Positions 1-64,000 of a DNA stretch of 64,000 bases are shown piece after piece. The notes under the pieces were generated by a model. That model had not been told where the DNA came from. It saw only the letters and a list, made by a program, of their open reading frames with translations, and did not search any database. Every line of letters starts with the position of its first letter. The first letter of the stretch is position 1. The DNA comes from Isurus oxyrinchus (lineage: Eukaryota), in contig JANJGN010000052.1 of the NCBI GenBank assembly GCA_026770705.1, positions 2,108,001 to 2,172,000 of the forward strand, given 5' to 3'. The translations under genes were made by a program, and so were the position numbers.

Positions 1-485
1 AACCCATTAATCTCTCCAGATTCATTTTTTAAAACTAATCCTGATTATCTTCAATTCCTCCCTCTCACTAGACACTTGGTTCCCTAACATTCCTGGGAAA
101 TTATTTGTGTCCTCTTTTGTGAAGACAGAACCAAAATATATGTTCAGTTCTTCTGCCATTTCTTTGTTTCTCATTAGAATTTCCCCCCTTTCTGACTGCA
201 AGGAACCTACATCGGTCACTGCTAATCTTTCTCTCTTCACATATTTATAGAAGCTTTTACAGTCGGTTTTTACGTTCCCTGCAAGTTTACTCCCATGTTC
301 CATTTTCCCCTTCTTGATCAATCTTTTTGTCCACTTTTGCTGAATTCTAAACTGCTCCCAATCCTCAGCATTGCTGCTTCCCCTGGCAATTTTATGTCTC
401 CTCTCTGGATCTAATACTATCCCTAATTTCTTTTGTAAGCCCTGGTTGAGCACCATTTCCTGACTTATTTTTACGCCAGACAGAA
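1..485 (-). mobile_element. CR1-type LINE ORF2 fragment
   Basis: KLAGNVKTDCKSFYKYVKR...EMAEELNIYFGSVFTKED; homologous to 31200-31450. Confidence 0.8.
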
Positions 486-614
486 ATGGATAATTGTTGT
501 AGCAAATGCTTCAGCCTTATCTTTTGCCCTGATGTGCTGGGCTCCCCCTTCATTGAGGATGGGGATATTTGTGGATTCCCCTCCTCCAGTGAGCTAATTG
601 TCCGTTATCATTGG

Positions 615-1610
615 ATACGAGCATTAGTGGACTGTGTTAGACCATTATCGAAAATGAAAGCCAGACTCCAGTATGGCCTTACTATGATGGATATGACAAA
701 TCGATTTCCAGAGACCATCCCTTTAGGAACAATTACAGCTAAAGTAGGAATAGGGAAGTTAACCCAATTTTTTTACCCATTATGGATTACCGCTGGAGAT
801 CCAGTCAGATCAAGGTTCCATCTCTATGTCTTAAAATTTTCCGAACATAATGAGTAATTTGGGTATAAAACAGTTAAAGTCCGCAGCATATCATCCATAG
901 ACACAGGGATCTTTAGAGAGGGACCAACAAACCCTCAAAACAATGATTGAAGCTATTGTCATGAACTCCCCATGACTGGGACAAAGGACTGGATTTTCTT
1001 GTATTTCCCACACAAGATTCACCAACTGAATCGGTAGGTTTTAGTCTTTTTGGAATAACTTATGGACACGAGATAAGAGGCTGTCTGAAATACATCAAAG
1101 AAAGATATTCCGGACAGAGGGATGAATCCTCTATTTCAGATGATATGTCCATGTTTCAGGAACGGCTCATGGGAGCCTCCAAAGTGGCACAAGAACATCT
1201 TATAGTTTCTCAAACAGAGATGAAGGAATGGGGCAGACAGGCAAGCTGTGACCCGAACATCTCAACCAGGGGGATGACTTGTTAGTATCATTGCCTTGGC
1301 AGGGGGAGCCTCTGAAAGCGCAGTTCAGTGGTCCCTACAAGGTAATTAGGAGGGTTGGTCAAGTAAATTATTTGATAGACACCCCAGATTGTAGAATAAA
1401 GAATCGGCTGTGACACATCAATATGTTAAAACGATACCATCGTAGGGAGGGAGGTAAAAAGGAGCAGGTATTTCATTTCCAACCAGATTCTGCATAGATT
1501 ACAGCAAGGTTAATGCAGCAATAAAACCAGATTCCTACCCAATCCCCTGTTTAGAAGATGGTATTGACGAGGTTGGCAGTGCCATGTTCCTTACTGAGAT
1601 AAATTTGTTG
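615..1610 (+). mobile_element. Decayed Gypsy-type (possibly Gmr1-like) pol: integrase followed by RT fragment
   Basis: LVDCVRPL...TNRFPETIPLGTITAK (integrase core), then CIDYSKVNAAIKPDSYPIPCLEDGIDEVGSA (RT). Confidence 0.75.
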
Positions 1611-2478
1611 GTAGTGGGGGATGTTTGTGACCATCAGTGTGGAAGGGTTAGGTTTACAGGTTACACAGACCAGACACACACCAACAGACACACACACACA
1701 TGTAAGCACGCACATTCACACGCACACGTGCACACACACAACACACACACGCACACACACATGCACACACACACACACACACGTAAGCACGCACATNNNN
1801 NNNNNNNNNNNNNNNNNNNNNNNNNNNNNNNNNNNNNNNNNNNNNNNNNNNNNNNNNNNNNNNNNNNNNNNNNNNNNNNNNNNNNNNNNNNNNNNNNNNN
1901 NNNNNNNNNNNNNNNNNNNNNNNNNNNNNNNNNNNNNNNNNNNNNNNNAATCACTTGTGCAGAAACACAAACACACACACACACACATACACACACACAA
2001 ACACACTCACTTGTACAGAAACACAAACACACACACACACATACACACATGAGTTCCCTCTCCTCTCTCAGTGCTGCACTGGAGTCTCGGTGTCAGCTCC
2101 GATTCTGTGCTGAAGGAAGGTAAACTCCAGATCAACAAGACCCTGAATTGGATGAGCAACCTCCTGAACAGAGAATTGTAGATTTACCCCTCAGTGCTCC
2201 ATCGATCAAATATAATTCATTGCCTGTCAAGCCCTTGGGGACATTCTGAGGATGTGAAAGGCTGTTTCTTTAAATCTGGATGGGCAGGGTCTCTGGTGGG
2301 AGAATGCTCCTGCAGTGTGACAGTTTACATAGGCAGTGCCCATTGTAAATGTGACATAGGAACTTATCTTGAGAGAGGGTGCCTAGAAATGCACACAGGC
2401 ATCAGTTACAGCGAGAAGATACAGGAAGTTTTGCTGTGCACTGTGTTTGCTCACATTAAAATCTTTATATATTTTTAG

Positions 2479-2760
2479 ATGCACCACAGAATCTCTCAAT
2501 TACTTCTCTTGATATGATTAACGCTTCATCGATCAATATAATTGAGGGGAATTCTGCAGTGATAATCTGCTCTGTCGAGAGCTTCCCAGCTTCTAACCTG
2601 ACGTGGCGACATCTTAATGTCCCAATGAACAGAACAAGTTCCAACAATGAGCTGTGGTTGGTGATTCCTCACGTTACATCCAGGGACACTGGAGACTATC
2701 AGTGTGTGGCAGAGAATGAACATGGAGCAGTGGAGGGGTTCATAACCATCACTGTGGAAC
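2479..2760 (+). CDS. Siglec/MAG-like gene A, C2-set Ig exon (gene 5' end lies upstream of the window)
   Basis: ttttag|AT...GAAC|gtgagt, 282 nt, phase 1-1; APQNLSITSLD...IICSVESFPASNLTW...DTGDYQCVAENEHG has the Ig Cys/Trp/DxGxYxC signature. Confidence 0.9.
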
Positions 2761-2779
2761 GTGAGTGTGGAGATACATT

Positions 2780-3088
2780 TGTTTGTTTGTTGTCTCTGTG
2801 GTCTCCGTGGAGCCATTGGGATCGTGTTGTTTTTAATCCAGTTTTCTTCAATCCTCGCTCAGTCCACGTTATCCACACACCCAATTTTTCCTCTCCCTTT
2901 CTGTTTTTGCTCTCAGTTTCTCCTTCAATGGTTGTCAGGACAAGGCTGTCAGGTCTTCGTTTCCAATCTCCGTACTTGACGAACTTTCTCTCTCTAACTG
3001 CCCTGAACAACCCTTTTAATTGCTGAACTTCTCCTCTTGATCTAAGCCACTCATTGGTCTTTCTGTCCATCCAGCTGATTCTGAGCAT
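2780..3088 (-). mobile_element. RTE-like LINE 3' fragment
   Basis: LRISWMDRKTNEWL...LVLTTIEG. Confidence 0.55.
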
Positions 3089-4140
3089 CTGGCAGCATCT
3101 GTGGAGAGAAAGACAGGGTTAGCGTTTGGAGTGTGTATGACTCCTCTTCAGAGCTAAAGGGAAGTAGACATGTGGTGAAATATATCCTGTCTAAGGGGGG
3201 GGCGATGGGACAGGTGGAGCTGGATAGAAAACCAGCGATAGGTGGAGGCAATGGAGAGATTGTGGAAGATGTCATAAACAAAAGGTCAAAGGGTTGTTAA
3301 CAGTGGTGGTATTGGATAAAGGAGGTGCTAATGGTGACATTAAGCAGAGTGTGATAATGGGCGGACCAGGGTAAGCACTCTGGAAAGAGACAGATGGCCC
3401 TCGTGGGGGTGTGGCAGGGGGAGGGGACGGTGGAGGGAATAAAGATCGAAAATAGACTAAAATCTGCGGATAAAACAATCAAGAAAAATGGAAATGAATT
3501 TCAAATAGTAATAATAAAAATAAGTGGAAAACAGTTAACAAATAAAACAATTAAAATGAATACATAAAAAAAAGTTCAAAAAGCAGTGAAGATCGAGGAG
3601 AGAGTTCATGACCAGGAATTGTTGATCTCAATATTCAGTCCGGAAGGCTGTAAAGTGCCAGGTTGGAAGATGAGGTGTTGTTCCTCCAGTTTGCGTTGGG
3701 CTTCACTGGAACAATGCAGCAGGCCAAGGACGGACATGTGGGTAAGAGAGCAGGGTGGGGTGTTAAAATGGCAAGCGACAGGGAGGTCTGGGTCATGCTT
3801 GTGGACAGACCGAAGGTGTTCATCAGAGCGATCACCCAGTCTGTGTTTGGTGTCTCCAATGTAGAGGAAACCACACTGGGAGCAATGAATGCAGTAGATT
3901 ATATTGAAGGAAGTCTGCATGAAGCGCTACTTCACCTGGAAGGAGTGTTTGGGTCATTGGACAGTGAGGGGGGAGGAAGTAAAGGGGCAGGTGTTGCACC
4001 TTCTGCAAATACATGGGAAGATGTCATCGGAGAGGGTTGAGGTGCTAGGGGTGATGGAGGAGTGGACCAGGGTGTCCTGGAGGGAATGATCCCTGTGGAA
4101 TGCCAACGGGGTGGGGGTGAAGGGAAGATGCTTTTGATGG
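3085..4140 (-). mobile_element. Penelope-like element fragment (GIY-YIG endonuclease)
   Basis: NIIYCIHCSQCGFLYIGDTKHRLGDRSDEH...VACHFN...LEEQHLIF...TLQPSGLN. Confidence 0.85.
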
Positions 4141-4753
4141 TGGTCAGATTTTGTCCGAAGGAGGTGAGAAATGAGGGAGGGAATTCCAGAGGTTAGGATC
4201 CAGGCAGCTGAAGGCACGGCTGCCAATGGTGGAGCGATAGGAATCGGGGGAAGGTCAAGAGGCTGGAATTGGAGGTGCATCGAGATCTCGGAGGGTTGTA
4301 GAGGCTGGAGGAGTTTACAGAGATAAGGAAGGTTGTAGGGGCTGGAGGAGGTTACAGAGATAGAGAGGGTTGAAGCGGCTGGATGAGGTTACAGAGATAG
4401 GGAGGGTTGAAGGTTCTGGAGGAGGTTACAGAGATAGGGAGGGAGTAAGGAGGGATTTGAAACGATGTTAATTTTAAAATTGTGGTATTGTCGGACCGGG
4501 AGCCAGTGTAGCTCAGTGACCAACAGGGAGTGATGTGTGAACGGGACTCGGTGTGAGTTAGGACATGGGGACAGCAGAGTTTGGGATGAGCTGATGTTTA
4601 CGGAGAGTGGAAGATGGGAGGTCGGGCAGGAGAGTGTTGGGATAGTTGAGTGCAGAGGTAACAAAGGCAGGAATGAGTGTTTCAGTGTGAAGATTCTATC
4701 TTACGCTCTAACTTTGCTATGACGTTGTCTCATTGTTGTCCTTCCCTCCTCAG

Positions 4754-5047
4754 ATAAGCCGGAGATTTCCCAGCAGTCGGAGTGCACTCGGAGATCAGAG
4801 GGGGTCACCTGCGTCTGTGTGGCCACCTCCAACCCACCCGGAGACCTCACCTGGCACCTGCCCAGTGCGAACATCAGTGGTAACCAAACACACGGAGGTT
4901 TTGTGTCATGGCAGGTCAGAGATGGGCATCTGGTGACTGGTTTCCTCACCCTGATGAGACCCCAGGATGAGGGGGGAGTGATTGCATCCTGCTCGGTTCA
5001 AAACCCACATGGGGAAGCCATGTTCAAGATGTATCTGTGGGTCAAAG
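4754..5047 (+). CDS. Gene A membrane-proximal Ig exon resembling MAG (Siglec-4) domain 5
   Basis: cctcag|AT...AAAG|gtgaga, 294 nt, phase 1-1; KPEISQQSECTRRSEGVTCVCVATSNPPGDLTWHLPSAN...ASCSVQNPHG shows the C-x8-C-x-C-x3-SNP pattern of MAG D5 and Siglec membrane-proximal domains. Confidence 0.88.
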
Positions 5048-5394
5048 GTGAGAGACTCGCTCAGGATCGATCTCCACTCAGCTGGATTGATCCCTAAACT
5101 CGAGAATTCCCTCCCTCAACCACTCCACCTCTCTCTCTACCTCCTCTAAGATGCTGTTTACAACATAACCCTTTGACCAAGCTTTGAATCACCTGACCTC
5201 ATGTGACAATGGCAACACTTGGTCAAATTGGAGCCAGGCCGTTCAGGGGGTGATGTCAGGAAGCACTTCTTCACACAAAGGGGAGTGGAAATCTGGAACC
5301 CTCTCCCCCAGATAAGCTGCTTCATTGGGTGCAAGACAGAAAGCTTTGACAAAATGTCCTTTCTCAGCAATACTCAGGTTCTCCTCCCAAACGA

Positions 5395-5810
5395 CTAAAT
5401 ATTATATATAAACATTACATAGATTACATCGAGAAACATTATATATAAATGTTACATAGATTACATTGATAAATATTATATATAAATGTTACATCGATTG
5501 CATCGAGAAACATTTTATATAAATGTTACATAGATTACGTTGATAAAAATTATATATAAATGTTACACAGATTAAATGGATAAATATTATATATAAATGT
5601 TACATATGTTACATTGATAAATATTATATATAAATGTTACATGGATTAAATCGAGAAACATTATATATAAATATTACAGAAATTAAATGGATAAAAATTA
5701 TATATAAATGTTACATAGATTATATTGATAAATATTATAAATTTATGCTATAGGGATCACATTGATAAATATTATATATAAATGTTACATGGATTAAATC
5801 GAAATATAAG
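5395..5810. repeat. AT-rich minisatellite, unit about 37 bp
   Basis: ataaatattatatataaatgttacatagattacattg repeats. Confidence 0.85.
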
Positions 5811-6333
5811 ACTTGCGTTGATAAAATACTTAGGAATTCCCAAAACTCTTGATAACCAGTAAAGCAGTTTCGAAGTGAGCTCACTGTTATCATGTTGGAA
5901 ACGCAACAGCTGATTTGTGCACAGCAAGATCCCACAAACAACAGCGTGAAATTGAGGTGATAATTGATTATTTTAGGGAGGGTAGTTGATACATATATAT
6001 AGAAATTACATATATAATATGGGTCACTAATGATCTTAAGGGAGCGAAACCTGTCCATTTTAACAGGTCTGGGTGTATATGTGACTCCAGTCTCAGACAC
6101 CAACATGGTTAACTCTTACCTGCCCTCTGAACTGGTCTTCCAGTTTGGGACAAACCAGTGGTTCAGGAGGAAGACCCCCCACCACCTTCTCAAGGGGAAA
6201 CTAGGGATGGACAATAAATGTCAGCATTGCCCGAGAATGAGTATTTAAACATTGAGTGAGTGTATCGCTTCTCGAGATACATCGGAGCATCATTGTAAAC
6301 CTGTAGTGCAGTAATTAATGGCTGTTTTTACAG

Positions 6334-6430
6334 GTAGAGACTCCAGTAAATGGACAGTAGGATTGTTCACGGCTGGGATCATGTTGAGTGTTTTCCTGGC
6401 TGGAATCTTCATCTTCATCTGTGTGAGAAA
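6334..6430 (+). CDS. Gene A transmembrane exon
   Basis: ttacag|GT...AGAAA|gtaagt, 97 nt, phase 1-2; GRDSSKWTVGLFTAGIMLSVFLAGIFIFICVRK, uncharged hydrophobic helix. Confidence 0.9.
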
Positions 6431-7153
6431 GTAAGTCTGAAGATTTAACTTGATTTTAATCTAAACATTTGCTTAGGACTAATTGGACAGTTTTTACAAA
6501 AGGCCAGCACAGGCACGATGGGCTGAGTGGCTTCCTCCTAAGCTGTGAGATTTTAAATTCTTTCATCGAATGTGGCTGTCATTGGCGTGGACAATACTAA
6601 TTGCCCATTCCCAATTGCCCCTTGAGAAAGAGGTGGTGAGCTGCCTTCTTGACCCACTACAGTCTATGTGGTGTAGGTACACCCACAGTGTTGTTAGAGA
6701 GGGAGTTCCAGGATTTTGACCCAGCGACAGTGAAGGAACGGTGATATATTTCCAAGTCAGGATGGTGAGTGACTTGGAGGGGAACTTCCAGGTGGTGGTG
6801 TTCCCATGTGTCTGCTGCCCTTGTCCTTCTAGATGGTAGAGGTCGTGGGTTTGGAAGGTGCTGTTGAAGGAGCCTTGCTGAGTTGCTGCAGTGCATCTTG
6901 TAGATGGTACACACACTGCTTCCACTGTGTGTTCGTGGTGGAGGGAGTGAATGTTTAATGTGGTGGATGGGGTGTTGATCAATCGAGCTGCTTTGTTGTG
7001 GATGGTGTCAAGCTTCTTGATTCTGTGCTTTGTGCAGAAGTGATTTAAAGAGACAGTCCCAGTCATTGGTGTAAGCTAACAGTGGGCTCTGTGTCTGTGC
7101 TGCACTGACTCTCTGCTATATGATAACCACAGTGTGATATTGTGTTATTGCAG

Positions 7154-7235
7154 GAGAAAGACAGCGATGGAGGAGAGAGTTTCAGGGACCAGTGACATTG
7201 CATTGAGCCCCAGTTCACTCTCTGTGAAGCACCAG
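7154..7235 (+). CDS. Gene A cytoplasmic exon 1, tail copy A
   Basis: ttgcag|G...CAG|gtacag, 82 nt, phase 2-0, fits the TM exon; RKTAMEERVSGTSDIALSPSSLSVKHQ. Confidence 0.8.
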
Positions 7236-7370
7236 GTACAGGAGCTGTTTACACTCACTCCAAAGCTTCAATCTCAGTGTGTAGACAACACGTGTCCCAG
7301 ATTCCCAGCCCAGTTACCCACTGATTTGTACCTGTGGAGTCAGCAATGTTTCAGTATCATGCTGTCTCTC

Positions 7371-8125
7371 TGTTATGACACAGCAACTGGTAAAGACTGT
7401 TGTTTAAAATCCCAGAGGGAAACTTTAAACAACTGTCATAACCTATATTTCCCAGTGGAATGTTTGAGATGCAGCTCTAAATTCAGGAATAAGACCACCA
7501 GTTCTCGAGATGGTTTTATATCAAACTACATGAGCCATTTATTAATTAACACAAGTTAAACATATGCACATGGCTACAAACTAGTATTATCATAACTTTT
7601 TAACAAATTCCCAAACTAATCTCCTCTAAGATAACCCATAGAATTTAAGCAGACACCCAGGCAAAGCATTTTCACCTCACAAATTCCAAATGAGGTTCCT
7701 TTCACTTTGGTTCCTTTGCAGACAGGTGTAGGCTTACAGCTGCTTTGATGTTACAAGCCTCTGCTCTGCACACACAAAACTGCTCAAGTTATACCCAGCT
7801 CTTCTCTTTGAATGTAAATTCTAATTGTATCATCAGGACCTTTGATCTCCATCTCTTTTCACAATAAATCCTCTGTCATAGTATCAATTTTATCAATAAA
7901 ATAAATGTTGATTGGTTTAAGATTTCACTCTCAGGCGTTGAATGCTCTGTTTAAAAATACAAATTTTTATGCCTCAGTTTACATCTCAAAACTACTATAC
8001 ATCAAATACCCAGACTGGCTGGCTTTAATCCAATTAAAACACACAGAGACACACCCACAGACTAAACCCCGATGTGAATAAAAATAATTTCCAATAACAT
8101 GATATTTATTAATCGCATCATGACA
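7371..8125 (-). mobile_element. Solo-LTR-like insertion (duplicated at 10357-11290)
   Basis: TGTTATGA...TCATGACA inverted termini; reverse-complement similarity to 12322-13273 and 18255-19429. Confidence 0.55.
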
Positions 8126-8701
8126 GTCTCTCTCTCTATCCCAACCTCCCTTTCTTTCTCTCTCTCTCTCTTTCTCTCTCTCTCATCCTCTCTCTGATTA
8201 CAAGGTGCATGTTAATGAGCTTCACACCAGACACTTGAGTGCAGAATCCAACTGTCACTCACCAGAACCATTACCGAGGGAGTGCAAGACTGACAGAGGG
8301 TCAGTACTGAGGGAGTGCTGCACTGTCAGAGGGTCAGTACTGAGGGAGAGCTGCACTGTCAGAGGGTCAGTACTGAGGGAGTGCTGCACTGTCGGAGGGT
8401 CAGTACTGAGGGCGAGCTGCACTGTCGGAGTGTCAGTACTGAGGGAGCGCTGCACTGTCGGAGGGTCAGTAATGAGGGAGCGCTGCACTGTCGGAGGGTC
8501 AGTACTGAGGGAGTGCTGCACTGTCGGAGGGTCAGTCCTGAGGGAGCGTTGCACTGCCATAGGTGGTATCTTTCATATGACATGAGAGAGAGGGTTAAAC
8601 CAACTGAGACACGACTGACATTAACAAGGCTGCACAATAATTTAACCCTATCAGTGCCAGTAAATGATGTGAGGATAACTTCTGTTTCGATTTCTCTGTA
8701 G

Positions 8702-8950
8702 GGTAAACAGAACGTGCTGATTACTGAGCCCCAGAACACAAAGAGAGACGCAACTGGCGAGGGGGAGACCCCAGCTCCCTGGGGTCTCTCTGAAGATGCA
8801 ATGGGAGGCGATGTTGGACATGGGAACCCTGACAAACCTGAAGATTTTCTCTACGCCAATCCCCAAGTCTTGAGGATGTCCAGTGGTGATGGGTCTGTCC
8901 ACAGGGAAGTGGAGACGGAATACGCACAGATCAGGTTCGAGCATAACTGA
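8702..8950 (+). CDS. Gene A terminal cytoplasmic exon, tail copy A (degenerate ITIM FLYANP + ITSM TEYAQI)
   Basis: ctctgtag|GGT phase 0; GKQNVLITEPQ...EDFLYANPQVLR...ETEYAQIRFEHN*; AATAAA at 9517-9522. Confidence 0.85.
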   Translation, partial: GKQNVLITEPQNTKRDATGEGETPAPWGLSEDAMGGDVGHGNPDKPEDFLYANPQVLRMSSGDGSVHREVETEYAQIRFEHN

Positions 8951-10139
8951 ATGAGAAATGGGGAGAGTGAGTGAGGAGGTATGGGGGTGGGGGTAGTGAT
9001 TGAGATTCCTGGGAACAGGAAACACCCACTGGGGGAGAGGGAGAGAGAGGGAGGAAGGGATGGAATTGGGCTGCGGTTGGTGTGGTTTGGAATGAAATGC
9101 TTCTCCAGAGAGGACTGGATGCTGAGCCATTGGGGATAGAGATTCACTGTCTTTCTCTCTCTCTCTCTCTCTCTCCCTCTCTCTCTCGCTCTCTCCCTCT
9201 CTCTCTCTCTCTCTCTCCCTGTCTCTGTCTTTCTTTCTGTGTCTGTCTCTCATTCCCTATCTCCAGCTCCTCCTTTAAGATGCCCGTTAATAACTGACTT
9301 TGTTGACTCAGCTGTTGGTCTCCTGTCCCTAATATCTCCTCATGTGCCTCAGAGTCAGGTGAAGATGTCACTAACAATCCCCAGATGAGCCTTAGGACAT
9401 TTTGCTACATTGAAGGTGCTATATAAATGCAAGTGGTTGTAGTAACTCTGATCTGCTTCGATTAACAATAGAACCACAAAGGCTCCTTCGACAGGGAGTG
9501 TGTGCAGCAGGGTCACAATAAATACATTGAGCTGTGAGATTTTTAATTCTTTCATCGAATGTGTCTGTCACTGGTGATGTCAGCATTAATGCCCATCCCT
9601 AATTGCCCTTGAGAAGGTGGTGGTGAGCTGCCTTCTTGACCCGCTGCAGTCCATGTGGTGCAGCTACACCCAAAGTGCTGTTAGAGAGGGAGTTCCAGGA
9701 TTTTGACCCAGCGACAGTGAAGGAACGGTGATATATTTCCAAGTCAGGATGGTGAGTGACTTGGAGGGGAACTTCCAGGTGGTGGTGTTCCCATGTGTCT
9801 GCTGCCCTTGTCCTTCTAGATGGTAGAGTTCGTGGGTTTGGAAGGTGCTGTTGAAGGAGCCTTGCTGAGTTGCTGCAGTGCATCTTGTAGATGGTACACA
9901 CACTGCTGCCACTGTGTGTTCATGGTGGAGGGAGTGAATGTTTAATGTGGGGGATGGGGTGTAGATCAATCGGGCTGCTTTGTCCTGGATGGTGTCAAGA
10001 TTCTAGATTCTGTGCTTTGTGCAGAAGTGATTTAAAGAGACAGTCCAGTCATTGGTGTAAGGTTACAGTGTGCTCTATGTCTGTGCTGCACTGACTCTCT
10101 GCTATATGATAACCACAGTGTCATATTGTGTTATTGCAG

Positions 10140-10221
10140 GAGAAAGACAGCGATGGAGGAGAGAGTTTCAGGGACCAGAGACATTGCATTGACCCCCAGT
10201 TCACTCTGTGTGAAGCACCAG
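10140..10221 (+). CDS. Gene A cytoplasmic exon 1, tail copy B
   Basis: Near-identical copy of 7154-7235 with intact cag/gtacag sites; RKTAMEERVSGTRDIALTPSSLCVKHQ. Confidence 0.75.
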
Positions 10222-11781
10222 GTACAGGAGCTGTTTACACTCACTCCAAAGCTTCAATCTCAGTGTGTAGACAACACATGTCCCAGATTCCCAGCCCAGT
10301 TACCCACTGATTTGTATCTGTGGAGTCAGCAATGGTTCAGTATCATGCTGTCTCTCTGTTATGACACAGAAACTGGTAAAGGCTGTTGTTTAAAATCCCA
10401 GAGGGAAACTTTAAACAACTGTCATAACCTATATTTCCCAGTGGAATGTTTGAGATGCAGCTCTAAATTCAGGAATAAGACCACCAGTTCTTGAGATGGT
10501 TTTATATCAAACTACTTGAGACATATATTAATTTACACAAGTTAAACATATGCACATGGCTACAAACTAGTATCATCATAAATTTTTAACAAATTCTCAA
10601 ACTAATCTCCTCTAAGACAACCCATTATCTTTAAGCAGACACCCAGGCAAAGCATTTTCACCTCACAAATTCCAAATGAGGTTCCTTTCACTTTGGTTCC
10701 TTTGCAGACAGGTGTAGGCTTACAGCTGCTTTGATGTTACAAGCCTCTGTTCTGCACACACAAAACTGCTCAAGTTATACCCAGCTCTTGAGTGTAAGGA
10801 AGACGGAGATTGATGGGCTCTTGATTGGTCAGGGGATCAAAGGTTAGGAGAGAAGGTGGGAGAATGGGGTTTGTGAAACATATCAGCCATGTATGAATGG
10901 TGGAGCAGACTCGATGGACCGAATGGTCTAATTTCTCCTCCTATATCTGATGGTCTTATGGCTTCTGTTTGAAGGTAAATTCGCAATGTATCATCAGGAC
11001 CTTTGAACTCCATCTCTTCCAATAATAAATCCCCTTTCATCGTATCAATTTTATTAGTAATATAAACGTTGATTGGTTTAAGATTTCACTCTCAGGCATT
11101 TAATGTTTTATTTAAAAATGCAAATTACCACTTTACCTCTTTGTTTACATCTGAAAACTACTATACATCAAAGCACCCAGACTGGCTGGCTTTAATCCAA
11201 TTAAAATACACACAGACACACACACAGACTAAACCTCTGTTTAAAAAGACAGTTTGCATTTATAATACAAACATTAATAGATTAATAACACTCTGTCTCT
11301 GTCCCTCCTCTCTCCCTCTCTCTCATCCTCTCTCTGATTACAAGGTTCATGTTATTGAGCCTCACACCAGGCACCTGTGTGCAGATTCCAAGCCATCACT
11401 CACCAGAGCCATTACCGAGGGAGTGCTGCACTGTTGGAGGGTCAGTACTGAGGGAGTGCTGCACTGTTGGAGGGTCAGTACTGAGGGAGTGCTGCACTGA
11501 CAGAGGGTCAGTACTGAGGGAGCGCTGTATTGTCGGAGGGTCAGCACTGAGGGAGTGCTGCACTGTCAGAGGGTCAGTATTGAGGGAGTGCTGCACTGTT
11601 GGAGTGTGATAGAGATTAAATTATAAAGAGAGAGAGAAAGCGAGAGAGACAGAGAAAGAGAGTGAAAAAAAGGGTTAAACCCACTGAGATACGACTGACA
11701 CTAATGAGGCTGCACAATAATTTAACCCTATCAGTACCAGTAATTGATGTGAGGATATCTTCTGTTTCCATTTCTCTGTAG

Positions 11782-12030
11782 GGTAAACAGAACGTGCTGA
11801 TTACTGAGCCCCGGAACACAACCAGAGACACAACTAGTGAGGGGGAGACCCCAGCTCCCCGGGATCTCTCTGAAGGTCCAGTGGGAGGCGATGTTGGACA
11901 TGGGAACCCCGACAATCCCGCCAAGCTTCTCTACGCCAACATCAACTTTTCAAAGCTGCCCGGCGGTGACAGGACTGTGCACAGGAGCGAGGACACGGAA
12001 TACGCACAGATCAGGTTCCAGAAAAACTGA
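11782..12030 (+). CDS. Gene A terminal cytoplasmic exon, tail copy B (ITIM LLYANI + ITSM TEYAQI)
   Basis: ctctgtag|GGT phase 0; ...PAKLLYANINFSKL...DTEYAQIRFQKN*, the classic Siglec ITIM plus ITSM-like pair. Confidence 0.85.
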   Translation, partial: GKQNVLITEPRNTTRDTTSEGETPAPRDLSEGPVGGDVGHGNPDNPAKLLYANINFSKLPGGDRTVHRSEDTEYAQIRFQKN

Positions 12031-12223
12031 GTGTGAAACAGGGAGCGGGGCTGTGGGGTGTGTGCAGCCAACATGGCCAAATAGTAATGAACAGAAATAT
12101 GATGTTGCTCAACTTTTTTTTATTGGTTCTGAGTGAGCTTTCTGAATGCTGCACCTTTTTCCATGCTGTAAAAGATTGTGAGAAGCTTATGAATTATGTA
12201 TAATTTAACATCTGTTAATACAA

Positions 12224-14320
12224 GGTGAGGTGAGAGTGACTGCCTTTGACATCAAGGCTGCATTTGACCGAGTGTGGCATCTAGGATCCCGAGTAAAACT
12301 GGAGTCAATGGGAATCAGGGGTGGTACGAAAGTATAATAATTTGCTTAATATTTTCCTGGTTTGTTGTAAACTAGGTTTATGGGTGTGAGTGTAGATGGG
12401 TCTGTCTGTGTGGTTTAATTACACCTGGAGTCAGGTAGACTGCAAGTTTGAGATTATCAAAAGAAGCTAGGTGTAGAAATGTACTTGAAATGCTAATGAG
12501 TGAACATGGAGGCTTTCTTTGCATGTGAGGTGAGAAAGAGAATTTTAATTTTTAGGTAAGTGAAGGGATTGTTTGGATTTCAAAGGGCTGTTGGTCTGTT
12601 TACAACGAGGCCGATATGCAAGGCAAAGGAGTGTGTTTATTTTTCCCAAAGGTTATTGACAACATTGGCAACATGAAAGTTTTTATATTATGGGAAATGT
12701 ATCATTCCAAAGACATATGGAACAATGAAATTTACATATCAAAGAGAGAGAAACATCAACAAAGGAGAATGAAAGGCTATGTTGGGGATCATGTAAAATC
12801 TAACAAGAGTGTGTGAATCAGCCTTGAAGAAGCCTCCAGGCATTTGTCCATAGGTCTGTTATGTTCAGTGACTGTCGTTCGAGAAAGCCATTTGGAAATC
12901 CACTCTCAAGTGTGTTCTGTGTTAACTTGCTGGTTCTGTTTTTAAATCTAAAATCTATTTTGGTTTATTGCCTAAAAGGAGTTTTACTGCTCACTTCCAG
13001 ACTTCCCAATGCCTGTCCACCATCTTCAAGGTTAATTAGGAAGTTTAGGATTTGTTATAGTAGTAACCGTATCCTTATGTGTGTGCTTTAAATCTTAAAT
13101 AAATATTAAAATTTAATTTTTAAGATCTCTAAATGTCTTGGTTGACACATTACTCCTGAATTCAGTGCACACATCTCATAATAAATACAAATCGCAAAAC
13201 TGTTGTGATAGTGTGACAAAGTTTCCCTTGTGGATTTGGTCCCCCGGCACACATCATCTACCACATCATAACAGAGGGAAAACTCTCCACTGGTTGGAGC
13301 CATACCCAGCACAAAGGAAGATAGTTGTGGTTGTTGGAGGTCAATCATCTCAGTTCCAGGACATCACTGCAGGAGTTACTCAGGGTAGTGTCCAAGGCCC
13401 AACCACCTTCAGCTGCTTCATCAATGACCTTCCTTCCATCATAAGGACAGAAGTGTGGATGTTCACTGATGATTGCACAATGTTCAGCACCATTCACGTC
13501 TCCTCAGATACTGAAGCAGTCCTTGTCCAAATGCAGCAAGACCTGGACAATATCCAGGCTTGGGCTGACAAGTGTCAGGCAATGACCATCTCCAATAAGA
13601 GAGAATCTAACCATCGCTCCTTGATGTTCAATGACATTACCACTGCTGAATGCCCCACTATCAACATCCTGGTGGTTACCATTGACCAGAAATTGTACTG
13701 GACTAGCCATAAAAATACTGTGGCTACAAGAGCAGGTCAGAGGCTGGGAATCATGCAGTGAGTAACTCACTCCAGACTCCCCAAAACCTGTCCACCGTCT
13801 TCAAGGCACAGGTCAGGAGTGTGATGGAAGACTCTCCACTTGCCTGGATGAGTGCAGCTCCAACAAGATTCAATAAACTCAACACCACTCAGGACAAAGC
13901 AGCCCCACTAGTTCGGCTCCCCATCCACAAACATTCACTCTCTGCACAACCGACACACAGTAGCAGCAGTGTGTACCAGCTACAAGGTGCACTGCAGGAA
14001 CTCACCAAAACTCCTTAGGCAGCACCTTCAAACACACGACCACTACCATCTCGAATTACAGGGCAGCAGATACATGGTAACACCACCACCTGGAAGTTAC
14101 CCTCCAAGTCACTCACTATCCTGACTTGGAAATATATCGGCCGTTCCTTCACAGTCACTGGGTCCTAATCCTGGAACACCCTCCCTAACAGCATTGTGGG
14201 TGTACCTACACCACATAGACTGCAACAGTTCAAGAAGGCAGCTCATTACCATATTCTCACGGGCTATTAGGGATGGGCAATAATTCTGGCCTCGCCAGTT
14301 CCGTCCATATCCCATAAATG
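12224..14320 (+). mobile_element. LINE RT and 3' end (HER1/CR1-like) interrupted by a solo-LTR-like element at 12322-13273
   Basis: ITAGVTQGSVQGPTTFSCFINDLP...FTDDCT RT motifs; LINE sequence resumes across a TG...CATAACA insert. Confidence 0.8.
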
Positions 14321-16315
14321 AATATAAAAAACAAGCAATTAAAATGCTCAGACATTTCTCTATATTGTTTTTCAAATGAAATACCATACTCTGGTGAATA
14401 ACTGCATTCTCCAAGGCACCATTTCCTGTTATCACATGCCCTTTTCATTATTTACAATCATGTACCTTCATTTGTAATGTAACATTCCCATGTAAACATG
14501 TCACACTGTAGTTACACCCTCCTGCCAGTGGTGGTGCTCTAGTGTCATAGTTTTACCTCTCAGAAGATGGAGGAAATATATCCACTGTATTTACAATATT
14601 AGAAACACTCAGGGGTGACCAGGGGATTCTTTAGGTCATGTTTACGATGTTGTTAAGATACAAGGGGCCAGTGGGATTTTTCCACTGCGTTTACAATGTT
14701 GTTAAGACAGGATTCGGGTGAAAGATGACCTTCAACCCATCATCCCTCTCATGCCGCGAGGGATCAATAGCCTTAAGTCAGGGCCTGGCAGTTTGTTGGA
14801 ACAGTCCCTGTGCCTGATTGGATAGGCTCAAAGTGAACCCAGTGTTGGGTCTTGAGCCTCAAGATCCTGGAACAGGCACAGAGTGGACACCTCGGATGGA
14901 TGTCAAAAACCCCATGGACACTTTTTGGGTGAAGTGTAGGGGGTGGGTATGGAGTCGGGTGGGGCAGTTATCCCCAGTGTCCTGGGACCAATATTTATCC
15001 CTAAACCAACATCATTAAAAAAAAACAGATGTTCTGGGTCTGTATCTCACTGCTGTTTGTGGGATCCTGCTGTGCAGAAATTGTCTGCCATGTTTCCTAC
15101 TGTTCCACAGCATCCACTGTTCAAAAACATTTCTCAGGGAATGAAGGACTATCTTTGAAGTGCAGATCCCCGTTGTAATGTAGGAAACACCACAGTCAAT
15201 TTGCGCACAGCAAGCTCCCACAAACAGCAATGTGAGAATGATCCAGATCATCTGTTTTTAGGGTGTTAGTTGGGGGTAAATATTGGCCCCAGTATTCTAA
15301 GGCACTCGATACAGGGTTGTGTTTAAGAAGTTTTTGAAGTGTCTGGCACAGTTTTCTAAAGCCCCTCTCAGACCCCACCTGTAGTCACTGGGGTCAGTCC
15401 TGGACCCCGCACCTCAGGGAGGGGATATTGTCCTCGGAGGGGCTGCAGCCCAGAGTCACCAGAACGATCCCGGGGCTGAAAGGGTTAAATCCCGAGGACA
15501 GGTTGCACAGACCAGGCTTGTGTTCCCTCGAGTCTCGAAGATTAAGGGGTGATCTAATCGAGGGGTTTAAGATGATTAAAGGCTTTGTTACGGGCAATAG
15601 AGAGAAACTATTTCCTCTGATGGGGTTGAGGTGAGGAGGGTTCAGAACAAGGGGGCAGAACATTAACATTGGAGCCAGGCCGTTCAGGGGGTGATGTCAG
15701 GAAGCACTTCTTCACACAAAGCGGGGGTGGAAATCTGGAACTCTCTCCCCCAGAAAAAGCTGTCGAGACTGGGAGGGGTCAATTGTAAATTTCAAAACTG
15801 AGATTGGGAGATTGTTGTTGGGTCGGGGGTTAAGGGTCACGGAACCGAGGCGGGTGGATGGGGTTAAGATACAGATCAGCTGTGATGTAGTCAAATAGAG
15901 AAGGAGGCTAGAGGGGCTGAATGGCCTCTTCCTGTTCCTGTGCATCAGACTCGACAGGAGGAGGAGGGGAGGAGGAGAAAGATGAGGATGAGGTGGAGGG
16001 AGGTGGGGGGTTGAGGAGGGGGAGGCGTGGGAGTATGAGGAGAGAGACGAGGAGGGACGCAGAGGAGCAGGAGGATGAAGAGTGGAGGAGGGACTAGTTA
16101 CTCTCTGAGCTGCAGCTTCCAATTCCTTATTTGATGCCGTGCATGTGGGGTTGGAAGATTTTTTTAAAAACCACAGGCAGTTCACAGAAACCCACAGGAA
16201 ACCCACAGAGAGACAGTCACTGGAATACACACTCACTCCTTGTGGTTTCACCTTTTAACCACATCCTGTCTGTGTGGCTTAAATGTTAAACACACCGGCC
16301 ACACTCAGGGAAGTT

Positions 16316-18225
16316 NNNNNNNNNNNNNNNNNNNNNNNNNNNNNNNNNNNNNNNNNNNNNNNNNNNNNNNNNNNNNNNNNNNNNNNNNNNNNNNNNNNNN
16401 NNNNNNNNNNNNNNNNNNNNNNNNNNNNNNNNNNNNNNNNNNNNNNNNNNNNNNNNNNNNNNNNNNNNNNNNNNNNNNNNNNNNNNNNNNNNNNNNNNNN
16501 NNNNNNNNNNNNNNNNNNNNNNNNNNNNNNNNNNNNNNNNNNNNNNNNNNNNNNNNNNNNNNNNNNNNNNNNNNNNNNNNNNNNNNNNNNNNNNNNNNNN
16601 NNNNNNNNNNNNNNNNNNNNNNNNNNNNNNNNNNNNNNNACACTCACATACACACATAGACACACACACACACATACACAAACACACATACACACGCTCA
16701 CACTCTTACAGACAGACACAAACACACTTACATTCTCATATTCACACATTCACACACACATTCACTCACACACGTGCACAAATACAAACACAAAGACAAT
16801 ATCCCAATGACAGCAAACTGCGATTAAGAGCTTCCTACAACTGAACTAACAGACCAAAGACATATTGTACTGTCTAAAAGTGACCTGTTTTTCAAAGAAA
16901 TACAAGATTGTACACAGATCAAAAATGGCTGACACAAGTCATCTGATTGCTGATACTGTGAAGTTGATCACTTCTCTGGAAAGGTTCAAATGAATTGCAC
17001 TGCAGACCTGTTGCATGGAAGGTCACGCCTGGGGTGTGTCAGGGTGCACTTCAAACAGGGACACTCTTAAAAGGAAGGCATTAAAATGCAAAGTGCTGGA
17101 CTTTGATCAGCTGTGGTTCTATCAAAACAGTGGGAACTGCTCACCAAGCGGATAATCATCAGCCATTCAAAACCCCCTCTGGAGGATACAATACCCCCAT
17201 CTCCTGTTGATTTATATCTTGAAATGCATCAAATGTTTTGGAGATGCAAAGATAAAAAATGGGAGTACTTGGCCTTTAACAATATCTGAAGCTAACAGAG
17301 TGTCTTCAACAACGTGAAAATCTGAGCCAGATGAAATACAGGATTCTACAGCAAACCAACTAATTTAAAACAGCTTCAAACTTCACAGCCTACGCTGCAG
17401 TATAAGCTAACAACTCTTTTAATTTTTTATTGGACTCCATAATNNNNNNNNNNNNNNNNNNNNNNNNNNNNNNNNNNNNNNNNNNNNNNNNNNNNNNNNN
17501 NNNNNNNNNNNNNNNNNNNNNNNNNNNNNNNNNNNNNNNNNNNNNNNNNNNNNNNNNNNNNNNNNNNNNNNNNNNNNNNNNNNNNNNNNNNNNNNNNNNN
17601 NNNNNNNNNNNNNNNNNNNNNNNNNNNNNNNNNNNNNNNNNNNNNNNNNNNNNNNNNNNNNNNNNNNNNNNNNNNNNNNNNNNNNNNNNNNNNNNNNNNN
17701 NNNNNNNNNNNNNNNNNNNNNNNNNNNNNNNNNNNNNNNNNTTTCTCCAGTTAGGTAACGAGTAAAATAACTCTTTCTTTGACTCAACCGAACGTGGTTT
17801 AATTGTTTTGGAAATTGCATTTGGGGGAAAATATATTTTAAAACCCTTTTTTGTGACCAACCATGGGGTTTGAATAGAAAGGGAGCCAGTTCACTCCCCG
17901 TCAACCANNNNNNNNNNNNNNNNNNNNNNNNNNNNNNNNNNNNNNNNNNNNNNNNNNNNNNNNNNNNNNNNNNNNNNNNNNNNNNNNNNNNNNNNNNNNN
18001 NNNNNNNNNNNNNNNNNNNNNNNNNNNNNNNNNNNNNNNNNNNNNNNNNNNNNNNNNNNNNNNNNNNNNNNNNNNNNNNNNNNNNNNNNNNNNNNNNNNN
18101 NNNNNNNNNNNNNNNNNNNNNNNNNNNNNNNNNNNNNNNNNNNNNNNNNNNNNNNNNNNNNNNNNNNNNNNNNNNNNNNNNNNNNNNNNNNNNNNNNNNN
18201 NNNNNNNNNNNNNNNNNNNNNNNNN
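16316..18225. other. Assembly gaps (16316-16639, 17444-17741, 17908-18225; also 1797-1948 and 21522-21676)
   Basis: Runs of N. Confidence 1.
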
Positions 18226-18254
18226 TGACAGGAAACTGCGACTGAGTGATAGCA

Positions 18255-19429
18255 TGTCAGGAATATATAATAATCTCCATAATGTTATTGGAATTTATTG
18301 TAAAATAGAGTCCATGTCTATGTGTCCACATGTGTCTGTGATGTGTTTGTGTGAGACTTATTGGAATTAGAGGAAGCTGGTCTGGGTGTTTTGATGGAAG
18401 AAGAGAAGTTAGGTTTGAACTGTTAGATAAACATGGGGAAGTTTTAGAATGTGAAGTGTAAAGGGGGCAATTTGCATTTTAAATTAAACCAAACTAGATT
18501 GTTTTCAAAGAAGGAGAGAAATGTGTCACCCAGCCAGGTGAAGATAAGAAACAGTGTGTTTATTTTTGCCAAAGATTACTGGTAAAAGTTAGGACTATGA
18601 GAGATTTGTATTATTACAAAAATAAAGTCCAAAGACAAAACAAAAACAATGGGAATTTGCATTCAAAGGGGAAAATATGTATCAAGGAGTGAAGGCTGTG
18701 TGTAAGGGTTGGTCTTTTTAAGAGCTTACAATGGTGAAAAGCCATCAGCCTGCATGTCCCAAGCTGCTGCCTCCAGGGACTGAAGTTAAGATAACTCATT
18801 TTGATCTCAGCTGTCCAGAGTATCGTTTATTTTTCCTGGGACTTTTAAAGTCTCAGTGTTTTACTGTTGCCTGAACAAAAGTGTAAATGGAAGTTAAATT
18901 AATTAAGAGATTTAGAAGTTATTATAGTAGCAATTTATAGATATATGTGTGTGCTTAAAAATAATTTTTCTTGTTAATCAATGTTTAATTTAGTTTTATA
19001 AAAAACCTCTTACACTTTGAAAAAAGGGTCAACTCAAATTGTAAAGTGCTTTGGGACATCCAAATATCATGCTATACAGAAGAGAGTTGATTGGAGCAGC
19101 AAGTGTTTTACTTACAGGAGAATGAGTCCCCAGGGTTGTAGAGTCAATCCTGTCAGATGAATGACTAACTGGAGACACTGATCCAATTCTGGAAATGTTT
19201 AGTTTACCAGGTTTGGAGGAGAGATGATCTTCCTCTCCTGACTGCATCAGACAAGTGGTGAACCTGTTGAGGTAAACAGAATTACCTCTTAAACCTCTTA
19301 ACCTCATTACTACTGAATTTAAAGCTCACACCTCAAAACATACAAGTTGGAAATTAGTTGTGACAGTTGTTTCAAGTTTCCCTCCAGGATTTGAACAGCT
19401 CAGCATTTACCATCTGTTATGTCATAACA
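18255..19429 (+). mobile_element. Solo-LTR-like element nested in another repeat (host repeat also at 16808-17440)
   Basis: TGTCA...CATAACA termini; the flanks join to match 16808-17440. Confidence 0.55.
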
Positions 19430-20212
19430 GAGCTTCCTTTAACTTCATCAACGAGCCAAAAATGTATTGAACTGTTTAAAGGAGACCTGTTTTTTCAAAA
19501 GTACAAGATTAGGCACTGATCAATAATGGCTGTCACGAGTCACCTGATTGCTGATACTGCAAACTTGATCACTTCTCTGGAAAGCTTCAAATGAATTGCA
19601 CTTCAGACATGTTGCATGAAAGTTCTCACTGAGGTGTGTCAGTGTACACTTGAAACAGGGTCTCCCTTAAAAATGCAAAGCGCTGGACTCTGATCACTGT
19701 AGGTCTATCAAGCTAATGGGAACTGCTCACCGTGCAGATATTCATCAAACATTCAACACCCCTTGTGGAGAATGAAATGTCTCCATCTCCTGTTGATCTA
19801 TATCTTGAAATGCATCAAATGTTTCAGAGATGCAAAGATCAAAAAAGGGATTACTTGGTCTGCGACAATGAATGCAAGACATGCTGATCGAATTCCCTTT
19901 GGGAATATACAGACAGGAGTTTAACAACAGGTTCTGTCAAGCAGATATAAGAGAAAGTAGGAGGAAAAAGAAAGATGGCAGTCACTCAAAAACACTGCTG
20001 GAAAAGAGCAGAAATTCTCTCTCTCTCTTTCTGAAGCTAACAGAGCGTCTTTAACAAAGTGCAAATCTGAATCAAATCACCACCAGGATGCCACAGGAAA
20101 CCAATCAACCTTGAACAGCTGCAAACGTCAGCAATCTATTTCTCAAAGACAAGCAAATGTATTAATCATATATTCTTTTACGTTTTTTATTGGACTCTAA
20201 CTTTTTTAATTC

Positions 20213-20257
<45 letters not shown>

Positions 20258-20432
20258 TGTCTGTCTGCCTTTCTGTGTATGTGTGTGTGTCTGCCTGTGC
20301 GAGCTTGTGTCAGTGTGAACGTCTGTGTATGTGTGTGTGTGTGTGTGTGTGTGTATCTGTGTGCGTGTGCATTGTTGCATCTTTATTATTAACGTTATTT
20401 AAAAATAGTGATCACACAAGCCTGGTTTCTAA

Positions 20433-20470
20433 GGAAATGAAACTGCAAACAATTTACAGTAAAGTGAAAC
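20433..20470 (+). promoter_or_regulatory. ETS-IRF composite element (GGAAatGAAAC) plus IRF site (AAAGTGAAAC), copy 1
   Basis: Exact GGAAnnGAAA match; both motifs retained in the duplicate at 23047-23084. Confidence 0.45.
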
Positions 20471-20564
20471 GTACAGGAATACTCTATTTATTTTGAGCTA
20501 ATGATATATAATTATACATGAGGCATGTTGCTAATTTCAAATGTCATCTGAAATATGGCAGGTC

Positions 20565-21290
20565 TGACAGAGCAGCATTCCCTCAGTGCCCACCCTCTGA
20601 CAGTGCAGCACTCCCTCAGTACTGACCCTCTGACAGTGCAGCACTCCCTCACTACTGACCTTCGGACAGTGCAGCACTCCCTCAGTACTGACCCTCTGGT
20701 AGTGCAGCACTCCCTCAGTACTGACCCTCCGACAGTGCAGCTCTCCCTCAGTACTGACCCTCTGGGAGTTCAGCACACCCTCAGTACTGACCCTCTGACA
20801 GTGCAGCTCTCCCTCAGTACTGACCCTCAGGGAGTGCAGCACTCCCTCAGTACTGACCCTCCGACAGTGCAGCACTCCCTCAGCACTGACCCTCCGACAG
20901 TGCAGCACTTCCTCAGTACTGACCCTCCGACAGTGCAGCTCTCCCACAGTACTGACCCTCTGGGAGTTCAGCACACCCTCAGTACTGACCCTCTGACAGT
21001 GCAGCACTCCCTCAGTACTGACCCTCTGGGAGTGCAGCACTCCCTCAGTACCGACCCTCTGACAGTGCAGCACTCCCTCAACACTGACCGTCCAACAGTT
21101 CAGCACTGATTCACTACTGACATTTTGATAGTGCCGCGCTCCCTCAGTATTGACCCTGTGACAGTGCAGCACTCCCTCAGTACTGACCCTCTGGGAGTGC
21201 AGCAGTTCCTCAGTGCTGACCCTCCAACAATGCAGCACTCCCTCAGCACTGACCCTCCAACAGTGCAGCACGCCCTCAGCACTCCCTCAC
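20565..21290. repeat. 33-bp satellite array
   Basis: cagtactgaccctccgacagtgcagcactccct; further arrays at 8275-8560, 11415-11600, 26465-26790, 43235-43430, 49180-49430, 55925-56225, 58240-58485. Confidence 0.95.
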
Positions 21291-21899
21291 TGGGGAGAGT
21301 CTGTCTGCGTTTTGAGCTGTAACCTTGAGACGGTCTCAAACCCCAACATTCCGTCTCAGAGACAGAAAGAGTGTGTGAGTGTGTGGGAGAGAAAGACAAT
21401 GTGTGGGAGAGAGTGAGAGTGTGTTTGTGTGAGAGAGAGAAGGAGAGAGAGAAAGAGAAAATGTGCATGTATGTGTGTGTGTGAGTTTGTGTGTGAGCGT
21501 GTGTTTGTATGCGTGTGCATANNNNNNNNNNNNNNNNNNNNNNNNNNNNNNNNNNNNNNNNNNNNNNNNNNNNNNNNNNNNNNNNNNNNNNNNNNNNNNN
21601 NNNNNNNNNNNNNNNNNNNNNNNNNNNNNNNNNNNNNNNNNNNNNNNNNNNNNNNNNNNNNNNNNNNNNNNNNNNNACAGTTATACAGGTTGCTAGGGAC
21701 CACTTTTCCGCCTCTCTGTCAGACTGTGTGTATCTGACAGCAGGTCAGGCAGAAATAGTCCAGAATGCACTGTGGTTTTGTAGCATTGAAACAACGACAT
21801 GAACTAAATGAGTGCTGCACCAAATAAAGACATGGAGTGACCACACCAAAAAACCACGTGACTTCCCCAGTTTCACATCTCCCTCAAACACAGAAAAAC

Positions 21900-22088
21900 T
21901 GGGTTAACACTGACCCTCCTCCCAGAGCCAGTTCACCTCGTGTCCGATGCAGTCAGGAGAGGAAGATCATCTCTCCTCCGATCCTGGTAAACTGAACATT
22001 TCCAGAATTAGATCAGCTCCCTGAAGTGTCTCCAGTTAGACATTCATCTGACAGGATTGACTCTACGACCCTGGGGACTCATTCTCCT
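21900..22088 (+). promoter_or_regulatory. Candidate promoter and 5' non-coding exon of gene B
   Basis: Strong donor CT|gtaagt at 22089; GAGGAAG ETS-like motif; the gene B leader exon begins with an acceptor (tttag at 25091-25095), so an upstream exon is expected; start coordinate approximate. Confidence 0.4.
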
Positions 22089-23046
22089 GTAAGTAAAACA
22101 CTTGCTGCTCCTGTCAAATCTCTTCTGTACAGCATGGTCTCTGGATGTCCCAGAACACTTTACAGTTGAGTTCACCCTTTTTTCGAAGTGTGGTTACTGT
22201 TGTAATGTAGGAAACGCAGCAGCCAATTAGCGCACAGCAAGCTCCCACAAACAGCAATGTGAGCATCTGTTTTTGGTGATGTTGGTTGAGGGATAAATAT
22301 TGGTCCCAGGACACCGGGGAGATCTCCCCCCTGCTCTTCCTCCAAATAGTGGCTGTGGGATCTTTCACACCCGCCCGAGAGGGCAGACGGGGGACTCGGT
22401 TTAGTGTCTAATATTGGACTAATCTCCAGGCGAGGTTGGCTGGATGGATTATTGACAAGGTCCATTCACCCTGTAAAGAGTATCTCTGGTTTGAAATACC
22501 CAATCAAACATCGAGTTCTGTGTCTAAACTTTGTGTTGAAAAGACACCTTTCCAGCTCTTCACCTGCCATTAGCTTGTTGAGTCTTCACACGCTCTGTCT
22601 GTCCGTGACCAACCCCTCTTAGCTCATCCTTTCCTTGTCGTACATCGAGCTGTTCATCCTGACGGGTTCCCTCCTTCCCAGTAACACTCCATCTCCGACA
22701 TCAAACTAACTCCCAACACGTTGATGAATTGTATGGATTCCAGCGTCAGTTGGTTCTGTCTGAGGCTGTTTCTCTGATCGGGGACCGAGCTGTTCTGAAC
22801 GGACATTGTGTTCAGCAGTTCTTATTGCAGATCAGGCTGTTCAACCAATGCTGCTGTTCACTGAGGTGACTCCGATTCTACATTCACACATTAATGATCT
22901 CATGTCCAGCAGCAAACATCTGAATGAAGCCAGGTTCAAGAAAAAACCCAGCTGCTTGATCCGACAGTTATCTGTTCAGGCATGGCCCCTTGTTCCAAAT
23001 AACAAACATTATTTAAAAATAGTCATCACATGAGCCTGGTTAACAA

Positions 23047-23084
23047 GGAAATGAAACCATGAACAATTTGCAGTAAAGTGAAAC
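23047..23084 (+). promoter_or_regulatory. ETS-IRF composite element plus IRF site, copy 2
   Basis: GGAAATGAAAC...AAAGTGAAAC. Confidence 0.45.
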
Positions 23085-23179
23085 ATACAGGACTAATCTA
23101 TTTATATTGAGCTGATGATATAGAATTTTAGATGAGGCATGTTGCTAATTTCAAACATCATCTGAATTACGGTAGTTCT

Positions 23180-23900
23180 GACAGTGCAGCACTCCCTCAG
23201 TACTGACCCTTTGACAGTGCAGCACTCCCTCAGTACTGACCCTCTGACAGTGCAGCACTCCCTCAGTACTGACCCTCCGACAGTGCAGCACTCCCTCAGT
23301 ACTGACCCTCTGACAGTGCAGCACTCCCTCAGTACTGACACTCTGACAGTGCAGCACTCCCTCAGTACTGACCCTCTGACAGTGCAGCACTCCCTCAGCA
23401 CTGACCCTCCGACAGTGCAGCACTCCCTCAGTACTGATCCTCTGACCGTGCAGCACTCCCTCAGTACTGACACTCTGACAGTGCAGCACTCCCTTAGTAC
23501 TGACCCATTGACAGTACAGCACTCCCTCAGTACTGACCCTCTGACTGTACAGCACTCCCTCAGTACTGACCCTCCGACAGTGCAGCACTCCCTCAGTACT
23601 GACCCTCTGACTGTACAGCACTCCCTCAGTACTGACCCTCTGACAGTGCAGCACTCCCTCAGTACTTACCCTCTGACAGTGCAGCACGCCCTCAGTACTG
23701 ATCCTCTGACAGTGCAGTACTCCCTCAGTACTTACCCTCTGACAGTGCAGCACTCCCTCAGTACTGACCCTCTGACTGTACAGCACTCCCTCAGTACTGA
23801 CCCTCTGACAGTGCAGCACTCCCTCAGCACTGACCCTCTGACAGTGCAGCACTCCCTCAGCACTGACCCTCTGACAGTGCAGCACCCCCTGAGCACTCCC
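23180..23900. repeat. 33-bp satellite array
   Basis: Same unit; source of the spurious VQHSLSTDPLT ORFs. Confidence 0.95.
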
Positions 23901-23969
23901 TCACTGGGGAGAATCTGCCTGGGTTTTGAGCTGAAATCATGAGCAGGTCTTAAATCCTTCCGTATCAGA

Positions 23970-24840
23970 GAGAAGAGGGAGAGAGTGTGAGAGAGAGAGA
24001 GAAAGAGCGGGAGAGAGAGACAGTGTGAGAGAGAAAAAGAGATAGAGAGAGTGTGTGCATGTGTGAGGGAGAGTGTGTGTGTATGAGGAAGAGAGTGTGC
24101 ATGTGAGAGAGAGTGTGTTTGAGAGAGAGTGTGTGTATGAGAGAGTGTGTGTGAGGGAGAGAATGTGCGTGTGAGAGAGAGTGTGTGTGAGAGAGAGTGT
24201 GTGTGAGAGAGAATGTGCGAGAGAGAGAGAGGGTACTTGTGTGTGAGAGAGAGTGTGCGTGTGAGAGAGTGTGTTTGAGAGAGAGAGGGTGCTTGTGTGT
24301 GAGAGAGAATGTGCGAGAGAGAGAGAGGGTACTTGTGTGTGAGAGAGAGAAAGAGGGAGACAGCAGAAGAGCGAGATAGAGAGAAATGGTGAAAGTTTGA
24401 GAGAGAGAGAATGTGTGTGTCAGAGAGAGAATGAGTGTGTTTGAGAGAGAGAGATAGAGCAGAAGAGTGCGATAGATAGAGATTGTGAGTGTTAGAGAGA
24501 GAATGTGTGTGTGTGAGAGAGAGAGAGAGCAGAGGAGTGTGATAGAGAGAGATTGTGAGTGTTAGAGAGAGAATGTGTGTGTGAGAGAGAGAGATAGAGC
24601 AGAAGAGTGTGATAGAGACAGATTGTCAGTGTTAGAGAGAGAATGTGTGTGTGAGAGAGAGAGATAGAGCAGAAGAGTGTGATAGAGAGAGATTGTGAGT
24701 GTTAGAGAGAGAATGTGTGTGTGAGAGAGAGAGATAGAGCAGAAGAGTGTGATAGAGAGAGATTGTGAGTGTTAGAGAGAGAATGTGTGTGTGTGAGAGA
24801 GAGAGATAGAGCAGAAGACTGCGATAGATAGAGATTGTGA
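23970..24840. repeat. GA/GT compound microsatellite with a higher-order unit
   Basis: gagagagatagagcagaagagtgtgatagagagagattgtgagtgtta repeats. Confidence 0.85.
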
Positions 24841-25109
24841 GGACTAAACTCACTGAGAGAAAAAGCTGGACACCCAGCACAGGGAGTGAGGGAACAATGA
24901 ATTTTTGCCGTCTTTGGTGAATCAGTTTGCGATGTCCCTTCTCAATCTCTCCTTCCTTGTCTTGACGTTAGTTTATTCCCTGGGGCTGTTTAATTCCCTG
25001 AAAGGTGCCATTTAACCACAAGTTGTTATTGTTTGAGGAAGAAACGCTGGGGACAATTTATGAAAAAGTCTCTGTCTTTATCATTTTCCATTTAGATGAG
25101 GAACTGAAG

Positions 25110-25155
25110 ATGGGAGAGGTCGGTCTGATACTGATCTTCATCAGCTTGCTGCAAG
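25110..25155 (+). CDS. Siglec-like gene B signal peptide exon
   Basis: MGEVGLILIFISLLQ-G|gtacaa, phase 1; acceptor tttag just upstream. Confidence 0.85.
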
Positions 25156-25975
25156 GTACAAATTCATTACTGATCGGAACTCAGGGAATTGGATTCTTTC
25201 CTGGAGTGAGGAAGTGAACATTTAATTTTAGAGAAAAGGGTTAGTGATCACACAGAGAGTGAGTGAATAGCGAGTCAGAGAATTTAGCAAAAGCAAAAGT
25301 CTCATACGGACTCGAAACACCAACTCTGTTTCTCTCTCCACAGATGCTGTCAGACCGGCTGAGTTTTTCCAGCATTTTCTGTTTGTGCATCAGAGAGCTT
25401 GTTTCAATAGGAATGACAGTGCATTTATATAGCACCTTTAATGCAGTAAAACATCCTTATTGCTTCACAGGATTCCCCCACAAGGGGTAACATCCCCTCA
25501 GCATCCACCCTGTCAAACCCCCCACCACCTCAGAATCTTATATGTTTCAATAAGATCACCTCTCATTCTTCTAAACTCCAATGGATACAGGGCCCAACCT
25601 GCTCAACATTTCCTCATAAGACAAACCCCCTTCATCCCAGGAATCAGCCCAGTGATCCTCCTCTGAGCTGCCTCCAATGCAGAGTCTATCCCTCCCTAAG
25701 TAAGGAGACCAGAACTCTACACACTGCTCCTGATACAATCTCACCAACGCCCTGTACAGTTGTAGCAAGACTTCCCTCCTTTTATACTCCATCCCTTTGC
25801 AATAAAGGCCAACATTCCACTTGCCTTCCTCATTCCGTGCTGTTCCTGAATGCTGACTTTCTGTGATTCATGTACAAGGACACCCAGATCCCTCTGTACC
25901 GCATTCTGCTGCCTCTCTCCATTGAAGTAATATTCTGCTTTTTGATGTCCTGTCTCTTCCCTTGTTGCCTTTCAG

Positions 25976-26332
25976 GAGTGACGTCAGAGGGATGGTCTAT
26001 GAAGGCGCTGTCTCGGAGGGCCATCAGCAGCTCTTGTGTGGTTATTCCGTGTAGCTTTGACTTTCCTTCCCACTCTTACACAGCACTGCACGGAGCTTGG
26101 TATAAATATTGGTATAGATGGAAATATACCATCACATACACCAAAGATCCCAACTATGCGATGGCCACATTCGTGGGACGTGCTAAAATAATCGGCGACT
26201 TGGAAGGGAAGAATTGTTCGGTGAGGATTGACAGTCTCAGAGCTGAAGATAGTGATGTGTATTACTTTTATGTGGATGTGGAGGGCTACACAGATCACAC
26301 TTTTACACAACCAGTCCAACTCCAGGTTCTTG
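25976..26332 (+). CDS. Gene B Siglec-type V-set Ig exon (essential Arg replaced by Tyr)
   Basis: ttcag|GA...CTTG|gtaagt, 357 nt; SCVVIPCSF...GAWY...FVGRAKIIGDLEGKNCSVRI...EDSDVYYFYV; Siglec B- and E-strand Cys present, no F-strand Cys. Confidence 0.92.
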
Positions 26333-27439
26333 GTAAGTCCCAGTTCCTTTCACACTCAGTCTATCAGCACAAGGGGGTCATGTTCTCATCTCAGAGCCAG
26401 GCAGTCATGGGTTGAATTCCTGCTCCAGGAGATGTCAGAACAAAGTCCAGTATGTGATCTGGTGCAGTACTGAGGGAGTTCCACACTGTCAGAGGGTCAG
26501 TACTGAGGGAGTGCTGCACTGTCGGAGGGTCAGTACTGAGCGAGTGCCACACTGTCAGAGCATCAGTACTGCGGGAGTGCTGCACTGTCGGACGGTCAGT
26601 ACTGAGGGAGTGCTACACTGTCGGAGGGTGAGTACTGAGGGAGTGCTGCACTGTCACCGGGTCAGTACTGATGGAGTGCTGTACTGTCGGAGGGTCAGTA
26701 CAGGGGGAGTTCTGCACTGTCGGAGGGTGAGTACCGAGGGGGTGCTGCACCTTTGGGGGGTCAGTATTGAGGGAGTGCTGCACCGTTGGGGGGTCTTTGC
26801 CGAGTGAGTGCTGCTCTGTCTGAGAATTATCACTTGTATCAAAATGTTTTTAACTTTACTGTTGTTCCCACTTCAGCTGCAACTGCTCCACATCCCCATG
26901 TGTTAACTGGAGCATGTCAGCCTGGAGTTACGTGGAATTGCAGAGCAGAATCTGCTCTCACACATTGAAGCTGGCAATCGCTAAGTGTCCCTCAGTGATG
27001 ATGTTTTCTGATGGAATGAAACTTGGCAAAGCCGTGGGTAGTGATAAGGAGAGATTGGGCATGAGAGGGGCAGGATCAGTGTGAGGTGGGCAGACACATG
27101 GCTGATGCAGTTCAGCGCAGTGTCGTGTGAAGTGACGCACTTTGTCAGGATGAATACAGACAGATATTGGACAGTAATGATTTGGACAGGTGTAGGTGAG
27201 CAGAGACCTGGGCGTCTCTCTGCACTCATTCTGAAAGATTAAAGGACAAATTGTTGAGGTGATGAAGAAAGAAAATGTCTTCCTTGTGTTAACAGACTGA
27301 GGAACCCAGTTAAAAGCAAAGAGATCATGCGGGAACTTTATAAATCACTGGTTAGAACTCAGCTGGAATATTGTTCAGAACGCTGGGCCTCCACACTTCA
27401 GGAAAGATGTAAGAGCTTCAGAAAGGGTGTCCAAGAGGA

Positions 27440-27860
27440 CAAAACTGTAAAAACTGGGACATAAGAGTCCTGCTCCAAACTGGTCTTGTATAGCTTAACA
27501 TATAACAGTGGTAAAACTGGGAAATAAGAGTCCTGCTCCAAACTGGTCTTGTATAGCTTAATATAAAACACCAGTAAAACTGGGAAATAAGAGTACTGGT
27601 CCAAACTGGTCTTGTATAGCTTAATATAGAACACCAGTAAAACTGGGAAATAAGAGTACTGGTCCAAACTGGTCTTGTATAGCTTAATATAGAACACCAG
27701 TTAAACTGGGAAATAAGAGTACTGGTCCAAACTGGTCTTGCATAGCTTAATATAGAACACCAGTTAAACTGGGAAATAAGAGTACTGGTCCAAACTGGTC
27801 TTGTATAGAATAATATAGAACACCAGTAAAACTGCGAGATAAGAGTACTGATCTGAACTG
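27440..27860. repeat. 63-bp minisatellite
   Basis: taaaactgggaaataagagtactggtccaaactggtcttgtatagcttaatatagaacaccag; inverted short copy at about 61905-62005. Confidence 0.9.
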
Positions 27861-28419
27861 ATTTTTTGCTTCTGGGTGGAGAGGAGATTGAGCAGAATGG
27901 GTCCAGGGATGAGGGATTTTAGCTACAAGGTTGGGTTGGAGGAGCTGGGGTTGTTCTCCTTGGAACAAAGGAGATTGAGGGGGGATCTGATCGAGGTGTA
28001 CAAGATGATGATGGGTTTAGATAAGGTAGACGAAGAGAAGATGTTGCCATTAGCTGATGGTACAAGGACCGGGGGACACAGATTGAAGGTTGTGGGTGGG
28101 GGGCGATGTGAGGAGGAACTTTTTTACACAGCGAGTGGTAATGAGCTGGAACTCGCTGCCTACGAGGATGGTGGAAGTGGAGACGATGAACAATTTCAAA
28201 AGGAAATTGGACGGACAATTGGAAATAAACTCACAGGGATACGAGGACAGAGCGGGGGGAATGGGACTGATTGGATTGCTCTACAGAGAGACAGCATGAA
28301 CTGGATGGGCCAATGGCCTCCTTCTGTGTTCTGAGTGTCTGTGACCCTATTGAAAAATCAGAGGACAAATACAAATTGTTTTCTGCTTGTCAGTTAACAT
28401 CTGGAACTTTCTATTACAG

Positions 28420-28707
28420 ATGCTCCAGATAAGCCAGTTATTGTGCTCCTGAAGGATTTACAGGAGGGGACTCCTGCACATATCATCTGTAAATGCCTCT
28501 ACACCTGCCCTGATAACCACCCCAATCTAACCTGGAGTGAATTGCTGACTTCATCGGTCAGCAACATTACAGAGAACGGTGGTGAGGTTTCCGCTCTACT
28601 GACCTTTAACCCTTCGTTCAAGCATCATGGACGAACTCTCCGCTGTACGTGCGACTACCCTCAAACCAGCCATCGAGTGGTCAGCTCCGTTACTCTGAGT
28701 GTAAAGT
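28420..28707 (+). CDS. Gene B Ig domain 2 (Siglec D2-type C2)
   Basis: ttacag|AT...AAGT|gtaagt, 288 nt; DKPVI..LQEGTPAHIICKCLYTCPDNHPNLTW...ALLTFNPSFKHHGRTLRCTCDYP. Confidence 0.92.
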
Positions 28708-29215
28708 GTAAGTATTGATTAGAACATCATGCTTGTGATGGAGGGGGAGTCGGTCTCCTATTAAATCAGGCATTGGAGAAGGCGCAAGTTGGATTGACAA
28801 GGATGATTCCAGAACTGAGATGTTATAGCTATCAGGAAAGACTGAACAAGCTGGGATTCTTTTCTCTAGAAAAGAGAAGGCTGAGGGGGTGACCTCATCG
28901 AGGTCCTTAAAATGGTGAAAGGGTTTCGATAGGGTAGATGTGGAGAAGATGTCTCCACTTGTCGGAGTGACGAAGAGTTAGGGGCCATCAATATAAGATC
29001 ATCACTAATAAAATGGTGCACACTGCTAACAATGTGTGTTCATGGTGGAGGGAGTGAATGTTGAAGATGGTGGGTGGGATGCCAATCAATCGGGCTGCTT
29101 TGTCCTGGATGGTGTCGAGCTTCTTGAGTGTTGTTGGAGCCGCACTCATCCCGGCAACTGGAGAGAATTCCATCACACTCAGTGTTTAATGTGTTGATAA
29201 TTTTGTATTTGAAAG

Positions 29216-29473
29216 ATTCTCCTCACAACACGTCTGTCAGGCTGACACTGGAAAAAGGAAAGGTGATTTCTCTAAGTTGTTCCAGTGACGGGAATCCAGC
29301 AGTCCACAATTTCACCTGGTTTAAGATCTCCCAAGGAAAGATGACGAATCTCGCGCTCGCTGGTCAAACTATTACAGTTCCTTATGGATTCGATGAGGAA
29401 ATCTCCTACTACTGTGAAGCAACAAGTATCCTGGGCAGTTCCCAGTCTCTGCCCATTAGAATTCCCACTGAAT
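29216..29473 (+). CDS. Gene B Ig domain 3 (C2)
   Basis: gaaag|AT...GAAT|gtgagt, 258 nt; SPHNTSV...ISLSCSSDGNPAVHNFTWFK...SYYCEATSILG, CD22/sialoadhesin-like C2. Confidence 0.9.
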
Positions 29474-30829
29474 GTGAGTAATTTCAATCCTGACTTTTAA
29501 ACAATTCCACATCTTGTCCAAACTCCGAGGTGAACCAAATCTCCCCTTGGGTGTTGCTGAAAACATGCTGTCGAAGGTTTCAATCCTCGTCAGGACAGAG
29601 TCACGAGAAAACCCAATCTCAAAGGGAACAGCCATTTCTGATGCGGGGGAAGAGGGCGTGCTGATTGGCTGGCAAGTCGACATTTCTCCACAGTTTGTTC
29701 ACAATTCTCAGTGATGGTCACCATGAAACTACCAGATTGTTGTAAAAACCCATCTGGGCCAGTAATCTCCTTTAGGGAGGGAATTCTGCCATCCTTACCC
29801 GGTCTGGCCTACATGTGACTCCTGACCCACAGCCATGTGGGGGAATCTTAACTGCCCCTCTGAATGGGCCGGGCATGCCACTCAGTTGTATTCGAGCGGG
29901 CGGCTCACCACCGCCTTCTCAAGGGGCAACTAGGGATGGGCAATAAACGCTGGCCCTGCCAGTGATGCCCACATTACTGAATGAATTCCAATAGAAGAGG
30001 AATCCTCCCATTCTAGAGATTGGCGATCCATACACTGGGCTGACATTCCCAGTCATTCAATAATCAGCCTGTTCCCCCATTCAATCAGATCACGGCTGGT
30101 CTGTATATTAACCCCATCCACCCAGCTCGGTTCCTTAAACCTTAAACACCCCCCGACCCAACAGAAATCTCCCAATGTCAGTTTTGAAATTTACAATTGA
30201 CCCCTCCCAGCCTCGACAGCTTTTTCTGGGGGAGAGAGTTCCAGATTTCCACCCCCCCTTTGTGTGAAGAATTGCTTCCTGACATCACCCCCTGAACGGC
30301 CTGGCTCCAATTTTAAGATTCTGCCCCCTTGTTCTGGACCCCCCCTCACCTCACCCCCACCCCCACCCCCCACCCCCACCCTCACCCCCACCCCCACCCC
30401 CACCCCCACCCCCACCCTCACCCCCACCCCCTCACCTCACCCCCACCACCAGGGGAAATAGTTTCTCTCTATCGACCCCATCAAATCCTTTAATCATCTT
30501 AAACCCCTCGATTAGATCACCCCTTAATCTTCAAGACTCGAGGGAACACAAGCCTGGTCTGTGCAACCTGTCCTCAGAATTTAACCCTTTCAGCCCCGGG
30601 ATCGTTCTGGTGACTCTGGGCTGCAGCCCCTCGGAGGGCAATATACCCTCCCTGAGGGGCGGGACCCACAACTGAAGCCACTAACTGCAGGTGGGCTCTG
30701 AGCAGAGATTTATAACCTGACGCATCTCTCCGAGCCTCTTTGTATTCCCACTTCCTTGGGGTAAAGGCCCCTATTCCATCGGAATTCTCTATTGCTACGG
30801 TGTGACTGACACGGGATATATTAATGGGT

Positions 30830-33115
30830 GGTTTTCCTCTGAACTGTATCTCAGAATAAATGATCCCCTGGAAAAAAATGACCATAACCTGGTACAATTC
30901 AGCATTCCCTCTGAGACTGAGAAACTTGGGTCGGAAACAACTGTGCTGGACTTAAATAAGTGTAATTACAAAGAAATAAGGACAGGGTTGTCTGGAGTGG
31001 ACTGGGAAAGGGGTTTAGCAGAAAAGATGCTGGATGAACAATGGCAGATCTTTAAGAAAATATCTCATGACTCACAACAAAGATATATCCCGGTGAGGAA
31101 GAAGGATTGTAGGAAGAGAATAAACCAACCTGGGTTACCCAAAGAAGTTCAGGCGTGTGTCAAATTGAAAGAGAAACCATGCAATATGGTTAGTGGTAAG
31201 CCAGAGGATTGGGAACGTTTTAAAAACCAACAGAAGATGACCAAAAAATAAATAAAGAGGCAGAAAACTATGTAAACTAGCAAATTATAAAAAAAGGACA
31301 GTAAAAGCTTCTTTAAATATATAAAAAGGGAGAGAGAGACCAAAGTGAACATAGGCCCCTGAGAGAACTAGGCTGGGGAAATAATAATGAGGAGCCAGGA
31401 AATGACAGAGGAGTTGAATAAATACTTTGCATCAGTCTTCACGGTAGAACACACTAATAGCATTCCAAAAATACTAAATAATCAAGGGGCAAAAGGGGGG
31501 TGGGGGGAGGAAATAAATACAGTAACTATCACTAGAGAATAATACTAGGGAAAGTCATGGGTCTCAAGGCTGATAGGTCCCCTGGACCTGATAGGTTGCA
31601 TCTTAGGATATTAAAGGAAGTAGATGCAGAGATAGTGGATGCACTGGTTTTAATCTTCCAAGAATCCTTAGATTCTGGGAAACTCCCAGAGGATTGGAAA
31701 TCTGCCAAAGTAACACCCATATTCAAAAAGGGAGGGAGACAACAAACAGGAAACTATAGGCCAGTTAGCTTAACATCTGTCATTGGGAACATGTTAGAGT
31801 CCATTATAAAGGATGTAATAGCAGACTATTTAGAAATGCATAATTTAATCACACACAGGCTTCATGAAGGGGAAATCATGCATGACAAATTTATTAGAAT
31901 TCCTTGAGGAGATAACAAACAGGATAGATAAAGGGGAACCAGTAGATGTAATATATTTGGATTTCCAAAAGTTGTTCAGTAAATTACCACATATAAGGCT
32001 ACTTAATAAGATAAGAGCCCATGGTGTTGGGGGCAGTATATTAGCATGGATAGAGGATCGACTAACTAAGAGAAGACAGAGATTTGAGATAAGGGGGGCA
32101 TTTTCAGGATGTCAACCTGTGGAGTGCCACAGGGATCAGTGCTGGGGCCACAATTATTTACAATATATATTAATGACTTGGATGAGGGAAATTAATGTAC
32201 TTTCGCCAAGTTTGCGGATGACACAAAAATAGATGGGAAGGCAAGTGGTGAGGGTGACACGAAGAGTCTACAGAGGGACATAGACAGGTTCAGTGAGTGG
32301 GCATCAACTTGGCAGATGGAATATAATGTGGGAAAATGTGAGCTGCTGCACTGTGGCAGGATGTATAGAGGAGCTGAATATTATTTCAATGGAGAAAGAC
32401 ATTGGAAAGCTGAAGCATAGAGGAATTTGGGGGTCATCAGAAAGATAACATACAAGTTCAACAGTTAATAGGGAAGACAGGTGGAATGTTGGCCTTTATT
32501 TCAAAGGGAATGGAGTATAAAAATAGGGAAGTCTTGCTAAAACTTTACAAGGCACTAGTTAGACCACACCTAGAATACTGTGAGCAGTTTTGGTTCCCTT
32601 ATCTAAGGAAAGATGTACTGGCATTGGAGGCAGTCCAGAGAAGGTTCACTAGGTTGATCCCAGTAATGAGGTATTTTCATATGAGGAGAGGTTGAGTAGG
32701 ATGGGCCTGTACTCATTGGAGTTTAGGAGAATGAGAGCTGACCTTATTGAAACATATAAGATTCTTAGGGTGCTTGACAGGGTAGATGCTGAGAGGTTGT
32801 TTCCCCTTGTGGGAGAGTCTAGGACCAGAGGGCATAATCTCAGAGTAAGGGGTCACCCATTTAAGACAGAGATAGGAGTTTCTTCTCTCAGAGGGTAGTG
32901 AATGTGTGGAATTCTTTACTACAGAGAGCTGCAGAGGCTGGGTCATTAATTATATTCAAGGCTGAGAGACACAGTTTTTTAATCAGTCAGGGAATCAAAG
33001 GCTATGGGGAAGAGGCAGGAAAGTGGAGTTGAGGATTGTCAGATCAGCCATGGTGTCATTGAATGGCGGAGCAGAGTTGATTGGCCGAATGGCCTCCTTC
33101 TGCTCTGACGTCTTG
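30830..33115 (+). mobile_element. Decayed CR1 LINE ORF2 and 3' UTR
   Basis: SPGPDRLHLRILKE...GNYRPVSLTSV...VDVIYLDFQK...LYKALVRPHLEYC, with multiple frameshifts. Confidence 0.92.
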
Positions 33116-33134
33116 TGGTCTTATGGTCTTATCA

Positions 33135-34020
33135 CCCTCCAACAGTGCAGATCTCCCTAATTACTGATCCTCCGACAGTGCAGCACTCCCTCAGTACTGA
33201 CCCTCCGACAGTGCAGCACTCCCTCAGTACTGACCCTGCAACAGTGCAGCACTCTTCCAGTACTGACCCTCCGACAATGCAGCACTTCCTCAGTAATGAC
33301 CCTCCGACAGAGCAGCACTCCCTCAGTACTGAACATCTGACAGTGCAGCAATCTTCCAGTCCTGACCCTCCGACAGTGCAGCATTCTTCCAGTACTGACC
33401 CTCCGACAGTGCAGCATTCCCTCAGTACTGACCCTCCGACAGTGCATCACTCCCTCAGTACTGACCATCCAACAGTGCAGCACTCCTTCAGTACTGACCA
33501 TCTGACAGTGCAGCACTCCCTCAGTACTGACCATCCAACAGTGCTGCACTCCCTCAGTACTGACCCTCTGACAGTGCAGTACTCTCTCAGTACTGACCCT
33601 CTGACAGTGCAGCACTCCCTCAGTACTGACCCTCTGACAATGCAGCACTCTCTCAGTACTGATCCTCCGACATTGCAGCACTCCCTCAGTACTGACCATC
33701 CAACAGTGCAGCACTCCATCAGTACTGAACCTCCAACAGTGCAGCACTCCCTCAGTACTGACCATCCAACAGTGCAGCACTCCCTCAGTACTGACCATCC
33801 AACAGTGCAGCACTCCCTCAGTACTGACCCTCCGACAGTGCCGCACTCCCTCAGTACTGACCATCCAACTGTGCAGCACTCCCTCAGTACTCATTCTCCG
33901 ACAGTGAAGTACTCGCTCAATACTGACTATGCGGCAGTGCAGCTTTCACAGTACCCACCCTCCAACAGTGCAGCACTCCCTCAGTACTGACCCTCCGACA
34001 GTACAGCACTCCCTCAGTAC
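33135..34020. repeat. 33-bp satellite array
   Basis: Same unit. Confidence 0.95.
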
Positions 34021-34154
34021 TGAGCTGTAGTGACTGCCTGAATTAAGTGCTTTGTGGTGAAGGAACCTACATTGATATCAGACCTTTCACATTCTCAGTG
34101 TCTCTCAAAGCGTTTCACAGACAATGTAAGTAACTGATCTTTATTTGTTTTCAG

Positions 34155-34436
34155 ACACACCACAGAATCTCTCAATTAATTCTCTTGATATGATTAACGT
34201 TTCATCGATCAATATAATTGAGGGGTATTCTGCAGTGATAATCTGCTCAGTCGAGAGCTTCCCAACTTCTAACCTGACGTGGCGACATCTTAATGTCCCA
34301 ATGAACAGAACAAGTTCCAACAATGATCTGTGGTTGGTGATTCCTCACGTTACATCCAGGGACACTGGAGACTATCAGTGTGTGGCAGAGAATGAACATG
34401 GAGCAGTGGAGGGGTTCATAACCATCACTGTGGAAC
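34155..34436 (+). CDS. Gene B Ig domain 4 (C2)
   Basis: tttcag|AC...GAAC|gtgagt, 282 nt; near-identical to 2479-2760. Confidence 0.9.
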
Positions 34437-34915
34437 GTGAGTTACACAGACTTCAACAACTCTCTCAGATTTGAACACATATACATAAATGCACTCCCAC
34501 ACGCACTCACTGCACTGGAGTCTTGGTGTCAGCTCCAATTCTGGATGGAACGAAGGTAAACTCCAGATCAACAAGACCCTGAATTGGATGACCAAACTCC
34601 TGAACAGTGAATTGTAGATTTACCCCTCAGTGCTCCATCAATCAAATACAATTCATTGCCTGTAAAGGCTTGGCGAAATCCTGAGGATGTGAATGAAAGT
34701 TTCTTTCATTCTAGATTGATAGCACCTCAACTGGTGGGGGAATGCAACTGCAGTGTGACAGTTTACATAGGCAGTGTCCATTATAAATGTGACAGAGGAA
34801 CTTATGCTGAGGAAGGTGCCTGGAATTGTATTCAGACATCAGATACGGAGAGATGATACATGGAGTCTTGATGTGCATTGTGCTTGCTCACTCTAAAATC
34901 TTTATATGTTTTTAG

Positions 34916-35197
34916 ATGCTCCACAGAACCTCTCAATTACTTCTCTTGATATGATTAACGCTTCATCGATCAATATAATTGAGGGGAATTCTAGAGTGAT
35001 AATCTGCTCTGTCGAGAGCTTCCCAGCTTCTAACCTGACGTGGCGACATCTTAATGTCCCAATGAACAGAACAAGTTCCAACAATGAGCTGTGGTTGGTG
35101 ATTCCTCACGTTACATCCAGGGACACTGGAGACTATCAGTGTGTGGCAGAGAATGAACATGGAGCAGTGGAGGGATTCATAACCATCACTGTGGAAC
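34916..35197 (+). CDS. Gene B Ig domain 5 (C2, tandem duplicate of domain 4)
   Basis: ttttag|AT...GAAC|gtgagt, 282 nt; only a handful of substitutions versus 2479-2760. Confidence 0.9.
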
Positions 35198-35224
35198 GTG
35201 AGTTACACAGAATTGAACATTCTC

Positions 35225-36270
35225 TTGTTATTAGCTCATGGGATGTGGGCATTGTTGACAAGGCCAGAAATTATTGCCCATCTGTAACTGCCCCTTGAGA
35301 AGGTGGTGGTGAGCTGCCTTCTTTAACCACTGCAGTCCATGTGGTGTAGGCACACCAACAGTGCTGTTAGGGAGGGAGTTCCAGGATTTTGACCCAGCGA
35401 CGGTGAAGGAACGGCCGATATAGTTCCAAGTCCCAGGGCAGACCACCACCTCATGTTGATTTCCAAGTCACACACCTCACTGACTTGGAACTCTCTTGGT
35501 GGAAGAGGTTAAGGGTTTGGAAGGTGCAGTCGAAGAAGCTTTGGTGAGTTGCTGCAGTGCATCTTGTAGATGGTGCATACACTGCTGCCATTGTGTGCCA
35601 GTGGTGGAGGGTATGAATGTTTATGCTGGTGGATGGGCTGTTGATCAAACAAGCTGCTCCTGGATGGTGTCGAGCTTCTTGAGTGTTGTTGGAGCTGCAC
35701 TCATCCAGCCAAGTGGAGATTATTCCATCACAATCCTGACTTGTGCCTTGTCGATGGTGGACAGGCTTTGGAGAGTCAGGAGGTGAGTTACTCACCGCAG
35801 AGTTCCCAGCCTCTTACCCGCTCTTGTAACCACATTATTTCCTGTTGCCGGGTTGTTGCCAGGGCCAATAGCCTTTGCTGTATCCAGTATCATCAGCTGA
35901 TTCCTGATGTCACGTGGAGTCAATCGAATTGTCTGAAAGCTGACATCTGTGATGCTGGGACCCTCTGGAGGAGGCCGAGATGGAGCATCCACTCAGCACT
36001 TCTGGCTGAACATGGTTGCCAATGCTTCAGCCTTGTCGTTTGCACTGATGTGCTGAGCTCCCCCATCATTAAGGATGGGGATATTTGTGGAACATCCTCC
36101 TCCTGTTAGATCTTTAATTGCCCATCACCATTCATGACTGGATGTGGCAGGACTGCAGAGCTTAGATCTGACCCGTTGGTTGTGGGATCGCTTTGCTCTG
36201 TCTATAGCATGTTGTTTCCGCTGTTTGGTGTGTATGTAGTCCTGTGTGTCACCTCAGCAGCTTGGCACCC
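35225..36270 (-). mobile_element. LINE fragments (same family as 12224-14320)
   Basis: Reverse complement of the 3' region seen at 13760-14300; further copies at 6560-7020 and 9550-10000. Confidence 0.75.
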
Positions 36271-36463
36271 CTGTTATATGTGAATCCTCCTTATAGAAAC
36301 CTGCATGTACATGGATATTATCAATAAATATTACATAGATAAATGTTATTTGTATAGACCTTTCATGCATAGACAATATCACTTCACAAGTTCAGAATTA
36401 CTACATGTACATAGGGAACCATTCTCAAACTATACCGGAGTCATTCATTGGCTGATTTTACAG

Positions 36464-36560
36464 GGCGAGATTCCAATGAATGGAAAGCAGGATTGCTTGG
36501 AGCTGGAATCTGTTTGAGTGTTGGACTGAGTGGATTCTTCATCTTCAAGTGTGTGAGAAA
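36464..36560 (+). CDS. Gene B transmembrane exon
   Basis: ttacag|GG...AGAAA|gtaagt, 97 nt, paralogous to 6334-6430; RDSNEWKAGLLGAGICLSVGLSGFFIFKCVRK. Confidence 0.88.
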
Positions 36561-37124
36561 GTAAGTGTGAAGGTTTAATTGGTTGTTTTCGAAAATGTTT
36601 TCTTCAACCTTCTCTCCTTATAGAAAGAACTTGCATTTCTATAGCACCTTTTACAATCCAAAACCCTTCACAGCCCCTGAAGAGTTTTGATGTTCACCTA
36701 CTGTTTCACATCTCATCCAACACTCACTGTTTCACAACTCAGTCCTGTAACTGGCAGTGTTGACCCGGACCATAAAATACCTTGTGACCTCCTGAGTTTG
36801 TGAAAGGTGCGATATAAATGAAAACCTTTCTTTTGTTAGTGAATACAATCCCTTTCCTTTTTCCATGTTTCATTCACTCTCTCTTATCTCCACTAATGCA
36901 CGCCTTCTCATTCTCTCTCATTCACTCTCTCTCCAATCTCCACTAATGCTCTCCTTCTCATTCTCTCTCTCGTCCTCTTACACAATGTTCAGTCTCTCAC
37001 ATTTTTAAGGAGTGCTGAGCTACATCTGCTCCTTCAGAAGATCCACCTCAACACCTGGATTGAGCAGTGAATTGAAACTCGCTCACCGACTGCTCAGCTT
37101 TACACAGGAATCACGTCACAGAGT

Positions 37125-37520
37125 CAGGACACAAAGGGTTAACAGTTTGCTTACAACACAACACTAAGGCCCAACGTTTCAATGAAAGGGTTTTCACAAT
37201 TGTTCCCCAATTCCTGATTTGACTCACAGAGAGACATCCACCCTTTCTCATTAAATACACAGAGGGAGCAGCACAGGAAGAGGTCATTCAGCCCAAGCAG
37301 AGCGTGTGGGCAGTTCCTCCCCAGGCGAGCAGTCGGACAGGTACTGGGTAAGTAACGGAACGATTGGAATTCACTTCCACCACCAACACCGTCCTTTGTT
37401 GATGTTGTGACTTTATAAAGACAGATTCCAATGATTGATGCCTTTGAAAGATTTCTACTGATTATTGAGATCTGGGTGTGAGGCTCAAGTCTGTTGTACA
37501 GAACATCTTTCTGGTTAAAT
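37125..37520 (+). promoter_or_regulatory. Promoter/first-exon module copy 1 (inside the gene B intron)
   Basis: Near-identical to 43594-43970; TGACTCA, CAGGAAG, donor gtaagt at 37348. Confidence 0.55.
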
Positions 37521-37863
37521 TATGCAGACAGGTTACACACAGTCTACGATTATATTCACTCGGGTCTAGAAGATTAAGGAGGGATCTAATTGAGAGTTTC
37601 AAACTGATTAAACACTCGATAGGGTCGATAGAGAGAAGCTATTCCCTCGGGTGGGGGTGGGTGGTGGGGGTCGGGTGGAGTCCAGAACAAGGGGGCTGGA
37701 ACTTCAGATTGGAGCCAGGCCGTTCAGGGGTGATGTCAGGAAGCACTTCTTCACACAAAGGGGAGTGGAAATCTGGAACTCTCTCCCCAATAATCAAACC
37801 CAACACCGAATACACATCATGTTGATTGTCATTCTGTCCATTTCCATCTCTATTTCGGAAGAG

Positions 37864-37963
37864 AGGTGAGGGGAAAGCAGGAATCAAATCGAACCACCGT
37901 GTTGATGAATATCGAGGTCCTGTTTATGAAAACTGTGAGCGTGGTTGGGCTTTGAGGAATCAG
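37864..37963 (+). CDS. Gene B candidate cytoplasmic exon 1 (VYENC)
   Basis: GEGKAGIKSNHRVDEYRGPVYENCERGWALRNQ|gtgagt; a pyrimidine tract precedes it, but the expected acceptor reads tatttcgg; the in-phase alternative is a weak gag at 37861-37863. Confidence 0.55.
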
Positions 37964-38094
37964 GTGAGTCACACACCACAGGATCCCCAGCCTCTCAGCT
38001 GCTCCAGTAGCCTGGTTATTGATATGGCTGCTCCAGTCCTGTATCTGCAATGTTTTATACAGTCACTCCCAAACCCAACCAAACTCACACCCAA

Positions 38095-39670
38095 CACCAT
38101 TCAGAATCAATAATCAAACCCCGATCAGAATCAATAATCAAACCCCGTTCAGAATCAATAATCAAACCCCGTTCAGAATCAATAATCACACCCCGTTCAG
38201 AATCAATAATCAAACCCCGTTCAGTATCAATAACCAAACTCCGTTCAGTAACAATAATAAAACCCGTTCAGAATCAATAATCAAACCCCGATCAGTATCA
38301 ATAATCAAACCCCGTTCAGAATTAATAATCAAACCCCTTTCAGAATCAATAATCAATCCCCGTTCAGTATCAATAAACAAACCACGTTCAGTATCAATAA
38401 TCAAACCCTGTTCAGAATTAATAGTCAAACCCCTTTCAGAATCAATAATCAATCCCCGTTCAGTATCAATAAACAAACCCAGTTCAGAATTAATAATCAA
38501 ACCCCGTTCAGAATCAATAATCAAACCGCGTACAGAATCAATAATCAATCCCCGTTCAGTATACATAATCAAACCCCGTTTAGTATCAATAAACCAACCC
38601 CGTTTAGTATCAATAATCAAACCCCTTTCAGAATCAATAATCAATCCCCGTTCAGTATCAATAAACAAACCCCGTTCAGAATTAATAATCAAACCCCGCT
38701 CAGTATCAATAATCAAACCGCGTTCAGAATCAATAATCAAACCCCGTTCAGTATACATAATCAAACCCCGCTCAGTATCAATAATCCAACCCCGTTTAGT
38801 ATCAATAATCAAACCCCATTCAGAATCAATAATCAAACCCCTTTCAGAATCAATAATCAAAACCGAGTTCAGAATCAAGAATCAAACACCGTTCAGTATC
38901 AATAATCAAACCCCGTTCAGAATCAATAATCAAACACTGTTCAGAATCAATAATCAAACCCCATTCAGTATCAATAATCAAACTCCGTTCAGGATCAATA
39001 ATCAAACACCGTTCAGAATCAATAATCAAACCCCGTTCAATATCAATAATCAAACCCCGTTCAATATCAATAATCTAACTTCGTTCAGGATCAATAATCA
39101 AACCCCGTTCAGATTCAATAATCAAAACCCTTTCAGAATCAATAATCAAACCCCATTCAGTATCAATAATCAAACCCCGTTCAGTATCAATAATCAAACC
39201 CTGTTCAGAATTAAAAATCAAACCTGTTCAGTATCAATAATCTAATCCCTTCAGAATCAATAATCAAACCCCGTTCAGAATTAAAAATCAAACCCCGTTC
39301 AGTATCAATAATCTAACCCCGTTCAGTATTAAAAATCAAACCCCGTTCAGTATCAATAATCTAACCCCGTTCAGTATCAATAATCAAACCCCATTCAGTA
39401 TCAATAATCAAACCCCGTTCAGAATCAATAATCAAACCCTGTTCAGTATCAATAATCAAACTACGTTCAGGATCAATAATCAAACTCCGTTCAGATTCAA
39501 TAATCAAAACCCATTCAGAATAAATAATCAAACCCTTTTCAGTATCAATAATCAAACCCCGTTCAGAATTAAAAATCAAACCCCGTTCAGAATCAATAAT
39601 CAAACCCCGTTCAGAATTAAAAATCAAACCCCGTTCAGTATCAATAATCAAACCCTGTTCAGTAACAATA
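38095..39670. repeat. 24-bp minisatellite in the last intron of gene B
   Basis: tcagaatcaataatcaaaccccgt tandem units. Confidence 0.95.
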
Positions 39671-39770
39671 ATTAATGTATCTACTGTGGATGGAATTTTT
39701 GATTTGGATCAATAATACTAAACACTGATCACTCTGATTGTCACTCTGATCATTTCTGTTTCTATTACAG

Positions 39771-39887
39771 AAGAAAGATGAGAAGGATCTGGAAATGAAA
39801 TCTAACCGCGGAGTCAATCCTGATACAGATGATGATCTTTACGCAAACTGTGAATTTGCCAAGGATTCTGTTTATGGGAATTTATAA
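39771..39887 (+). CDS. Gene B candidate terminal cytoplasmic exon (LYANC...SVYGNL*)
   Basis: tctattacag|AAG phase 0; KKDEKDLEMKSNRGVNPDTDDDLYANCEFAKDSVYGNL*; AATAAA at 40662-40667. Confidence 0.75.
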   Translation, partial: KKDEKDLEMKSNRGVNPDTDDDLYANCEFAKDSVYGNL

Positions 39888-41224
39888 ACTGAGCAAGAAT
39901 GAGACACACACAGTGTGGGGAGAATACAGAATGGGAGAATCATTCAAAACTCCAATTTACCTTCCTAATATCCACAGGAACTCACTCCCAGGAAATAGAT
40001 TTAAACCTCTTGTTACAATCTGATGGAATTTCTTCGGAATGATCTATCCAGGATGATTGTCTGTGGGTTTCAATTCGAACATCCTCCTTCAGAATTGTCC
40101 CTCACTGTTGGAAACATCCTTCTCTCCATTCTGATTGTAAATGTCTTTAGATATCGTTCGATGATGTACCAGGACAGAACGGACAAATTCAATCCCGTGT
40201 CTGTGATTATGAGTTAATTTTCATTCTGTTATTCACCTTCCTGTCTGTCAGTGTTTACAGAATATTCATCAGCCAGTGCAGACTTCAGGAAATGCAGGAT
40301 CGGTGGATAATTGGAGCAGAGGAGATTGGCAAAATTTACTCACCATTTTGTAGTCAAATGTATTTTCAGATATATATTTGGATTTTACACTTCATCGTTA
40401 AACAGCGAAACAAACAAGAATCTGGGAAACAGGGAAACAATTTGATTGGAGAGTTGAGAAATTCTCTGCAGCTTAGAGGATAACAAATGTGCTACAGTGC
40501 CACCACTGGTGGGAGGACATCATTTCAGCATGACATGTTTACATTGATATTGCCAATGAACATTGGAAACTATGATGTGAAAAATTGGTTGCAGGTTTAT
40601 CTTCTTCAATATGTCATTGGATGGATGAGACAGCTTTGATAACAGAATGAAATAGAGCTGCAATAAACCACCATTTTAGTCCTTCACACTTGGAGAGTAC
40701 AATTAGCATCCATCCTGAAGGCTGAGTGGATGGGTGGACTTTGCGATGCGTTACAGATTACAGAGACCAACATCCTCGATCCTGTTTCCGCTCTGTGTTT
40801 GATGAGATACTTGATTCAAAGATTGGGAAAATAAATAATCCTCCTGCATTGATCTGTAACTGGTCATTTCCTCTATCAATGCCCTGAGGACAGATTTGGG
40901 TTCGCGGTCCAAAATCAGGCACATGCTTTGACTGCCCATTGAATCGGAACAGGAGGAGGCCCCCTTGAGCGTGCTACACAGGAACAAGAGAGCACCTGAA
41001 ATAAAAACAGAAAATCCTGGAGAAACTGAGTAGGTCTGGCAGCATCTGTGCAGAGATAAACAGAATAAACATTTCGAGTCCGTATGACCCTTCTTCAGAG
41101 TCTCAAAGCAAAAACTCTGTTTCTCTCTCCACAGCTGCTGCCAGACCTGCTGAGTTAATGCAGCATTTTCTGTGTTTATTTCAGATTTACAGCATCTGCA
41201 GTATTTATTTTTAATGAGAGGAGG

Positions 41225-41660
41225 ACATTCAGCTCCTCGAGCCTGTTACACAGGAACAGGAGGAGGCCCATTCTGTCCCCTTAAGCCTGTCACACAGGAA
41301 CAGGAGGAGGCCCATTCTGTCCCCTTGAACCTGTTACACAGGAACAGGAGGAGGCCTATTCACCCTCCTCGAGCCTGTTACACAGGAACAGGAGGAGGCC
41401 CATTCACCCTCCTCGAGTCTTTTACAGAGGAACAGGAGGAGGCCCATTCTGTCCCCTTGAACGTGTTACACAGGAACAGGAGGAGGCCCATTCACCCTCC
41501 TCGAGCCTGTTACACAGGAACAGGAGGAGGCCCATTCTGTCCCCTTGAGCCTGTTACACAGGTACAGGAGACCCATTCAGCCTCCACAAGCTTGTTACAC
41601 AGGAACATTAGGGGCTCCATTCAGCCACTCAAGCCTGTTCCACATGAACGGGAACAAAAA
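41225..41660. repeat. Minisatellite of about 43 bp derived from a LINE tail; also 42500-42905 and inverted at 63680-64000
   Basis: cctgttacacaggaacaggaggaggcccattc units. Confidence 0.9.
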
Positions 41661-42490
41661 CAAAAATAGCTGGAAAAACTCAGCAGGTCTGACAGGATCT
41701 GCGGAGAGGAACACACTTGATGTTTTGGGTCTGTAAGACTCTTCATCAGAACTAAGGGAATCGAGAAATGAGGTGACGTTTTAGCTGGTAGAGGGGGGTG
41801 GGGCAGGTAGAGCTGGATTGTGGGCCAGTGATAGGTGGAGGTAAAGAAGAGGTTGCCAAAGATGTGATAGACAAAAGGACAAAGGGGTGTTGACGGTGGT
41901 GATATTATCTGAGGAATGTGCTAATGGGGACATTAAGGGTAGAAAGCAGGACGAGCAAGAGACAGATAGTCCTAGTGGGGGTGGGGTGGGGGAAAGGATT
42001 GAAATAGGCTAAAAGGTAGAGATACAACAACAGATGTAAAACATTTAAAAATAATGGAAATAGGTGGGAAAAGAAAAATATATGATTAAAAAAAATATTA
42101 AAAATGATAAATTAATGGAAAAGGGAGATTGGAAAGAGGGTGGGATGGAGGAGAGAGTTCATGATCTGAAATTGTTGAACTCAATATTCAGTCGGGAAGG
42201 CTGTAAAGTGCCAGGTCGGAAGATGAGGTGCTGTTCCTCCAGTTTGTGTTGGGCTTCACTGGAACAATGCAGCAGGCCAAGGACGGACATGTGGGCATGA
42301 GAGCAGGGTGGGGTGTTAAAATGGCAAGCGACAGGGAGGTCTGGGTCATGCTTGTGGACAGACCGAAGGTGTTCATCAGAGCGATCACCCAGTCTGTGTT
42401 TGGTCTGTCCCATGTAGAGGAGACCACATTGGGAGCAGTGAAGGCAGTAGATAAAATTGAGGGAAGTGCAAGTGAAATGCTGCTTCCAAT
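41650..42490 (-). mobile_element. Penelope-like element fragment, second copy
   Basis: Near-identical to 3590-3900; GQTKHRLGDRSDEHLRS... Confidence 0.85.
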
Positions 42491-42949
42491 GATGCTCCTA
42501 ATGTACTCGAGCCTGGTACACAGGAACTGGGGATGGCCAATTCAGCCCCTTTAGCCTTTTACACAGGAACAGGAGGAGGCCCACTCAGCCCCATGAGCCT
42601 GGTACACAGTGAGAGAAGGAGGCCATTCAGCCCCCATGAGCCTGTTACACAGGAACAGGAGGAGGCCCATTCAGCCCCTCGAGCCTTTTACACAGGAACA
42701 GGAGGAGACCCATTGTGCCCCATGAGCCTGTTACACAGAAACAGGAGGAGGCCCATTCAGCCCCTTGAGCCTGTTACACAGGAACAGGAGGAGGCCCATT
42801 CTGTCCCCTTGAACCTGTTACACAGGAACAGGAGGAGGCCTATTCACCCTCCTCGTGCCTGTTACACAGGAACAGGAGGAGGCCCAGACAACCCCTCGAG
42901 CTTGTTGCATGTGAACAGTCAATGGCCCTTCAAAAACATTCTTGGCACG

Positions 42950-43175
42950 CAAAGGGTTAACAGTTTTCTAACTGTGCGAGGCAAAGAGCATCTTTCTCAC
43001 TTGGTACCAAGCACTTCCTCATTTTGACTCACAGTGACACATCCACCCTTTTTAATTAAACACAAATAGGGAGCAGCACAGGAAGAGGTCATTCAGCCCA
43101 AGCAGAGCGTGTGGGCAGTTCCTCCCCAGGCGAGCAGTCGGACAGGTCCGGGGTAAGTAACGGAATGATTGGAAA
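42950..43175 (+). promoter_or_regulatory. Promoter/first-exon module copy 2
   Basis: CACTTCCTCATTT (PU.1-like) next to TGACTCA (AP-1) at 43012-43031; donor at 43153. Confidence 0.55.
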
Positions 43176-43593
43176 TCAAGGGGGGAGTTCTGAGGTCTCC
43201 TAATGCATTGTCCTGTCTTGTAAATCAGCACCTTAATACTGACCCTTCAACAGTGCGGCACTCCCTCAGTACTGATCCTCCAACATTGCAGCACTCCCTG
43301 ATTAATGTCCCTCTGACAGTGCAGCACTCCCTCAGTACTCACCCTCAAACAGTGGAGATCTCCCTCAGTACTGACCTTACAATAGTGCAGTAATGACCAT
43401 CCGACAGTGCAGCACTCCCTCAGGACTGACACTGGGCAGTTTCAGTCTACTCTGTGGGGCAGACGTCCCCTGAATGGGGTCTTGAATCCCACAACATTCT
43501 GACCCCCTGAATTTGGCTGTGAAACCCACTGACCCACAGGAGAAACTCCTGGTCAATGACTGTCCACCTGTGAGCAGAAATATCAACACAGGG

Positions 43594-43970
43594 TCAGGAC
43601 ACAAAGGGTTAACAGTTCACCAACATCTCAAAACATGAGCTGGTCTGTCACTTTGATCCAACTTCCTCATTTTGACTCACAGACACACATCAACCCTTTC
43701 TCATTAAATACACAGAGGGAGCAGCACAGGAAGAGGTCATTCAGCCCAAGCAGAGCGTGTGGGCAGTTCCTCCCCAGGCGAGCAGTCGGACAGGTCCTGG
43801 GTAAGTAACGGAACGATTGGAATTCACTTCCACCACCAACACCGTCCTTTGTTGATGTTGTGACTTTATAAAGACAGATTCCAATGACTGATGCCTTTGA
43901 AAGATTTCTACTGATTATTGAGATCTGGGTGTGAGGCTCAAGTCTGTTGTACCGAACATCTTTCTAGTTC
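43594..43970 (+). promoter_or_regulatory. Promoter/first-exon module copy 3 (likely gene C promoter)
   Basis: ACTTCCTCATTTTGACTCA 43661-43679; donor gtaagt at 43801; next acceptor tttcacag at 44210 opens the leader exon. Confidence 0.6.
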
Positions 43971-44992
43971 AAGGGATGAGGGAAGTGCAGAGACATGAGC
44001 TTTGGGATGCCCTGAGGTGGTGAAAGGTGCTATAGAAATGCAAATCCTTCATTGTTGGTCTTTCTTAAAGCCTTGTAACTCTCTGCAGAGCACCTATCAT
44101 CCCACAGAGAATCAAATTAGTCTGTGAAGACATTGTCTAAAAGCAGTTCTGATCTCTCGAGAGCTGTCGGACAAGAGGTGAGGTCTCATTAACTCCTTTC
44201 TCTTTCACAGCTTGAGAGTGAGAAGTGGATGGAATATCTGGGAGTGGACAATGATCGGGAAATCTACTTCCTCTTGTCACTTCTCCAAGGTAATATCATC
44301 GTCAGCTTGGACAGATTTATATTTAACAGTCTTTGTAAAAGATCATTCTTATCTCTTTATCTCTGTAACCTCCTGCAATGCAACCAATCAACTTCCCAGA
44401 TCTCTGTGTTACTCCACTTCTGGCCTCTTGACCATCCCCCAATTCCCATCACTCCAATACTGGCGGCCGTGCCTACAGCTGCCTGGGACCTGAGCTCTGG
44501 AATTCACTCCCTAAACCTCAGCGATGGAGGAGATCAGAGGGTTTCATTTTACTGAGAATCACCACGACCACATCACAGCTGCAGTGAGAATAGACAGAGA
44601 GTCCAGCCCTCACACTTCCTGCACAGTTTCACCATAGCAACCACAATATGGAAATTTAAAAATACTGAAAGTTAAACTGAAGCTCAGCCCATTCAGTGTT
44701 GAGAGATGAGATATTTACACAGTTTCCCTGTGTATCTTGTAGACACTGTGTTGGATGGAAGACTGGCTTCACTAAACAGGGTCCTGAGGACCATGAGCCA
44801 ATGTAGAATGAACTTGTCCACTCCTGTGTCCAGGATTCTCTTCTATCTGTTGTGAAACCTTGGGGAGTTCCTTGTGTGTCCTGTAGATGGTCCACACTGC
44901 AGCCACTGTGCCCCAGTGATGGAGGGGGTGGATATCGAGTCTAGTGGATCTACAAACCATCCAGAGTCAAATATTGATATTTCTCTCCCCCG

Positions 44993-45366
44993 TTGGACTG
45001 TCACAAGAGTGGAAAGGTGACACTCCACGAGAGGTGACAGCACAGGAAGGTTCATGTGTACAGATTCCATGTCATTACAGTTACTTATCAAATTTCGTAG
45101 GGAGATCACGTGCAGAATCTGGTTGAAAGGAATAGATGGGAACCCACAGCCGAAATGGTCTATAGCCTTTCACTCCGAGGGTCACAATCACAGGGATCAA
45201 AGATTCCGCCATCGTACCCGGCTGTCTGGAGACCTGAAAGATGGCGACTGTTCCCTGATTATAAACAACATCAGACGGGAAGATGCAGGACCTTATTTTT
45301 TCAGAATAGAGTTTGACAGCAGGAATAGTTACAGCTACTATCCTGTAACCCAGCTTGACGTTTCTG
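44993..45366 (+). pseudogene. Gene C V-set exon with intact sialic-acid-binding Arg
   Basis: GLSQEWKGDTPREVTAQEGSCVQIPCHYSY / frameshift / IWLKG...FRHRTRLSGDLKDGDCSLIINNIRREDAGPYFFRIEFDSRNSYSY; 374 nt (3n-1), donor G|gtaagt. Confidence 0.85.
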
Positions 45367-45889
45367 GTAAGTGCTGTGTTATAATTACTCAACAATTCAC
45401 ATCCAACACTCAATGGGAAATAACACAAACTGTGACGTTTACATAATAACACAAAACACAGCTTATTATAACACACTGTCTGATTCTCAATAACCTGGTG
45501 ATAGCTTCCAGTTCAGTCCTAAAGCAACCTCTAAAAATCACTTTAATATCAATGATGAAAAGCATTAACTGTACCGACATCTTTCATTCTACATCAGCAC
45601 TCCCTCAGCACTGACCCTCTGACAGTGCAGCCTGTTCTCAGTATCCACATTCTCAGGCCACTCAAAGTGCTTCACAGTCGATAGAAGTTAATTGATCTTT
45701 ATATGATTATTGCTGAATGAAGAGACAAGCTGTCTAAACTTCTCATATCGCAAACAGCATTCTCCACGGCAACACCTCCACCTATCAGAGACCACTTGCC
45801 AACCAATCAGCACTGTCTTTCCATTAAGTATAAATTGTTGTTCACTTTCTGTTGGTAATCGTGCAAACGGGGTTCTTGATTCCTGCCAT

Positions 45890-46042
45890 GACATCTGAAT
45901 GTCCAAATGAACAGAAGAAGTTCCAACAATGAGCTGTGGTTGCTGATTCCTCACGTTACATCCAGGGACACTGGAGACTATCAGTGTGTGGCAGAGAATG
46001 AACATGGAGCAGTGGAGGGGTTCATAACCATTACTGTGGATT
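45890..46042 (+). pseudogene. Truncated copy of the shared C2 exon
   Basis: HLNVQMNRRSSNNELWLLIPHVTSRDTGDYQCVAENEHG...|gtgagt; acceptor and 5' half replaced by unrelated sequence at about 45706-45889; upstream intron matches 34087-34146. Confidence 0.85.
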
Positions 46043-47706
46043 GTGAGTGTACACAGACATCAACATCTCTCTCAGATTCGAATACTACACAAACACCCTC
46101 AAACGTACAGACCTAAATAGACACGTGCAGACACACATATATGACCACACACAAAGACACACTCACAAACAAACACACTAGCACAAGACTCCCTCATGGG
46201 TTACCTGACCTCCCTCAGTACTGCACTGGAGCGTGGGCTGAATTCTGGGATTTGTGTTCCCATTCATATTTATAGAAGAATATGGAAATTACTCATACAA
46301 ACACTCAGATGCATAGAGGCACTCATAGATACTCTCTGCTTCTCCAACTCTCTCTCTCCCTTTAAGGAGCTACCTGAAACCTAACCCGTTGACGAATAAC
46401 TAGTCCCAACTCCTCTTTATCTGATTCTGTGATTTTTTTGTGAATCTGAGAGTAAGAGAGAGGTGGAGAGGTTTAGTAAGAGAATTCCTGCTGATGAAAA
46501 GCTTACATCCTGTTCTCACTATTTCTGTGCCCATTATGTCCAAAGCCCCTGTTTATAGTGATGACTGCCTATGTAAACGTCACACTGTAGTTACAGCCTC
46601 CCACCAGTGGTGGCATTGTAGCACTTAATCCTTGTGTTTCCCAGCTTTTCAAGCAAATCTACTTCCCAGTTTGCTACACAAGCTGGGAGTTCATCGGAAT
46701 TCAATTATTTCTCAAACGGTAGATTTGATAATTCATTTTATTGAAAACTTCCTCAGTGCCTCCCTGAAGGGTTTACACTCTCCGGGTGGCAGGAATAGGC
46801 TGGATGTTGGGGAGTTCATCTTTTCCCTGAGAGTAGTGATCCTCGGGAATGTGCTGTCAGTGGGTGTGGTGGTTGCTGTCTCTCTGTTGCCTTCAAGAGG
46901 GATCTGGAGTGGTTACTGACTGGGGGAGAGATCATGGAAGCGGAGAATGATACAGCACAGGAGGAGGCCATTCAGCCCATTGTGCCTGTGCCAGGTCTTT
47001 CAATGTTCTATCCAATCAGATCCACTAACCACTACTCCACTTTGCCCCCATCTTCCTCCTTCAAGTGTTTATCCAATTTCCCTTTTGAAAGTTCCTATTG
47101 AATCTGCTTCCACCGCCCTTTCAGGCAGCACCTTCCAGATCACAACAACTCGCTCTGTCAAAACAAATTCTCCTCATCTCCCCCTCCGGTTCATCAATCT
47201 GTGTCCCTCTGGTTACTGACCCTCCTGCCCCTTAAATACATCGATACTGTTCACCTCAACCACTCCCTGTGGGAGTGAGTTCCACATTCTCCCCTCTCTC
47301 TGGGTAAAGATTGGAACTGTTTATTAAGCGGGGGGGTGTATGTCCGTGGGGGAGTCCATCTCGATCCTGCCCGATTCACACACACGTCCGAGATGGATTT
47401 CCACCCTGCACTAAACGTTTCCAGAATTTTCTACAGCACAATCCTGTACACAGCGATGGAGAGAAACATTGGACAGGGAGTCCAACAGCACAATGATCCA
47501 TTCTCACCAATGTTCCACGCTAAGGGGAAAGTTCCGATTGTCCACTCTTAGAGTGTTTACAATGAAAACATTCATTCCACATTGAATCCCAGTGGATGGG
47601 TCAATATTACAGCAAATGTTGCAGTGATATGAAGCTTGATTGTTCAGCCAGAGTGAGAGATTGAAAGCGGAGAGTCAGTGATGATTTCTTTCTGTATGTT
47701 CTCTAG

Positions 47707-47846
47707 ACAGTGGAGGAGAGATTCTGCACGTGATCCTGATCCTGGGAATACGAGCTGTGATATTCCTTGTGGCTGTGGTTATCACTATCGCTGGAGTCTG
47801 TGTCTGGGAGAGACAAACAGTGAAAGGAAGTCGACAGACTGTTTAA
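47707..47846 (+). CDS. Gene C TM and short tail exon with intramembrane Arg
   Basis: ctctag|AC phase 1; SGGEILHVILILGIRAVIFLVAVVITIAGVCVWERQTVKGSRQTV*; AATAAA at 48828-48833. Confidence 0.8.
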
Positions 47847-47879
47847 AGATTTGTACAGCAACAATCTCATCATGGAACA

Positions 47880-48470
47880 GAAGAACGGCATTCGGCCCAT
47901 CGATTCCATGCTGTCTCTCTGTAGAGCAATCCACTCAGTCCCATTCCCCCGCTCTATCCCCGTATCCCTTCAAGTTTATTTCCCCTCAAGTGTCCGTCCA
48001 ATTTCCTTTTGAAATCATTCATCGTCTCCGCTTCCACCATCCTCGTAGGCAGTGAGTTCCAGCTCATTACCACTCGCTGTGTAAAAAAGTTCCTCCTCAA
48101 ATCCCCCTCTGCCCAAAACCTTCAATCTGTGTCCCCCAGTCCTTGTCCCATCAGCTAATGGCAACAGCTTCTCTTTGTCTCTCTTATCTAAACCCATCAT
48201 CATCTTGTACACCTCGATCAGATCCCCCCTCAATCTCCTTTGCTCCAAGGAGAACAACCCCAGCTTCTCCAACCCAACCTTGTAGCTAAAATCCCTCATC
48301 CCTGGACCCATTCTGCTCAATCCCCTCCCCACCCTCTCAAGGACCCTCACTTCCTTCCCAAAGTGAGGAGACCAGAACTGGACACAATACTCTAGTTGTG
48401 ACCTAACCAGAGCTTTATAAATGTTCAGCATAACCTCCCTGTGTTTGTACTCAATCCCTCGATTTATGAA
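47880..48470 (-). mobile_element. CR1 LINE 3' fragment in the gene C 3' UTR
   Basis: IYKALVRSQLEYCVQFWSP...LFSLEQRRLRGDLIEVYK; sister copy at 27876-28330 (+). Confidence 0.85.
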
Positions 48471-50919
48471 AAGCTTATTCTTTCCATCAGCACAAACAGC
48501 AATTTCCAAGCGGACTCCCATCAGCAGACAGAGTGCAATGAAACATCGGCATGCCTGCTTCTTAATGTACGGAGAGAAACCTGGAACGAGAGATTCTCCT
48601 TCTTCTCCTCAGCAAGCTGAAACTTTTCCTTATACCTGGTGCTCCCCAGTCCTGCTGTGTGGACACATCATAACCACGGCATTGTCTGGCTGTGTGCAGC
48701 CAACATGGTCGAATAGGAATGAACAGAAATGTGACGTTGCTAAACTCTGTTCTCTGATTGGAATGTGCTTGCTGAATGCTGCACCTTTTTCATGCTGCGA
48801 TAGATTGTAAGAAGCATTTGGCTTATGAATAAAATTACATTGATTAACTCAAGTGATTAAAATGCTCAGCCTGTTCTGTAGATATTTAAAGATTAAAATT
48901 CTTATTTTGCTGCAAAATTCTTGGCTCAAAGACATTACTTCATGTTGTCACGTTTTCCAATCAGATGAATTCCTCTGTCCATCTTTATAATAGAAATTTC
49001 CAATGTAAACATGTCACATTGTAGCTGCACACACTTGCCAGTGGCTGGTGTGATATCAAAGCTGTCTTGCTGCAGAGAAACAGCGAGAAATATTCCTGTT
49101 GTGTGCATGAACTTCATGTTAGCATGAGACACAGGCATCAGATGCAATTTTGTGCAATTTGTACAATGTTCTTTAGACAGCGCAGCACTCCCTCAGTACT
49201 GACCCTCCAACAGCGCAGCACTCCCTCAGTTCAGACCCTCCTACAGTGCAGCACTCCTTCAGATCAGACCCTCCGACAATGCAGCACTCCCTCAGTTCAA
49301 ACCCTCCGACAGTGCAGCACTCCCTCAGTTCAGAGCCTCCGACAGTGCAGCACTCCCTCAGCTCAGACCCTCCGACAGTGCAGCACTCCCTCAGTACTGA
49401 ACCTCCGACAGTGCCGCACTCCCTCAGTTCTTCTCCGCCGATGCTGCCAGACCTGCTGAGTTTTTCCAGGTATTTCTGTTTCTGTTTCTGTTTTGAATTT
49501 CCAGCATCCGCAGTTTTTTTGATTTTAGTGCTGGGCAGTTCCTCAGCAAGGATTCGGGCCACAAAACATTGCGAGTGCTGTGGGTCTGCGCCACGATTTA
49601 GAGAGCTGTGCTTGGCACGCCTATTCTAGGCCCAGTCCAGTGTGGTGGGGACAGCCTGGCAGTCCTGGGTTGGTGGTGCCCAGCATGGTGTGCAGGACGT
49701 GGTCAGTCCCTCACACACGTCGGTCCTGGGGGTGGGTGGCTTGATACTAGGCCGCAGGTGGCACAATCCCAGTCAGGGGAGGCATCTGCAGCCTGTCAGT
49801 GGGGAGCAGGTAATATAGAGGGTAGGGGTGGGGGTGGAAAAGAGGGGGGCCGGTGGTCTCTGTAAGTCACAGTACAATGGGCCTCTAGTTGGAGAGAGGT
49901 CAGGTCTACATGGGGCATTGGGATGTCAACATCAGACAGTCTAGGGAGGAGGACTGGGATGTCAACCCCGAACACAATAAGATCAAGGATTAGAGAGGAA
50001 GGGAAGAGACTGATTGGAAGGAGGGGAATGTGCACATTATGCTCCTCCAGCACGATGGGAGGGACTGTGATGGTTACAGGGGTGGGGGGGGTGACGTGTG
50101 AGGGGATAGACGCTTACCTGGTGGTATTGCCTCAGCCTCACCCTTTTTCAAGCTGATCCAATGTCGCAGTTGAAGAATAAGCTACAAAACAAATTGGCAG
50201 GGGAGATCTCCCAGGGCCTGTGGGAGACATCACCCACTGCATCTTCGGCCTGTTTGAAGGGGCACCCGAACAATACCGGCTTTTCCAAATGATGAGGAAG
50301 ACACAGCTGCACCCCGAGTGCCCTACTGGGGATCCAGAAGGTTGCAATAGCGCTGCGAGGGACTCATGGGCTCCACAGTGACTCCCTAATTAGCGACTGG
50401 AAGGTTTATGTTCATTTATCTTTATTATCCGTTCATATTGAGCAATGGAGCTCCTGATTTGTCACCTTTCTGTACCTCGTCCAATGCTTCTGTTATCAGG
50501 ACTTCCACATCGATGTGAAAGAGCCATGATGATAGCAGTCGCACAATGGGAATGGCACTAGGCCAGTGATCCAGAGGCCCAGGTGAATGCTTTGAAGACA
50601 CGGGTTCAAATCCCACCACGGCAGCTGGAGGAATTTCAATTCGATTAATCAATAAATTTAATTGATTGATACATTTTTTTCTTATTCATTTCAGGGATGT
50701 TGGTGTCGCTGACTAGGCCAGTATTTGTTGCCCATCCCCAATTGCCTTTGAGAACATCTGGATATCTGAGTTAGGATCAGGAGTAGGTCACTCAGTCCCT
50801 CGAACCTGCTCTGCCATTCAGTAAGATCATGGCTGATCTGATTGTCACCTCAACCTCACATTCCTGGCGACCCCCAATGACCTTTCACCCCCTTGTTAAT
50901 CAAGAATCTATCTAGCTCT

Positions 50920-52870
50920 GTGGAAGGGGAGCCAATCAATCGGGCTGCATTGTCCTGGATGGTGTCAAGCTTCTTGAGTGTTGTTGGAGCTGCACTCATC
51001 CAGGCATGTGGAGAGTATTCCATCACACTCCTGACTTGTGCGTTGTAGATGGTGGACAGGCTTTGGGGAGTCAGGAGGTGAGTTACTGTCTGCAGGGTTC
51101 CCAGCCTCTGACCTGCTCTTGCAGCCACAGTGTTTATATGGCTGGTCCAGTTCAGTTTCTGCTCAATGGTAACTCCCAGGATGTTGATATTGGGGGATTT
51201 ATTGATGGTAATGCCATTGAATGCCAAGGGGCGATGGTTATGAATGGTCTGTGGAATATTCTGGTACAAAATTTCAACACTCGGACTCCAGATGCAATAT
51301 TCAAGTGGTTCCTTTATTACGCATGTGGGGAGCAAACGCTGGGCAGTCCAGGTGCTTCTCCACCGAGGTTCAAATGAGCACAGTTTATATATTTTTACTC
51401 TCAGTTACAAGGTAATGGTATTAGTTAGACAAAGGCCACAGCACAATGACCCTCCGGTGGGCTGATAATTGTGTTCTTGTACAGTAATTACAGGGCAGAG
51501 ACTGGCTATTGTCCTTTTGAGACAGCAAAGAATCTATGTTTGTTCGCTACAAAAGGTTTCCGGGGGCTGACTGGATGTGGTTCAAGGCCATCGGACGGTG
51601 TGAAATAACCTTCCCCATTTCTTGATTGAGTCACCCAGTGTCCTTGTGTGTGTGTCTCCCATTTCCTCATTGCAAATTTCCAACTGAGCCCTTAGTACAG
51701 GTTTTTAAGTTTTCACGTAAGGATGTGTACGCTTTGGCGCCCTAGCTGCTGGTCCTGGCTGGCTCTTGAACATAAATCCAAATTTTCTGCACCTTCAATG
51801 AGATTCTCTCTTGTTGGAGCTGGTCATTGCCTGGTACTTGTGTGGCATGAATGTTACTTGTCACCTGTCAGCCCAAGCCTGGATGTTGTCCAGGTCTTGC
51901 TGCATTTGGACATAACTTGCTTCAGTATCTGAGGAGCCGTGAATGGTGCTGAACATTGTGCAAACATCAGCAAACATCCCCACTTCTGACCTTATGATGG
52001 AAGGAAGGTCATTGATGAAGCAGTTGAAGATGTTTGAGCCTAGGACACTACCCTGAGTAACTCCTGCAGTGATGTCCTGGAACTGAGATGATTGACCCCC
52101 AATAATCACAACCATCGTCCTTTGTGCTGGTTATGACTCCAAGCAGCGGAGAGTTTTCCCCCGATTCCCATTGACTCCAGTTTTGCTCGGGCTCCTTGAT
52201 TTGCCACACTCAGTCAAATGCTGCCTTGATGTCAAGGGCAGTCCCTCTCACCTCTGGAGTTCAGCTCATTTGTGCATGTTTGAACCAAGGCTGTAATGAG
52301 GCCAGGAGCTGAATGATCCTGGTGGAACACAAACTGAGCGTCAGTGAGCAGGTTCTTGCTAAGCAGGTGCTGCTTGCAAGCACTGTTGATGACCCCTTCC
52401 ATCACTTTAGTAATGATCAAGAATAGACTGCTGGGGAAATGGCTGGGTTGGATTTGTCCTGCTTTTTGTGTACAGGACGTACCCCATAGCCGGGTAGTTG
52501 CCAGTGTTGCAGCTTTACTAGAAAATTCCAGAAAGCTTGGCTAGGGGCGCAGCAAGTTCTGGAGCACAAGTCTTCAGTACTATTGCCAGAATATTGTCAG
52601 GGCCTGGAGCATTTGCAATATCCAGTGCCTTCAGCCCTTTCTTGATGTCACGTGGAATTAATCGAATTGGCTAAAGATTGGCATCTCTGATGCTGGGGAC
52701 CTCCGGAGGAGGCCGAGATGGATCAGCCACTCAGCACTTCTGGCTGAAGATTGTTGCGCATGCTTCAGTCTTGTCTTTTGCACCGATGTGCTGGGCTCCT
52801 CCATCATTGAGGATGGGGATATTTGTGGAGCCTCCTCCTCCAGTGAGTTGTTTAATTGTCCACGACTGGA
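50920..52870 (-). mobile_element. LINE RT fragments with an internal insertion
   Basis: ITAGVTQGSVLGSNIFNCFINDLP...MFADVCT. Confidence 0.8.
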
Positions 52871-54509
52871 TGTGACATCTGGAATGCGAAGCTAGTCTCA
52901 GTAATGGTGACCATGAAACTAAGGCCAACTGTTGCAAAAACCCATCTGGGTCACTAATGCCCTTTGGGGAAGGAAACCTGCCGTCCTTACCCATTCTGGC
53001 CTACGTGTGACTCCTGACCCACAGCAATGTGGTTGACTCTTAACTGGCCCCTGAAATGGCCGAGCAAGCCACTGAGTTATATCAAAACCCGCCACAGACC
53101 AGTCAAACCAGGTGAACTGCAGCACTTCGAAAAGGCAGCTCAGCACCCCCTTCTCCAGGGCTCAGTCTGGAACAGGTAACAAACGCTGTCCACATCCCGT
53201 GAAAGAATTTTGGTAAAAAGGTAACGTGTATCACCACCCACGGCCAGCGCCAACCCCCCCACCCCTACCTGATTGCACCAGTTTCAGATGACACCAGGTC
53301 AATGAACGGATAGAAACCCAAACCAATGAGATGAGCACAGAGAAGGATCAAGCCGGAGAGAGTTGGTGGGAAGAATTGGGAAAGCAACAAAAAAGGCAGA
53401 GCGGACACTAACACTATAACAAAGTAAAGACCAGAGGAGGAAGGAAGCAAGTGCGAAGAGGAATTGAGAGTAGAGCTGGTAGGCTGCTTGTCGAAGCCAA
53501 GGACCCTCCATAGGTCACACCCACAGTGCTGTTGGGGAGGGAGTTACATGATTTTGACCCAGGATCATCAAGTTTTGCACTGGCAGAGCCTTTAAAGAAA
53601 GGGGACCTTCACTACCCGTGTCCCCCGCCCAACAAAGCTGTTGAAATGCCGAGTCCACCTGTACAGGCAACCTCCAGACAGTTGACTACAAAGGCCATTG
53701 CAGCTGCTGAATATGACTTCCAGTTTCAAAACCTTCATGAATACAAGGATGGGGGATTCAGCAGGAATATTCCTGCACATCCTGTGGCAGATCCTGTAAA
53801 TAAAAGGGACCTTCACTCACTCCTCAAAGCTGCTGACCTGCTGATTCATATCTACAGGCAACCTCCAAACAGTCGACTAGAGAAGACAATGCAGCTGCTG
53901 AATGTGACTCCTAGTTTCAAACCCTTCACTCTGGAAAGAAGGAATCCAGAGCAATGGGCCTCACTATGATACTTGACAGAAACTGATTTTAACTCTCATC
54001 TCTAAGTATTATTTTTCCTTTGCTTACATTTTAATCCCTGCACCTGATGGCTTTATCGCTTCAACTTAAATAACTTTCAGCAGGAGCCAGGTTCAAATTG
54101 AATGGACAAGCAGGCTTGGGGGGCCAAAAGGCCTACTCCTGCTTCTGTTTATTTATGTTTGTGTTGTTATGTAGTGGAACTAGAGAGGTTATAGCAGTTA
54201 TGAGAGCATTAAGCAAACAGCAGCAAGAATTGAACACCTACGTTGTGGTTTATGAAAAGGTTTTCAACCTGGTCAACTGGTAAAATCTGTTGAAAGTGGG
54301 CTATCATGGCGTGTGCCCTTTGTGAGATATTTGTAACAACGTTCTCGATGTCGGAACAGTTTGCATTGAACAAAGCTGATCTTTACCCTGAACTTCAGAG
54401 GAAGGGGGGACAATTGTTCCCTGGTGTGGGGGGCATGGTGGGGGGGAGGGTGAGGGGGAGACAAGTAGCCTGAAATACCAAGCCAGACACTTTGTGAAGA
54501 CAAAAGTTC

Positions 54510-54515
54510 TTTATT
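54510..54515 (-). terminator. Probable polyadenylation signal of the hepcidin-like gene
   Basis: AATAAA on the - strand about 830 nt after the stop, followed by a U/GU-rich stretch. Confidence 0.5.
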
Positions 54516-55346
54516 CATTTTTTTTTACAAATCATAATCTTTACAATTAAAGTCCCGACAAGATGATGGTGAATCATGAACACATTGTCGGGGTGAATCT
54601 GTGCCCGGGAGCAGAAAGCAGCAAAATCAGGAGCCCGCTTTACATCTCTCTGAATTTTAACTATCATTAACCCCAGTAACATCCATTCAAATGACTTAGT
54701 CATAAGATTCCTCACACATTCACTTGCACACTCACACACCCACACCCACACAGAGACACAGACACACTCACTCATTCACATTGACATACACTGACAGTCA
54801 CACACACCCACACAGACACACTGACACACTCACTCATTCACATTGACACACACTGACACAGTCACACACACCCACACAGACACACTGACACACTCACTCA
54901 TTCACATTGACACACACTGACACAGTCACACACACCCACACAGACACACTGACACACTCACTCATTCACATTGACACACACATATTGACAGTCACACACA
55001 TACACACACACACACGCTCATAAAGACAGACACAAACACAGTCACGTGAGGTGAATAGTGTCGATGTATTTAAGGGGGAGCTGGATAAACACACGAGGGA
55101 GAAATGAATAGAAGGATATGGTGATGGGGTGAGATGGAGAAGGGGTGGGCGGAGACTCGTGTGGAGCAGAAACACCAGCATGGAGCAGATGGGCCGAATG
55201 GCTTCTTTCCCTGCTGTAAAACGCAGGTAAAGTTTCAGTTGGAATTAATGAACAGGGCCTGTGTTAAATAGATTGCTAAGCAGTAGATAAGGAGGGGAGA
55301 GGCTGTGGCATGGTGCAGGATGACCTTGCGTGAATGAGGCCAGGGT

Positions 55347-55463
55347 CTAAAATATGCAGCAGATACCACAAGTCTCATTTGATTCTCTCCAATTACAGCA
55401 GTGACAGCAGAATCTGCAGTGCCGCTGTCTGCTCATTCTGTTCTGGCGCTGCAGCAAGGAGCC
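55347..55463 (-). CDS. hamp: Hepcidin-like gene exon 3 (cleavage site and 8-Cys mature peptide)
   Basis: Minus strand cttttccag|GGC...; GSLLQRQNR MSRQRHCRFCCHCCNWRESNETCGICCIF*; C-x2-CC-x-CC-xn-C-G-x-CC-x2-stop is the hepcidin pattern. Confidence 0.92.
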   Translation of the reverse strand, partial: GSLLQRQNRMSRQRHCRFCCHCCNWRESNETCGICCIF

Positions 55464-55549
55464 CTGGAAAAGCAGGAGGACAATAGGTGAGAACATTCCG
55501 GAAAGAAAGAAGGCATCATTTCAATCAGGCGCGTCATTGGAAGGAGGAT

Positions 55550-55930
55550 GGCGCATTTCTATAGCGCCTTTCCCCTCCTCAGGATGGCCCAAAGTGTTCC
55601 ACAGCTGAAGGAAGGACTTTTTCTGAAGTGAGCTCACCGCTGTAATGTAGGAAACGCAGCAGGCAATTCACGCACAGCAAGATCCCACAAACAGAAATGT
55701 GATAATGGCCCCGATTTTCAGTTTTTTACCAATGTCAGTTGAGGGATAAATGTTTGCCCCAGGAAAGCGGACATAACTGCATCCCATCCACCCCCCACCA
55801 CCCCCTCCACACATACCCCCAACTCCTGACGCACTTCATTTAAATTGTGGCCATGGAATCCTCTATATCCACCTGAGAGGGCAGATGTTGTCTCAGTTTA
55901 ATATCTCATCTGAAAGACAGCGCCTTCAAC
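55550..55930 (-). mobile_element. SINE (DeuSINE-like); further copies near 5840-5990, 15150-15295, 22140-22410, 57930-58230
   Basis: Recurrent core gtaatgtaggaaacgcagcag...cacagcaagatcccacaaacagcaatgtga; family name is from recall. Confidence 0.6.
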
Positions 55931-57773
55931 AGTGCAGCACCCCCTCAGTACTGACCCTCCGACTGTGCAGCACTCCCTCAGTACTGACCGTCTGACAATG
56001 CAGCACCCCCTCAGTACTGACCCTCCAACAGTGCAGCACTCCCTCAGTACTGGCCGTCTGACAATGCAGCACCCCCTCAGTACTGACCCTCCGACTGTGC
56101 AGTCCCCCGCCGGTACTGACCCTCTGACAGTGCAGCACTCCAAGACTGACCGTCTGACAATGCAGCACGCCCTCAGTACTGACCCTCCGACTGTCCTGCC
56201 CCCCCGCCGGTACTGACCCTCCGACAGCTCGGTAATTTCTCAATTATGCCTGGTGGTCCTTTTAACTCAGAGCTGAGAGTTGCAGAGAATCGAGCACACA
56301 TCCTGAACTGACACTTGCAGTGCAAGTACTGGGAGCGCGCTGGTCATTATCATGCTGCTGTCTGTGGGATCTTACTGTGCGCCAATGGCTGATTCTTTTC
56401 CCACAGTACATCAGTGACCTCACATGAAAGAAAAAAAGCACTTGATTGTCCGCGAAACAGTTTGGGACGTCCTGATGTGTTGGAAGGCGCTAGAGAAATG
56501 CAAGTCCTCTTTGTCTTTCACTCGATCCTCTAAGGTGTCTGTTGATTAACCAGCCTCTCGGTGTTTGATGTAGGCCTGGTTATAAACAGTTAGAAGGATC
56601 AAATATCAAAAGTGCTTTGGCTGACAGTCAAACCGATTGTGCATTCGGAGAGATTAGATATGGTCTGCACACAATGACTCCAGTCTCTGGCACTGACTGC
56701 CGCCTGGGGTCTCCCTTCCACATAACACTCACAACTTGCATTTACACAGCGCCTCTGACATTGAAAAATGTCCCAGCCCACATTACCGGAGCGTAAATCA
56801 GAGAGAAGTCTAACACTGAGTCACATATGGAGATATTAGGGTTAGGTGACCAAAAGCTTGGTCAAAGATGTCAGTTTTTAAGGAGCGTCTTAAAGGAGAG
56901 AGAGAGAGAAAGAGACAGAGGCAGAGAGGTTAAGGGAGGGTATTCCGGAGCTCAGGGCCCCAGGCAATTGAAGGCACGGCCACCAATGGTGGAGCGATGG
57001 GAATCAGGGGGACCCGGGAGATGCAGTAATGTCAGAGATTTTGGAGGAACATCGGGACCGGAGGAGGTGTTCTCCTGCTCCATATCTCTCTCTCTCTTCC
57101 TCTCATCCACTCCTCCTCTCCCTGTCTCTCTCTCTCCTACTCTTCCTCTCAATTGCCCTCTCTCCCAATCTTTCTCTCCTCTCTCCCTTTTCCTGTCTCT
57201 CTCCCTCTCTCTCTCCCTGTCTCATTCTCCCACTCTGTATCTCTCCCTCTCTCTCACACTATTTTTGTAACTTTCGCTCACTCTGTAACTCTCCCTTTCC
57301 TGTTAATTTCTCTCTCTTGGACAATCTCTCTTCCCTTTTCACTTTCCCTCACTCTGCATCTCTTCTTTAATTTCTCCCTCTGTCACTCTCTCCCACCTAT
57401 GTTCTTTCCCTTTCACCCCTCCCCGTCCCACTCTCTGTCTCTCTCTTCCAATCCCTCCCTCCCCCATTCCATCCCTCTCTCCGACTCTCGACTCCCAGCC
57501 TCTCTTTAACCCACTCCCAGGCTGGATCAGTCTCCCTCTCACTATTCCCGGCGTGGGTTACATTTAAAATTCCTGTGGGTATATGTTCACTTCCTTGGAA
57601 TTGTCTCTTCCCAGCTTTGCAAAAAAAGGGGTGGCGGGGGGGTTCGATTTCAAACATGCCTCCTGAGTATAACCGAGACAGACTGCCACTGAAATCAGCT
57701 TGAAATCAGAAAACTTTCTGTGGAAGAAACGAGCAGGGAGAAACCTTAAAATAAGGAATGAATTTCCACCTAC

Positions 57774-57830
57774 CGTGTCCGGGGAATCCACAGATTTCTC
57801 AATCGTCGAAGAACCTAAAGCAGTGTCAAC
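57774..57830 (-). CDS. hamp: Hepcidin-like gene exon 2 (prodomain)
   Basis: Minus strand ctttttgcag|GTT...ACG|gtaggt, 57 nt, open only in phase 0: VDTALGSSTIEKSVDSPDT. Confidence 0.8.
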
Positions 57831-58549
57831 CTGCAAAAAGAAAGAATTTATCAGGGAGAAAGTGAGAGGAGGATTGAGGGAGAGGGAGAGAGAGAGAGAG
57901 AGGTACAGGAGAGAGAGGGGGAGGAGGACAGACTTGCATTTCTCTAACGCCTTTCACCACATCCCAAAGCATTTCACAGCCACTGAAGGATGTTTTTGAA
58001 GTGCACTCACACTGTAGGAAATGTGGCAGCTGATTTGTGCACAGCAAGATCCCACAAATAGCAATGTGATCATGGCCTAGATCATCTGTTTTTGGTGATG
58101 TTGGTTGAGGGATAAATATTGGTCCCAGGACACCGGGGAGAACACCCCCTGCTCTTCCTCCAAATAGTGGCTGTGGGATCTTTCACACCCGCCCGAGAGG
58201 GCAGACGGGGGACTCGGTTTAATGTCTCATTCAACATTGTTGCGCTCCCTCAGTATTAACCCTTTGACACTGCAGCACTCCCTTAGTATTAACCCTTCGA
58301 TAGTGCTGCGCTCCCTCAGTACTGTCCCTCCGTCAGTGCAGCTCTATTTCAGTACTAACCCTTCGACACAGCAGCACTCCCTCAGTACTGACCTCCGACA
58401 GTATAGCACTCCCTCAGTACTGTCCCTCCAATAGTGCAACACTTCCACACTACTGACCCTCTGAGAGTGCAGCACTCCCTCAGCACGGAGCGTTGATCTA
58501 CATTATGGGACTGAATTCCCTGGAGTGAGACTCAGACCAGTGATTTAGG

Positions 58550-59920
58550 TAGGGTTGTGGGGGCTGGAGGAGGTTACAGAGATAGGGAGGGTTGTGGGGG
58601 CTGGAGGAGGTTACAGAGATAGGGAGGGCTGTAGAGGCTGTAGGAGGTTACAGAGAAAGGGAGGGTTGTAAGGGCTGTAGGAAGTTACAGAGATAGGGAG
58701 GGTTGTAGAGGCTGTAGGAGGTTACAGAGATAGGGAGGGTTGTAGGGGCTGGAGGAGGTTACAGAGATAGGGAGGGTTGTAGGGGCTGGAGGAGGTTACA
58801 GAAATAGGGAGGGTTGTAGGGGCTGGACGAGGTTACAGAGATAGGGAGGGTTGTAGGGGCTGGAGGAGGTTACAGAAATAGGGAGGGCTGTAGAGGCTGT
58901 AGGAGGTTACAGAGATGGGGGAGTTGTGGGGGCTGGAGGAGGTTACAGAACTAGGGAGGTGTGTAGGGGCTGTAGGAGGTTACAGAGATGGGGTGGTTGT
59001 GGGGGCTGGAGGAGGTTACAGATGTAGGGAGGGTTGTAGAGGCTGGAGGAGGTTACCAAAATAGACACTGCTGTAGGGGCCACAGTAGATTACAGAGATA
59101 GGGAGAGTTATAGTGTGGAGAGGAGGTTATAGAGTTCAGGAGGATTGTAGGGGCTGGAGGAGGTTACAGTGATTGTGAGGGTTGTGGGGCCTGGAGGATT
59201 TTACAGAGATAGGGAGGGTTGTAGGGTCTGGAGCAGGTTACAGAGATAGGGAGGGTTGTAGGGTCTGGAGCAGTTTACAGAGATAGGGAGGGTTGTAAGG
59301 TCTGGAGCAGGTTACAGAGAGAGGGAGGGTTGTAGGGTCTGGAGGAGGTTACAGTGATCGTGAGGGTTGTGGGGCCTGGGGGAGGTTACAGAGATAGGGA
59401 GTGTTGTGGGGACTGTAGGAGGTTACATAGATAGGGAGGGTTGTCGGGTCTGGAGGAGGTTACAGAGATAGGGAGGGTTATAGGGACTGGAGGAGGTTAC
59501 AGAGATAGGGAGGGTTGTCGAGACTGTAGGATGTTACAGAGATAGGGATTGTTGTAGGGGCTGGAGGATGTTACAGAGATAGGGAGGGTTGTAGGGGCTG
59601 GAGGAGGTTACAGAGATAGGGAGGGTTGTAGGGGCTGGAGGAGGTTACAGAGATAGGGAGGGTTGTACGGGCTGGAGGAGGTTACAGAGATAGGGAGGGT
59701 TGTAGGGGCTGGAGGAAGTTACAGAGATAGGGAGGGTTGTAGGGGCTGGAGGAGGTTACAGAGATAGGGAGGTTTGTAGGGGCTGGAGGAGGTTACAGAG
59801 ATAGGGAGGGTTGTAAGGCCTGGTGGAGGTTACAGAGATAGGGAGGGTTGTAGGGGCTGGAGGAGTTTACAGAGATAGGGAGGGTTGTACGGGCTGGAGG
59901 AGGTTACAGAGATAGGGAGT
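58550..59920. repeat. 37-bp minisatellite in hepcidin-like intron 1
   Basis: gggagggttgtaggggctggaggaggttacagagata. Confidence 0.95.
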
Positions 59921-60120
59921 CGCTGAGGAGGGATTGAAAACAAGAATGAGAATTTCAGGGGAAATGACAGAAGGAAATGATGTTAAATTCATAGAGGGCG
60001 ACAATATTAAAGGCACGAACACAATAATATCAAACTGCGGAAGAGACCAGTCTATCTGGGTGGTAGACGTAGAGTCATGTGCAAGAAACACGTCACCCAG
60101 AGGGACATCTCTTAGCTTAA

Positions 60121-60213
60121 CCTCGACAAGGAGAAGAAGTGACTCAGCTGCAGGGAGAGCAGCAAAGTCAGAGTGAACAAGACAAGTCGCCATTTCATCT
60201 GGGAGCTTCCCAT
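60121..60213 (-). CDS. hamp: Hepcidin-like gene exon 1 (signal peptide); donor is 1 nt out of phase as assembled
   Basis: MGSSQMKWRLVLFTLTLLLSLQLSHFFSLSR, followed by ttaagc; TATA box about 70 nt upstream of the ATG. Confidence 0.78.
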
Positions 60214-60282
60214 CTCTGCCTGTCTCTTCTGATCTTCTGGCTCTGCTTTGATGCTTTGGTTTGTAACTAGAGGAGCTTCCTG

Positions 60283-60496
60283 CTCTTATACCTGAAACAC
60301 TTGAAGGGGACAGCCGCGGGTGGGTAGCTGTGTGGTATCACACCCATTTCTGGATATTGCAGTGTCGATGTTCCCTGTCCCACTGGCCTGGGACCAGCAG
60401 TAAGGTCACTGGGACATTGACTGTCTGGCGCCGAGAACTATCAGTCCCTCCGCAACGCCCTTCACCTTGTGCAAATATGTGTTCATATTGACGCAA
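60283..60496 (-). promoter_or_regulatory. Hepcidin-like proximal promoter
   Basis: TATAAGAG 60290-60283 (-); degenerate STAT-like TTCTGGATA 60348-60356; GTCT+GGCGCC 60423-60432; C/EBP TTGTGCAA 60467-60474; TGACGCAA 60489-60496. Confidence 0.65.
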
Positions 60497-62079
60497 CACA
60501 ACATAGCAAAAACATAGGGGCTGGTTCTTATGTCGGCAAATCAGGTGAAGCGCACGCCCCCTAACCCCTTACTCCTCTCATTGCTACACTTACTATTTTA
60601 CAAATTGTGTGCGTTGCTTTTATTTCGGACAAGGGGCCTCGAGGGGGAACTGATTTACGCTGAGGTTTAGGGGTTAACAGCCATGTCATGTGTTGATCGG
60701 TCAGTGTTTACCATGTGGAGACTGTCTGTCACCAGCTTTGTTCATGGTTTATCCAGGAACATTGAAGGGCATGAACGTTCTTGCTTTGTATGGAACAAGT
60801 CACCAACTGGGTTCAGTCATCGACTCAGACTCACATCAACATAAACTGGCTTCTGACAGGTAAGTTTCTATTACATAAGGGTAGGAGGAGGCCATTTGGC
60901 CCCTCGAGCCTGCTCCACCATTCAAAGAGTTCATGGCTGATCTGCAAACTAGCCCCATATGCCTTTGTCCCATCTCCTTTAAGACCTTTGGATAACAAAA
61001 ATCTATCAGTCTCACAGGTTTAAAATGAACAACTTGATCGTGCATCAGTTCCTGTTTGGGGAAGAGAGTTCCAAATTTCTCCCACCCTTTGTACTTCCTA
61101 ATTTAATTCCGTTTTAGGCTCTGACCCCGAGTCCCAGACTCCCCACAACCAGGGGAAATGGTTTCTCTTTATCGCCCCCAATCTGTTCCCCTTATTATCA
61201 TGCAAACTTTCATCAAATCTCCTGCTTAACATTCTAACTTCCAGGGAATACAAGCCGAGTTTGTGTTTAATCTCTCCTTGTGATTTAACCCTTGGAGTCC
61301 CGGTCTCATTCTGGTAAATCGACACTGCTCTCCCTCCGAGGTCAATATATCCTTCCTAAGGTGTGGGGCCCAGAATGTCTCACAGTGACTCCAGGTGTGG
61401 TCTAGCCAGGGCTTTATGTAGACTGAAGCATGACCTCTGCCCCCTTATATTCTAATCCGTGAGATAGAAAGGGCAGAGTTCCAGAATTGTTGTGTTTATT
61501 CGACAACAGAATAACAGAGGAAGGTTTCCTCTCTGCCCTCTTCAGCCCCACTGGGAAGGTCAGGATGAGAAGGTTGGGCTGGGTCCCCTGTACTGGACAC
61601 TCGCTGAATCTTCCAATGATAGTTCTGGGCTGGATTTCAAAACGCATAGACAAGGATTCAGTGTTCCATCACATTCTGCCTTTGTCTCTTTTCCTCTCGT
61701 TCTCTTTCTCTACCATCCTCTCTCTCTATCTATCTATCTTTCTCCTCATTCTCTCCTGCTTCATCTCTATCACTTTCTTTCTACTTCTTTGTGTGTCTCT
61801 GTCTGTCTCTCTCTCTCACTCTTTCTTTCCTTGTCCTTATCTCTTTCAGTGTCTCCCTCTTTCTCTCTCTCTCTCTCTCTCTCTAAATGTGACCCTCTCT
61901 AACAGTTTGGCCCAGTACTCTTATTTCCCTGTTTTACTGGTGTTCCATTTGAAGGTATACAAGACCAGATCAGACCAGAATGTTTATTTTCCAGTGTTTA
62001 CTGTGTTTTTTTCATTCTGGGTGTCTCTCGACTCTGTCTGTCCCTCTCTGTCCTTTTATTTCATTCTTTCATGTGATGT

Positions 62080-62400
62080 GGACATCACTGCTTAGGCCAG
62101 CATTTATTGCCCAACCCTAATTGCCCTTGTTCAGAGGCCACTTTTTAAAAGTCAACCACATTGCTGTGGGTCTGGAGTCACATGTAGGCCAGACCAGGTA
62201 AGGACAGCAGATTTCCCTCCCTAAAGGGCATTTGTGACCCAAATACAAGAATCGGCAATGGTTTCCTGGTCATCATCGGACTTTTAATTCCAGGTTTTTA
62301 TTGAATTGAAATTCCACCAACTGCTGTGGTGGGATTCTAACCAGGGTCCCAGGAGCATTACGCTGGGTCTCTGGATTACTGGTCCAGTGAAAATACCATC
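62080..62400 (-). mobile_element. tRNA-derived SINE (HE1-like); + copies near 50547-50660, 29710-29990, 52900-53200
   Basis: B-box-like gggttcaaatcccacc head; tail shared with the LINE family above. Confidence 0.55.
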
Positions 62401-62554
62401 AGGCCCCCTCCTCCCCACTCTTCCCTTCCACCATCTTTCACACTTGTTCTCTCTCTCTCTCACTCTCCTTCTCTCTGCCCCCTCTCTCAGTCTCTGTCTG
62501 TCTCTCAATCTCTCTATCGCTCTCTATCTCCTGGAGGCTCTCTCTCTGACTGTC

Positions 62555-63290
62555 TCCCTCCCTATATCTGTAACCTCCTCTCTCTGTCCCTTTCCTCCAG
62601 CCCCTACAACCCTCCCTATCTCTGTAACCTCCACCAGCCCCTACAATCCTCCCCATCTCTGTAACCTCCTCCACCTCCCACAACCCTCCCTATATCTGTA
62701 ACCTCCTCCACAAGCCCATACAATCCTCCCTATCCCTGTAACAACCTCCAGCCCGACAACACCCCTATACATGTCACCTCCTCTAGCCACTGTAACCCTA
62801 ATAATCTCCCAAGCCTCCACCAGCCTTGACAATCCTGCCCATCTCTGTAAAATCCTCCAAACACCACAACCCTCCCTATTTCTGTAATCTCTTCCAGTCC
62901 CTACAACCCTCCCTATCTCTACAACCTGCTCCACCCCCTGCAACTCGCCCTATCTCTGTGTCATCCTCCAGCCCCTACAACCCTCCCTATACCTGTAACC
63001 TCCTCCAGCCCCTACAACCCTCCCTATCTCTGGAACAGCTTCCAGCACCTACAACCCTCCCTATCTCTGTAACCTCCTCCAGCCCCTACAACACTCCCTA
63101 TCTCTGTAACCTCCTCCAGCCCCTACAACCCTCCCTATCTCTGTAACCTCCTCCAGCCCCTACAACACTCCTTTTCTCTGTAACCTCCTCCAGCCCCTAC
63201 AACCCTCCCTATCTCTGTAACCTCCTCCAGCCCCTACAACCCTCCCTATCTCTGTAACCTCCTCCAGCCCCTGTAACCCTCCCCATCTCT
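62555..63290. repeat. 37-bp minisatellite, inverted relative to 58550-59920
   Basis: tatctctgtaacctcctccagcccctacaaccctccc. Confidence 0.95.
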
Positions 63291-64000
63291 TGAAGGGTTC
63301 TCAAAATTTCCAACTGTCAAGGAACCCTGGGTTGGTGAGCGTGACCCCTGACCTCTCCTAGTGCAATTTAGTTAGGGATGGGGGGTGGGACAAGGGTAAG
63401 GGCATTAGTAGCGTGATTCTCCCTCGTTATGCCGTGTGTTCCCCATTCTTAACTCAGTGTACTTTGTAAGTCTGTATAATCTCAGTGTCATCCTAATGTT
63501 AGAAGTTCATTTGTGACTTCAGTAAACTCAGTTTTTGTCTTGCACCAAAACCAGTTGTCTGCTGCACTTTGTGACAAGCCCCGAATAAGTCCAAGGTCTA
63601 GAACCCAGGGAGTGGGAGCGATTCAGACGGCTCAGAAGTCGCAGGTGAAGCTGACACACACCACCACACCCTACAAGGGGCTGAATGGCCTCCTCCTGTT
63701 CCTGTGTAATGGGCATCAGTGGCTGAATGGCCTCCTCCTGTTCCTGTATAACGGACATAAGTGGCAGAATGGCCTCCTCCTGTTTCTGTGTAACAGTCTT
63801 GAGGGGGCTGAATGGCCTCCTCCTGTTCCTGTGTAACAGTCTCGAGGGGGCTGAATGGGCCTCTTCCTGTTCCTGTGTAACAGGCTCGAGGGGACTGAAT
63901 GGCCTCCTCCTGTTCCTGTGTAACAGGCTTGAGGGGGCTGAATGGCCTTTTCCTGTATCTGTGTAACAGGCTCAATGGGCTGAATGGCCTCCTTCTGCTC

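Follow-up and report, generated by a model that had tools for sequence, protein, structure and literature searches.

The window analysed here, a 64,000-nucleotide stretch of the Isurus oxyrinchus genome, holds three neighbouring Siglec-family genes, called A, B and C, all on the + strand; judging by their sequences, each ends in a signalling module of its own kind. The proteins of this shark are about 92% identical to their basking-shark counterparts. What was observed directly comprises the exons with their phases and motifs, the homologies, the lesions and an identity confined to one exon. Pfam confirmed the Ig exons, and the exon order of each gene is paralleled in annotated proteins of other species: that of A in P0145, P0009 and P0014, that of B in zebra-shark P0005 (V-C2a-C2b-C2b-C2x-TM-cytX-T1-T2), and the C2x plus TM-Arg module of C in P0016 and P0221. 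These supporting proteins are automatic predictions, and the A and B models in the window were built from genomic sequence. In annotated elasmobranch proteins these modules recur in unchanged order, with 56-92% identity per exon (Cetorhinus XP_078389725 and XP_078389734, Stegostoma XP_048379657, Scyliorhinus torazame XP_072326180, Pristis XP_051901447, Chiloscyllium GCC37911). Similar genes are thus already predicted by automatic annotation in other sharks, under inconsistent names (Siglec-8, -12, -13, MAG-like, CD22-like, sialoadhesin-like, pIgR-like), and a literature search for a paper analysing the elasmobranch cluster or its proteins found none. No exon is touched by an assembly gap. Since four listed gaps separate the last exon of A (12030) from the first mapped exon of B (21947), the adjacency of A and B rests on scaffolding and is one we infer; a further gap (1797-1948) lies inside an intron of gene A.

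Of gene A, the window contains the 3' part only, its 5' end and V exons being located upstream:

2479..2760, + strand: C2-set exon C2x, phase 1-1 (Pfam Ig_3 9e-13; splice sites read)
4754..5047, + strand: Ig exon next to the membrane, resembling MAG domain 5, phase 1-1 (homology)
6334..6430, + strand: TM exon without a charged residue, phase 1-2 (69% identical to basking-shark P0014)
7154..7235, + strand: cytoplasmic exon cyt1, phase 2-0 (matches P0014 residues 288-329)
8702..8950, + strand: tail1 with FLYANP (ITIM lost), TEYAQI (ITSM) and stop (56% identical to P0014)
10140..10221, + strand: duplicated cytoplasmic exon cyt1' (splice sites read; segmental duplication)
11782..12030, + strand: tail2 with LLYANI (ITIM), TEYAQI (ITSM) and stop, a conserved cassette (83% identical to P0014)

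The C2x exon of A shares 87% identity with Mustelus P0015 and 66% with Pristis P0145; the membrane-proximal Ig shares 63% with catshark P0009, 57% with sawfish P0145 and 40% with gecko MAG P0056. Gene A has two tail cassettes, cyt1 with tail1 and cyt1' with tail2, and positions 6541-7803 match 9530-10789 at 95%. The initial annotation had assigned ITIM/ITSM tails to A; this is accurate for tail2, but tail1 retains the ITSM only, as FLYANP is not an ITIM. The dN/dS between the two tails is 1.0, and tail1, a duplicate that is diverging, no longer has an ITIM. With its Ig_3/I-set exons for C2-set domains, a single TM and, in tail2, an ITIM plus a membrane-distal ITSM, gene A has the build of a Siglec. 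It would represent an inhibitory receptor of which only the 3' part is seen; ligand engagement would lead to phosphorylation of the tail2 LLYANI and TEYAQI tyrosines and, as with the CD33-related Siglecs of mammals, to the engagement of SHP-type phosphatases.

Gene B was modelled as 10 exons (1914 nt, 637 codons) that are phase-consistent, lack an internal stop and have GT-AG at every junction; upstream of these lies one possible additional exon:

21947-21985, + strand: possible 5' exon (matches P0007)
25095..25155, + strand: leader exon, ATG at 25110, MGEVGLILIFISLLQ (matches basking-shark P0007; donor read)
25976..26332, + strand: V-set exon with Tyr for the canonical Arg, YYFYVD (Pfam V-set; MAG alignment)
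28420..28707, + strand: C2 exon a (86% identical to P0001; splice sites read)
29216..29473, + strand: C2 exon b, single copy here (homology; splice sites read)
34155..34436, + strand: C2x copy 1 (Pfam; identity; splice sites)
34916..35197, + strand: C2x copy 2, 98.2% identical to the C2x of A (Pfam; identity; splice sites)
36464..36560, + strand: TM exon, phase 1-2 (78% identical to P0049, 72% to P0005)
37263..37347, + strand: cytoplasmic exon cytX, phase 2-0 (matches cytoplasmic parts of P0005 and P0049)
37862..37963, + strand: tail exon T1, VYENC (50% identical to P0005 residues 558-589)
39771..39887, + strand: tail exon T2, LYANC ... VYGNL, stop (41-61% identical to tails of P0002, P0003, P0005 and P0049)

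The ancestral acceptor of T1 is mutated to CGG, and an AG 3 nt downstream preserves the phase. We infer that the two halves of B are joined. An unlikely alternative is that B comprises two genes, an orphaned 5' fragment (V-C2a-C2b, 25976-29473) whose own last Ig, TM and tail exons are gone, and a headless 3' remnant of another cluster member (34155-39887), so that in this species the arginine-less head would never have been coupled to the YxN tail. Its appeal comes from the closest relative, basking-shark P0001/P0152, in which a V exon 92% identical to that of B (in P0001) and C2a are followed by eight tandem copies of C2b, where the window has one, and then by an Ig like MAG D5, a TM exon of a different kind and T2, which is read in another frame; a search of the window for this Ig and its TM exon found neither. 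Furthermore, the 4.7 kb between the halves is taken up by a minisatellite and a LINE that contains reverse-transcriptase ORFs, and rearrangement is frequent in the cluster, where C is truncated and cytX triplicated. However, the phases are compatible and the joined frame stays open over 637 codons, no other leader or V exon precedes 34155, and zebra-shark P0005 has exactly the module order of B. The basking-shark gene itself also ends in T2, which places V and T2 in one transcription unit there and argues against separate genes.

The initial annotation stated that the three genes have a near-identical C2 exon in common. Although the exons are real, C2x is complete only in A (2479-2760) and B (34155-34436 and 34916-35197), while the broken gene C has no more than its 3' 153 nt (45890-46042, 146/153 identical), directly preceded by a stop codon and without a usable acceptor; the sharing therefore holds only in part. 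Between the complete copies, identities are 277/282 (A with the second B copy), 274/282 (A with the first) and 269/282 (within B). This 95-98% identity is limited to the exon: the flanking introns reach at most 84% and the TM exons, homologous between A and B, about 78%, and the difference between exon and upstream intron is significant (Fisher p = 4e-10). Such a pattern fits gene conversion, and the C2x stalk exon has probably stayed near-identical among the genes through short-tract conversion or through very recent exon transfer.

Gene C has four recognizable exons:

44211..44289, + strand: leader exon, one base missing after 44264, MIGKS / YFLLSLLQ in two frames (read directly)
44993..45366, + strand: V-set exon, Arg kept, YFFRIEFD (75% identical to P0014 V1)
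45890..46042, + strand: 3' half of C2x only, stop codon in front (read directly; identity)
47707..47846, + strand: TM exon with Arg in the span, 12-residue tyrosine-free tail and stop (homology)

The TM exon reads ILHVILILGIRAVIFLVAVVITIAGVCVW, followed by the tail ERQTVKGSRQTV and a stop; it shares 80% identity with the end of cloudy-catshark P0016, and P0221 has the same module. The intramembrane arginine and short tyrosine-free tail that had been described for C are thus borne out by an intact and conserved exon of the type found in activating paired receptors, but a working activating member is not, since the gene that carries this exon is broken. As assembled here, gene C looks like a pseudogene on account of four lesions: a base lost from the leader after 44264, a CG acceptor of the V exon at 44991-44992, a base lost from the V exon after 45112 and the truncated C2x. 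It would be an activating-type member with the head arginine kept, whose TM arginine would pair with the acidic residue of an ITAM adaptor, for instance DAP12 or FcR-gamma. We regard it as quite improbable that C is intact in the animal, with the frameshifts being assembly errors or the state of one allele and a working activating partner present in the window. Public contigs of the same species, from a DNA run as well as from RNA-like runs, do contain the missing T at both frameshift sites, so that an intact allele or an assembly error could account for two of the four lesions; RNA-like contigs also show the leader-to-V splice from 44289 to 44993, the TM-Arg exon is unbroken with a good acceptor, and a contig from a related species covers this exon and passes at its 5' end into unlike sequence, as spliced RNA would. 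Yet the variant with the extra T is a minority in the DNA run and, as reads were placed at 90% likeness within a multigene family, paralogues can explain these contigs. Moreover, the CG acceptor and the loss of the 5' half of C2x with a stop in front of the remainder are not errors of this kind.

Both head types lie inside the Siglecs when scored against solved structures. The B V domain matched MAG (6e-15), sialoadhesin (7e-12) and Siglec-5 (5.5e-11), with the first non-Siglec at 5e-6; for the A/C-type head, represented by the basking-shark orthologue, the best matches were Siglec-5, -7, -8, -10 and CD33 (1e-14 to 1e-11), and seventeen Siglec chains preceded the first non-Siglec at 3.6e-6. 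The sequences display the Siglec V cysteine pattern, in which C-x4-C stands close to the start and NCS on the E strand (SCVVIPC and NCSV in B, SCVQIPC and DCSL in C). The V domain of C shares 75% identity with the A-type V1 of basking shark, and within the window only C2x can be compared between A and C. In the trees, the two head types formed elasmobranch-only clades (support 100 and 99). A sister link between the B and MAG V domains had support of 88 in FastTree but was not resolved in IQ-TREE. A grouping with mammalian CD33-related Siglecs was not recovered: the references P0108, P0068 and P0063, which were picked by their tail motif LHYASL...TEYSEIR alone and not by curated names, lay away from both shark clades.

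The canonical F-strand arginine differs between the heads. It is kept in gene C and most A/C-type heads, some stingray heads having Lys or Ser at this position, whereas in B the Tyr of YYFYVD stands opposite MAG R118. This Tyr was found in 10/10 B-type elasmobranch heads (YYFY), and the Arg in 13/13 MAG heads. Canonical binding of sialic acid is probably not what the B head does; its ligand would be a different one. The proposed assembly by exon shuffling is supported by modules found in different combinations from gene to gene and from species to species, as the B-type TM and tail follow an A/C-type head in bamboo-shark P0049 and a B-type head in zebra-shark P0005.

The B tail contains three YxN motifs, VYENC in T1 and LYANC plus VYGNL in T2, in line with the earlier description of a triple-YxN tail; its would-be ITAM is not canonical, since Cys stands at +3 of the first tyrosine. 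Nor is the YxN tail specific to the lineage, as had been suggested for the system, since it occurs in 25/220 retrieved Siglec-like proteins, teleosts and reptiles among these. Together, gene B would combine an old head lineage that lacks the sialic-acid arginine with two C2x domains, an uncharged TM and three YxN motifs, which are preferred sites of Grb2-type SH2 domains. Three signalling outputs for A, B and C, as drawn from these motifs, would thus be predicted, but there is an appreciable, if lesser, chance that the window encodes only dampening receptors, with C dead and the B tail serving an inhibitory or adaptor role like the Grb2-binding tyrosine of CD22. Besides the Cys at +3, two observations favour this: the last motif, SVYGNL, also fits the ITIM pattern [S/I/V/L]xYxx[I/V/L] quoted in PMC7226832, and a C-terminal [IV]YxN[VILM] end is widespread among Siglec-like proteins of fishes and reptiles that carry a CD22-like annotation. 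By analogy with the Grb2 site of CD22, the YxN tail could be inhibitory. Grb2 at CD22 helps bring in SHIP. Against this, position -2 varies in the last motif, with Ala in P0005 and P0049, and YxN motifs in other receptors also amplify activation.

A relation to MAG and CD22 had been proposed, of which the MAG part holds for the tail and last Ig domain of A and for the hepcidin neighbour. The A tail2 (LLYANINFSKL ... TEYAQIRFQKN) has both tyrosine motifs in common with gecko and frog L-MAG (YANIDFTKL ... EYAEIRVK), and these also match CD33-related Siglec tails; the last Ig exon of A resembles MAG domain 5, MAG is the best match of the B V domain, and the cluster borders a hepcidin exon:

55347..55463, - strand: hepcidin-like mature-peptide exon at the cluster flank, synteny marker (Pfam PF06446, 29.3 bits, cut-off 27; translation)

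Human MAG and CD22 adjoin hepcidin as well. Unlike MAG, however, the shark genes form a multigene family instead of a single conserved gene, and domain numbers differ. A one-to-one MAG orthologue was discarded, as every retrieved shark protein has only 24-33% identity to gecko MAG and B lacks Arg118. For CD22 the kinship was not recovered: among solved-structure matches with E below 1e-4, CD22 was found for neither head type, and the shark genes lack its seven Ig domains. The likeness lies in a Grb2-type YxN tyrosine among other tail tyrosine motifs, and in name, with NCBI calling the basking-shark B orthologue 'CD22-like'.

The cluster also resembles the primate paired Siglecs (Siglec-5/14 and -11/16), which are likewise tandem genes that oppose a tail with an ITIM and a membrane-distal ITIM-like motif to a basic TM residue with a short tail, and parts of whose ectodomains are near-identical, a likeness attributed to gene conversion. 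In contrast to these, the homogenised part in the shark window is a stalk C2 exon and not the V domain, a third tail type (YxN) is present, heads are tandemly duplicated in the orthologues, and the activating-type copy in the window is broken.

Of the initial interpretation, the Siglec-type V domains, the recombination of modules and the fit to gene conversion are upheld, but not the CD22 kinship or a working activating member. The best overall explanation, which we consider probable, is an elasmobranch Siglec-type multigene family with interchangeable exon modules, in which A would be inhibitory and C an activating-type pseudogene. The window would be one edge of this large family of immune receptor genes, which appears confined to elasmobranchs and assembled from exchangeable exons. 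More speculatively, and with considerable doubt on our part, the cluster near hepcidin may keep the set of modules with which the MAG/CD22/CD33-related Siglec region began, with T2 read in two frames. If so, a MAG/CD33-type ITIM plus ITSM tail, a YxN tail shared with Siglec-like genes of teleosts and reptiles and an activating TM-Arg module would have been recombined with two old heads, one lineage of which would have lost the sialic-acid arginine before the shark-ray split. The frame of T2 would then be set by inclusion of cytX and T1, and splicing could give one and the same receptor either a YxN tail or a short one that lacks tyrosine.

The exons proposed for this cluster, which comprises three neighbouring Siglec-type receptor genes (A, B and C) on the + strand, are real. 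Pfam matched each proposed Ig exon to an Ig domain and each of the two head exons to a V-set domain, the head being the N-terminal V-set domain. Three transmembrane (TM) exons, near 6.3, 36.5 and 47.7 kb of the + strand, came out of a hydrophobic-span scan. The exons have phase 1-1, the usual layout of Ig exons, and are bordered by AG and GT, with exceptions in gene C. Exons were searched singly, and joining of the A and of the B exons served only to check frame length and stops. Overall, the initial annotation of the cluster proved largely right, with corrections in each of the three genes. Siglec membership, restriction to elasmobranchs and assembly from shuffled modules held up; the pairing of heads, three distinct signalling outputs, a single gene B and kinship with CD22 are putative.

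Exons of gene A (partial; window coordinates)
2479-2760, +, C2x (the near-identical stalk C2 exon)
4754-5047, +, membrane-proximal Ig exon
6334-6430, +, TM exon, ends in phase 2
7154-7235, +, cyt1 (cytoplasmic), phase 2 to 0
8702-8950, +, tail 1, with FLYANP and TEYAQI
10140-10221, +, cyt1', duplicated cassette
11782-12030, +, tail 2, with LLYANI and TEYAQI, duplicated cassette

The frame of gene A is open to a stop in all three possible exon joinings. The ITIM/ITSM tails ascribed to this gene are borne out in tail 2, where LLYANI matches the ITIM pattern and TEYAQI is an ITSM, but only in part in tail 1, which has TEYAQI while its FLYANP is no ITIM any more. With the tail of P0014, the basking-shark orthologue, tail 2 shares 83% identity and tail 1 only 56%; P0014 starts with a leader, followed by two V domains in tandem. 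Since dN/dS between the two tails is 1.0, tail 1 seems to be a duplicate on which constraint is relaxed. The cassette duplication (6541-12045) has diverged unevenly: identity between the copies is 95% over the first 1.26 kb, which includes cyt1, 82% over the next part and 85% in the tail exons. The order C2x, Ig, TM and tail recurs in sawfish P0145 and catshark P0009. By its motifs, the gene A tail (LLYANINFSKL ... TEYAQIRFQKN) is of the MAG/CD33 type; the L-MAG tail of gecko and frog reads YANIDFTK ... EYAEIRVK (gecko YANIDFTKL), and CD33-related-type tails read LHYASLSF ... TEYSEIRTQ. In addition, domain 5 of gecko MAG is 40% identical to the last Ig exon of gene A.

Exons of gene B
25095-25155, +, leader (ATG at 25110)
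25976-26332, +, V
28420-28707, +, C2a (Ig exon)
29216-29473, +, C2b (Ig exon)
34155-34436, +, C2x1 (first C2x copy)
34916-35197, +, C2x2 (second C2x copy)
36464-36560, +, TM
37263-37347, +, cytX (cytoplasmic)
37862-37963, +, T1 (cytoplasmic)
39771-39887, +, T2 (cytoplasmic)

Joined, the gene B exons give 1914 nt and 637 codons with no internal stop, and the module order is matched by zebra-shark P0005 (626 residues), cytX, T1 and T2 included. A caveat for this predicted gene is that C2b and C2x1 are 4.7 kb apart, across an intron that holds a LINE and a minisatellite. Basking-shark models of the B orthologue have eight C2b repeats, followed by an Ig domain resembling MAG domain 5 and another TM exon. 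The window lacks both, and a relaxed tblastn search of 29474-34154 found neither such an Ig exon nor a second TM exon there. The tandem C2b count stands at eight in basking-shark P0001/P0152 versus a single exon in the window (29216-29473). At T1 the ancestral acceptor is CGG, and an AG three bases downstream preserves the phase.

The tail of gene B had been read as triple-YxN and ITAM-like. The three motifs are present (VYENC, LYANC and VYGNL) and the last two tyrosines are spaced as in an ITAM, but the first of these has Cys at +3, so that the tail fails the ITAM pattern; SVYGNL matches that of an ITIM. Four shark proteins use the tyrosine frame of T2 and basking-shark 'CD22-like' models use another frame (KRKMRRIRK, stop), and splicing of the window's TM exon straight to T2 would give K-RKMRRIWK-stop, a similar short tail. 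Skipping of cytX and T1 could act as an off-switch for the tail. T1 and T2, which are related tail exons, are separated by an intron filled by a 24-bp minisatellite of 66 copies (38093-39672). Of 220 Siglec-like proteins, 25 share a C-terminal YxN ... [IV]YxN[VILM] arrangement; the carriers, among them P0003, P0005, P0008, P0010, P0049, P0089, P0100 and P0181, belong to sharks, a stingray, a turtle, a monitor lizard and teleosts. The YxN tail is an old type and not a shark invention; no discussion of this conserved tail type was found in the literature examined.

Over 102 residues aligned with MAG, the gene B head places a Tyr opposite Arg118. YYFY stands at the Arg site in all ten B-clade heads, from lamniform, carcharhiniform and orectolobiform sharks, skates and a sawfish, as against YYFR in 13/13 MAG-clade sequences, which argues that loss of the Arg from the B-type head is old and conserved rather than a recent defect. 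Such loss is not restricted to this head type, since some tandem V domains of stingray proteins (P0012, P0181, P0183 and P0184) have Lys (YYFK) or Ser (YTFS) at the site.

Exon of gene C
47707-47846, +, TM exon, encoding SGGEILHVILILGIRAVIFLVAVVITIAGVCVWERQTVKGSRQTV, then a stop

Gene C had been credited with an intramembrane Arg and a short tail. The TM exon is indeed present and is 80% identical to the C-terminal end of cloudy-catshark P0016, but the gene is broken. A base is missing from its leader after 44264, leaving two frames, the acceptor of the V exon is CG (44991-44992), the V exon shifts frame after 45112, and only the last 153 nt of C2x are left, with a stop directly upstream. The Arg is retained in the head (YFFRIEFD). 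P0016 consists of two heads, two C2x domains and the TM-Arg module, which also terminates P0221. A search for this module in proteins of 356-1132 residues returned two catshark proteins only, a count that, given the length window and word index, is no gauge of its spread.

Public runs bear on the state of gene C. For 42950-48000, assembled contigs were aligned at 90% likeness, and most of these were paralogous and repeat contigs. In a same-species DNA run, a minority of contigs at this likeness show an additional T following 44264 and 45112, and the extra T is also found in RNA-like runs from Isurus oxyrinchus and a related species. The joints 44289>44993 and 43800>~44211 occur in the RNA-like runs, neither of them in the DNA run, and the RNA-like contigs are spliced transcripts of the gene C type. 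The extra-T contigs may derive from paralogues or from an intact gene C allele; because contigs at 90% likeness in a multigene family can have a paralogous source, they are not assigned to the gene C locus. The CG acceptor and the truncated C2x are not explained by the extra-T variants. Two near-identical copies of the 85-nt cytX exon (37263-37347) lie upstream of gene C, at 43068-43147 and 43716-43800, and 37207-37516 matches 43658-43969 at 96.8%. Whereas cytX encodes part of the tail in zebra shark and bamboo shark, the 43800>~44211 joint, seen in RNA-like contigs of two species, enters an exon holding the C-type leader ATG; the cytX copy near gene C would be 5' UTR, or else the transcripts would be read-through chimeras.

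The C2 exon described as common to the three genes is near-identical in A and in the two B copies, but C retains only half of it. Identities are 277/282 for A and B2, 274/282 for A and B1, 269/282 for B1 and B2, and 146/153 for the gene C half. At third codon positions, A and B2 differ at 3 of 93. Over the 300 nt upstream, A and B2 are 84% identical and the other pairs barely alignable, the downstream flanks are unalignable between copies, and identity between the A and B TM exons is about 78%. As the identity is limited to the C2x exon, short-tract gene conversion or a very recent exon transfer fits better than plain conservation.

Both head types rank among Siglecs, far before other V-set proteins, in searches of solved structures, which upholds the assignment to the Siglec family; CD22 was missing from the solved-structure hits of both. 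The gene C V fragment separated Siglecs poorly from antibodies, so the intact basking-shark orthologue was queried instead. In V-domain trees of 269 and 90 domains, with reference names from automatic annotation, the B-type heads (Tyr for the sialic-acid Arg) and the A/C-type heads (mostly Arg) form two elasmobranch-only clades (support 100 and 99), in line with the proposed lineage specificity. The A/C clade neighbours 'CD22-like' heads of paddlefish and sturgeon (support 87). A sister grouping of the B-type and MAG heads appeared with FastTree only and was lost in a better-modelled tree. Gecko MAG is at most 33% identical overall to any retrieved shark protein. The suggested exon shuffling is mirrored in recombined modules: the B-type TM, cytX, T1 and T2 follow an A/C-type head in bamboo-shark P0049 and a B-type head in zebra-shark P0005, and catshark P0016 combines A/C-type heads with C2x and the TM-Arg module. 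On these protein models, modules have been exchanged between genes.

The window has a GC content of about 45% and contains LINE fragments, many minisatellites and five runs of N. Its closest protein matches are from the basking shark (Cetorhinus maximus; 92% identity across the gene B V exon), followed by other sharks, skates and a sawfish, which places the DNA in a shark closely related to the basking shark.

Gaps and repeats in the window
16316-16639, 17444-17741, 17908-18225 and 21522-21676, assembly gaps between the end of the last exon of A (12030) and the first B-matching sequence (21947)
1797-1948, fifth gap, in a gene A intron
8272-8556, 11413-11604, 20563-21283, 23177-23897, 26465-26824, 33134-34023, 49176-49430, 55929-56227 and 58245-58483, 33-bp minisatellite

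CA/TG-rich simple sequence borders three of the five gaps. Exon matching found no exon or exon-like match touching a gap in the window, so no reading frame rests on gap sequence. The adjacency of A and B is putative, as it depends on the scaffold across four gaps; B, C and a hepcidin exon lie on one gap-free stretch (21677-64000). At least nine arrays of the 33-bp minisatellite family lie in introns and intergenic parts of the cluster, in both orientations, and they give rise to long spurious ORFs (STDPPTVQHSL...). A 37-bp unit forms two arrays of opposite orientation (58546-59919 and 62593-63290), with a short copy at 4290-4443. Poly(A) hexamers were examined and were uninformative. The hepcidin mature-peptide exon (55347-55463, - strand; CRFCCHCCNWRESNETCGICCIF) scores above the Pfam Hepcidin cut-off. 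The shark cluster thus adjoins hepcidin, as MAG and CD22 do in human, where HAMP, MAG and CD22 are neighbours.

Paired inhibitory and activating Siglecs have been described in mammals; the literature searched contained no paper on such pairs in sharks. According to a study of Siglecs in fish (PMC7226832), only Siglec-1, CD22, MAG and Siglec-15 are regular there, and CD33-related inhibitory Siglecs are absent from fish genomes; it covers teleosts only and leaves cartilaginous fish unmentioned. In the whale-shark genome paper, Siglecs receive a single mention, within a list (PMC8455134). The value of the window is limited by its broken activating copy and by the proteins already predicted in other sharks. 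The conserved Arg-less B head hints at a putative non-canonical ligand. If the shark cluster has the same tail logic, the design would go back at least to the origin of jawed vertebrates, and the tails of MAG and of the CD33 type would trace to one ancestral module.

Follow-up and report, generated by a model that had tools for sequence, protein, structure and literature searches.

Organization of the locus

The window, a 64,000-nucleotide stretch of the Isurus oxyrinchus genome, harbours the 3' part of a Siglec-like receptor gene, whose first exons lie upstream of it. In window coordinates, our exon map placed the leader exon at about -16070, the V-set exons V1 and V2 at -7127..-6753 and -3466..-3099, respectively, and a C2-set exon at -2240..-1943. 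Within the window, the forward strand codes for an Ig C-type domain (IgC_a, 2479..2760) and an Ig domain next to the membrane (IgC_b, 4754..5047), followed by the sole transmembrane (TM) exon of the gene (6334..6430), which ends in phase 2. All the features that follow are on the same strand. Cassette A (6541..9529) consists of an intron, the 82-nt exon c1A (7154..7235, phase 2 in and phase 0 out), a second intron, a last exon coding for 82 residues (8702..8950, stop codon at 8948-8950) and a 3' UTR with an AATAAA signal (9517..9522). The recombination junction with the next cassette spans 9523..9545, with the breakpoint at 9529/9530. Cassette B comprises the 82-nt exon c1B (10140..10221), with a phase-2 acceptor, and a last exon also coding for 82 residues (11782..12030), and its closest AATAAA is at 13098.

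Both V exons score above the cut-off for the Pfam V-set and Ig_CD22 signatures, and the best PDB matches of the V-set domains are Siglec-5, -8, -10, -7, CD33 and MAG (E values from 3e-14 to 2e-11). The V domains show the cysteine pattern of Siglecs (CxxxPC ... CSL) and are followed by C2-type domains, and tail B combines a proximal ITIM with a distal ITIM-like/ITSM motif. The YFFRIE segment of V2 aligns with YFFRVE of Siglec-5 and thus contains the F-strand arginine, which we take to be the essential arginine of Siglecs; V1 reads YLFSLE and lacks it. Siglec-12 also has two V domains. The domains, the cysteine pattern and the tail motifs point to a receptor of the Siglec type, resembling the CD33-related members. 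An activating-type neighbour gene, with an Arg residue in its TM segment (47708-47846), is present in the same large cluster.

Two tail cassettes behind one TM exon

An earlier note on this DNA had described 6541-8950 as being repeated at 9530-12030 with no TM or Ig exon in between. Self-BLAST, alignment and tblastn analyses agree with that description, as no TM or Ig exon was detected by tblastn between the cassettes in 6431-12030, a region free of N, except that unit A extends to 9529 and includes the 3' UTR. Self-BLAST matched 6541-7803 with 9530-10789 (95.2% identity) and 7801-8965 with 10962-12045 (77%). In global alignments, identity is 94.1% in the intron 5' of c1, 96.3% between c1A and c1B, 96.6% in the first 565 nt after c1, 84.8% in the remainder of that intron and 83.5% in the last exons, with 55 of 83 codon positions alike; the proximal halves are thus nearly identical (94.1-96.6%) and the terminal exons more diverged, as had been noted. 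The claim that both copies keep their splice sites and frame also holds, with AG/GT ends in all four tail exons and an open frame with the TM exon.

The motifs, assigned using the ITIM pattern, and the AATAAA at 9517 are those announced. Tail B harbours LLYANI, which conforms to the ITIM pattern, and TEYAQI, whereas tail A has FLYANP and TEYAQI, and by itself no ITIM at all. FLYANP had been called a broken ITIM; this is right as far as the ITIM pattern is concerned, but YANP still matches the Grb2-type YxN pattern. TEYAQI follows the ITSM pattern, given as TxYxxV/I in PMC11599192.

Tail cassettes across the genome

Of 62 tail clusters examined in I. oxyrinchus, 37 have two to five cassettes each, in which A is always internal and B, or a third type called C, is final. 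On contig C52, multi-cassette clusters represent 32 of 57. The A+B order occurs in 13 TM-bearing genes of one contig, and some arrays contain three to four near-identical A cassettes. Genes with four and five cassettes are located on C724, C323, C71 and C1184. This family-wide layout, with one to five cassettes per gene, was absent from the earlier note. The same junction is found 3' of 50/50 A exons, as scored by a next-cassette test (a simple regex misses 16 of the 50 copies). Reading frames are intact in 49 of 50 A and in 42 of 42 B copies, the latter including those of single-tail genes, and also in most of 11 A-C units devoid of a TM exon.

The earlier note had raised the possibility that the two copies are alleles set in tandem by haplotype mis-assembly. 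The fragmentation of the assembly (5558 contigs), with near-identical copies on other contigs, would favour such an artefact. However, the recurrent junction, the high proportion of multi-cassette clusters, the presence of the layout in two other species (see below) and contigs from two public runs and two organisms that bridge the 9529/9530 breakpoint make it extremely improbable.

TM exons are 98-100% identical across the family. In their proximal halves, the A, B and C types are intermixed, at 92-96% identity both within and between types, while the distal halves of A and B are 75% identical and form distinct lineages. Judging from these sequences, A and B are two older tail lineages brought together by recombination.

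Their separate origins indicate that B comes from another paralogue, and one might propose that the gene ends at the A polyadenylation site, the first in the path, leaving B unused, an orphan whose own paralogue was deleted. The orphan idea had been raised in the earlier note, and as history it is partly correct, B having come from another paralogue. Nevertheless, a dead orphan appears very unlikely, given the intactness of all B copies, the recurrence of the A+B order in the 13 genes and in white shark, and annotated isoforms that reach B.

An internal donor in last exon A

Last exon A harbours an in-frame splice donor, CAG|GTTCGA (8932..8940, cleavage at 8934|8935), whose phase is that of the cassette that follows. 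This donor and the acceptor at 10140 are both in phase 2, so that the c1B acceptor is compatible with it as well as with the TM donor. The predicted intron is 1205 nt long (8935-10139), and the joined A+B frame is open and contains four Tyr motifs, each additional cassette bringing 105 residues. The GT with a G at +5 is present in 50/50 internal cassettes and 0/62 last cassettes, a split that counts as a single event because the A copies form one clade (100/100 support). The equivalent site in B is CAG|GTTCCA, and the GT has disappeared from C-type last exons through a synonymous AGG/AGA difference. The A donor is non-consensus, with 6/9 matches compared with 5/9 for the B site, and U1 duplex energies (-6.3 and -5.6, respectively) do not separate real donors from the B site. 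Conservation of the +5 G was rejected as independent evidence of selection, since the flanking bases are equally invariant.

With a 5' splice site followed by a polyadenylation signal, last exon A has the structure of a composite terminal exon. The signal is AATAAA in 38 of 50 A copies and AGTAAA in the other 12. The A UTR resembles that of C and breaks off 7 nt past AATAAA; cassette A corresponds to an entire C-type gene end truncated at that point. Taken together, these features describe a gene with one TM exon and two intact cassettes, in which the donor in A probably joins B to generate a chained, four-tyrosine tail of 215 residues in addition to shorter tails.

Gene models in other sharks

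In the NCBI models of Carcharodon carcharias (white shark) and Cetorhinus maximus (basking shark), modules of 105 residues are chained at exactly the A-type donor site, and all 11 multi-cassette loci retrieved (8 and 3, respectively) are modelled through the internal donor. In six white-shark loci A precedes B, with 89-94% and 83-89% identity, respectively, to the distal halves in the window. The models of the two species (for white shark, XP_041037215-221, XP_041037234, XP_041037239 and others) belong to the same family and bear the automatic names MAG-like, Siglec-like or uncharacterized; those of white shark have at most two cassettes per gene, compared with up to five in I. oxyrinchus.

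One white-shark gene, likewise arranged as A+B, has six isoforms. Four use the internal donor, and in one of these, X3, its junction with last exon B breaks the reading frame. The B-only skips X4 and X5 represent the junctions of TM with c1B and of c1A with last exon B, and they provide annotated counterparts of two junctions proposed earlier, 6430->10140 and 7235->11782. No model stops at tail A alone, its FEHN ending being absent from all 75 proteins checked. These models are predictions, and the single-isoform ones could be ab initio; for the 2014 version of the NCBI pipeline, PMC5737279 states that genes with several variants needed full alignment support.

The earlier note had proposed alternative last exons, with the TM exon spliced either to A or to B and a switch between ITSM-only and ITIM+ITSM tails. 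Isoforms differing in their Tyr motifs are indeed plausible, but the in-frame donor, and hence chaining, had been overlooked. Mutually exclusive use without chaining would account for the intact acceptors, frames and stops of both cassettes, for the stop codon and frequent AATAAA kept by A and for X4 and X5, and it has a human parallel in the alternate last exons 7a/7b of CD33 (PMC5190023). We nevertheless regard it as rather unlikely: none of the 75 proteins ends in A, all 11 multi-cassette loci are modelled through the donor, X4 and X5 could reflect mis-mapped reads from single-tail paralogues, and three or four near-identical A cassettes would add little as alternatives but would add motifs if chained.

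RNA and protein-level evidence

The TM-c1 joint 6430-7154, another junction to be checked according to the earlier note, is present in RNA contigs of the family. Joints 7235-8703 and 7233-11780 were also found, but their sides are 18-28 nt common to A, B and single-tail paralogues, making the cassettes indistinguishable. The 8934-10140 joint does not appear among the 15 of 153 RNA-contig joints listed. Because the RNA data are contigs only, depth cannot rank exon A relative to B or to introns, nor can they reveal transcript ends. Contigs with A-side variants on exon A (place 8845) occur in runs X1 and X2. The B UTR is covered by RNA contigs, and B endings are annotated in white shark. A search for short proteins across the chained junction gave no candidate, and no processed retrocopy was found with a chained white-shark protein as the query in the 150 of 978 candidates scored.

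Constraint and history

Exon A has no indels in 249 nt, where ~6 would be expected, compared with 11 in 447 nt of its own UTR (47 distinct copies, P ~0.002). Together with the 49/50 intact frames, this depletion indicates that exon A is translated. The pN/pS ratios within types, blurred by conversion, are 1.20 for A, 0.72 for B and 0.90 for C; with ~1.2 overall and 0.52 in its motif half, amino-acid constraint on A is not demonstrated.

These data also bear on whether A is mostly skipped or silent, with only B used, its copies multiplying passively through unequal crossing-over and gene conversion as the gene cluster turns over rapidly. The strong homogenisation of TM exons and proximal halves is consistent with passive spread, and the mostly intact A-C units without TM exon indicate that intactness alone can result from recency. 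However, the indel depletion, the conservation of the order of A in white shark and the contigs with A-side variants argue for a used exon, and a silent A is quite improbable.

All A copies share the 9529/9530 breakpoint. Tail type B is probably ancestral; a local +1/-1 frameshift in it would have changed YANI to YANP and so produced C. The end of one C-type gene, the present A, would then have been placed ahead of another cassette, and arrays of one to five cassettes would have been built through unequal crossing-over.

If exon A is a functional composite exon, use of its donor would yield the A+B tail (YANP, TEYAQI, LLYANI, TEYAQI), readthrough to its stop and AATAAA would yield A alone (110 residues), and skipping of the cassette would yield B alone. 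Recombination deprived the A signal of the sequence originally downstream of it, which would favour splicing. The likely products are therefore the four-tyrosine tail and B-only skips, the A stop and AATAAA offering a minor exit akin to that of IgM. Receptors would differ, depending on the gene and on splicing, in how many SHP-1/SHP-2-type and Grb2-type docking sites they carry and in what combination.

Comparison with known receptors

Immune receptor families usually diversify in their extracellular part and retain a tail of either the inhibitory or the activating kind. In this shark family of ~200 or more tail exons, the inside would also vary, by copy number. Like the human CD33-related Siglecs (Siglec-5, -7, -8, -10, CD33), the shark gene has V-set and C-type Ig domains, a TM segment, a tail (B) with a proximal ITIM and a distal ITSM-like motif and a large cluster with an activating-type neighbour. 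Unlike in those Siglecs, its tail exons form one to five tandem cassettes per TM exon, with a YANP module devoid of ITIM.

In human CD33, as probably in the shark gene, the choice of 3' exon alters a Siglec tail, but exon 7a is described in PMC5190023 as an unrelated short exon whose early stop removes 54 residues, whereas in the shark complete modules are duplicated and could be chained. Competition between a donor in a terminal exon and a downstream polyadenylation signal, as may occur at exon A, is presented in PMC5928244 for secreted versus membrane IgM; the shark donor would determine how many signalling modules the cytoplasmic tail has rather than whether the receptor is anchored in the membrane. 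Recombination has also grafted foreign tail exons behind a shared TM exon in CEACAM1-like paired receptors, where the old exons are replaced (PMC2832619); in the shark, the older cassettes persist in tandem with the newer ones, and the arrays expand.

We found no description of stackable tail cassettes in the published literature. We tentatively propose a lamniform germline 'accordion', in which a recombined last exon with an in-frame donor became stackable. It may have generated Siglec-like receptors with 2 to 10 tyrosine motifs, and each multi-cassette gene could adjust the length of its tail and the combination of motifs (YANP+ITSM modules and a cap with either ITIM+ITSM or a second non-ITIM module) through regulated competition of splicing with polyadenylation. 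The DNA reveals a route from a former last exon to a repeatable internal exon. Shark annotations of this Siglec-like family, which merge or split genes, call for caution. One to five modules on the same TM exon constitute a natural series for relating inhibitory strength to motif number and order (ITIM, ITSM and YxN).

Two tail cassettes behind one transmembrane exon

The exons upstream of the window encode a leader, two V-set domains and one C2-set domain, each open in one frame, and both V exons pass the Pfam V-set and Ig_CD22 profiles. Among solved structures, the best matches of the second V domain (V2) are Siglec-5, -8, -10, -7, CD33 and MAG, and its YFFRIE aligns with YFFRVE of Siglec-5. 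As judged from its sequence, the gene has the testable Siglec features. The outer domain V1 (L148:2873-3247, a locus upstream of the window) reads YLFSLE and lacks the F-strand Arg that V2 retains. A search with tail A as query gave 15 proteins, every one of them from Carcharodon carcharias (white shark) or Cetorhinus maximus (basking shark), and this is therefore a lamniform-type shark gene.

The transmembrane (TM) exon (6334-6430, + strand, like the tail exons) sets the frame kept by all four tail exons, namely c1A (7154-7235) and last exon A (8702-8950) of cassette A, which has an AATAAA at 9517, and c1B (10140-10221) and last exon B (11782-12030) of cassette B. All four have AG/GT ends, and neither a TM nor an Ig exon lies between the cassettes, which bears out the tail duplication with conserved splice sites and frame described in the earlier note. 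Comparison of the window with itself gave 95.2% identity between 6541-7803 and 9530-10789, and 77% between 7801-8965 and 10962-12045. In the alignment, identity stays at 94-97% from the first intron through exon c1 and 565 nt beyond it, whereas the remaining intron and the last exon are at 84.8% and 83.5%; the proximal halves are indeed nearly identical and the terminal exons more diverged.

Cassette arrays across the genome

We searched the genome for a 21-nt word taken from the tail and obtained 199 exact matches, as opposed to none with the reversed control. We surveyed 112 cassettes in 62 clusters, 57 of them on the window's contig; this sample (matches on that contig within the first 100 listed, six more of its tails and five chosen arrays elsewhere) is non-random, its shares are not genome-wide, and some copies on separate contigs could be haplotype duplicates. 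The clusters are TM-B (22 of 62), TM-A-B (13), TM-A-C (5), TM-A-A-C (4), TM-A-A-A-B (3), TM-A-A-A-A-B (1), A-C without TM (11) and B with no TM in view (3, two of which have little upstream DNA covered). Type C has YANP like A, but its C-terminal end is FKRN. A further cassette is found 2.2-4.5 kb 3' of all 50 A exons but of 0/42 B and 0/20 C exons, the complete 4 kb downstream being covered for 8 B and 19 C only. Frames are intact in 49/50 A, 42/42 B and 19/20 C exons. The tail-cassette layout is real and family-wide.

Two such similar copies might reflect alleles placed in tandem by haplotype mis-assembly. Given the family-wide layout, the 99.4-99.5% identity of 8338-12100 with two paralogues on the same contig, and contigs from two public runs (two organisms, two studies) that bridge the A/B junction at 9257-9615 and 9446-9615, mis-assembly is very unlikely.

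The A-C units at 11 places of the contig (e.g. L097+L151, L111+L154, L114+L155) have neither TM nor c1 exon upstream, and their homology begins within a SINE-like tandem repeat (window 8269). Frames are intact in 10/11 A and 10/11 C. Four of these units are found ~18 kb downstream of a TM-B gene in the same orientation, where they might act as distal last exons.

Ten genes, every one of them multi-cassette (L102, L103, L107, L119, L138 and arrays on contigs C71, C323, C724 and C1184), carry a Gly-to-Glu variant of the TM helix (LLAEIFIF). They include 8/8 genes with three or more cassettes, and the variant is in 0/22 TM-B genes; it is also present in white-shark P0003 and P0020.

Origin of the tail types

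Distal halves are 75% (A-B), 76.5% (B-C) and 88% (A-C) identical, and proximal halves 92-96% alike both within and between types. In a midpoint-rooted tree of 85 distinct distal halves with the UTR start, whose bootstrap is not fully settled, A and B each fall on one side of a 100/100 branch, with A nested among C. The UTR of A aligns with that of C until 7 nt beyond the AATAAA, where it becomes the start of a cassette intron. A is therefore a C-type gene end placed once before another cassette, and A+B arose by recombination between two older tail lineages rather than as a fresh local copy. More distant relatives (Stegostoma, Hemiscyllium, Scyliorhinus, Mustelus) have a single B-type tail (LYANINF, LYASINY, LYASINF), hence B is the ancestral type. 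That B is the orphan of a deleted paralogue, as the earlier note also envisaged, has a slim chance. The YANI/YANP difference probably arose by a +1/-1 frameshift pair spanning about six codons, which gives the best alignment.

Internal donor and probable chaining of tails

Last exon A harbours CAG|GTTCGA at 8934|8935, in phase 2 like the c1B acceptor and with the highest donor-consensus match (6 of 9) among its GT sites. Joining A to B there keeps the frame open and would put 215 residues and four tyrosine motifs behind the TM exon, compared with 110 residues for one cassette. GT with a +5 G is present in 50/50 A and 0/62 B or C exons, a split that amounts to one event since A is one clade, and the bases on either side vary as little as the donor itself; the equivalent site is GTTCCA in B (one GTTCAA) and AG|ATTCAA in C. 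This distribution agrees with chaining, short of proof.

NCBI models of both relatives contain tails of two modules joined as TEYAQIR followed by RKT or KKT, at 8 white-shark and 3 basking-shark loci; this join corresponds to 8934|8935 of the window. At six white-shark loci A precedes B, and their distal halves share 89-94% (A) and 83-89% (B) identity with those of the window. Six isoforms are annotated at one of these A+B loci. Three of them (X1, X2, X6) chain A to B; X3 splices from the donor within A into last exon B out of frame and stops after SVNRTC; in X4 the TM exon is joined to c1B, and in X5 c1A is joined to last exon B. According to PMC5737279, the NCBI pipeline, in an older version, required alignment support throughout each variant of multi-variant genes. 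X4 and X5 could be explained by reads from single-tail paralogues, but a junction from the middle of a last exon should not be producible by such reads.

Exon A would probably be a composite exon, working like those of IgM type (in the sense of PMC5928244): splicing at its donor would join the cassettes in one tail, its stop and AATAAA would offer a second exit, presumably weakened because the native sequence 3' of the hexamer is replaced, and skipping of A would give B alone. The earlier note had proposed alternative tails; X4 and X5 model such skips, but the proposal overlooked the in-frame internal donor, and exclusive use of A or B as last exon is unlikely. The ending proper to A (FEHN) is in 0/75 proteins fetched.

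That cassette A is passive is distinctly improbable. As to its translation, 47 distinct copies of the exon show 74 distinct substitutions but no indels, whereas the UTR of these copies has 134 and 11, respectively, over 447 nt; ~6 exon indels were expected (P ~0.002, the true value being larger because some UTR indels fall within runs of G and two pairs may each stem from a single event). pN/pS is uninformative on translation of A. RNA contigs from four runs cover B's UTR and show the family spliced at 6430-7154 and from c1 to the last exon; these joints do not distinguish A from B, and contig depth cannot rank exons. The 8934-10140 joint is absent among the 15 listed RNA joints of 153.

Signalling motifs and known systems

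LLYANI of tail B would fit the ITIM pattern, YANP may be a YxxP (Crk/Nck-type) motif, and SHP binding by the tails is putative. The ITSM is defined as TxYxxV/I (PMC11599192), which TEYAQI fits, and the Grb2-type motif as YxN (PMC2832619), which YAN fits. The shark tails are reminiscent of the CD33 7a/7b isoforms (PMC5190023) and of CEACAM tail grafting (PMC2832619). In literature listings and the openings of abstracts we found no description of tail arrays in this family, and the accessible part of PMC13262535 does not treat them; genome-paper supplements may mention expansion.

Ectodomain variation and neighbouring genes

The TM exon (6334-6430 and paralogues) is 98-100% identical across genes of the contig with differing tails and V domains, a sign of strong homogenisation. 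In single-tail genes (e.g. L108, L112, L124, L135), the IgC_a exon occurs in tandem, up to six copies 5' of the TM exon, so the ectodomain is likewise an accordion. One RNA contig (run X2) has IgC_a spliced directly to the TM exon (2760-6334), which may reflect skipping of IgC_b or IgC_b-less paralogues.

A second Siglec-like gene (25110-39890, +) is of different V type. Its TM exon (36465-36561) has diverged, and its tail, also a different one, contains DLYANC and VYGNL (39771-39890). Farther 3', a last exon (47708-47846, +) encodes a TM helix with Arg and a very short tail; this gene, with a V exon near 45010-45367 and a partial C exon near 45892-46042, is an activating-type partner.

Follow-up and report, generated by a model that had tools for sequence, protein, structure and literature searches.

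Siglecs that lack the essential arginine are usually taken as broken or retiring receptors, and the locus described here raises the question of whether such a head may instead belong to an old, maintained receptor with a different ligand. The window (i.e., the whole stretch of 64,000 nucleotides from Isurus oxyrinchus that was analyzed) contains a gene, hereafter gene B, whose V-set exon (25976..26332, + strand) was read in a first-pass annotation as an intact Siglec V domain that had lost the essential Arg, gained an aromatic patch, and therefore recognized a non-sialic ligand. This exon has an open frame with AG/GT ends (phase 1-1) and matches the Pfam V-set family with an E-value of 1.6e-7. 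The domain it encodes was modeled on 77 sequences at a pLDDT of 91.9, and only this model was used, a first AlphaFold model built on 19 rows (pLDDT 64.8) having been set aside. The V domain was thus correctly described as intact. Searching the PDB with phmmer placed MAG (6e-15) and sialoadhesin (7e-12) as the top matches, and a structure search with the model returned a Siglec fold, with Z 19.4 and rmsd 1.4 over 114 aligned residues for MAG and Z 19.3 and rmsd 1.4 over 113 for sialoadhesin. All of the top 31 entries in that search were Siglecs, and the ESM Atlas returned generic CD22/CD33-like clusters only. The Siglec cysteine pattern consists of a B-E intra-sheet disulfide, a Phe at the F-strand Cys position, and an extra V-C2 Cys; the corresponding residues (C20, C25, C80, and F97) are invariant among the relatives of gene B, with the bonds themselves predicted from sequence.

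The YYFY motif of gene B lies without gaps on YYFR of MAG and YNFR of sialoadhesin, and therefore Tyr98 (codon 26269..26271, + strand; Tyr114 of the full protein) occupies the essential-Arg site, aligned to MAG Arg118 and sialoadhesin Arg97. The three stretches quoted in the annotation are present as given: DSDVYYFYVD in the F strand, DAGPYFFRIE at the same place in gene C, and WYKYWYRWKY in the C-C' region. The last of these (W41-Y50; 26098..26127, + strand) falls on strands 36-45 and 48-54 of the model and forms an aromatic and basic hairpin, where W45 is paired with W48 over a turn of two residues. No other Arg or Lys was found at the aligned positions of the sialic-acid pocket in any of the 16 rows compared. 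The N-terminal Trp of the binding site (W6) is invariant, and the G-strand aromatic is weakened, since position 107 is mostly His (12/16 rows, with Tyr in the other 4/16). With its N-terminal V-set and C2-set domains in a type I membrane protein, gene B has the architecture by which Siglecs are defined and, in the model, is a Siglec by structure. The F-strand Arg that marks the functional lectins of the family is replaced by Tyr in all 26 aligned rows of this lineage (hereafter, the Tyr lineage). Because the defining Arg is absent, we call gene B Siglec-like pending binding.

Using proteins of shark relatives as guides, we located nine exons of gene B, which join in frame through canonical splice sites and encode a protein of 603 aa (V, four C2, transmembrane segment, and a tail with tyrosines) that shares 93.4% full-length identity with a Carcharodon protein of equal length. 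All lie on the + strand. The signal-peptide exon (25110..25155) runs from an ATG to a GT donor and is 100% identical to residues 1-16 of a relative (P0008). The V exon is followed by C2-set domain 2 (28420..28707), which holds the partner Cys of the V-C2 disulfide (TCPDN), by Ig domains 3 (29216..29473; repeated up to 11 times in paralogues), 4 (34155..34436), and 5 (34916..35197), and by a transmembrane exon (36464..36560) that is 97% identical to two relatives (P0008/P0009) and has no conserved buried charge. The tail is encoded by two cytoplasmic exons (37263..37347 and the last exon, 39771..39887, with DLYANC, SVYGNL, and the stop), or by three when an optional exon (37862..37963, PVYENC) is included; in the gene B copy the usual CAG acceptor of the latter has become CGG, and an in-frame AG lies 3 nt further on. 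The C-terminal SVYGNL fits the ITIM consensus ([SIVL]xYxx[LV]), and DLYANC, SVYGNL, and PVYENC all match YxN, the motif bound by SH2 domains of the Grb2 type. Judged by this motif and by the lack of a buried transmembrane charge, gene B classifies as an ITIM-type receptor, for which SHP recruitment is predicted. Spliced V-to-C2 joints (GT..AG) were detected in 3 of 4 public runs (X3, X4, and X6) from two studies, and one public contig spans the whole V exon with a single difference; these runs, whose records name no tissue, are only guessed to be RNA, and their contigs are not assignable to an exact copy. The signal-to-V step has exon-bounded cover only, the joint being absent among the rows listed. 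Downstream of the gene B stop, the window also holds two orphan duplicates of cytoplasmic exon 1 (43060-43146 and 43715-43800), which are present in paralogous units too.

How old is the Arg-to-Tyr replacement? Among 119 candidate proteins, 25 were longer relatives of gene B, all from sharks or rays and 63-95% identical to it. YYFY is present in all 25 and in four skate proteins (P0026, P0171, P0175, and P0232), so that Tyr is kept in 29/29 relatives from 16 named shark and ray species, and both TAT and TAC encode it among the copies in the Isurus genome itself. A search of 1.84 billion representatives gave 7 matches at 64-92%, the others among the best 150 being at or below 40%. No Arg-bearing orthologue was found in the 16 species. 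Likewise, no chimaera or bony-fish member of the lineage was found, which is weak evidence because of the word-index limits and the 50% clustering of that search. The Tyr lineage forms one clade (support 100/99 to 100/100) with a stem of 0.5-0.9 and end branches of 0.10-0.22. Since all shark and ray relatives found have both Tyr and the aromatic patch, these features point to an old, preserved receptor type rather than a freshly crippled copy, and both date back to the shark-ray split or earlier. The patch proposed in the annotation is present, and stronger than in other V domains, but cannot be called gained on the evidence of this lineage.

The annotation had also likened gene B to human Siglec-12, and the same data contradict that analogy. 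In human Siglec-XII the change, R122C, is recent and null alleles are common, and this protein shares with the ape Siglec-5/14 Arg mutants the replacement of the essential Arg in an expressed Siglec (PMC6288428). These changes are recent and partly decaying, whereas that of gene B predates the shark-ray split and is fixed together with co-conserved surface residues. The view of gene B as a retired Siglec of this kind, which lost its Arg recently and is turning into a pseudogene, would find some comfort in the fact that about 100 of the 116 near-identical Tyr V copies in the genome end within the F strand. However, all 34 truncated copies that were read share one common junction, and they therefore represent one event amplified by duplication. 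Moreover, Tyr is fixed across sharks and rays, Arg to Tyr needs at least 2 base changes, and gene B is intact with existing splice joints. We consider retirement very improbable.

The remaining 16 copies of the Tyr V exon are full length (95-99% identity), and 15 of them are followed by a domain-2 exon. Within the genome, pN/pS was 0.31 in full versus 0.47 in truncated copies (Fisher p 0.55; 16 full and 34 of about 100 truncated copies), which does not tell the two classes apart. Across eight loci, a common Tyr head stands on about 2 to 13 C2 domains and is combined with three kinds of transmembrane segment and tail (A, B, and C); in one of the eight a C2 exon is interrupted by a stop and the last exon is missing, and none of them carries an Arg-bearing transmembrane segment. 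This agrees with a near-constant head that is exchanged among stalks and tails in the cluster, and a head that stays constant while stalks and tails vary would suit a conserved ligand that is met in trans at different distances. In some paralogues (L098-L100 and L113-L114) Ig domain 3 is repeated in tandem 9-11 times, and back-joints between these tandem exons occurred in all 4/4 runs. The truncated copies (L017-L030 and L115-L134) continue after the junction into a probable retroelement sequence, many of them with an open frame and an intact acceptor; the sequence beyond the junction gave a weak match to gag-asp_proteas that was below the cut-off (E 0.0066). The junction (YY or YC, then CACCCAA) sits where an antibody V segment would end, and a recombination signal at this point was considered and rejected, as only 3/7 heptamer and 4/9 nonamer letters agree with the consensus and the sequence that follows resembles a piece of a retroelement. 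The Siglec cluster is very large: among the matches listed, Arg-class V exons number at least 150 and close copies of the Tyr-class exon about 119, on contigs C52, C71, C121, C150, C189, C385, C557, C323, C646, and others. Haplotypes that were assembled twice may account for some of these copies.

The annotation had further stated that the Arg-bearing V domain of the window sits in a broken gene, and this turned out to be an effect of the window edge. On the one hand, gene C (44251..45367, + strand) is indeed a pseudogene, with a 1-nt deletion that shifts the frame of its signal exon (44251-44289), another in its Arg-bearing V exon (Arg codon 45303-45305), and a 5'-truncated C2 exon next to it. 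On the other hand, 3.1-3.5 kb ahead of the window there is a V exon with an open frame and the Arg (L061:6051-6404), which is followed by the C2 exons of gene A, and 15 of the 21 other open V exons examined in the genome keep the Arg. No signal exon was found for gene A, which may therefore not be whole. Gene A also has two alternative cytoplasmic exon pairs after one transmembrane exon (window 7153-8950 and 10139-12030), one tail with LYANPQV and the other with the ITIM-like LYANINF. In the Arg-class V exons (L061-L080) the C-C' loop is highly variable, and 6/21 have Gly, Ser, or Thr in place of Arg. Loss of the Arg is common in general, as 71 of 259 other V rows are without it, 35 of them with Trp instead.

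The aromatic patch was compared over the 14 residues that start at the C-strand Trp. This stretch holds 8-10 aromatics in 26/26 rows of the Tyr lineage, against a mean of 2.7 and a maximum of 6 in 188 Arg-bearing rows. Among 15 Arg-bearing V exons examined in the genome, 13 are open and 10 have 5-6 aromatics, although these exons were partly picked for their likeness to gene B. Because Arg-bearing shark V domains are also aromatic in C-C' (5-6 versus 8-10), the patch of the Tyr lineage is extreme but not unique in kind, and the association between patch and Arg loss is weaker than the annotation implied.

Where the lineage is conserved tells more about its possible ligand. Positions A40, W41, K43, Y44, W45, W48, K49, Y50, Y54, Y95-Y98, and G103 are invariant in 16/16 rows, as is the hairpin K-Y-W-x-x-W-K-Y, of which the two turn residues vary. 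Invariant positions are focused on the C, C', and F strands (14/29), compared with 3/16 in FG/G and 2/11 in E. In rays, Heptranchias, and Pristiophorus, conservation of the V domain exceeds that of the two C2 domains after it by 6-22 points (in four rays, 62-69% identity versus 54-57% and 45-53%), whereas in the carpet sharks Rhincodon and Stegostoma it is about equal or lower (64% versus 64-69%); domains 4-5 are more conserved than V. Shark Arg-type V domains were less conserved than their own C2 domains in 5/7 comparisons and equal in 2/7. Strand register and alignment suggest that Y/F42, Y44, Y54, Y96, Y98, and H/Y107 share the GFCC' face, that K49 and a neutral-to-acidic F-G loop would flank it, and that W45/W48 would tip the hairpin. 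V domains usually contact other proteins through the GFCC' face, and Tyr-rich faces of this kind often bind proteins. Slow evolution together with invariance in C, C', and F would accordingly fit a conserved self protein, either a counter-receptor or gene B itself, as in the V domains of CD2/SLAM, PD-1, and CEACAM. This alternative has a real but minor chance in our estimate, as the fold descends from a sugar binder, Trp6 and the G-strand aromatic are retained, and there is no known candidate partner for gene B. A homodimer prediction for the V domain scored 0.06 and speaks neither for nor against this alternative. Pairing of Trp residues across a two-residue turn is also a known hairpin-stabilizing pattern, and the W45/W48 pair in the model could thus mean that the aromatics stabilize the domain itself (as a Trp-zipper-like hairpin or through V-C2 packing), with the head as a spacer or cis partner without an outside ligand. 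Such a role would leave unexplained both the invariance of Tyr98, Tyr96, Ala40, and the Lys residues and the combination of a single head with stalks that differ widely in length, and appears improbable to us.

The reading that we favor, tentatively and at somewhat less than even confidence, is that gene B uses the GFCC' face to stack its aromatics against a conserved glycan or glycolipid head that is uncharged and non-sialic. A non-sialic ligand, as the annotation had proposed, is our best inference from the sequences, while the chemical class of this ligand is the weakest step of the explanation. The contacts of MAG with sialic acid are R118, Y65, N125, Y127, and T128 (PMC7226832). They map to Y98, W45/Y46, T105, H107, and T108 in gene B. 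No row has a basic residue at any of these sites, and acidic residues are frequent at positions 100, 102, 105, and 106 of the lineage; the canonical carboxylate site is therefore gone. With the charge clamp lost and stacking residues gained, an uncharged glycan or glycolipid would be the simplest ligand. We propose that the ancestral sialic-acid Arg was changed to Tyr, whereby the carboxylate clamp would have been lost and the sugar-stacking residues kept and extended. Binding in trans would then cluster the receptor, and the tail tyrosines (one ITIM-like and two or three YxN) may recruit SHP-type phosphatases or Grb2-type adaptors. Because the loss is ancient, fixed, and ringed by invariant surface residues, it argues for a second ligand class on the Siglec scaffold.

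The further premise of the annotation, that loss of the Arg abolishes binding, is overstated, since human Siglec-6, MAG, and Siglec-11 are reported to bind sialosides without the Arg (PMC12953582, PMC10122656). Gene B could by analogy bind sialosides independently of Arg, most likely membrane gangliosides, by inserting Trp-Lys into the bilayer and pairing Lys43/Lys49 with the carboxylate, as Lys126/Trp127 do in Siglec-6. In that protein, W127A keeps about 5% of binding and R122A about 75% (PMC12953582). Gene B has invariant W48-K49 and K43-Y44-W45, and its nearest structure, MAG, is another Arg-tolerant ganglioside binder. However, the KW of Siglec-6 lies 4-5 residues past the Arg, where gene B has E102-G103; the WK of gene B sits on the C-C' hairpin, and its F-G loop is acidic. 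In addition, the Arg is not lost in Siglec-6. Arg-independent recognition by a Trp together with a Lys would be a shared feature (PMC12953582, PMC10122656), but in Siglec-6 it involves another loop and a protein that keeps the Arg and needs sialic acid on a glycolipid. We give ganglioside binding a minor chance, close to that of a protein partner, and see these two as the main rivals of the uncharged ligand preferred here.

Comparison with the two closest known Siglecs shows a mixture of features. Gene B shares with MAG the layout of V plus 4 C2 domains, slow evolution, a similar F-G loop (D-x-x-G-Y-x-x-[HY]-T-F), and the domain 2 motif C-P-[DE]. It differs in having Tyr in place of Arg118, in its identity of about 31-38%, in a short Trp/Tyr/Lys hairpin at C-C' where MAG has a PYP-x-x-x-PPVV loop, and in being multicopy (16 full copies) with variable stalks and tails, whereas MAG is single-copy. 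Sialoadhesin has a C-C' hairpin of equal length (WYYDY versus WYKYW in an ungapped alignment), and its long stalk recurs in some gene B paralogues; unlike sialoadhesin, gene B lacks Arg97 and has 5 Ig domains and a tyrosine-bearing tail.

Where the Tyr lineage belongs within the family was addressed with four trees on manually chosen subsets (56, 50, and 46 rows). The sequences came from 201 de-duplicated V domains, to which MAG rows were added, and all of them were top matches of the query. FastTree placed the lineage as sister to MAG (0.943), and a V-only IQ-TREE as sister (84/77) to a Siglec-like clade with Trp at the Arg site. Two-domain IQ-TREEs recovered neither as sister, and MAG was also not recovered in the V-only IQ-TREE. 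Three AU tests, which covered MAG (p 0.35 and 0.27) and the shark Arg lineage (p 0.14) as sister and left out the pairing of Tyr and Trp, rejected none of these placements. The Trp clade (99/97) comprises sequences from turtle, frog, caecilian, gar, tarpon, and Centroberyx, and contains nearly all of the 35 rows with Trp at this site (P0027, P0096, P0100, P0130, P0029, P0060, P0037, and related ones). It resembles gene B in the aromatic at the Arg site and a W-Y-x-Y C strand, but has Trp rather than Tyr, 19-36% identity, and faster evolution. No MAG orthologue was found in the Isurus oxyrinchus genome (best matches 41-44%), nor any from cartilaginous fish in 120 of 127 MAG matches listed; both searches can miss such a gene. 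One speculative scenario, to which we give a low probability, is that an early jawed-vertebrate Siglec branch exchanged its Arg for an aromatic, took a conserved glycan or lipid other than sialic acid as its ligand, and would survive as the shark and ray Tyr lineage, either with the Trp lineage (fish, amphibians, and turtles) as its other descendant or with the Tyr lineage standing in for MAG in sharks.

Our full-text search of the accessible literature found no account of the Tyr lineage. The whale-shark genome paper has a single mention of Siglecs, and shark MAG is not a subject of the skate myelin paper in its accessible parts. Proteins of the lineage are already in databases under automatic names, and the "MAG-like" and "CD22-like" labels in shark genomes hide two deep lineages, one with a diversifying Arg head and the other with a constant Tyr head. 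Compared across species, the Tyr lineage is a real, conserved variant of the Siglec family with a putative ligand. It offers a clean test protein for the question of Arg-independent Siglec binding and draws attention to the Trp lineage that parallels it in bony vertebrates. Outside the cluster, a lone Siglec/PILR-like gene was observed on C8 near 88.36 Mb (L081, L135-L137), whose V domain is 38-44% identical to that of MAG, keeps the Arg and the G-strand Trp, and is without the Cys of the V-C2 disulfide.

What the first reader, a model, noticed from the sequence alone, without database searches (positions are those of the whole stretch)
55347..60213. Hidden three-exon hepcidin-like gene next to a MAG/Siglec cluster
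Seen: three small minus-strand exons with a signal peptide (MGSSQMKWRLVLFTLTLLLSLQLSH...), a 57-nt phase-0 prodomain exon, and a terminal exon GSLLQRQNR-MSRQRHCRFCCHCCNWRESNETCGICCIF*, plus TATA and polyA signals. The Cys-rich exon is absent from the ORF track. Known: hepcidin (HAMP) has this 8-Cys spacing and a three-exon layout, and human HAMP lies beside MAG and CD22. Inference: this is a hepcidin family member in conserved synteny in a probable cartilaginous fish, and easy for annotation pipelines to miss.
Basis: partly seen in the sequence, partly recalled or inferred. Interest (0 to 1): 0.9.

Follow-up and report, generated by a model that had tools for sequence, protein, structure and literature searches.

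The report
Expressed long-loop hepcidin gene copy
This is a real three-exon gene of the hepcidin (iron-hormone and defence peptide) family lying among Siglec immune-receptor genes. Matching spliced RNA is very abundant, but the peptide is an unusual long-loop form, and in this assembly the reading frame survives only if the first intron is cut at a rare TT instead of GT.

Summary
The minus strand carries exon 1 (ATG 60213, signal peptide), a 57-nt exon 2 (57830-57774) and a Cys-rich exon 3 (55463-55347).

- **Family:** the exon 3 peptide passes Pfam's Hepcidin cut-off (29.3 bits against 27, E 1.1e-6).
- **Expression:** Exon depth is 100 to 1000 times intron depth.
- **Neighbours:** they are MAG/Siglec-like, as around HAMP in human and mouse.

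Three caveats.

1. Canonical GT-AG splicing of intron 1 gives 92+57+117 nt, which is out of frame and stops in exon 2. The RNA carries one more G, so here the intron reads TT..AG at a G|TTAAG donor, a known rare natural class. I could not tell whether this is real TT splicing, a crippled copy whose RNA comes from sister copies, or a one-base assembly or allele difference.
2. The peptide is atypical. It has an 8-residue hairpin loop (4-5 is usual) with an NET sequon, and it lacks the DTHFPI/QSHLSL ferroportin-binding start. It is more likely a defence-type copy than the iron hormone.
3. It is not unique. This scan has already reported the same kind of gene on other DNA of this genome, including copies described as one G short.

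No close relative was found in the protein databases searched.

The parts
60285..60290 (-). TATA-like box (TATAAG), 77 nt upstream of the ATG
   Evidence: Motif scan and sequence. The transcription start itself was not mapped, because contigs cannot show starts.
60427..60432 (.). GGCGCC palindrome 219 nt upstream of the ATG, a candidate BMP-responsive element (a lead only)
   Evidence: It is one of only 2 GGCGCC sites in 64 kb, where 1.9 are expected. That the human HAMP BMP-RE is GGCGCC is my own knowledge and was not tested here.
60121..60213 (-). Coding part of exon 1 as used in the RNA (93 nt): 31 residues with the signal peptide. The canonical GT would end it at 60122 (92 nt).
   Evidence: Sequence and translation. 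The main joint is 57830|60121, at depth 10270 in X1 and 25037 in X2.
57831..60120 (-). Intron 1 as removed in the RNA: TT..AG with donor context AGG|TTAAGC. The equally fitting alternative is GT..CA, shifted by one base. It contains a 37-nt minisatellite (58546-59919) and SINE-like repeats.
   Evidence: The joint row reads 'skips 2290, CT..AA, both 1'. The G|TTAAG class of TT donors is described in PMC6280755.
57774..57830 (-). Exon 2: 57 nt, phase 0, 19 residues of pro-region
   Evidence: with joints on both sides.
55464..57773 (-). Intron 2, canonical GT..AG, with a minor alternative acceptor at 56575
   Evidence: The joint 55462/57773 reads 'CT..AC (cut +1)' and is seen in X1 and X2. The variant joint 55464/57776 is seen in X1-X3. 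The joint 56574/57773 is minor.
55347..55463 (-). Coding part of exon 3: convertase motifs RQNR and RMSR, then the 8-Cys hepcidin domain (HCRFCCHCC, loop NWRESNET, CGICCIF) and the TAG stop
   Evidence: Pfam PF06446 scores 29.3 bits against a cut-off of 27. Bass hepcidin 1s6w aligns with a 3-residue gap in the loop.
54500..55346 (-). 3' UTR of about 850 nt, with a TG-rich 64-nt repeat block (54737-55015) and AATAAA at 54515-54510
   Evidence: Depth stays at 10^5 down to 54500, and an adapter-tagged contig end lies at 54502. Sequence is and repeats.

Best explanation
This is a genuine copy of a hepcidin-family (HAMP, Pfam PF06446) gene, embedded in a cluster of Siglec/MAG-like genes.

**Layout (shown).** The layout is the classical one. 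Exon 1 encodes the signal peptide, a short exon 2 the pro-region, and exon 3 the convertase sites plus the whole 8-cysteine peptide.

**Expression (shown).** Transcripts with exactly these exon junctions are extremely abundant in one animal's RNA. They match this copy's exons almost perfectly: one fixed difference in about 1 kb of exon 3 and 3' UTR, and none listed in exon 1.

**How it works (inferred).** The 88-residue precursor is secreted. A furin-type convertase cuts it after RQNR or RMSR, leaving a 29- or 26-residue peptide. That peptide folds into the four-disulfide hepcidin hairpin. The hairpin loop is doubled to 8 residues and carries an N-glycosylation sequon (NET).

**Likely role (inferred).** The peptide lacks the N-terminal DTHFPI/QSHLSL-type segment that iron-regulatory hepcidins use on ferroportin. 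Its CRFCC core resembles teleost HAMP2-type peptides. It belongs to an expanded gene family. I therefore take it for a host-defence-type or otherwise specialised copy, not the iron hormone.

**Unresolved for this copy.** The reading frame is kept only if intron 1 is cut between G60121 and T60120, a G|TTAAG-type TT donor. So this copy either uses that rare donor or is one base away from being productive.
For: - **Family:** Pfam Hepcidin hit above the gathering score, E 1.1e-6. The same cysteine order and spacing as bass hepcidin 1s6w, apart from the loop. This is the only such cysteine pattern in the window.
- **Expression:**, X1 depth is 360,000-795,000 over exon 3 and the nearby UTR, 55,000-85,000 in the exon 2 bins and 276,000 in the exon 1 bin. 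Unique intron bins show about 650-2,700.
- **Splicing:** joints 57774|55463 (GT..AG) and 60121|57830 appear in X1-X3.
- **Match to this copy:** exon contigs match it at 99.9% or better. Intron contigs match at about 99.4% by my count (about 15 differences listed over roughly 2.5 kb of intron).
- **Peptide features:** signal-peptide profile, RXXR sites, NET sequon and net charge of +1 to +2.
- **Neighbours:** Siglec/MAG-like. Mammalian gene order is given.
- **More than one copy:** a contig splices a 1-mismatch copy of the Siglec leader exon (window 25110-25155, + strand) to hepcidin exon 2. It must come from another locus. Earlier scan notes say the same.
- **TT donors exist:** G|TTAAG TT donors are a documented natural class.
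Against: - Canonical GT(60121)-AG(57831) splicing of this copy gives 92+57+117 nt and a stop five codons into exon 2.
- With near-identical copies in the genome, the contigs cannot be assigned to this locus.
- All the expression evidence comes from one sample (X1 = X2 = X3). X5, from another study, shows none. That the runs are RNA is the tool's guess, although the splice joints show it.
- Function is untested. The net charge of 0 to +2 is not strongly antimicrobial-like.
- The AlphaFold model without an alignment came out helical and matched nothing in the PDB search, so the fold is not confirmed.
Confidence: 0.8

Rival explanations
1. This copy is a crippled or dead duplicate. Its exon 1 donor has suffered a G-to-T change at +1 (AGG|GTAAGC to AGG|TTAAGC) or a one-G deletion. 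The abundant in-frame RNA comes from sister copies with a canonical donor. This copy, if transcribed, yields a frameshifted message that encodes little more than the signal peptide.
For: - 92+57+117 = 266 nt is not a multiple of 3, and a stop follows in exon 2.
- Most GT-to-TT donor changes disrupt splicing (PMC6280755).
- Contigs laid at 95% identity or more cannot be assigned to a copy.
- The family includes truncated and chimeric members according to earlier notes and my chimeric contig.
Against: - The rest of the gene is flawless and 99.9% or more identical to the expressed RNA in its exons.
- The two-G (frameshifted) junction reaches only depth 70 against 10,270. That is no more than the 1-nt-deletion noise contigs at the canonical junction 2, which reach 55-57.
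- Two other copies are described with the same one-base shortfall (not tested here). That is odd for a random lesion, unless the lesion was itself duplicated.
Confidence: 0.4
2. Intron 1 is a genuine TT-AG intron. The spliceosome cuts between G60121 and T60120 at a G|TTAAG-type donor, so the copy, and perhaps the whole family, is productive exactly as assembled.
For: - The donor AGG|TTAAGC fits the '..G TTAAG' pattern of the natural human TT donors in FBXO9 and ETV1, and of the partly functional FANCC c.165+1G>T site.
- TT is the second most used non-canonical donor dinucleotide after GC (PMC6280755).
- The three-G junction dominates by more than 100-fold, and the RNA matches this copy's exons.
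- No other insertion or deletion separates the RNA from the assembly in about 1.2 kb of exons and UTR (table 4).
- Other copies are reported with the same feature (not tested here).
Against: - Non-GT, non-GC donors are very rare.
- In reporter assays, accurate +1 cutting needed a second GT at +5/+6. This site has GC there.
- No unspliced contig across 60120 was shown, and no DNA reads of the RNA animal were laid, so the animal that gave the RNA may carry a G there.
Confidence: 0.35
3. The locus is intact, and the missing G (or the T at 60120) is an assembly or consensus error, or an allele private to the assembled individual.
For: - The RNA has one more G than canonical splicing of the assembly would give.
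- Near-identical repeated copies are hard to polish.
- A context-specific consensus error would recur in sister copies, which matches the earlier notes.
Against: - No other insertion or deletion between RNA and assembly is listed in the exons and UTR, despite many homopolymers (table 4).
- A G-to-T substitution error is unlikely on any sequencing platform.
Confidence: 0.25
4. The peptide is this animal's iron-regulatory hormone, a ferroportin ligand, and not a defence-type paralogue.
For: - Very high expression, typical of liver HAMP.
- A GGCGCC motif 219 nt upstream of the ATG, like the BMP-responsive element of human HAMP (the human element is my own knowledge).
- Cleavage after RQNR would leave six residues before the first cysteine, the same length as in human hepcidin-25.
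- The ferroportin cysteine that binds hepcidin first appears in cartilaginous fish (PMC8235187).
Against: - The residues before the first cysteine (MSRQRH or QRH) share nothing beyond a histidine with DTHFPI or QSHLSL.
- The doubled loop with a possible glycan is unprecedented among hepcidins known to me.
- The gene is multi-copy.
Confidence: 0.15

Closest known systems
Mammalian HAMP (hepcidin-25; human HAMP, mouse Hamp/Hamp2)
   Same: It belongs to the same Pfam family. The layout is the same three exons, with signal peptide, pro-region and a basic convertase site before an 8-Cys peptide. The cysteine spacing C-x2-CC-x-CC...C-x2-CC-x2 matches. It has MAG/CD22-type Siglec neighbours.
   Different: - The loop between the second CC pair and the sixth Cys has 8 residues (NWRESNET, with an NET sequon) instead of 4.
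- There is no DTHFPI ferroportin-binding start.
- The gene is convergent with the neighbouring Siglec genes and lies inside the cluster, not between USF2 and MAG.
- It is multi-copy.
- Its first intron begins with TT in the assembly.
Teleost HAMP2-type (antimicrobial) hepcidins, e.g. hybrid striped bass hepcidin, PDB 1S6W
   Same: The CRFCC-x-CC core and the ...CG-x-CC-x-F end align residue for residue. The N-terminus is short and non-hormone-like. By my own knowledge of teleost HAMP2, those genes are also present in several copies.
   Different: - The loop has 8 residues against 5.
- It carries a glycosylation sequon.
- The expansion is independent, in a different vertebrate lineage.
- No antimicrobial activity was tested.
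- The phmmer E-value against the PDB is only 1.3, because the peptide is so short.
Nurse shark plasma hepcidin (PMC9207270)
   Same: It shows that a hepcidin is made and circulates in a shark, and that it had no orthologue in an annotated shark gene set (whale shark). That is the same point about annotation missing the gene.
   Different: Whether it is the long-loop or the standard type is therefore unknown.
Natural G|TTAAG TT 5' splice sites (human FBXO9, ETV1; FANCC c.165+1G>T)
   Same: The donor context AGG|TTAAGC has G at -1 and TTAAG at +1 to +5. The RNA junction corresponds to cutting in the +1 (TT) register.
   Different: This site has GC, not GT, at +5/+6. Use of the TT donor by this very copy is not demonstrated.

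Membership tests
Hepcidin family (Pfam PF06446) | Profile-HMM match above the curated gathering score | tested here: met
   29.3 bits against a cut-off of 27, E 1.1e-6. Residues 5-38 of the exon 3 peptide match profile positions 24-53 of 53.
Hepcidin family (Pfam PF06446) | Eight cysteines in the order C-x2-CC-x-CC-loop-C-x2-CC near the C-terminus | tested here: met
   The number, order and all spacings match, except that the loop has 8 residues instead of 4-5.
Hepcidin family (Pfam PF06446) | Three-exon gene with the whole mature peptide in the last exon, joined in transcripts | tested here: met
   Joints 60121|57830 and 57774|55463 are seen in the contigs of X1-X3.
Hepcidin family (Pfam PF06446) | Signal peptide, pro-region and a basic convertase site (RXXR or RX[KR]R) just before the mature peptide | tested here: met
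   The hydrophobic core reaches a Kyte-Doolittle mean of 2.5. RQNR and RMSR lie 6 and 3 residues before the first Cys. Cleavage itself is not shown.
Hepcidin family (Pfam PF06446) | Disulfide-bonded beta-hairpin fold | tested here: inconclusive
   AlphaFold2 without an alignment gave two helices at mean pLDDT 74.8. Foldseek against the PDB found no match. No homologues were available to build an alignment.
Intact, productive gene copy | Open reading frame kept across canonical GT-AG (or GC-AG) introns | tested here: not met
   Intron 2 is GT..AG. For intron 1, the canonical GT gives 92 nt and a stop in exon 2, and the frame-keeping cut is TT..AG.
Iron-regulatory hepcidin (HAMP / HAMP1 type) | N-terminal ferroportin-binding segment of the DTHFPI or QSHLSL type before the first cysteine | tested here: not met
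The predicted N-termini are MSRQRH or QRH.
Iron-regulatory hepcidin (HAMP / HAMP1 type) | Liver expression that responds to iron/BMP and inflammation | not testable with these tools
   The runs are coded and their tissue is unknown. Expression is very high in one sample and absent in X5. The GGCGCC at -219 is only a lead.
HAMP locus orthology | Conserved neighbourhood USF2 - HAMP - MAG - CD22 | tested here: inconclusive
   MAG/Siglec-like V-set exons are present, and the mammalian order is documented. No USF2, LSR or FFAR was seen in the window, and the gene's orientation to the Siglec genes is convergent.

The most novel reading that the evidence does not exclude
The whole long-loop hepcidin family of this animal is productive as assembled. 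One of the most abundant messages in the sampled tissue would then be made through a natural, accurate TT-AG intron at a G|TTAAG donor. Its product would be a hepcidin with a doubled, possibly N-glycosylated hairpin loop, amplified together with Siglec genes.
Probability: 0.3. Interest if true: 0.65.

Novelty: new variant of a known kind. Interest (0 to 1): 0.5.

Why it matters
Hepcidin is the master iron hormone of vertebrates and also a defence peptide. Its early history, in cartilaginous fishes, is almost undescribed in the open literature. The library searched held only a plasma-proteome mention.

A very highly expressed, multi-copy hepcidin form with a doubled loop, a glycosylation sequon and no ferroportin-binding start would show two things. 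The split between hormone-type and defence-type hepcidins arose more than once. The HAMP-Siglec neighbourhood is ancient.

The gene is invisible to ORF-based and homology-based annotation, so gene sets of such genomes probably under-count it. If the TT donor is real, it is also a rare natural case of a highly used non-canonical splice site. If it is not, this copy illustrates how a single base separates working and dead members of a young gene family.

Tried and rejected
- **phmmer against 1.84 billion representatives** with the 38-aa exon 3 peptide gave 0 hits at E <= 0.001. The query is too short for a library of that size, so this says nothing about novelty.
- **The search for homologous proteins**, run with the 49-aa ORF and with a 57-aa stop-free stretch (region 18-57), found no candidate sharing three 5-residue words. 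The third search was not spent.
- **ESM Atlas** gave only a 0.75-score plant cluster, which is meaningless.
- **AlphaFold2 on the single sequence** gave helices, and **Foldseek against the PDB** found nothing. I rejected this as uninformative, not as evidence against the fold.
- **Rfam and tRNA scans** of the window were empty.
- **The supplement of the nurse-shark proteome paper** holds no hepcidin entry.
- **The earlier-findings search by sequence** was blank.
- **Other ways to keep the frame** were considered and rejected:
  - Exon 1 joined directly to exon 3 gives a stop.
  - The weaker donor CTGA|GTCACT joined to the weak acceptor at 57814 is in frame, but no such joint is listed.
  - Starting at the third ATG (60193) with canonical splicing keeps the frame but gives no signal peptide.
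- **The two-G junction contig** (depth 70) was considered as this copy's own transcript. It is no more abundant than deletion-noise contigs at the canonical junction, so it proves nothing.
All searches were exon by exon, by reference.


Full report
**1. The observation**

- Exon 1: an ATG at 60213 opens a 31-residue stretch. It has a basic start and a leucine-rich core (11-residue Kyte-Doolittle mean up to 2.5), which is a typical signal peptide.
- Exon 2: a 57-nt block at 57830-57774 lies behind a long pyrimidine tract ending in GCAG and before GTAGGT. In phase 0 it encodes 19 polar residues.
- Exon 3: behind the acceptor TTTTCCAG, 55463-55347 encodes 38 residues and a TAG stop.
- Exon 3 content: overlapping RXXR motifs (RQNR, RMSR), then HCRFCCHCC, an 8-residue loop NWRESNET, and CGICCIF.
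- ORF track: the exon sits in a 49-aa ORF, below the default ORF length, so it was hidden from the ORF track.
- Signals: a TATAAG lies 77 nt upstream of the ATG. An AATAAA lies at 54515-54510, about 830 nt past the stop.

**2. Is it hepcidin?**

The exon 3 peptide scores 29.3 bits against Pfam PF06446 (Hepcidin). The curated cut-off is 27, and E is 1.1e-6. Against solved structures, the bass hepcidin 1S6W aligns over its whole length with identical cysteine positions and a 3-residue gap in the loop. The E-value of 1.3 is weak because the peptide is so short. A six-frame pattern scan finds this cysteine arrangement once in 64 kb. Exon 1 alone matches no family, and exon 2 is too short for the tool.

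Everything was done exon by exon, by reference.

**3. Is it spliced and expressed?**

One search for runs gave four small contig sets from one sample of 'organism A' (X1-X4). They hold 42-85% of the words of the last exon. Three of them, plus a run from another study (X5), were laid on 54500-60300.

Depth in X1:

| Region | Mean word depth |
|---|---|
| Exon 3 and nearby 3' UTR (55082-55469) | 360,000-795,000 |
| The two exon 2 bins | 55,000-85,000 |
| Exon 1 bin | 276,000 |
| Unique intron bins | about 650-2,700 |

X2 and X3 show the same contrast. The tool only guesses that these runs are RNA, but the exon-to-intron contrast and the splice joints show that they are.

- 57774 joined to 55463 removes a GT..AG intron.
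- 60121 joined to 57830 is the main form, at depth 10,270 in X1 and 25,037 in X2.

The transcript runs to about 54500. There an adapter-tagged contig end lies just past the AATAAA.

X5, from another study of the same organism, shows no exon depth, so expression is specific to a sample or tissue. All positive evidence comes from one sample.

A minor alternative acceptor at 56575 gives a truncated reading.

**4. The catch: intron 1**

From the ATG to the only GT at the exon 1 border (60121-60120) is 92 nt. Then 92+57+117 = 266 nt, which is not a multiple of three. Read that way, exon 2 gives R-LTLL-stop.

The RNA has three Gs at the junction (…CGAGG|GTTGAC…), one more than canonical splicing of this DNA would give. 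Laid on the assembly, the removed piece is therefore 60120-57831, TT..AG. The equally fitting alternative is GT..CA, one base over ('both 1').

The two-G junction that canonical splicing predicts is seen once, at depth 70. That is the same level as the 1-nt-deletion contigs at the canonical second junction (55-57), so it is indistinguishable from noise.

The donor context AGG|TTAAGC belongs to a known class. Erkelenz et al. 2018 (PMC6280755) make these points:
- Non-canonical donor use ranks GC > TT > AT > GA > GG > CT.
- The natural human TT donors of FBXO9 and ETV1, and the FANCC c.165+1G>T site, all have the pattern G|TTAAG.
- Such sites can be cut at the TT (+1), at the upstream GT (-1), or at both, depending on context.
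- Most GT-to-TT mutations are nevertheless disruptive.
- Accurate +1 cutting in their reporters needed GT at +5/+6. This site has GC there.

Three readings remain. My rough odds:
- About 0.40: a crippled duplicate, with the RNA coming from sister copies that have a GT donor.
- About 0.35: a genuine TT-AG intron.
- About 0.25: a one-base assembly or allelic difference.

Two points speak against a plain dead copy. Every other signal of the gene is flawless, and its exons are 99.9% or more identical to the dominant RNA. One point speaks against assembly error: no other insertion or deletion separates RNA and assembly in about 1.2 kb of exon and UTR (table 4).

**5. One of several copies**

The scan's earlier notes list many hepcidin findings in this genome. 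They are AI notes, and I use them only as leads.
- Two of the findings are on the same piece of the genome, 0.84 and 1.26 Mb before this window.
- Some are hepcidin-Siglec chimeras.
- Two copies are described as 'one G short of the reading frame seen in the RNA' and 'one base at its first splice site is wrong'.
- One note says the animal also expresses a standard-looking hepcidin.

My own data support multiplicity in one respect. Contigs of X2 and X3 join hepcidin exon 2 to a 30-nt sequence that matches, with one mismatch, the leader exon of a Siglec gene of this window. That exon lies at 25110-25155 on the opposite strand and ends in CAAG|GTAC. Such a transcript must come from another locus with a different arrangement. 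It is out of frame.

The RNA also carries non-synonymous variants:
- 57775: Thr to Met.
- 57829: Val to Gly.
- 55353: Ile to Met.

**6. Surroundings**

- V-set exons at 25870-26415 and 45054-45446 (+ strand) hit the Pfam V-set and CD22-like Ig models. The first matches MAG best among solved structures (5lfr, E 6.7e-15), followed by sialoadhesin and Siglec-5.
- An Ig exon lies at 2514-3026.
- Published gene lists give LSR, USF2, HAMP, MAG, CD22, FFAR1 for human 19q13.12, and Cd22, Mag, Hamp2, Hamp, Usf2, Lsr for mouse.

The neighbourhood is therefore conserved in kind. Here, however, the hepcidin gene lies inside the Siglec cluster and is convergent with the nearest Siglec genes. No USF2, LSR or FFAR-like ORF was found in the window.

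The species is coded and could not be named. The SINE-like repeats look elasmobranch to me from memory only.

**7. How it most likely works**

Shown: family membership of exon 3, the exon structure, and abundant spliced RNA.

Inferred:
- The precursor is secreted.
- A furin-type convertase cuts after RQNR or RMSR, giving a 29- or 26-residue peptide with net charge +2 or +1.
- The peptide forms a four-disulfide hairpin.

The loop is twice the usual length and holds an NET sequon, so the hairpin tip may carry a glycan. The segment before the first cysteine (MSRQRH or QRH) lacks the DTHFPI/QSHLSL-type residues that hormone-type hepcidins use on ferroportin. That motif definition is my own knowledge. 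Together with the CRFCC core shared with teleost HAMP2-type peptides and the multi-copy state, this points to a defence-type or otherwise specialised copy.

The hormone reading keeps about 0.15, for these reasons:
- Expression is huge.
- One of only two GGCGCC sites in the window lies 219 nt upstream of the ATG. This is the sequence of the human HAMP BMP-responsive element, which I know from memory and did not test here.
- Ferroportin's hepcidin-binding cysteine first appears in cartilaginous fish (PMC8235187).

**8. Novelty**

Neither the exhaustive HMMER search (the query is too short to reach significance) nor two word-indexed searches found anything. No protein of 31-99 aa shares three 5-residue words with exon 3.

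The open literature held here mentions shark hepcidin only as a plasma protein of the nurse shark that had no orthologue in the whale-shark gene set (PMC9207270).

The gene is a clear member of a known family, with an unusual peptide and an unusual first intron. I call it a new variant of a known kind. This scan has already reported it repeatedly on other DNA of the same genome, so this window adds one copy and the analysis of the TT donor.

**9. Verdict**

- Observation: confirmed.
- Interpretation: partly supported. It is a hepcidin family member, spliced as predicted and next to Siglec/MAG genes. But it is one copy of several, it is atypical, and it is not shown to be productive as assembled.
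- Interest: 0.5.

Noticed in passing
window 25110-25155 (+), and the loose ends at 57832: This is the leader exon of a Siglec gene. It starts at the ATG at 25110, encodes a hydrophobic signal peptide, and ends at the donor CAAG|GTAC. RNA contigs of X2 and X3 splice a 1-mismatch copy of it onto hepcidin exon 2. In this window the two lie on opposite strands, so the chimera must come from another locus. The join is out of frame.
   Followed up: partly
window 58546-59919: A 37-nt minisatellite of about 37 copies, 86% matches, fills most of intron 1 of the hepcidin gene.
   Followed up: no
window 55923-56227 and 58245-58483: SINE-like elements with internal 33-nt tandem repeats (CAGTACTGAGGGAGTGCTGCAC-type) lie in both introns. 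Their tails, such as 58060-58240, look like an elasmobranch SINE to me from memory only.
   Followed up: no
window 60427-60432 and 60467-60474: GGCGCC lies 219 nt upstream of the hepcidin ATG and occurs only twice in 64 kb. A C/EBP-like TTGCACAA lies at -261. Both are candidate liver/BMP control elements and were not tested.
   Followed up: partly
window 57775, 57829, 55353, 54614: The RNA contigs carry variants against the assembly. They change Thr to Met (57775), Val to Gly (57829) and Ile to Met (55353). A 3' UTR difference at 54614 is nearly fixed in the RNA. The three coding variants listed are all non-synonymous. They are either alleles or sister copies.
   Followed up: partly
window 56575: A minor alternative acceptor inside intron 2 is joined to the exon 2 donor (depth 844 in X1, 98 in X3). 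It leads to a stop after nine codons.
   Followed up: partly
window 54737-55015: A TG/CA-rich block with a 64-nt period (4.4 copies, 93% matches) lies inside the 3' UTR. The laying tool skipped it as a repeat.
   Followed up: no
window 13138-13761 (+): An ORF with a reverse-transcriptase domain (RVT_1, 32.7 bits), a retroelement fragment between the Siglec genes.
   Followed up: no
window 1797-1948, 16316-16639, 17444-17741, 17908-18225, 21522-21676: Five runs of N, 1247 bases in all.
   Followed up: no

What the first reader, a model, noticed from the sequence alone, without database searches (positions are those of the whole stretch)
55347..55463. Atypical mature hepcidin: no DTHFP/QSHL N-terminus, 8-residue loop with an N-glycosylation sequon
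Seen: after a minimal RQNR (R-x-x-R) site the 29-aa peptide starts MSRQRH. The loop between CC and C is NWRESNET (human: HRSK) and contains N-E-T. Known: the N-terminal DTHFP-type residues are needed for ferroportin regulation, and teleost HAMP2 forms lacking them are mainly antimicrobial. Inference: this may be an independently evolved antimicrobial-type or glycosylated hepcidin.
Basis: partly seen in the sequence, partly recalled or inferred. Interest (0 to 1): 0.78.

Follow-up and report, generated by a model that had tools for sequence, protein, structure and literature searches.

The report
Long-loop hepcidin copy, flawed splice donor
This is the last exon of a real hepcidin-family gene whose peptide has a doubled hairpin loop and lacks the iron-hormone N-terminus, but it is one copy of a strongly transcribed gene family and this copy has a damaged first splice site.

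Summary
On the minus strand, 55463-55350 plus the stop at 55349-55347 reads GSLLQRQNRMSRQRHCRFCCHCCNWRESNETCGICCIF*. It passes Pfam's Hepcidin cut-off (29.3 bits against 27). The loop between CC and C has 8 residues and holds N-E-T.

Contigs of two runs from one sample splice three exons exactly as predicted: 60213-60121, 57830-57774 and 55463-55347.

- In this copy the intron-1 donor is TT, not GT. The matching RNA probably comes from sister copies.
- The same sample holds at least three exon 1/2 junction variants. One contig continues after ...RQNR-MS with HLSICMYCCG, a standard hormone-type N-terminus. Another has a loop of the same length reading NKKGTKKT. So this is a diverged paralogue type beside a canonical one, and the sequon is not shared.
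- A sequon arises in 17% of Cys-fixed shuffles.

Function (defence-type, like teleost Hamp2) is inferred, not tested.

The scan has met this same long-loop hepcidin many times on other DNA of this genome, including copies with the same donor flaw. I found no paper on shark hepcidin in six searches.

The parts
60427..60432 (.). GGCGCC hexamer about 215 bp upstream of the ATG. This is the motif of BMP-responsive elements in mammalian HAMP promoters (recalled), so it is a candidate regulatory site only.
   Evidence: 2 matches in the whole window (1.88 expected by chance), and one of them lies here.
60283..60290 (-). TATAAGAG, a TATA-like box about 70 bp upstream of the ATG.
   Evidence: Read. The depth of X1 contigs falls from bin 60052-60235 to bin 60236-60400, which fits a start of transcription near 60260.
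60121..60213 (-). Coding part of exon 1: MGSSQMKWRLVLFTLTLLLSLQLSHFFSLSR. It has a signal-peptide-like hydrophobic core.
   Evidence: Translation. The exon end at 60121 is fixed by the RNA joints 57830->60121 (9 contigs in X1, 2 in X2).
60119..60120 (-). The first two intron-1 letters are TT where the spliced RNA requires a donor. The +1 position of the donor is T, not G, in this copy.
   Evidence: Sequence. Joint ends 'CT..AA, both 1' mean TT..AG or GT..CA on the minus strand. Neither is canonical.
57831..60120 (-). Intron 1, 2290 nt. It holds a minisatellite of 37 copies of a 37-bp unit at 58546-59919.
   Evidence: Joint; Tandem Repeats Finder.
57774..57830 (-). Exon 2, pro-region: VDTALGSSTIEKSVDSPDT.
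   Evidence: Translation; both borders are fixed by joints.
55464..57773 (-). Intron 2, 2310 nt, GT..AG.
   Evidence: Joint 55462->57773 '(cut +1) CT..AC' in 8 contigs of X1. A variant with one changed letter at 57775 has depth 13927 in X1 and 18930 in X2.
55347..55463 (-). Coding part of exon 3 plus the stop: the end of the pro-region, the cleavage sites and the mature peptide. This is the finding.
55437..55448 (-). R-Q-N-R, a minimal furin-type site and the probable cleavage point.
   Evidence: The sister contig with a standard N-terminus keeps the same six residues between this site and the first Cys.
55428..55439 (-). R-M-S-R, a second and overlapping R-x-x-R. Cleavage here would leave Q-R-H-C...
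   Evidence: read from the sequence. Use of this site is not tested.
55350..55436 (-). Predicted 29-residue mature peptide MSRQRHCRFCCHCCNWRESNETCGICCIF, net charge +2.
55371..55394 (-). The 8-residue loop NWRESNET. The N-E-T sequon lies at 55371-55379.
   Evidence: The alignment to bass hepcidin 1S6W needs a 3-residue gap here.
55084..55346 (-). 3' untranslated region, at least this far. The first AATAAA lies at 54515.
   Evidence: Very deep X1/X2 contigs in bins 55084-55451; AATAAA scan.

Best explanation
55347-55463 is the last exon of one copy of a multi-copy 'long-loop' hepcidin paralogue. I did not verify the taxon.

The gene type has the classic HAMP build:
- exon 1 encodes the signal peptide;
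- exon 2 encodes the pro-region;
- exon 3 encodes the end of the pro-region, an R-x-x-R convertase site and an eight-cysteine peptide.

The peptide most likely folds into the four-disulfide hairpin of hepcidins, with a tip loop of 8 residues instead of 4-5 (inferred). Its six residues before the first Cys, MSRQRH, are polar and basic. They replace the His-aromatic/hydrophobic motif that hormone-type hepcidins insert into ferroportin. It therefore probably does not control ferroportin. It more likely acts as a secreted defence-type or other non-hormonal peptide, as Hamp2 does in teleosts (inferred by analogy).

A hormone-type paralogue with the same pro-region is transcribed in the same sample (shown by one contig).

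The family is transcribed and spliced at high level (shown). This particular copy carries T instead of G at the first intron letter. Unless that letter is an assembly error, this copy cannot make the in-frame mRNA. The GT one letter upstream would shift the frame into a stop in exon 2.
For: Family membership:
- Pfam Hepcidin 29.3 bits against a cut-off of 27, on exon 3 alone.
- Best relevant solved structure by sequence is bass hepcidin 1S6W, with CRFCC.CC...CG.CC.F aligned.

Gene build and transcription:
- Contigs of X1 and X2 (2 of the 4 runs laid; both are one sample) join 60121 to 57830 and 57774 to 55463.
- Exon bins reach 1e5-1e6 in depth, against about 1e3 or less in most intron bins away from repeats. 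The tool warns that contig depth is a poor measure.

Multi-copy expression:
- Three different exon 1/2 junction sequences are seen: AGG|GTT, AGG|GGT and CGG|GTT.
- Two exon 2/3 junction sequences are seen: ACG|GGC and ATG|GGC.
- That is more than the two alleles of one locus can give.

Paralogue types (loose ends translated by hand):
- At 55431 a contig continues H-L-S-I-C-M-Y-C-C-G, in register with the window's R-Q-R-H-C-R-F-C-C-H.
- At 55375 a contig carries the loop N-K-K-G-T-K-K-T.

Donor flaw:
-.
- Organism B's contig 60003-60400 shows no indel there.

Context:
- V-set exons with sub-threshold Ig_CD22 matches lie at 25870-26412 and 45054-45443.
- In man HAMP lies beside MAG and CD22 (recalled).

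Analogy:
- In sea bass, synthetic Hamp1 lowered ferroportin expression in a dose-dependent way (passage read). The paper's title and abstract start, seen in the search listing, state that Hamp2 does not regulate it (PMC5665920).
- The nine N-terminal residues of human hepcidin are the active epitope (PMC7915682, table read).
Against: - No function was tested.
- Net charge is only +2, weak for a membrane-active peptide, though sea bass Hamp2 has a similar count of basic residues (sequence).
- The GGCGCC motif in the promoter would fit iron/BMP control, which is a hormone-like trait.
- The two paralogue fragments each rest on one contig, with 19 to 35 loose letters.
- I could not read letter 60120 in the reads: 137 rows of differences were not shown. 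The donor flaw could therefore be an assembly error or a polymorphism.
- X1 and X2 are only guessed to be RNA by the tool. Their spliced joints are my ground for calling them RNA.
- Single-sequence AlphaFold2 gave a helical hairpin, not a beta-hairpin (pLDDT 74.8; the other four models 46-62). I take this as uninformative.
Confidence: 0.62

Rival explanations
1. This copy is intact and expressed. The T at the first intron letter is an assembly error or a rare allele, and part of the abundant RNA comes from this locus.
For: - All other signals of the copy are intact: TATA box, ATG, open exons, intron-1 acceptor, GT..AG intron 2, eight Cys and the stop.
- Spliced contigs that match the window's own ACG at the end of exon 2 exist in X1 (8 contigs).
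Against: - Earlier scan notes report the same kind of donor flaw in at least four other copies. That points to an inherited change rather than a random error. I did not check these notes.
- Organism B's contig shows no indel at the site.
- The most abundant exon 2/3 junction in X1 and X2 differs from the window at 57775.
Confidence: 0.25
2. The long-loop peptide is itself an iron hormone. It binds ferroportin despite its different N-terminus, possibly after cleavage at R-M-S-R, which would expose Q-R-H with a His at position 3 as in D-T-H.
For: - The second R-x-x-R is present.
- The C-x-F-CC core and the C-terminal CG-x-CC-x-F are kept.
- A GGCGCC lies in the promoter.
- Transcript abundance is very high, as for liver hepcidin.
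Against: - There is no aromatic or hydrophobic residue at the positions of F4 and I6 of the human epitope (PMC7915682).
- A standard-type paralogue is transcribed in the same sample.
- An N-terminal Gln tends to cyclise (recalled), which would block a free-amine metal site.
Confidence: 0.1
3. The peptide is N-glycosylated on the loop Asn, and the glycan is its functional novelty.
For: - N-E-T is present in an exposed, elongated loop.
- Sequons next to cysteines and near the C-terminus can be served after translocation by the STT3B form of oligosaccharyltransferase (recalled, not checked here).
Against: - A sequon arises in 17% of Cys-fixed shuffles.
- The one sister loop variant seen has none.
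- The Asn is only 10 residues from the C-terminus, a position usually poorly used (recalled).
Confidence: 0.12
4. The whole long-loop subfamily is a transcribed relic without a function, and its odd N-terminus and loop are decay.
For: - Several copies are flawed (notes, and this window).
- Another note reports a truncated copy spliced onto Siglec tails (s1-866030; not checked).
Against: - All eight Cys, the convertase site, the frame and the stop position are kept.
- Loop length is the same in the sister variant while 6 of 8 residues differ. That looks like diversification under a kept scaffold.
- Transcript abundance is very high.
Confidence: 0.08

Closest known systems
Teleost Hamp2-type hepcidins (e.g. 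sea bass Hamp2, PMC5665920; bass hepcidin structure 1S6W)
   Same: - An extra hepcidin type beside a hormone type.
- No Q-S-H-L / D-T-H-F-P type N-terminus.
- Nearly the same core: CRFCC-x-CC and CG-x-CC-x-F. Outside the loop and the N-terminus, 12 of 15 positions are identical to sea bass Hamp2 (my count, from the sequence printed).
- Weakly cationic.
   Different: - The loop has 8 residues, not 5.
- Six polar or basic residues precede the first Cys.
- The gene is amplified with Siglec-like genes.
- Common descent with Hamp2 could not be tested and is unlikely given the taxon gap (recalled distribution of Hamp2).
Hormone-type hepcidin (human hepcidin-25; sea bass Hamp1)
   Same: - Three-exon gene with signal peptide, pro-region and R-x-x-R site.
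- Eight Cys in the same order, with the stop two residues after the last CC.
- The same number (six) of residues before the first Cys.
- A neighbourhood of Siglec/CD22-like genes.
   Different: - The N-terminal ferroportin epitope is replaced: MSRQRH against DTHFPI / QSHLSL.
- The loop is doubled.
- Many copies.
Gene families with conserved prepro-regions and hypervariable mature peptides (defensins, frog skin peptides, conotoxins; recalled)
   Same: Sister transcripts share the pro-region up to ...RQNR-MS. They diverge sharply from the third residue of the mature peptide and in the loop.
   Different: Only two short fragments were seen here, and no rate analysis was possible.

Membership tests
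Hepcidin family (Pfam PF06446) | Profile score at or above the curated cut-off | tested here: met
   29.3 bits against 27, E 1.1e-6, residues 5-38 on profile positions 24-53.
Hepcidin family (Pfam PF06446) | Eight cysteines in the order C-x2-CC-x-CC-loop-C-x2-CC | tested here: met
   Present with an 8-residue loop. Human hepcidin has 4 loop residues and sea bass Hamp1/Hamp2 have 5.
Hepcidin family (Pfam PF06446) | Three-exon gene, with the mature peptide and convertase site in exon 3 | tested here: met
   Spliced contigs in 2 of 4 runs (one sample) join the three exons. In this copy the intron-1 donor is TT.
Hepcidin family (Pfam PF06446) | Four-disulfide beta-hairpin fold | tested here: inconclusive
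   Single-sequence AlphaFold2 gave two helices, pLDDT 74.8, with the other models at 46-62. No alignment could be built.
Hepcidin family (Pfam PF06446) | Position beside MAG/CD22-type Siglec genes (as in man; recalled) | tested here: inconclusive
   V-set exons pass Pfam V-set. Ig_CD22 scores 22.9 and 22.0 bits, below its cut-off of 27 (2 of 10 ORFs tested).
Hormone-type (ferroportin-regulating) hepcidin | N-terminal epitope of the DTHFPICIF / QSHLSLC type | tested here: not met
   The window reads MSRQRH-C-RF. Epitope sequences come from PMC7915682 and PMC5665920.
Hormone-type (ferroportin-regulating) hepcidin | Causes ferroportin internalisation or degradation | not testable with these tools
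   Needs a cell assay.
Teleost Hamp2 clade | Common descent with teleost Hamp2 genes (phylogeny) | not tested
   No other cartilaginous-fish or teleost gene sequences could be fetched. The resemblance is by function-type and core motif only.
Teleost Hamp2 clade | Antimicrobial activity, induction by infection | not testable with these tools
   Needs MIC assays and challenge experiments.

The most novel reading that the evidence does not exclude
Cartilaginous fishes may carry a megabase-scale array in which hepcidin genes were co-amplified with paired Siglec-like receptor genes. The array would yield a very highly expressed family of 'loop-diversified' hepcidins. These keep the prepro-region, the eight-Cys scaffold and an 8-residue tip, while the N-terminus and the tip sequence vary freely (NWRESNET against NKKGTKKT). 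That would be a new kind of vertebrate host-defence peptide repertoire built on the iron-hormone scaffold, evolved independently of teleost Hamp2.
Probability: 0.25. Interest if true: 0.7.

Novelty: new variant of a known kind. Interest (0 to 1): 0.45.

Why it matters
Hepcidin is the master iron hormone of vertebrates, and its split into hormone-type and defence-type copies has been studied in teleosts only. A second, independent split in cartilaginous fish would differ in three ways: a doubled hairpin tip, a replaced ferroportin epitope, and many copies amplified with Siglec genes. It would show how readily this scaffold is recruited for other tasks. It would also give natural variants for testing which parts of hepcidin matter for ferroportin binding.

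For this one copy the practical message is narrower. It is probably a silent duplicate, and annotation pipelines miss the whole family: no protein with three shared 5-residue words was found.

Tried and rejected
- **Protein word search.** The search for homologous proteins on the 57-residue open frame around exon 3, scoring residues 18-57, found no candidate sharing three 5-residue words. Only proteins of 31-100 residues were candidates.
- **Representative library.** The search of protein representatives with the 38 residues gave 0 proteins at E up to 0.001 in 1.84 billion. A 38-residue query can hardly reach significance there, so this says little.
- **ESM Atlas.** The best hit scored 0.75, an unnamed plant cluster, and no structure search was possible. 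No lead came of it.
- **AlphaFold2.** The single-sequence model was helical, and the five models disagreed. I ran no fold search on it because the model is not trustworthy.
- **The look-up of encoding contigs.** I asked it for the 49-residue ATG-to-stop open frame around exon 3, hoping to fetch sister copies.
- **Earlier findings by sequence.** The search of earlier findings by sequence came back blank.
- **Second hepcidin in the window.** A looser motif scan for a second or canonical hepcidin exon found none.
- **Promoter motifs.** A STAT-type TTCNNNGAA search gave 0 of 9 window matches near the promoter. The sigma-70/terminator scan of the promoter region does not apply to a eukaryotic gene and showed nothing.
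- **Papers.** Six searches found no paper with shark or ray hepcidin as its subject, judging by the titles and abstract starts listed.
  - I read passages in PMC6795676, PMC9207270, PMC3832898 and PMC12421772.
  - Only PMC9207270 bears on the question: it lists hepcidin among 49 nurse shark plasma proteins without a whale shark orthologue.
  - Its supplementary tables may hold that sequence, but supplements were closed.
  - Subscription journals are not covered.
- **Rejected reading: only hepcidin of the animal.** The standard-type fragment speaks against the idea that the odd peptide is the animal's only hepcidin.
- **Rejected reading: meaningful sequon.** The sequon is not meaningful on sequence grounds alone.
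- **Spliced model.** I translated and searched the three exons apart. The exon 2 piece is too short (19 residues) for the family scan.

Full report
**What is there**

The finding's coordinates hold the coding part of a last exon on the minus strand. Reverse-complemented, 55463-55347 reads GSLLQRQNRMSRQRHCRFCCHCCNWRESNETCGICCIF followed by a stop. The + strand frame is full of nothing.

A polypyrimidine tract and AG precede 55463. The cysteine pattern is C-x2-CC-x-CC-x8-C-x2-CC. It is the only such pattern in six frames of the 64 kb window, and a looser scan finds no second or canonical hepcidin exon.

The 38 residues alone pass Pfam's curated threshold for Hepcidin: PF06446, 29.3 bits against 27, E 1.1e-6. 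Among solved structures the relevant match is bass hepcidin 1S6W. CRFCC.CC and CG.CC.F align, with a three-residue gap in the loop. The E-value of 1.3 is weak for so short a query.

**Gene model and transcription**

Upstream on the minus strand I found three elements:
- a TATA-like box at 60290-60283;
- an ATG at 60213 opening a signal-peptide-like exon, MGSSQMKWRLVLFTLTLLLSLQLSHFFSLSR;
- a 57-nt exon at 57830-57774, VDTALGSSTIEKSVDSPDT.

I searched public runs with 55060-55470. 22 runs were listed, 14 hold part of the stretch, 3 hold half or more of its words, and none is on record as RNA.

I laid four of them on 54900-60400: X1 and X2 (organism A, one sample) and X9 and X14 (organism B).
- **X1 and X2.** Contigs join 57774 to 55463. 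The ends are CT..AC on the + strand, that is GT..AG on the gene's strand. There are 8 contigs in X1. A one-letter variant has depth 13,927 in X1 and 18,930 in X2. Contigs also join 60121 to 57830 (9 contigs in X1, 2 in X2).
- **X9 and X14.** Neither shows these joints (0 of 2). They cover introns and upstream DNA with about 4% differences and behave as DNA of a related species.
- **Depth.** Exon bins in X1/X2 reach 1e5-1e6. Most intron bins away from repeats are near 1e3 or less. The tool warns that contig depth is a poor measure, so I rest the claim of transcription on the spliced joints.

X1 and X2 are one sample, so this is one independent observation. 

**This copy's first splice site is wrong**

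The RNA joint puts the end of exon 1 at 60121 (...TCG AGG) and the start of exon 2 at 57830 (GTT GAC...), which keeps the frame. In the window the next two letters, 60120-60119, are TT.

The tool reports the joint's ends as CT..AA with one ambiguous letter. On the gene's strand that is TT..AG or GT..CA, and neither is a normal intron. The simplest reading is that the expressed copies have G at 60120 (AGG|GTAAG) and this copy has a G-to-T change at the +1 position. The GT that remains one letter upstream would give TCG AGG TTG ACA CTG CTT TAG, a stop in exon 2 (read).

Organism B's contig over 60003-60400 has no indel there. I could not read letter 60120 in any run, because 137 rows of differences were not shown and read laying is capped at one call.

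I saw this flaw before I searched the scan's notes. The notes then showed that other agents reported the same kind of donor flaw in at least four other copies of this gene in the same genome. Those notes are unchecked. Taken at face value they argue for an inherited change in a sub-set of copies rather than a random assembly error.

**A family, not a single gene**

One sample (X1/X2) holds the following variants (joints and loose ends):
- three exon 1/2 junction sequences: AGG|GTT, AGG|GGT and CGG|GTT;
- two exon 2/3 junction sequences: ACG|GGC as in the window, and the more abundant ATG|GGC;
- a further exon 2 variant.

That is more than two alleles of one locus can give, so at least two loci are transcribed.

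Two loose ends are informative. I reverse-complemented and translated both by hand.
- **At 55431.** A contig that matches the window's pro-region up to ...R-Q-N-R-M-S continues H-L-S-I-C-M-Y-C-C-G. This is in exact register with the window's R-Q-R-H-C-R-F-C-C-H. M-S-H-L-S-I-C is close to sea bass Hamp1 (Q-S-H-L-S-L-C) and to human D-T-H-F-P-I-C (sequences printed in PMC5665920 and PMC7915682). A standard, hormone-type hepcidin with the same pro-region is therefore transcribed in the same sample.
- **At 55375.** A contig that matches the window's ...T-C-G-I-C-C end carries the loop N-K-K-G-T-K-K-T. The length is again eight, 6 of 8 residues differ, and there is no sequon.

Each rests on one contig and 19-35 letters, so they are leads of good quality, not proof. 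Together they suggest a conserved prepro-region and scaffold with sharp divergence in the N-terminus and the loop.

The scan's notes say the same from other windows. 179 notes hold the word hepcidin in this genome. Copies lie 0.84 and 1.3 Mb before this window, 0.18 Mb after it, and on other pieces. One note mentions a standard-looking hepcidin in the same animal. The scan has thus found this before on other DNA.

**Processing**

R-Q-N-R is a minimal convertase site. The standard-type sister has the same site and the same six residues before the first Cys. This supports cleavage after R-Q-N-R and a 29-residue product.

The window's peptide has a second, overlapping R-x-x-R (R-M-S-R). Cleavage there would give a 26-mer starting Q-R-H, with a His at position 3 as in human D-T-H. 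Whether it is used is unknown.

**What it probably does**

The nine N-terminal residues of human hepcidin are the ferroportin-active epitope (PMC7915682, table read). In sea bass, synthetic Hamp1 lowered ferroportin expression (passage read). The paper's title and abstract start, seen in the search listing, state that Hamp2 does not regulate it (PMC5665920).

The window's N-terminus, MSRQRH, has no aromatic or hydrophobic residue at the matching positions. The core, by contrast, is almost that of sea bass Hamp2: 12 of 15 positions outside the N-terminus and loop, by my count.

I therefore take the peptide for a non-hormonal, probably defence-type hepcidin. This is analogy, not a test. Net charge is only +2 and pI about 8.2.

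The N-E-T sequon is expected in 17% of Cys-fixed shuffles, is missing from the sister loop, and lies 10 residues from the C-terminus. I give glycosylation about one chance in eight.

The fold could not be checked. Single-sequence AlphaFold2 gave helices, with disagreement between the models.

**Surroundings**

Two + strand ORFs, 25870-26412 and 45054-45443, pass Pfam V-set and come close to Ig_CD22 (22.9 and 22.0 bits, cut-off 27). That is 2 of 10 ORFs tested.

GGCGCC, the core of BMP-responsive elements in mammalian HAMP promoters (recalled), occurs only twice in the window. One occurrence lies 215 bp upstream of the ATG. By my arithmetic the chance that one of two sites falls within 300 bp upstream is about 1%. 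There is no exact STAT-type site.

**Known or new**

Orthology, conservation in other species and independence from teleost Hamp2 therefore remain untested.

Six paper searches found no study of shark or ray hepcidin. PMC9207270 lists hepcidin among nurse shark plasma proteins (passage read). Its supplements, which I could not open, may hold a sequence.

I rate the family as a new variant of a known kind. This copy is a probably silent member of it.

Noticed in passing
window 60427-60432: GGCGCC occurs only twice in 64 kb, and one copy lies about 215 bp upstream of the hepcidin ATG, followed directly by AGAC. This is a possible BMP/SMAD-responsive element, which would mean iron-type regulation of a non-hormone-type copy.
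   Followed up: partly
window 56575-57773: In X1 (1 contig, depth 844) and X2 (1 contig, depth 98) the exon 2 donor is also joined to an acceptor at about 56576 inside intron 2. This is a minor alternative or cryptic exon.
   Followed up: no
window 58546-59919: Intron 1 holds a minisatellite of 37 copies of a 37-bp unit (86% matches). SINE-like 33-bp periodic repeats lie at 55923-56227 and 58245-58483, in opposite orientation.
   Followed up: no
window 25870-26412 and 45054-45443: V-set immunoglobulin exons on the + strand, with near-threshold matches to the first Ig domain of CD22. Siglec-like genes flank the hepcidin gene.
   Followed up: partly
window 13138-13758: An open frame with a reverse-transcriptase domain (RVT_1, 32.7 bits): a retroelement fragment inside the Siglec-like region.
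   Followed up: no
window 55097: One X1 contig follows the window's 3' UTR down to 55097 and then continues for 255 letters unlike the window. Sister copies appear to differ in what follows the 3' UTR, where this copy has a 64-bp-period CA-rich repeat at 54737-55015.
   Followed up: no
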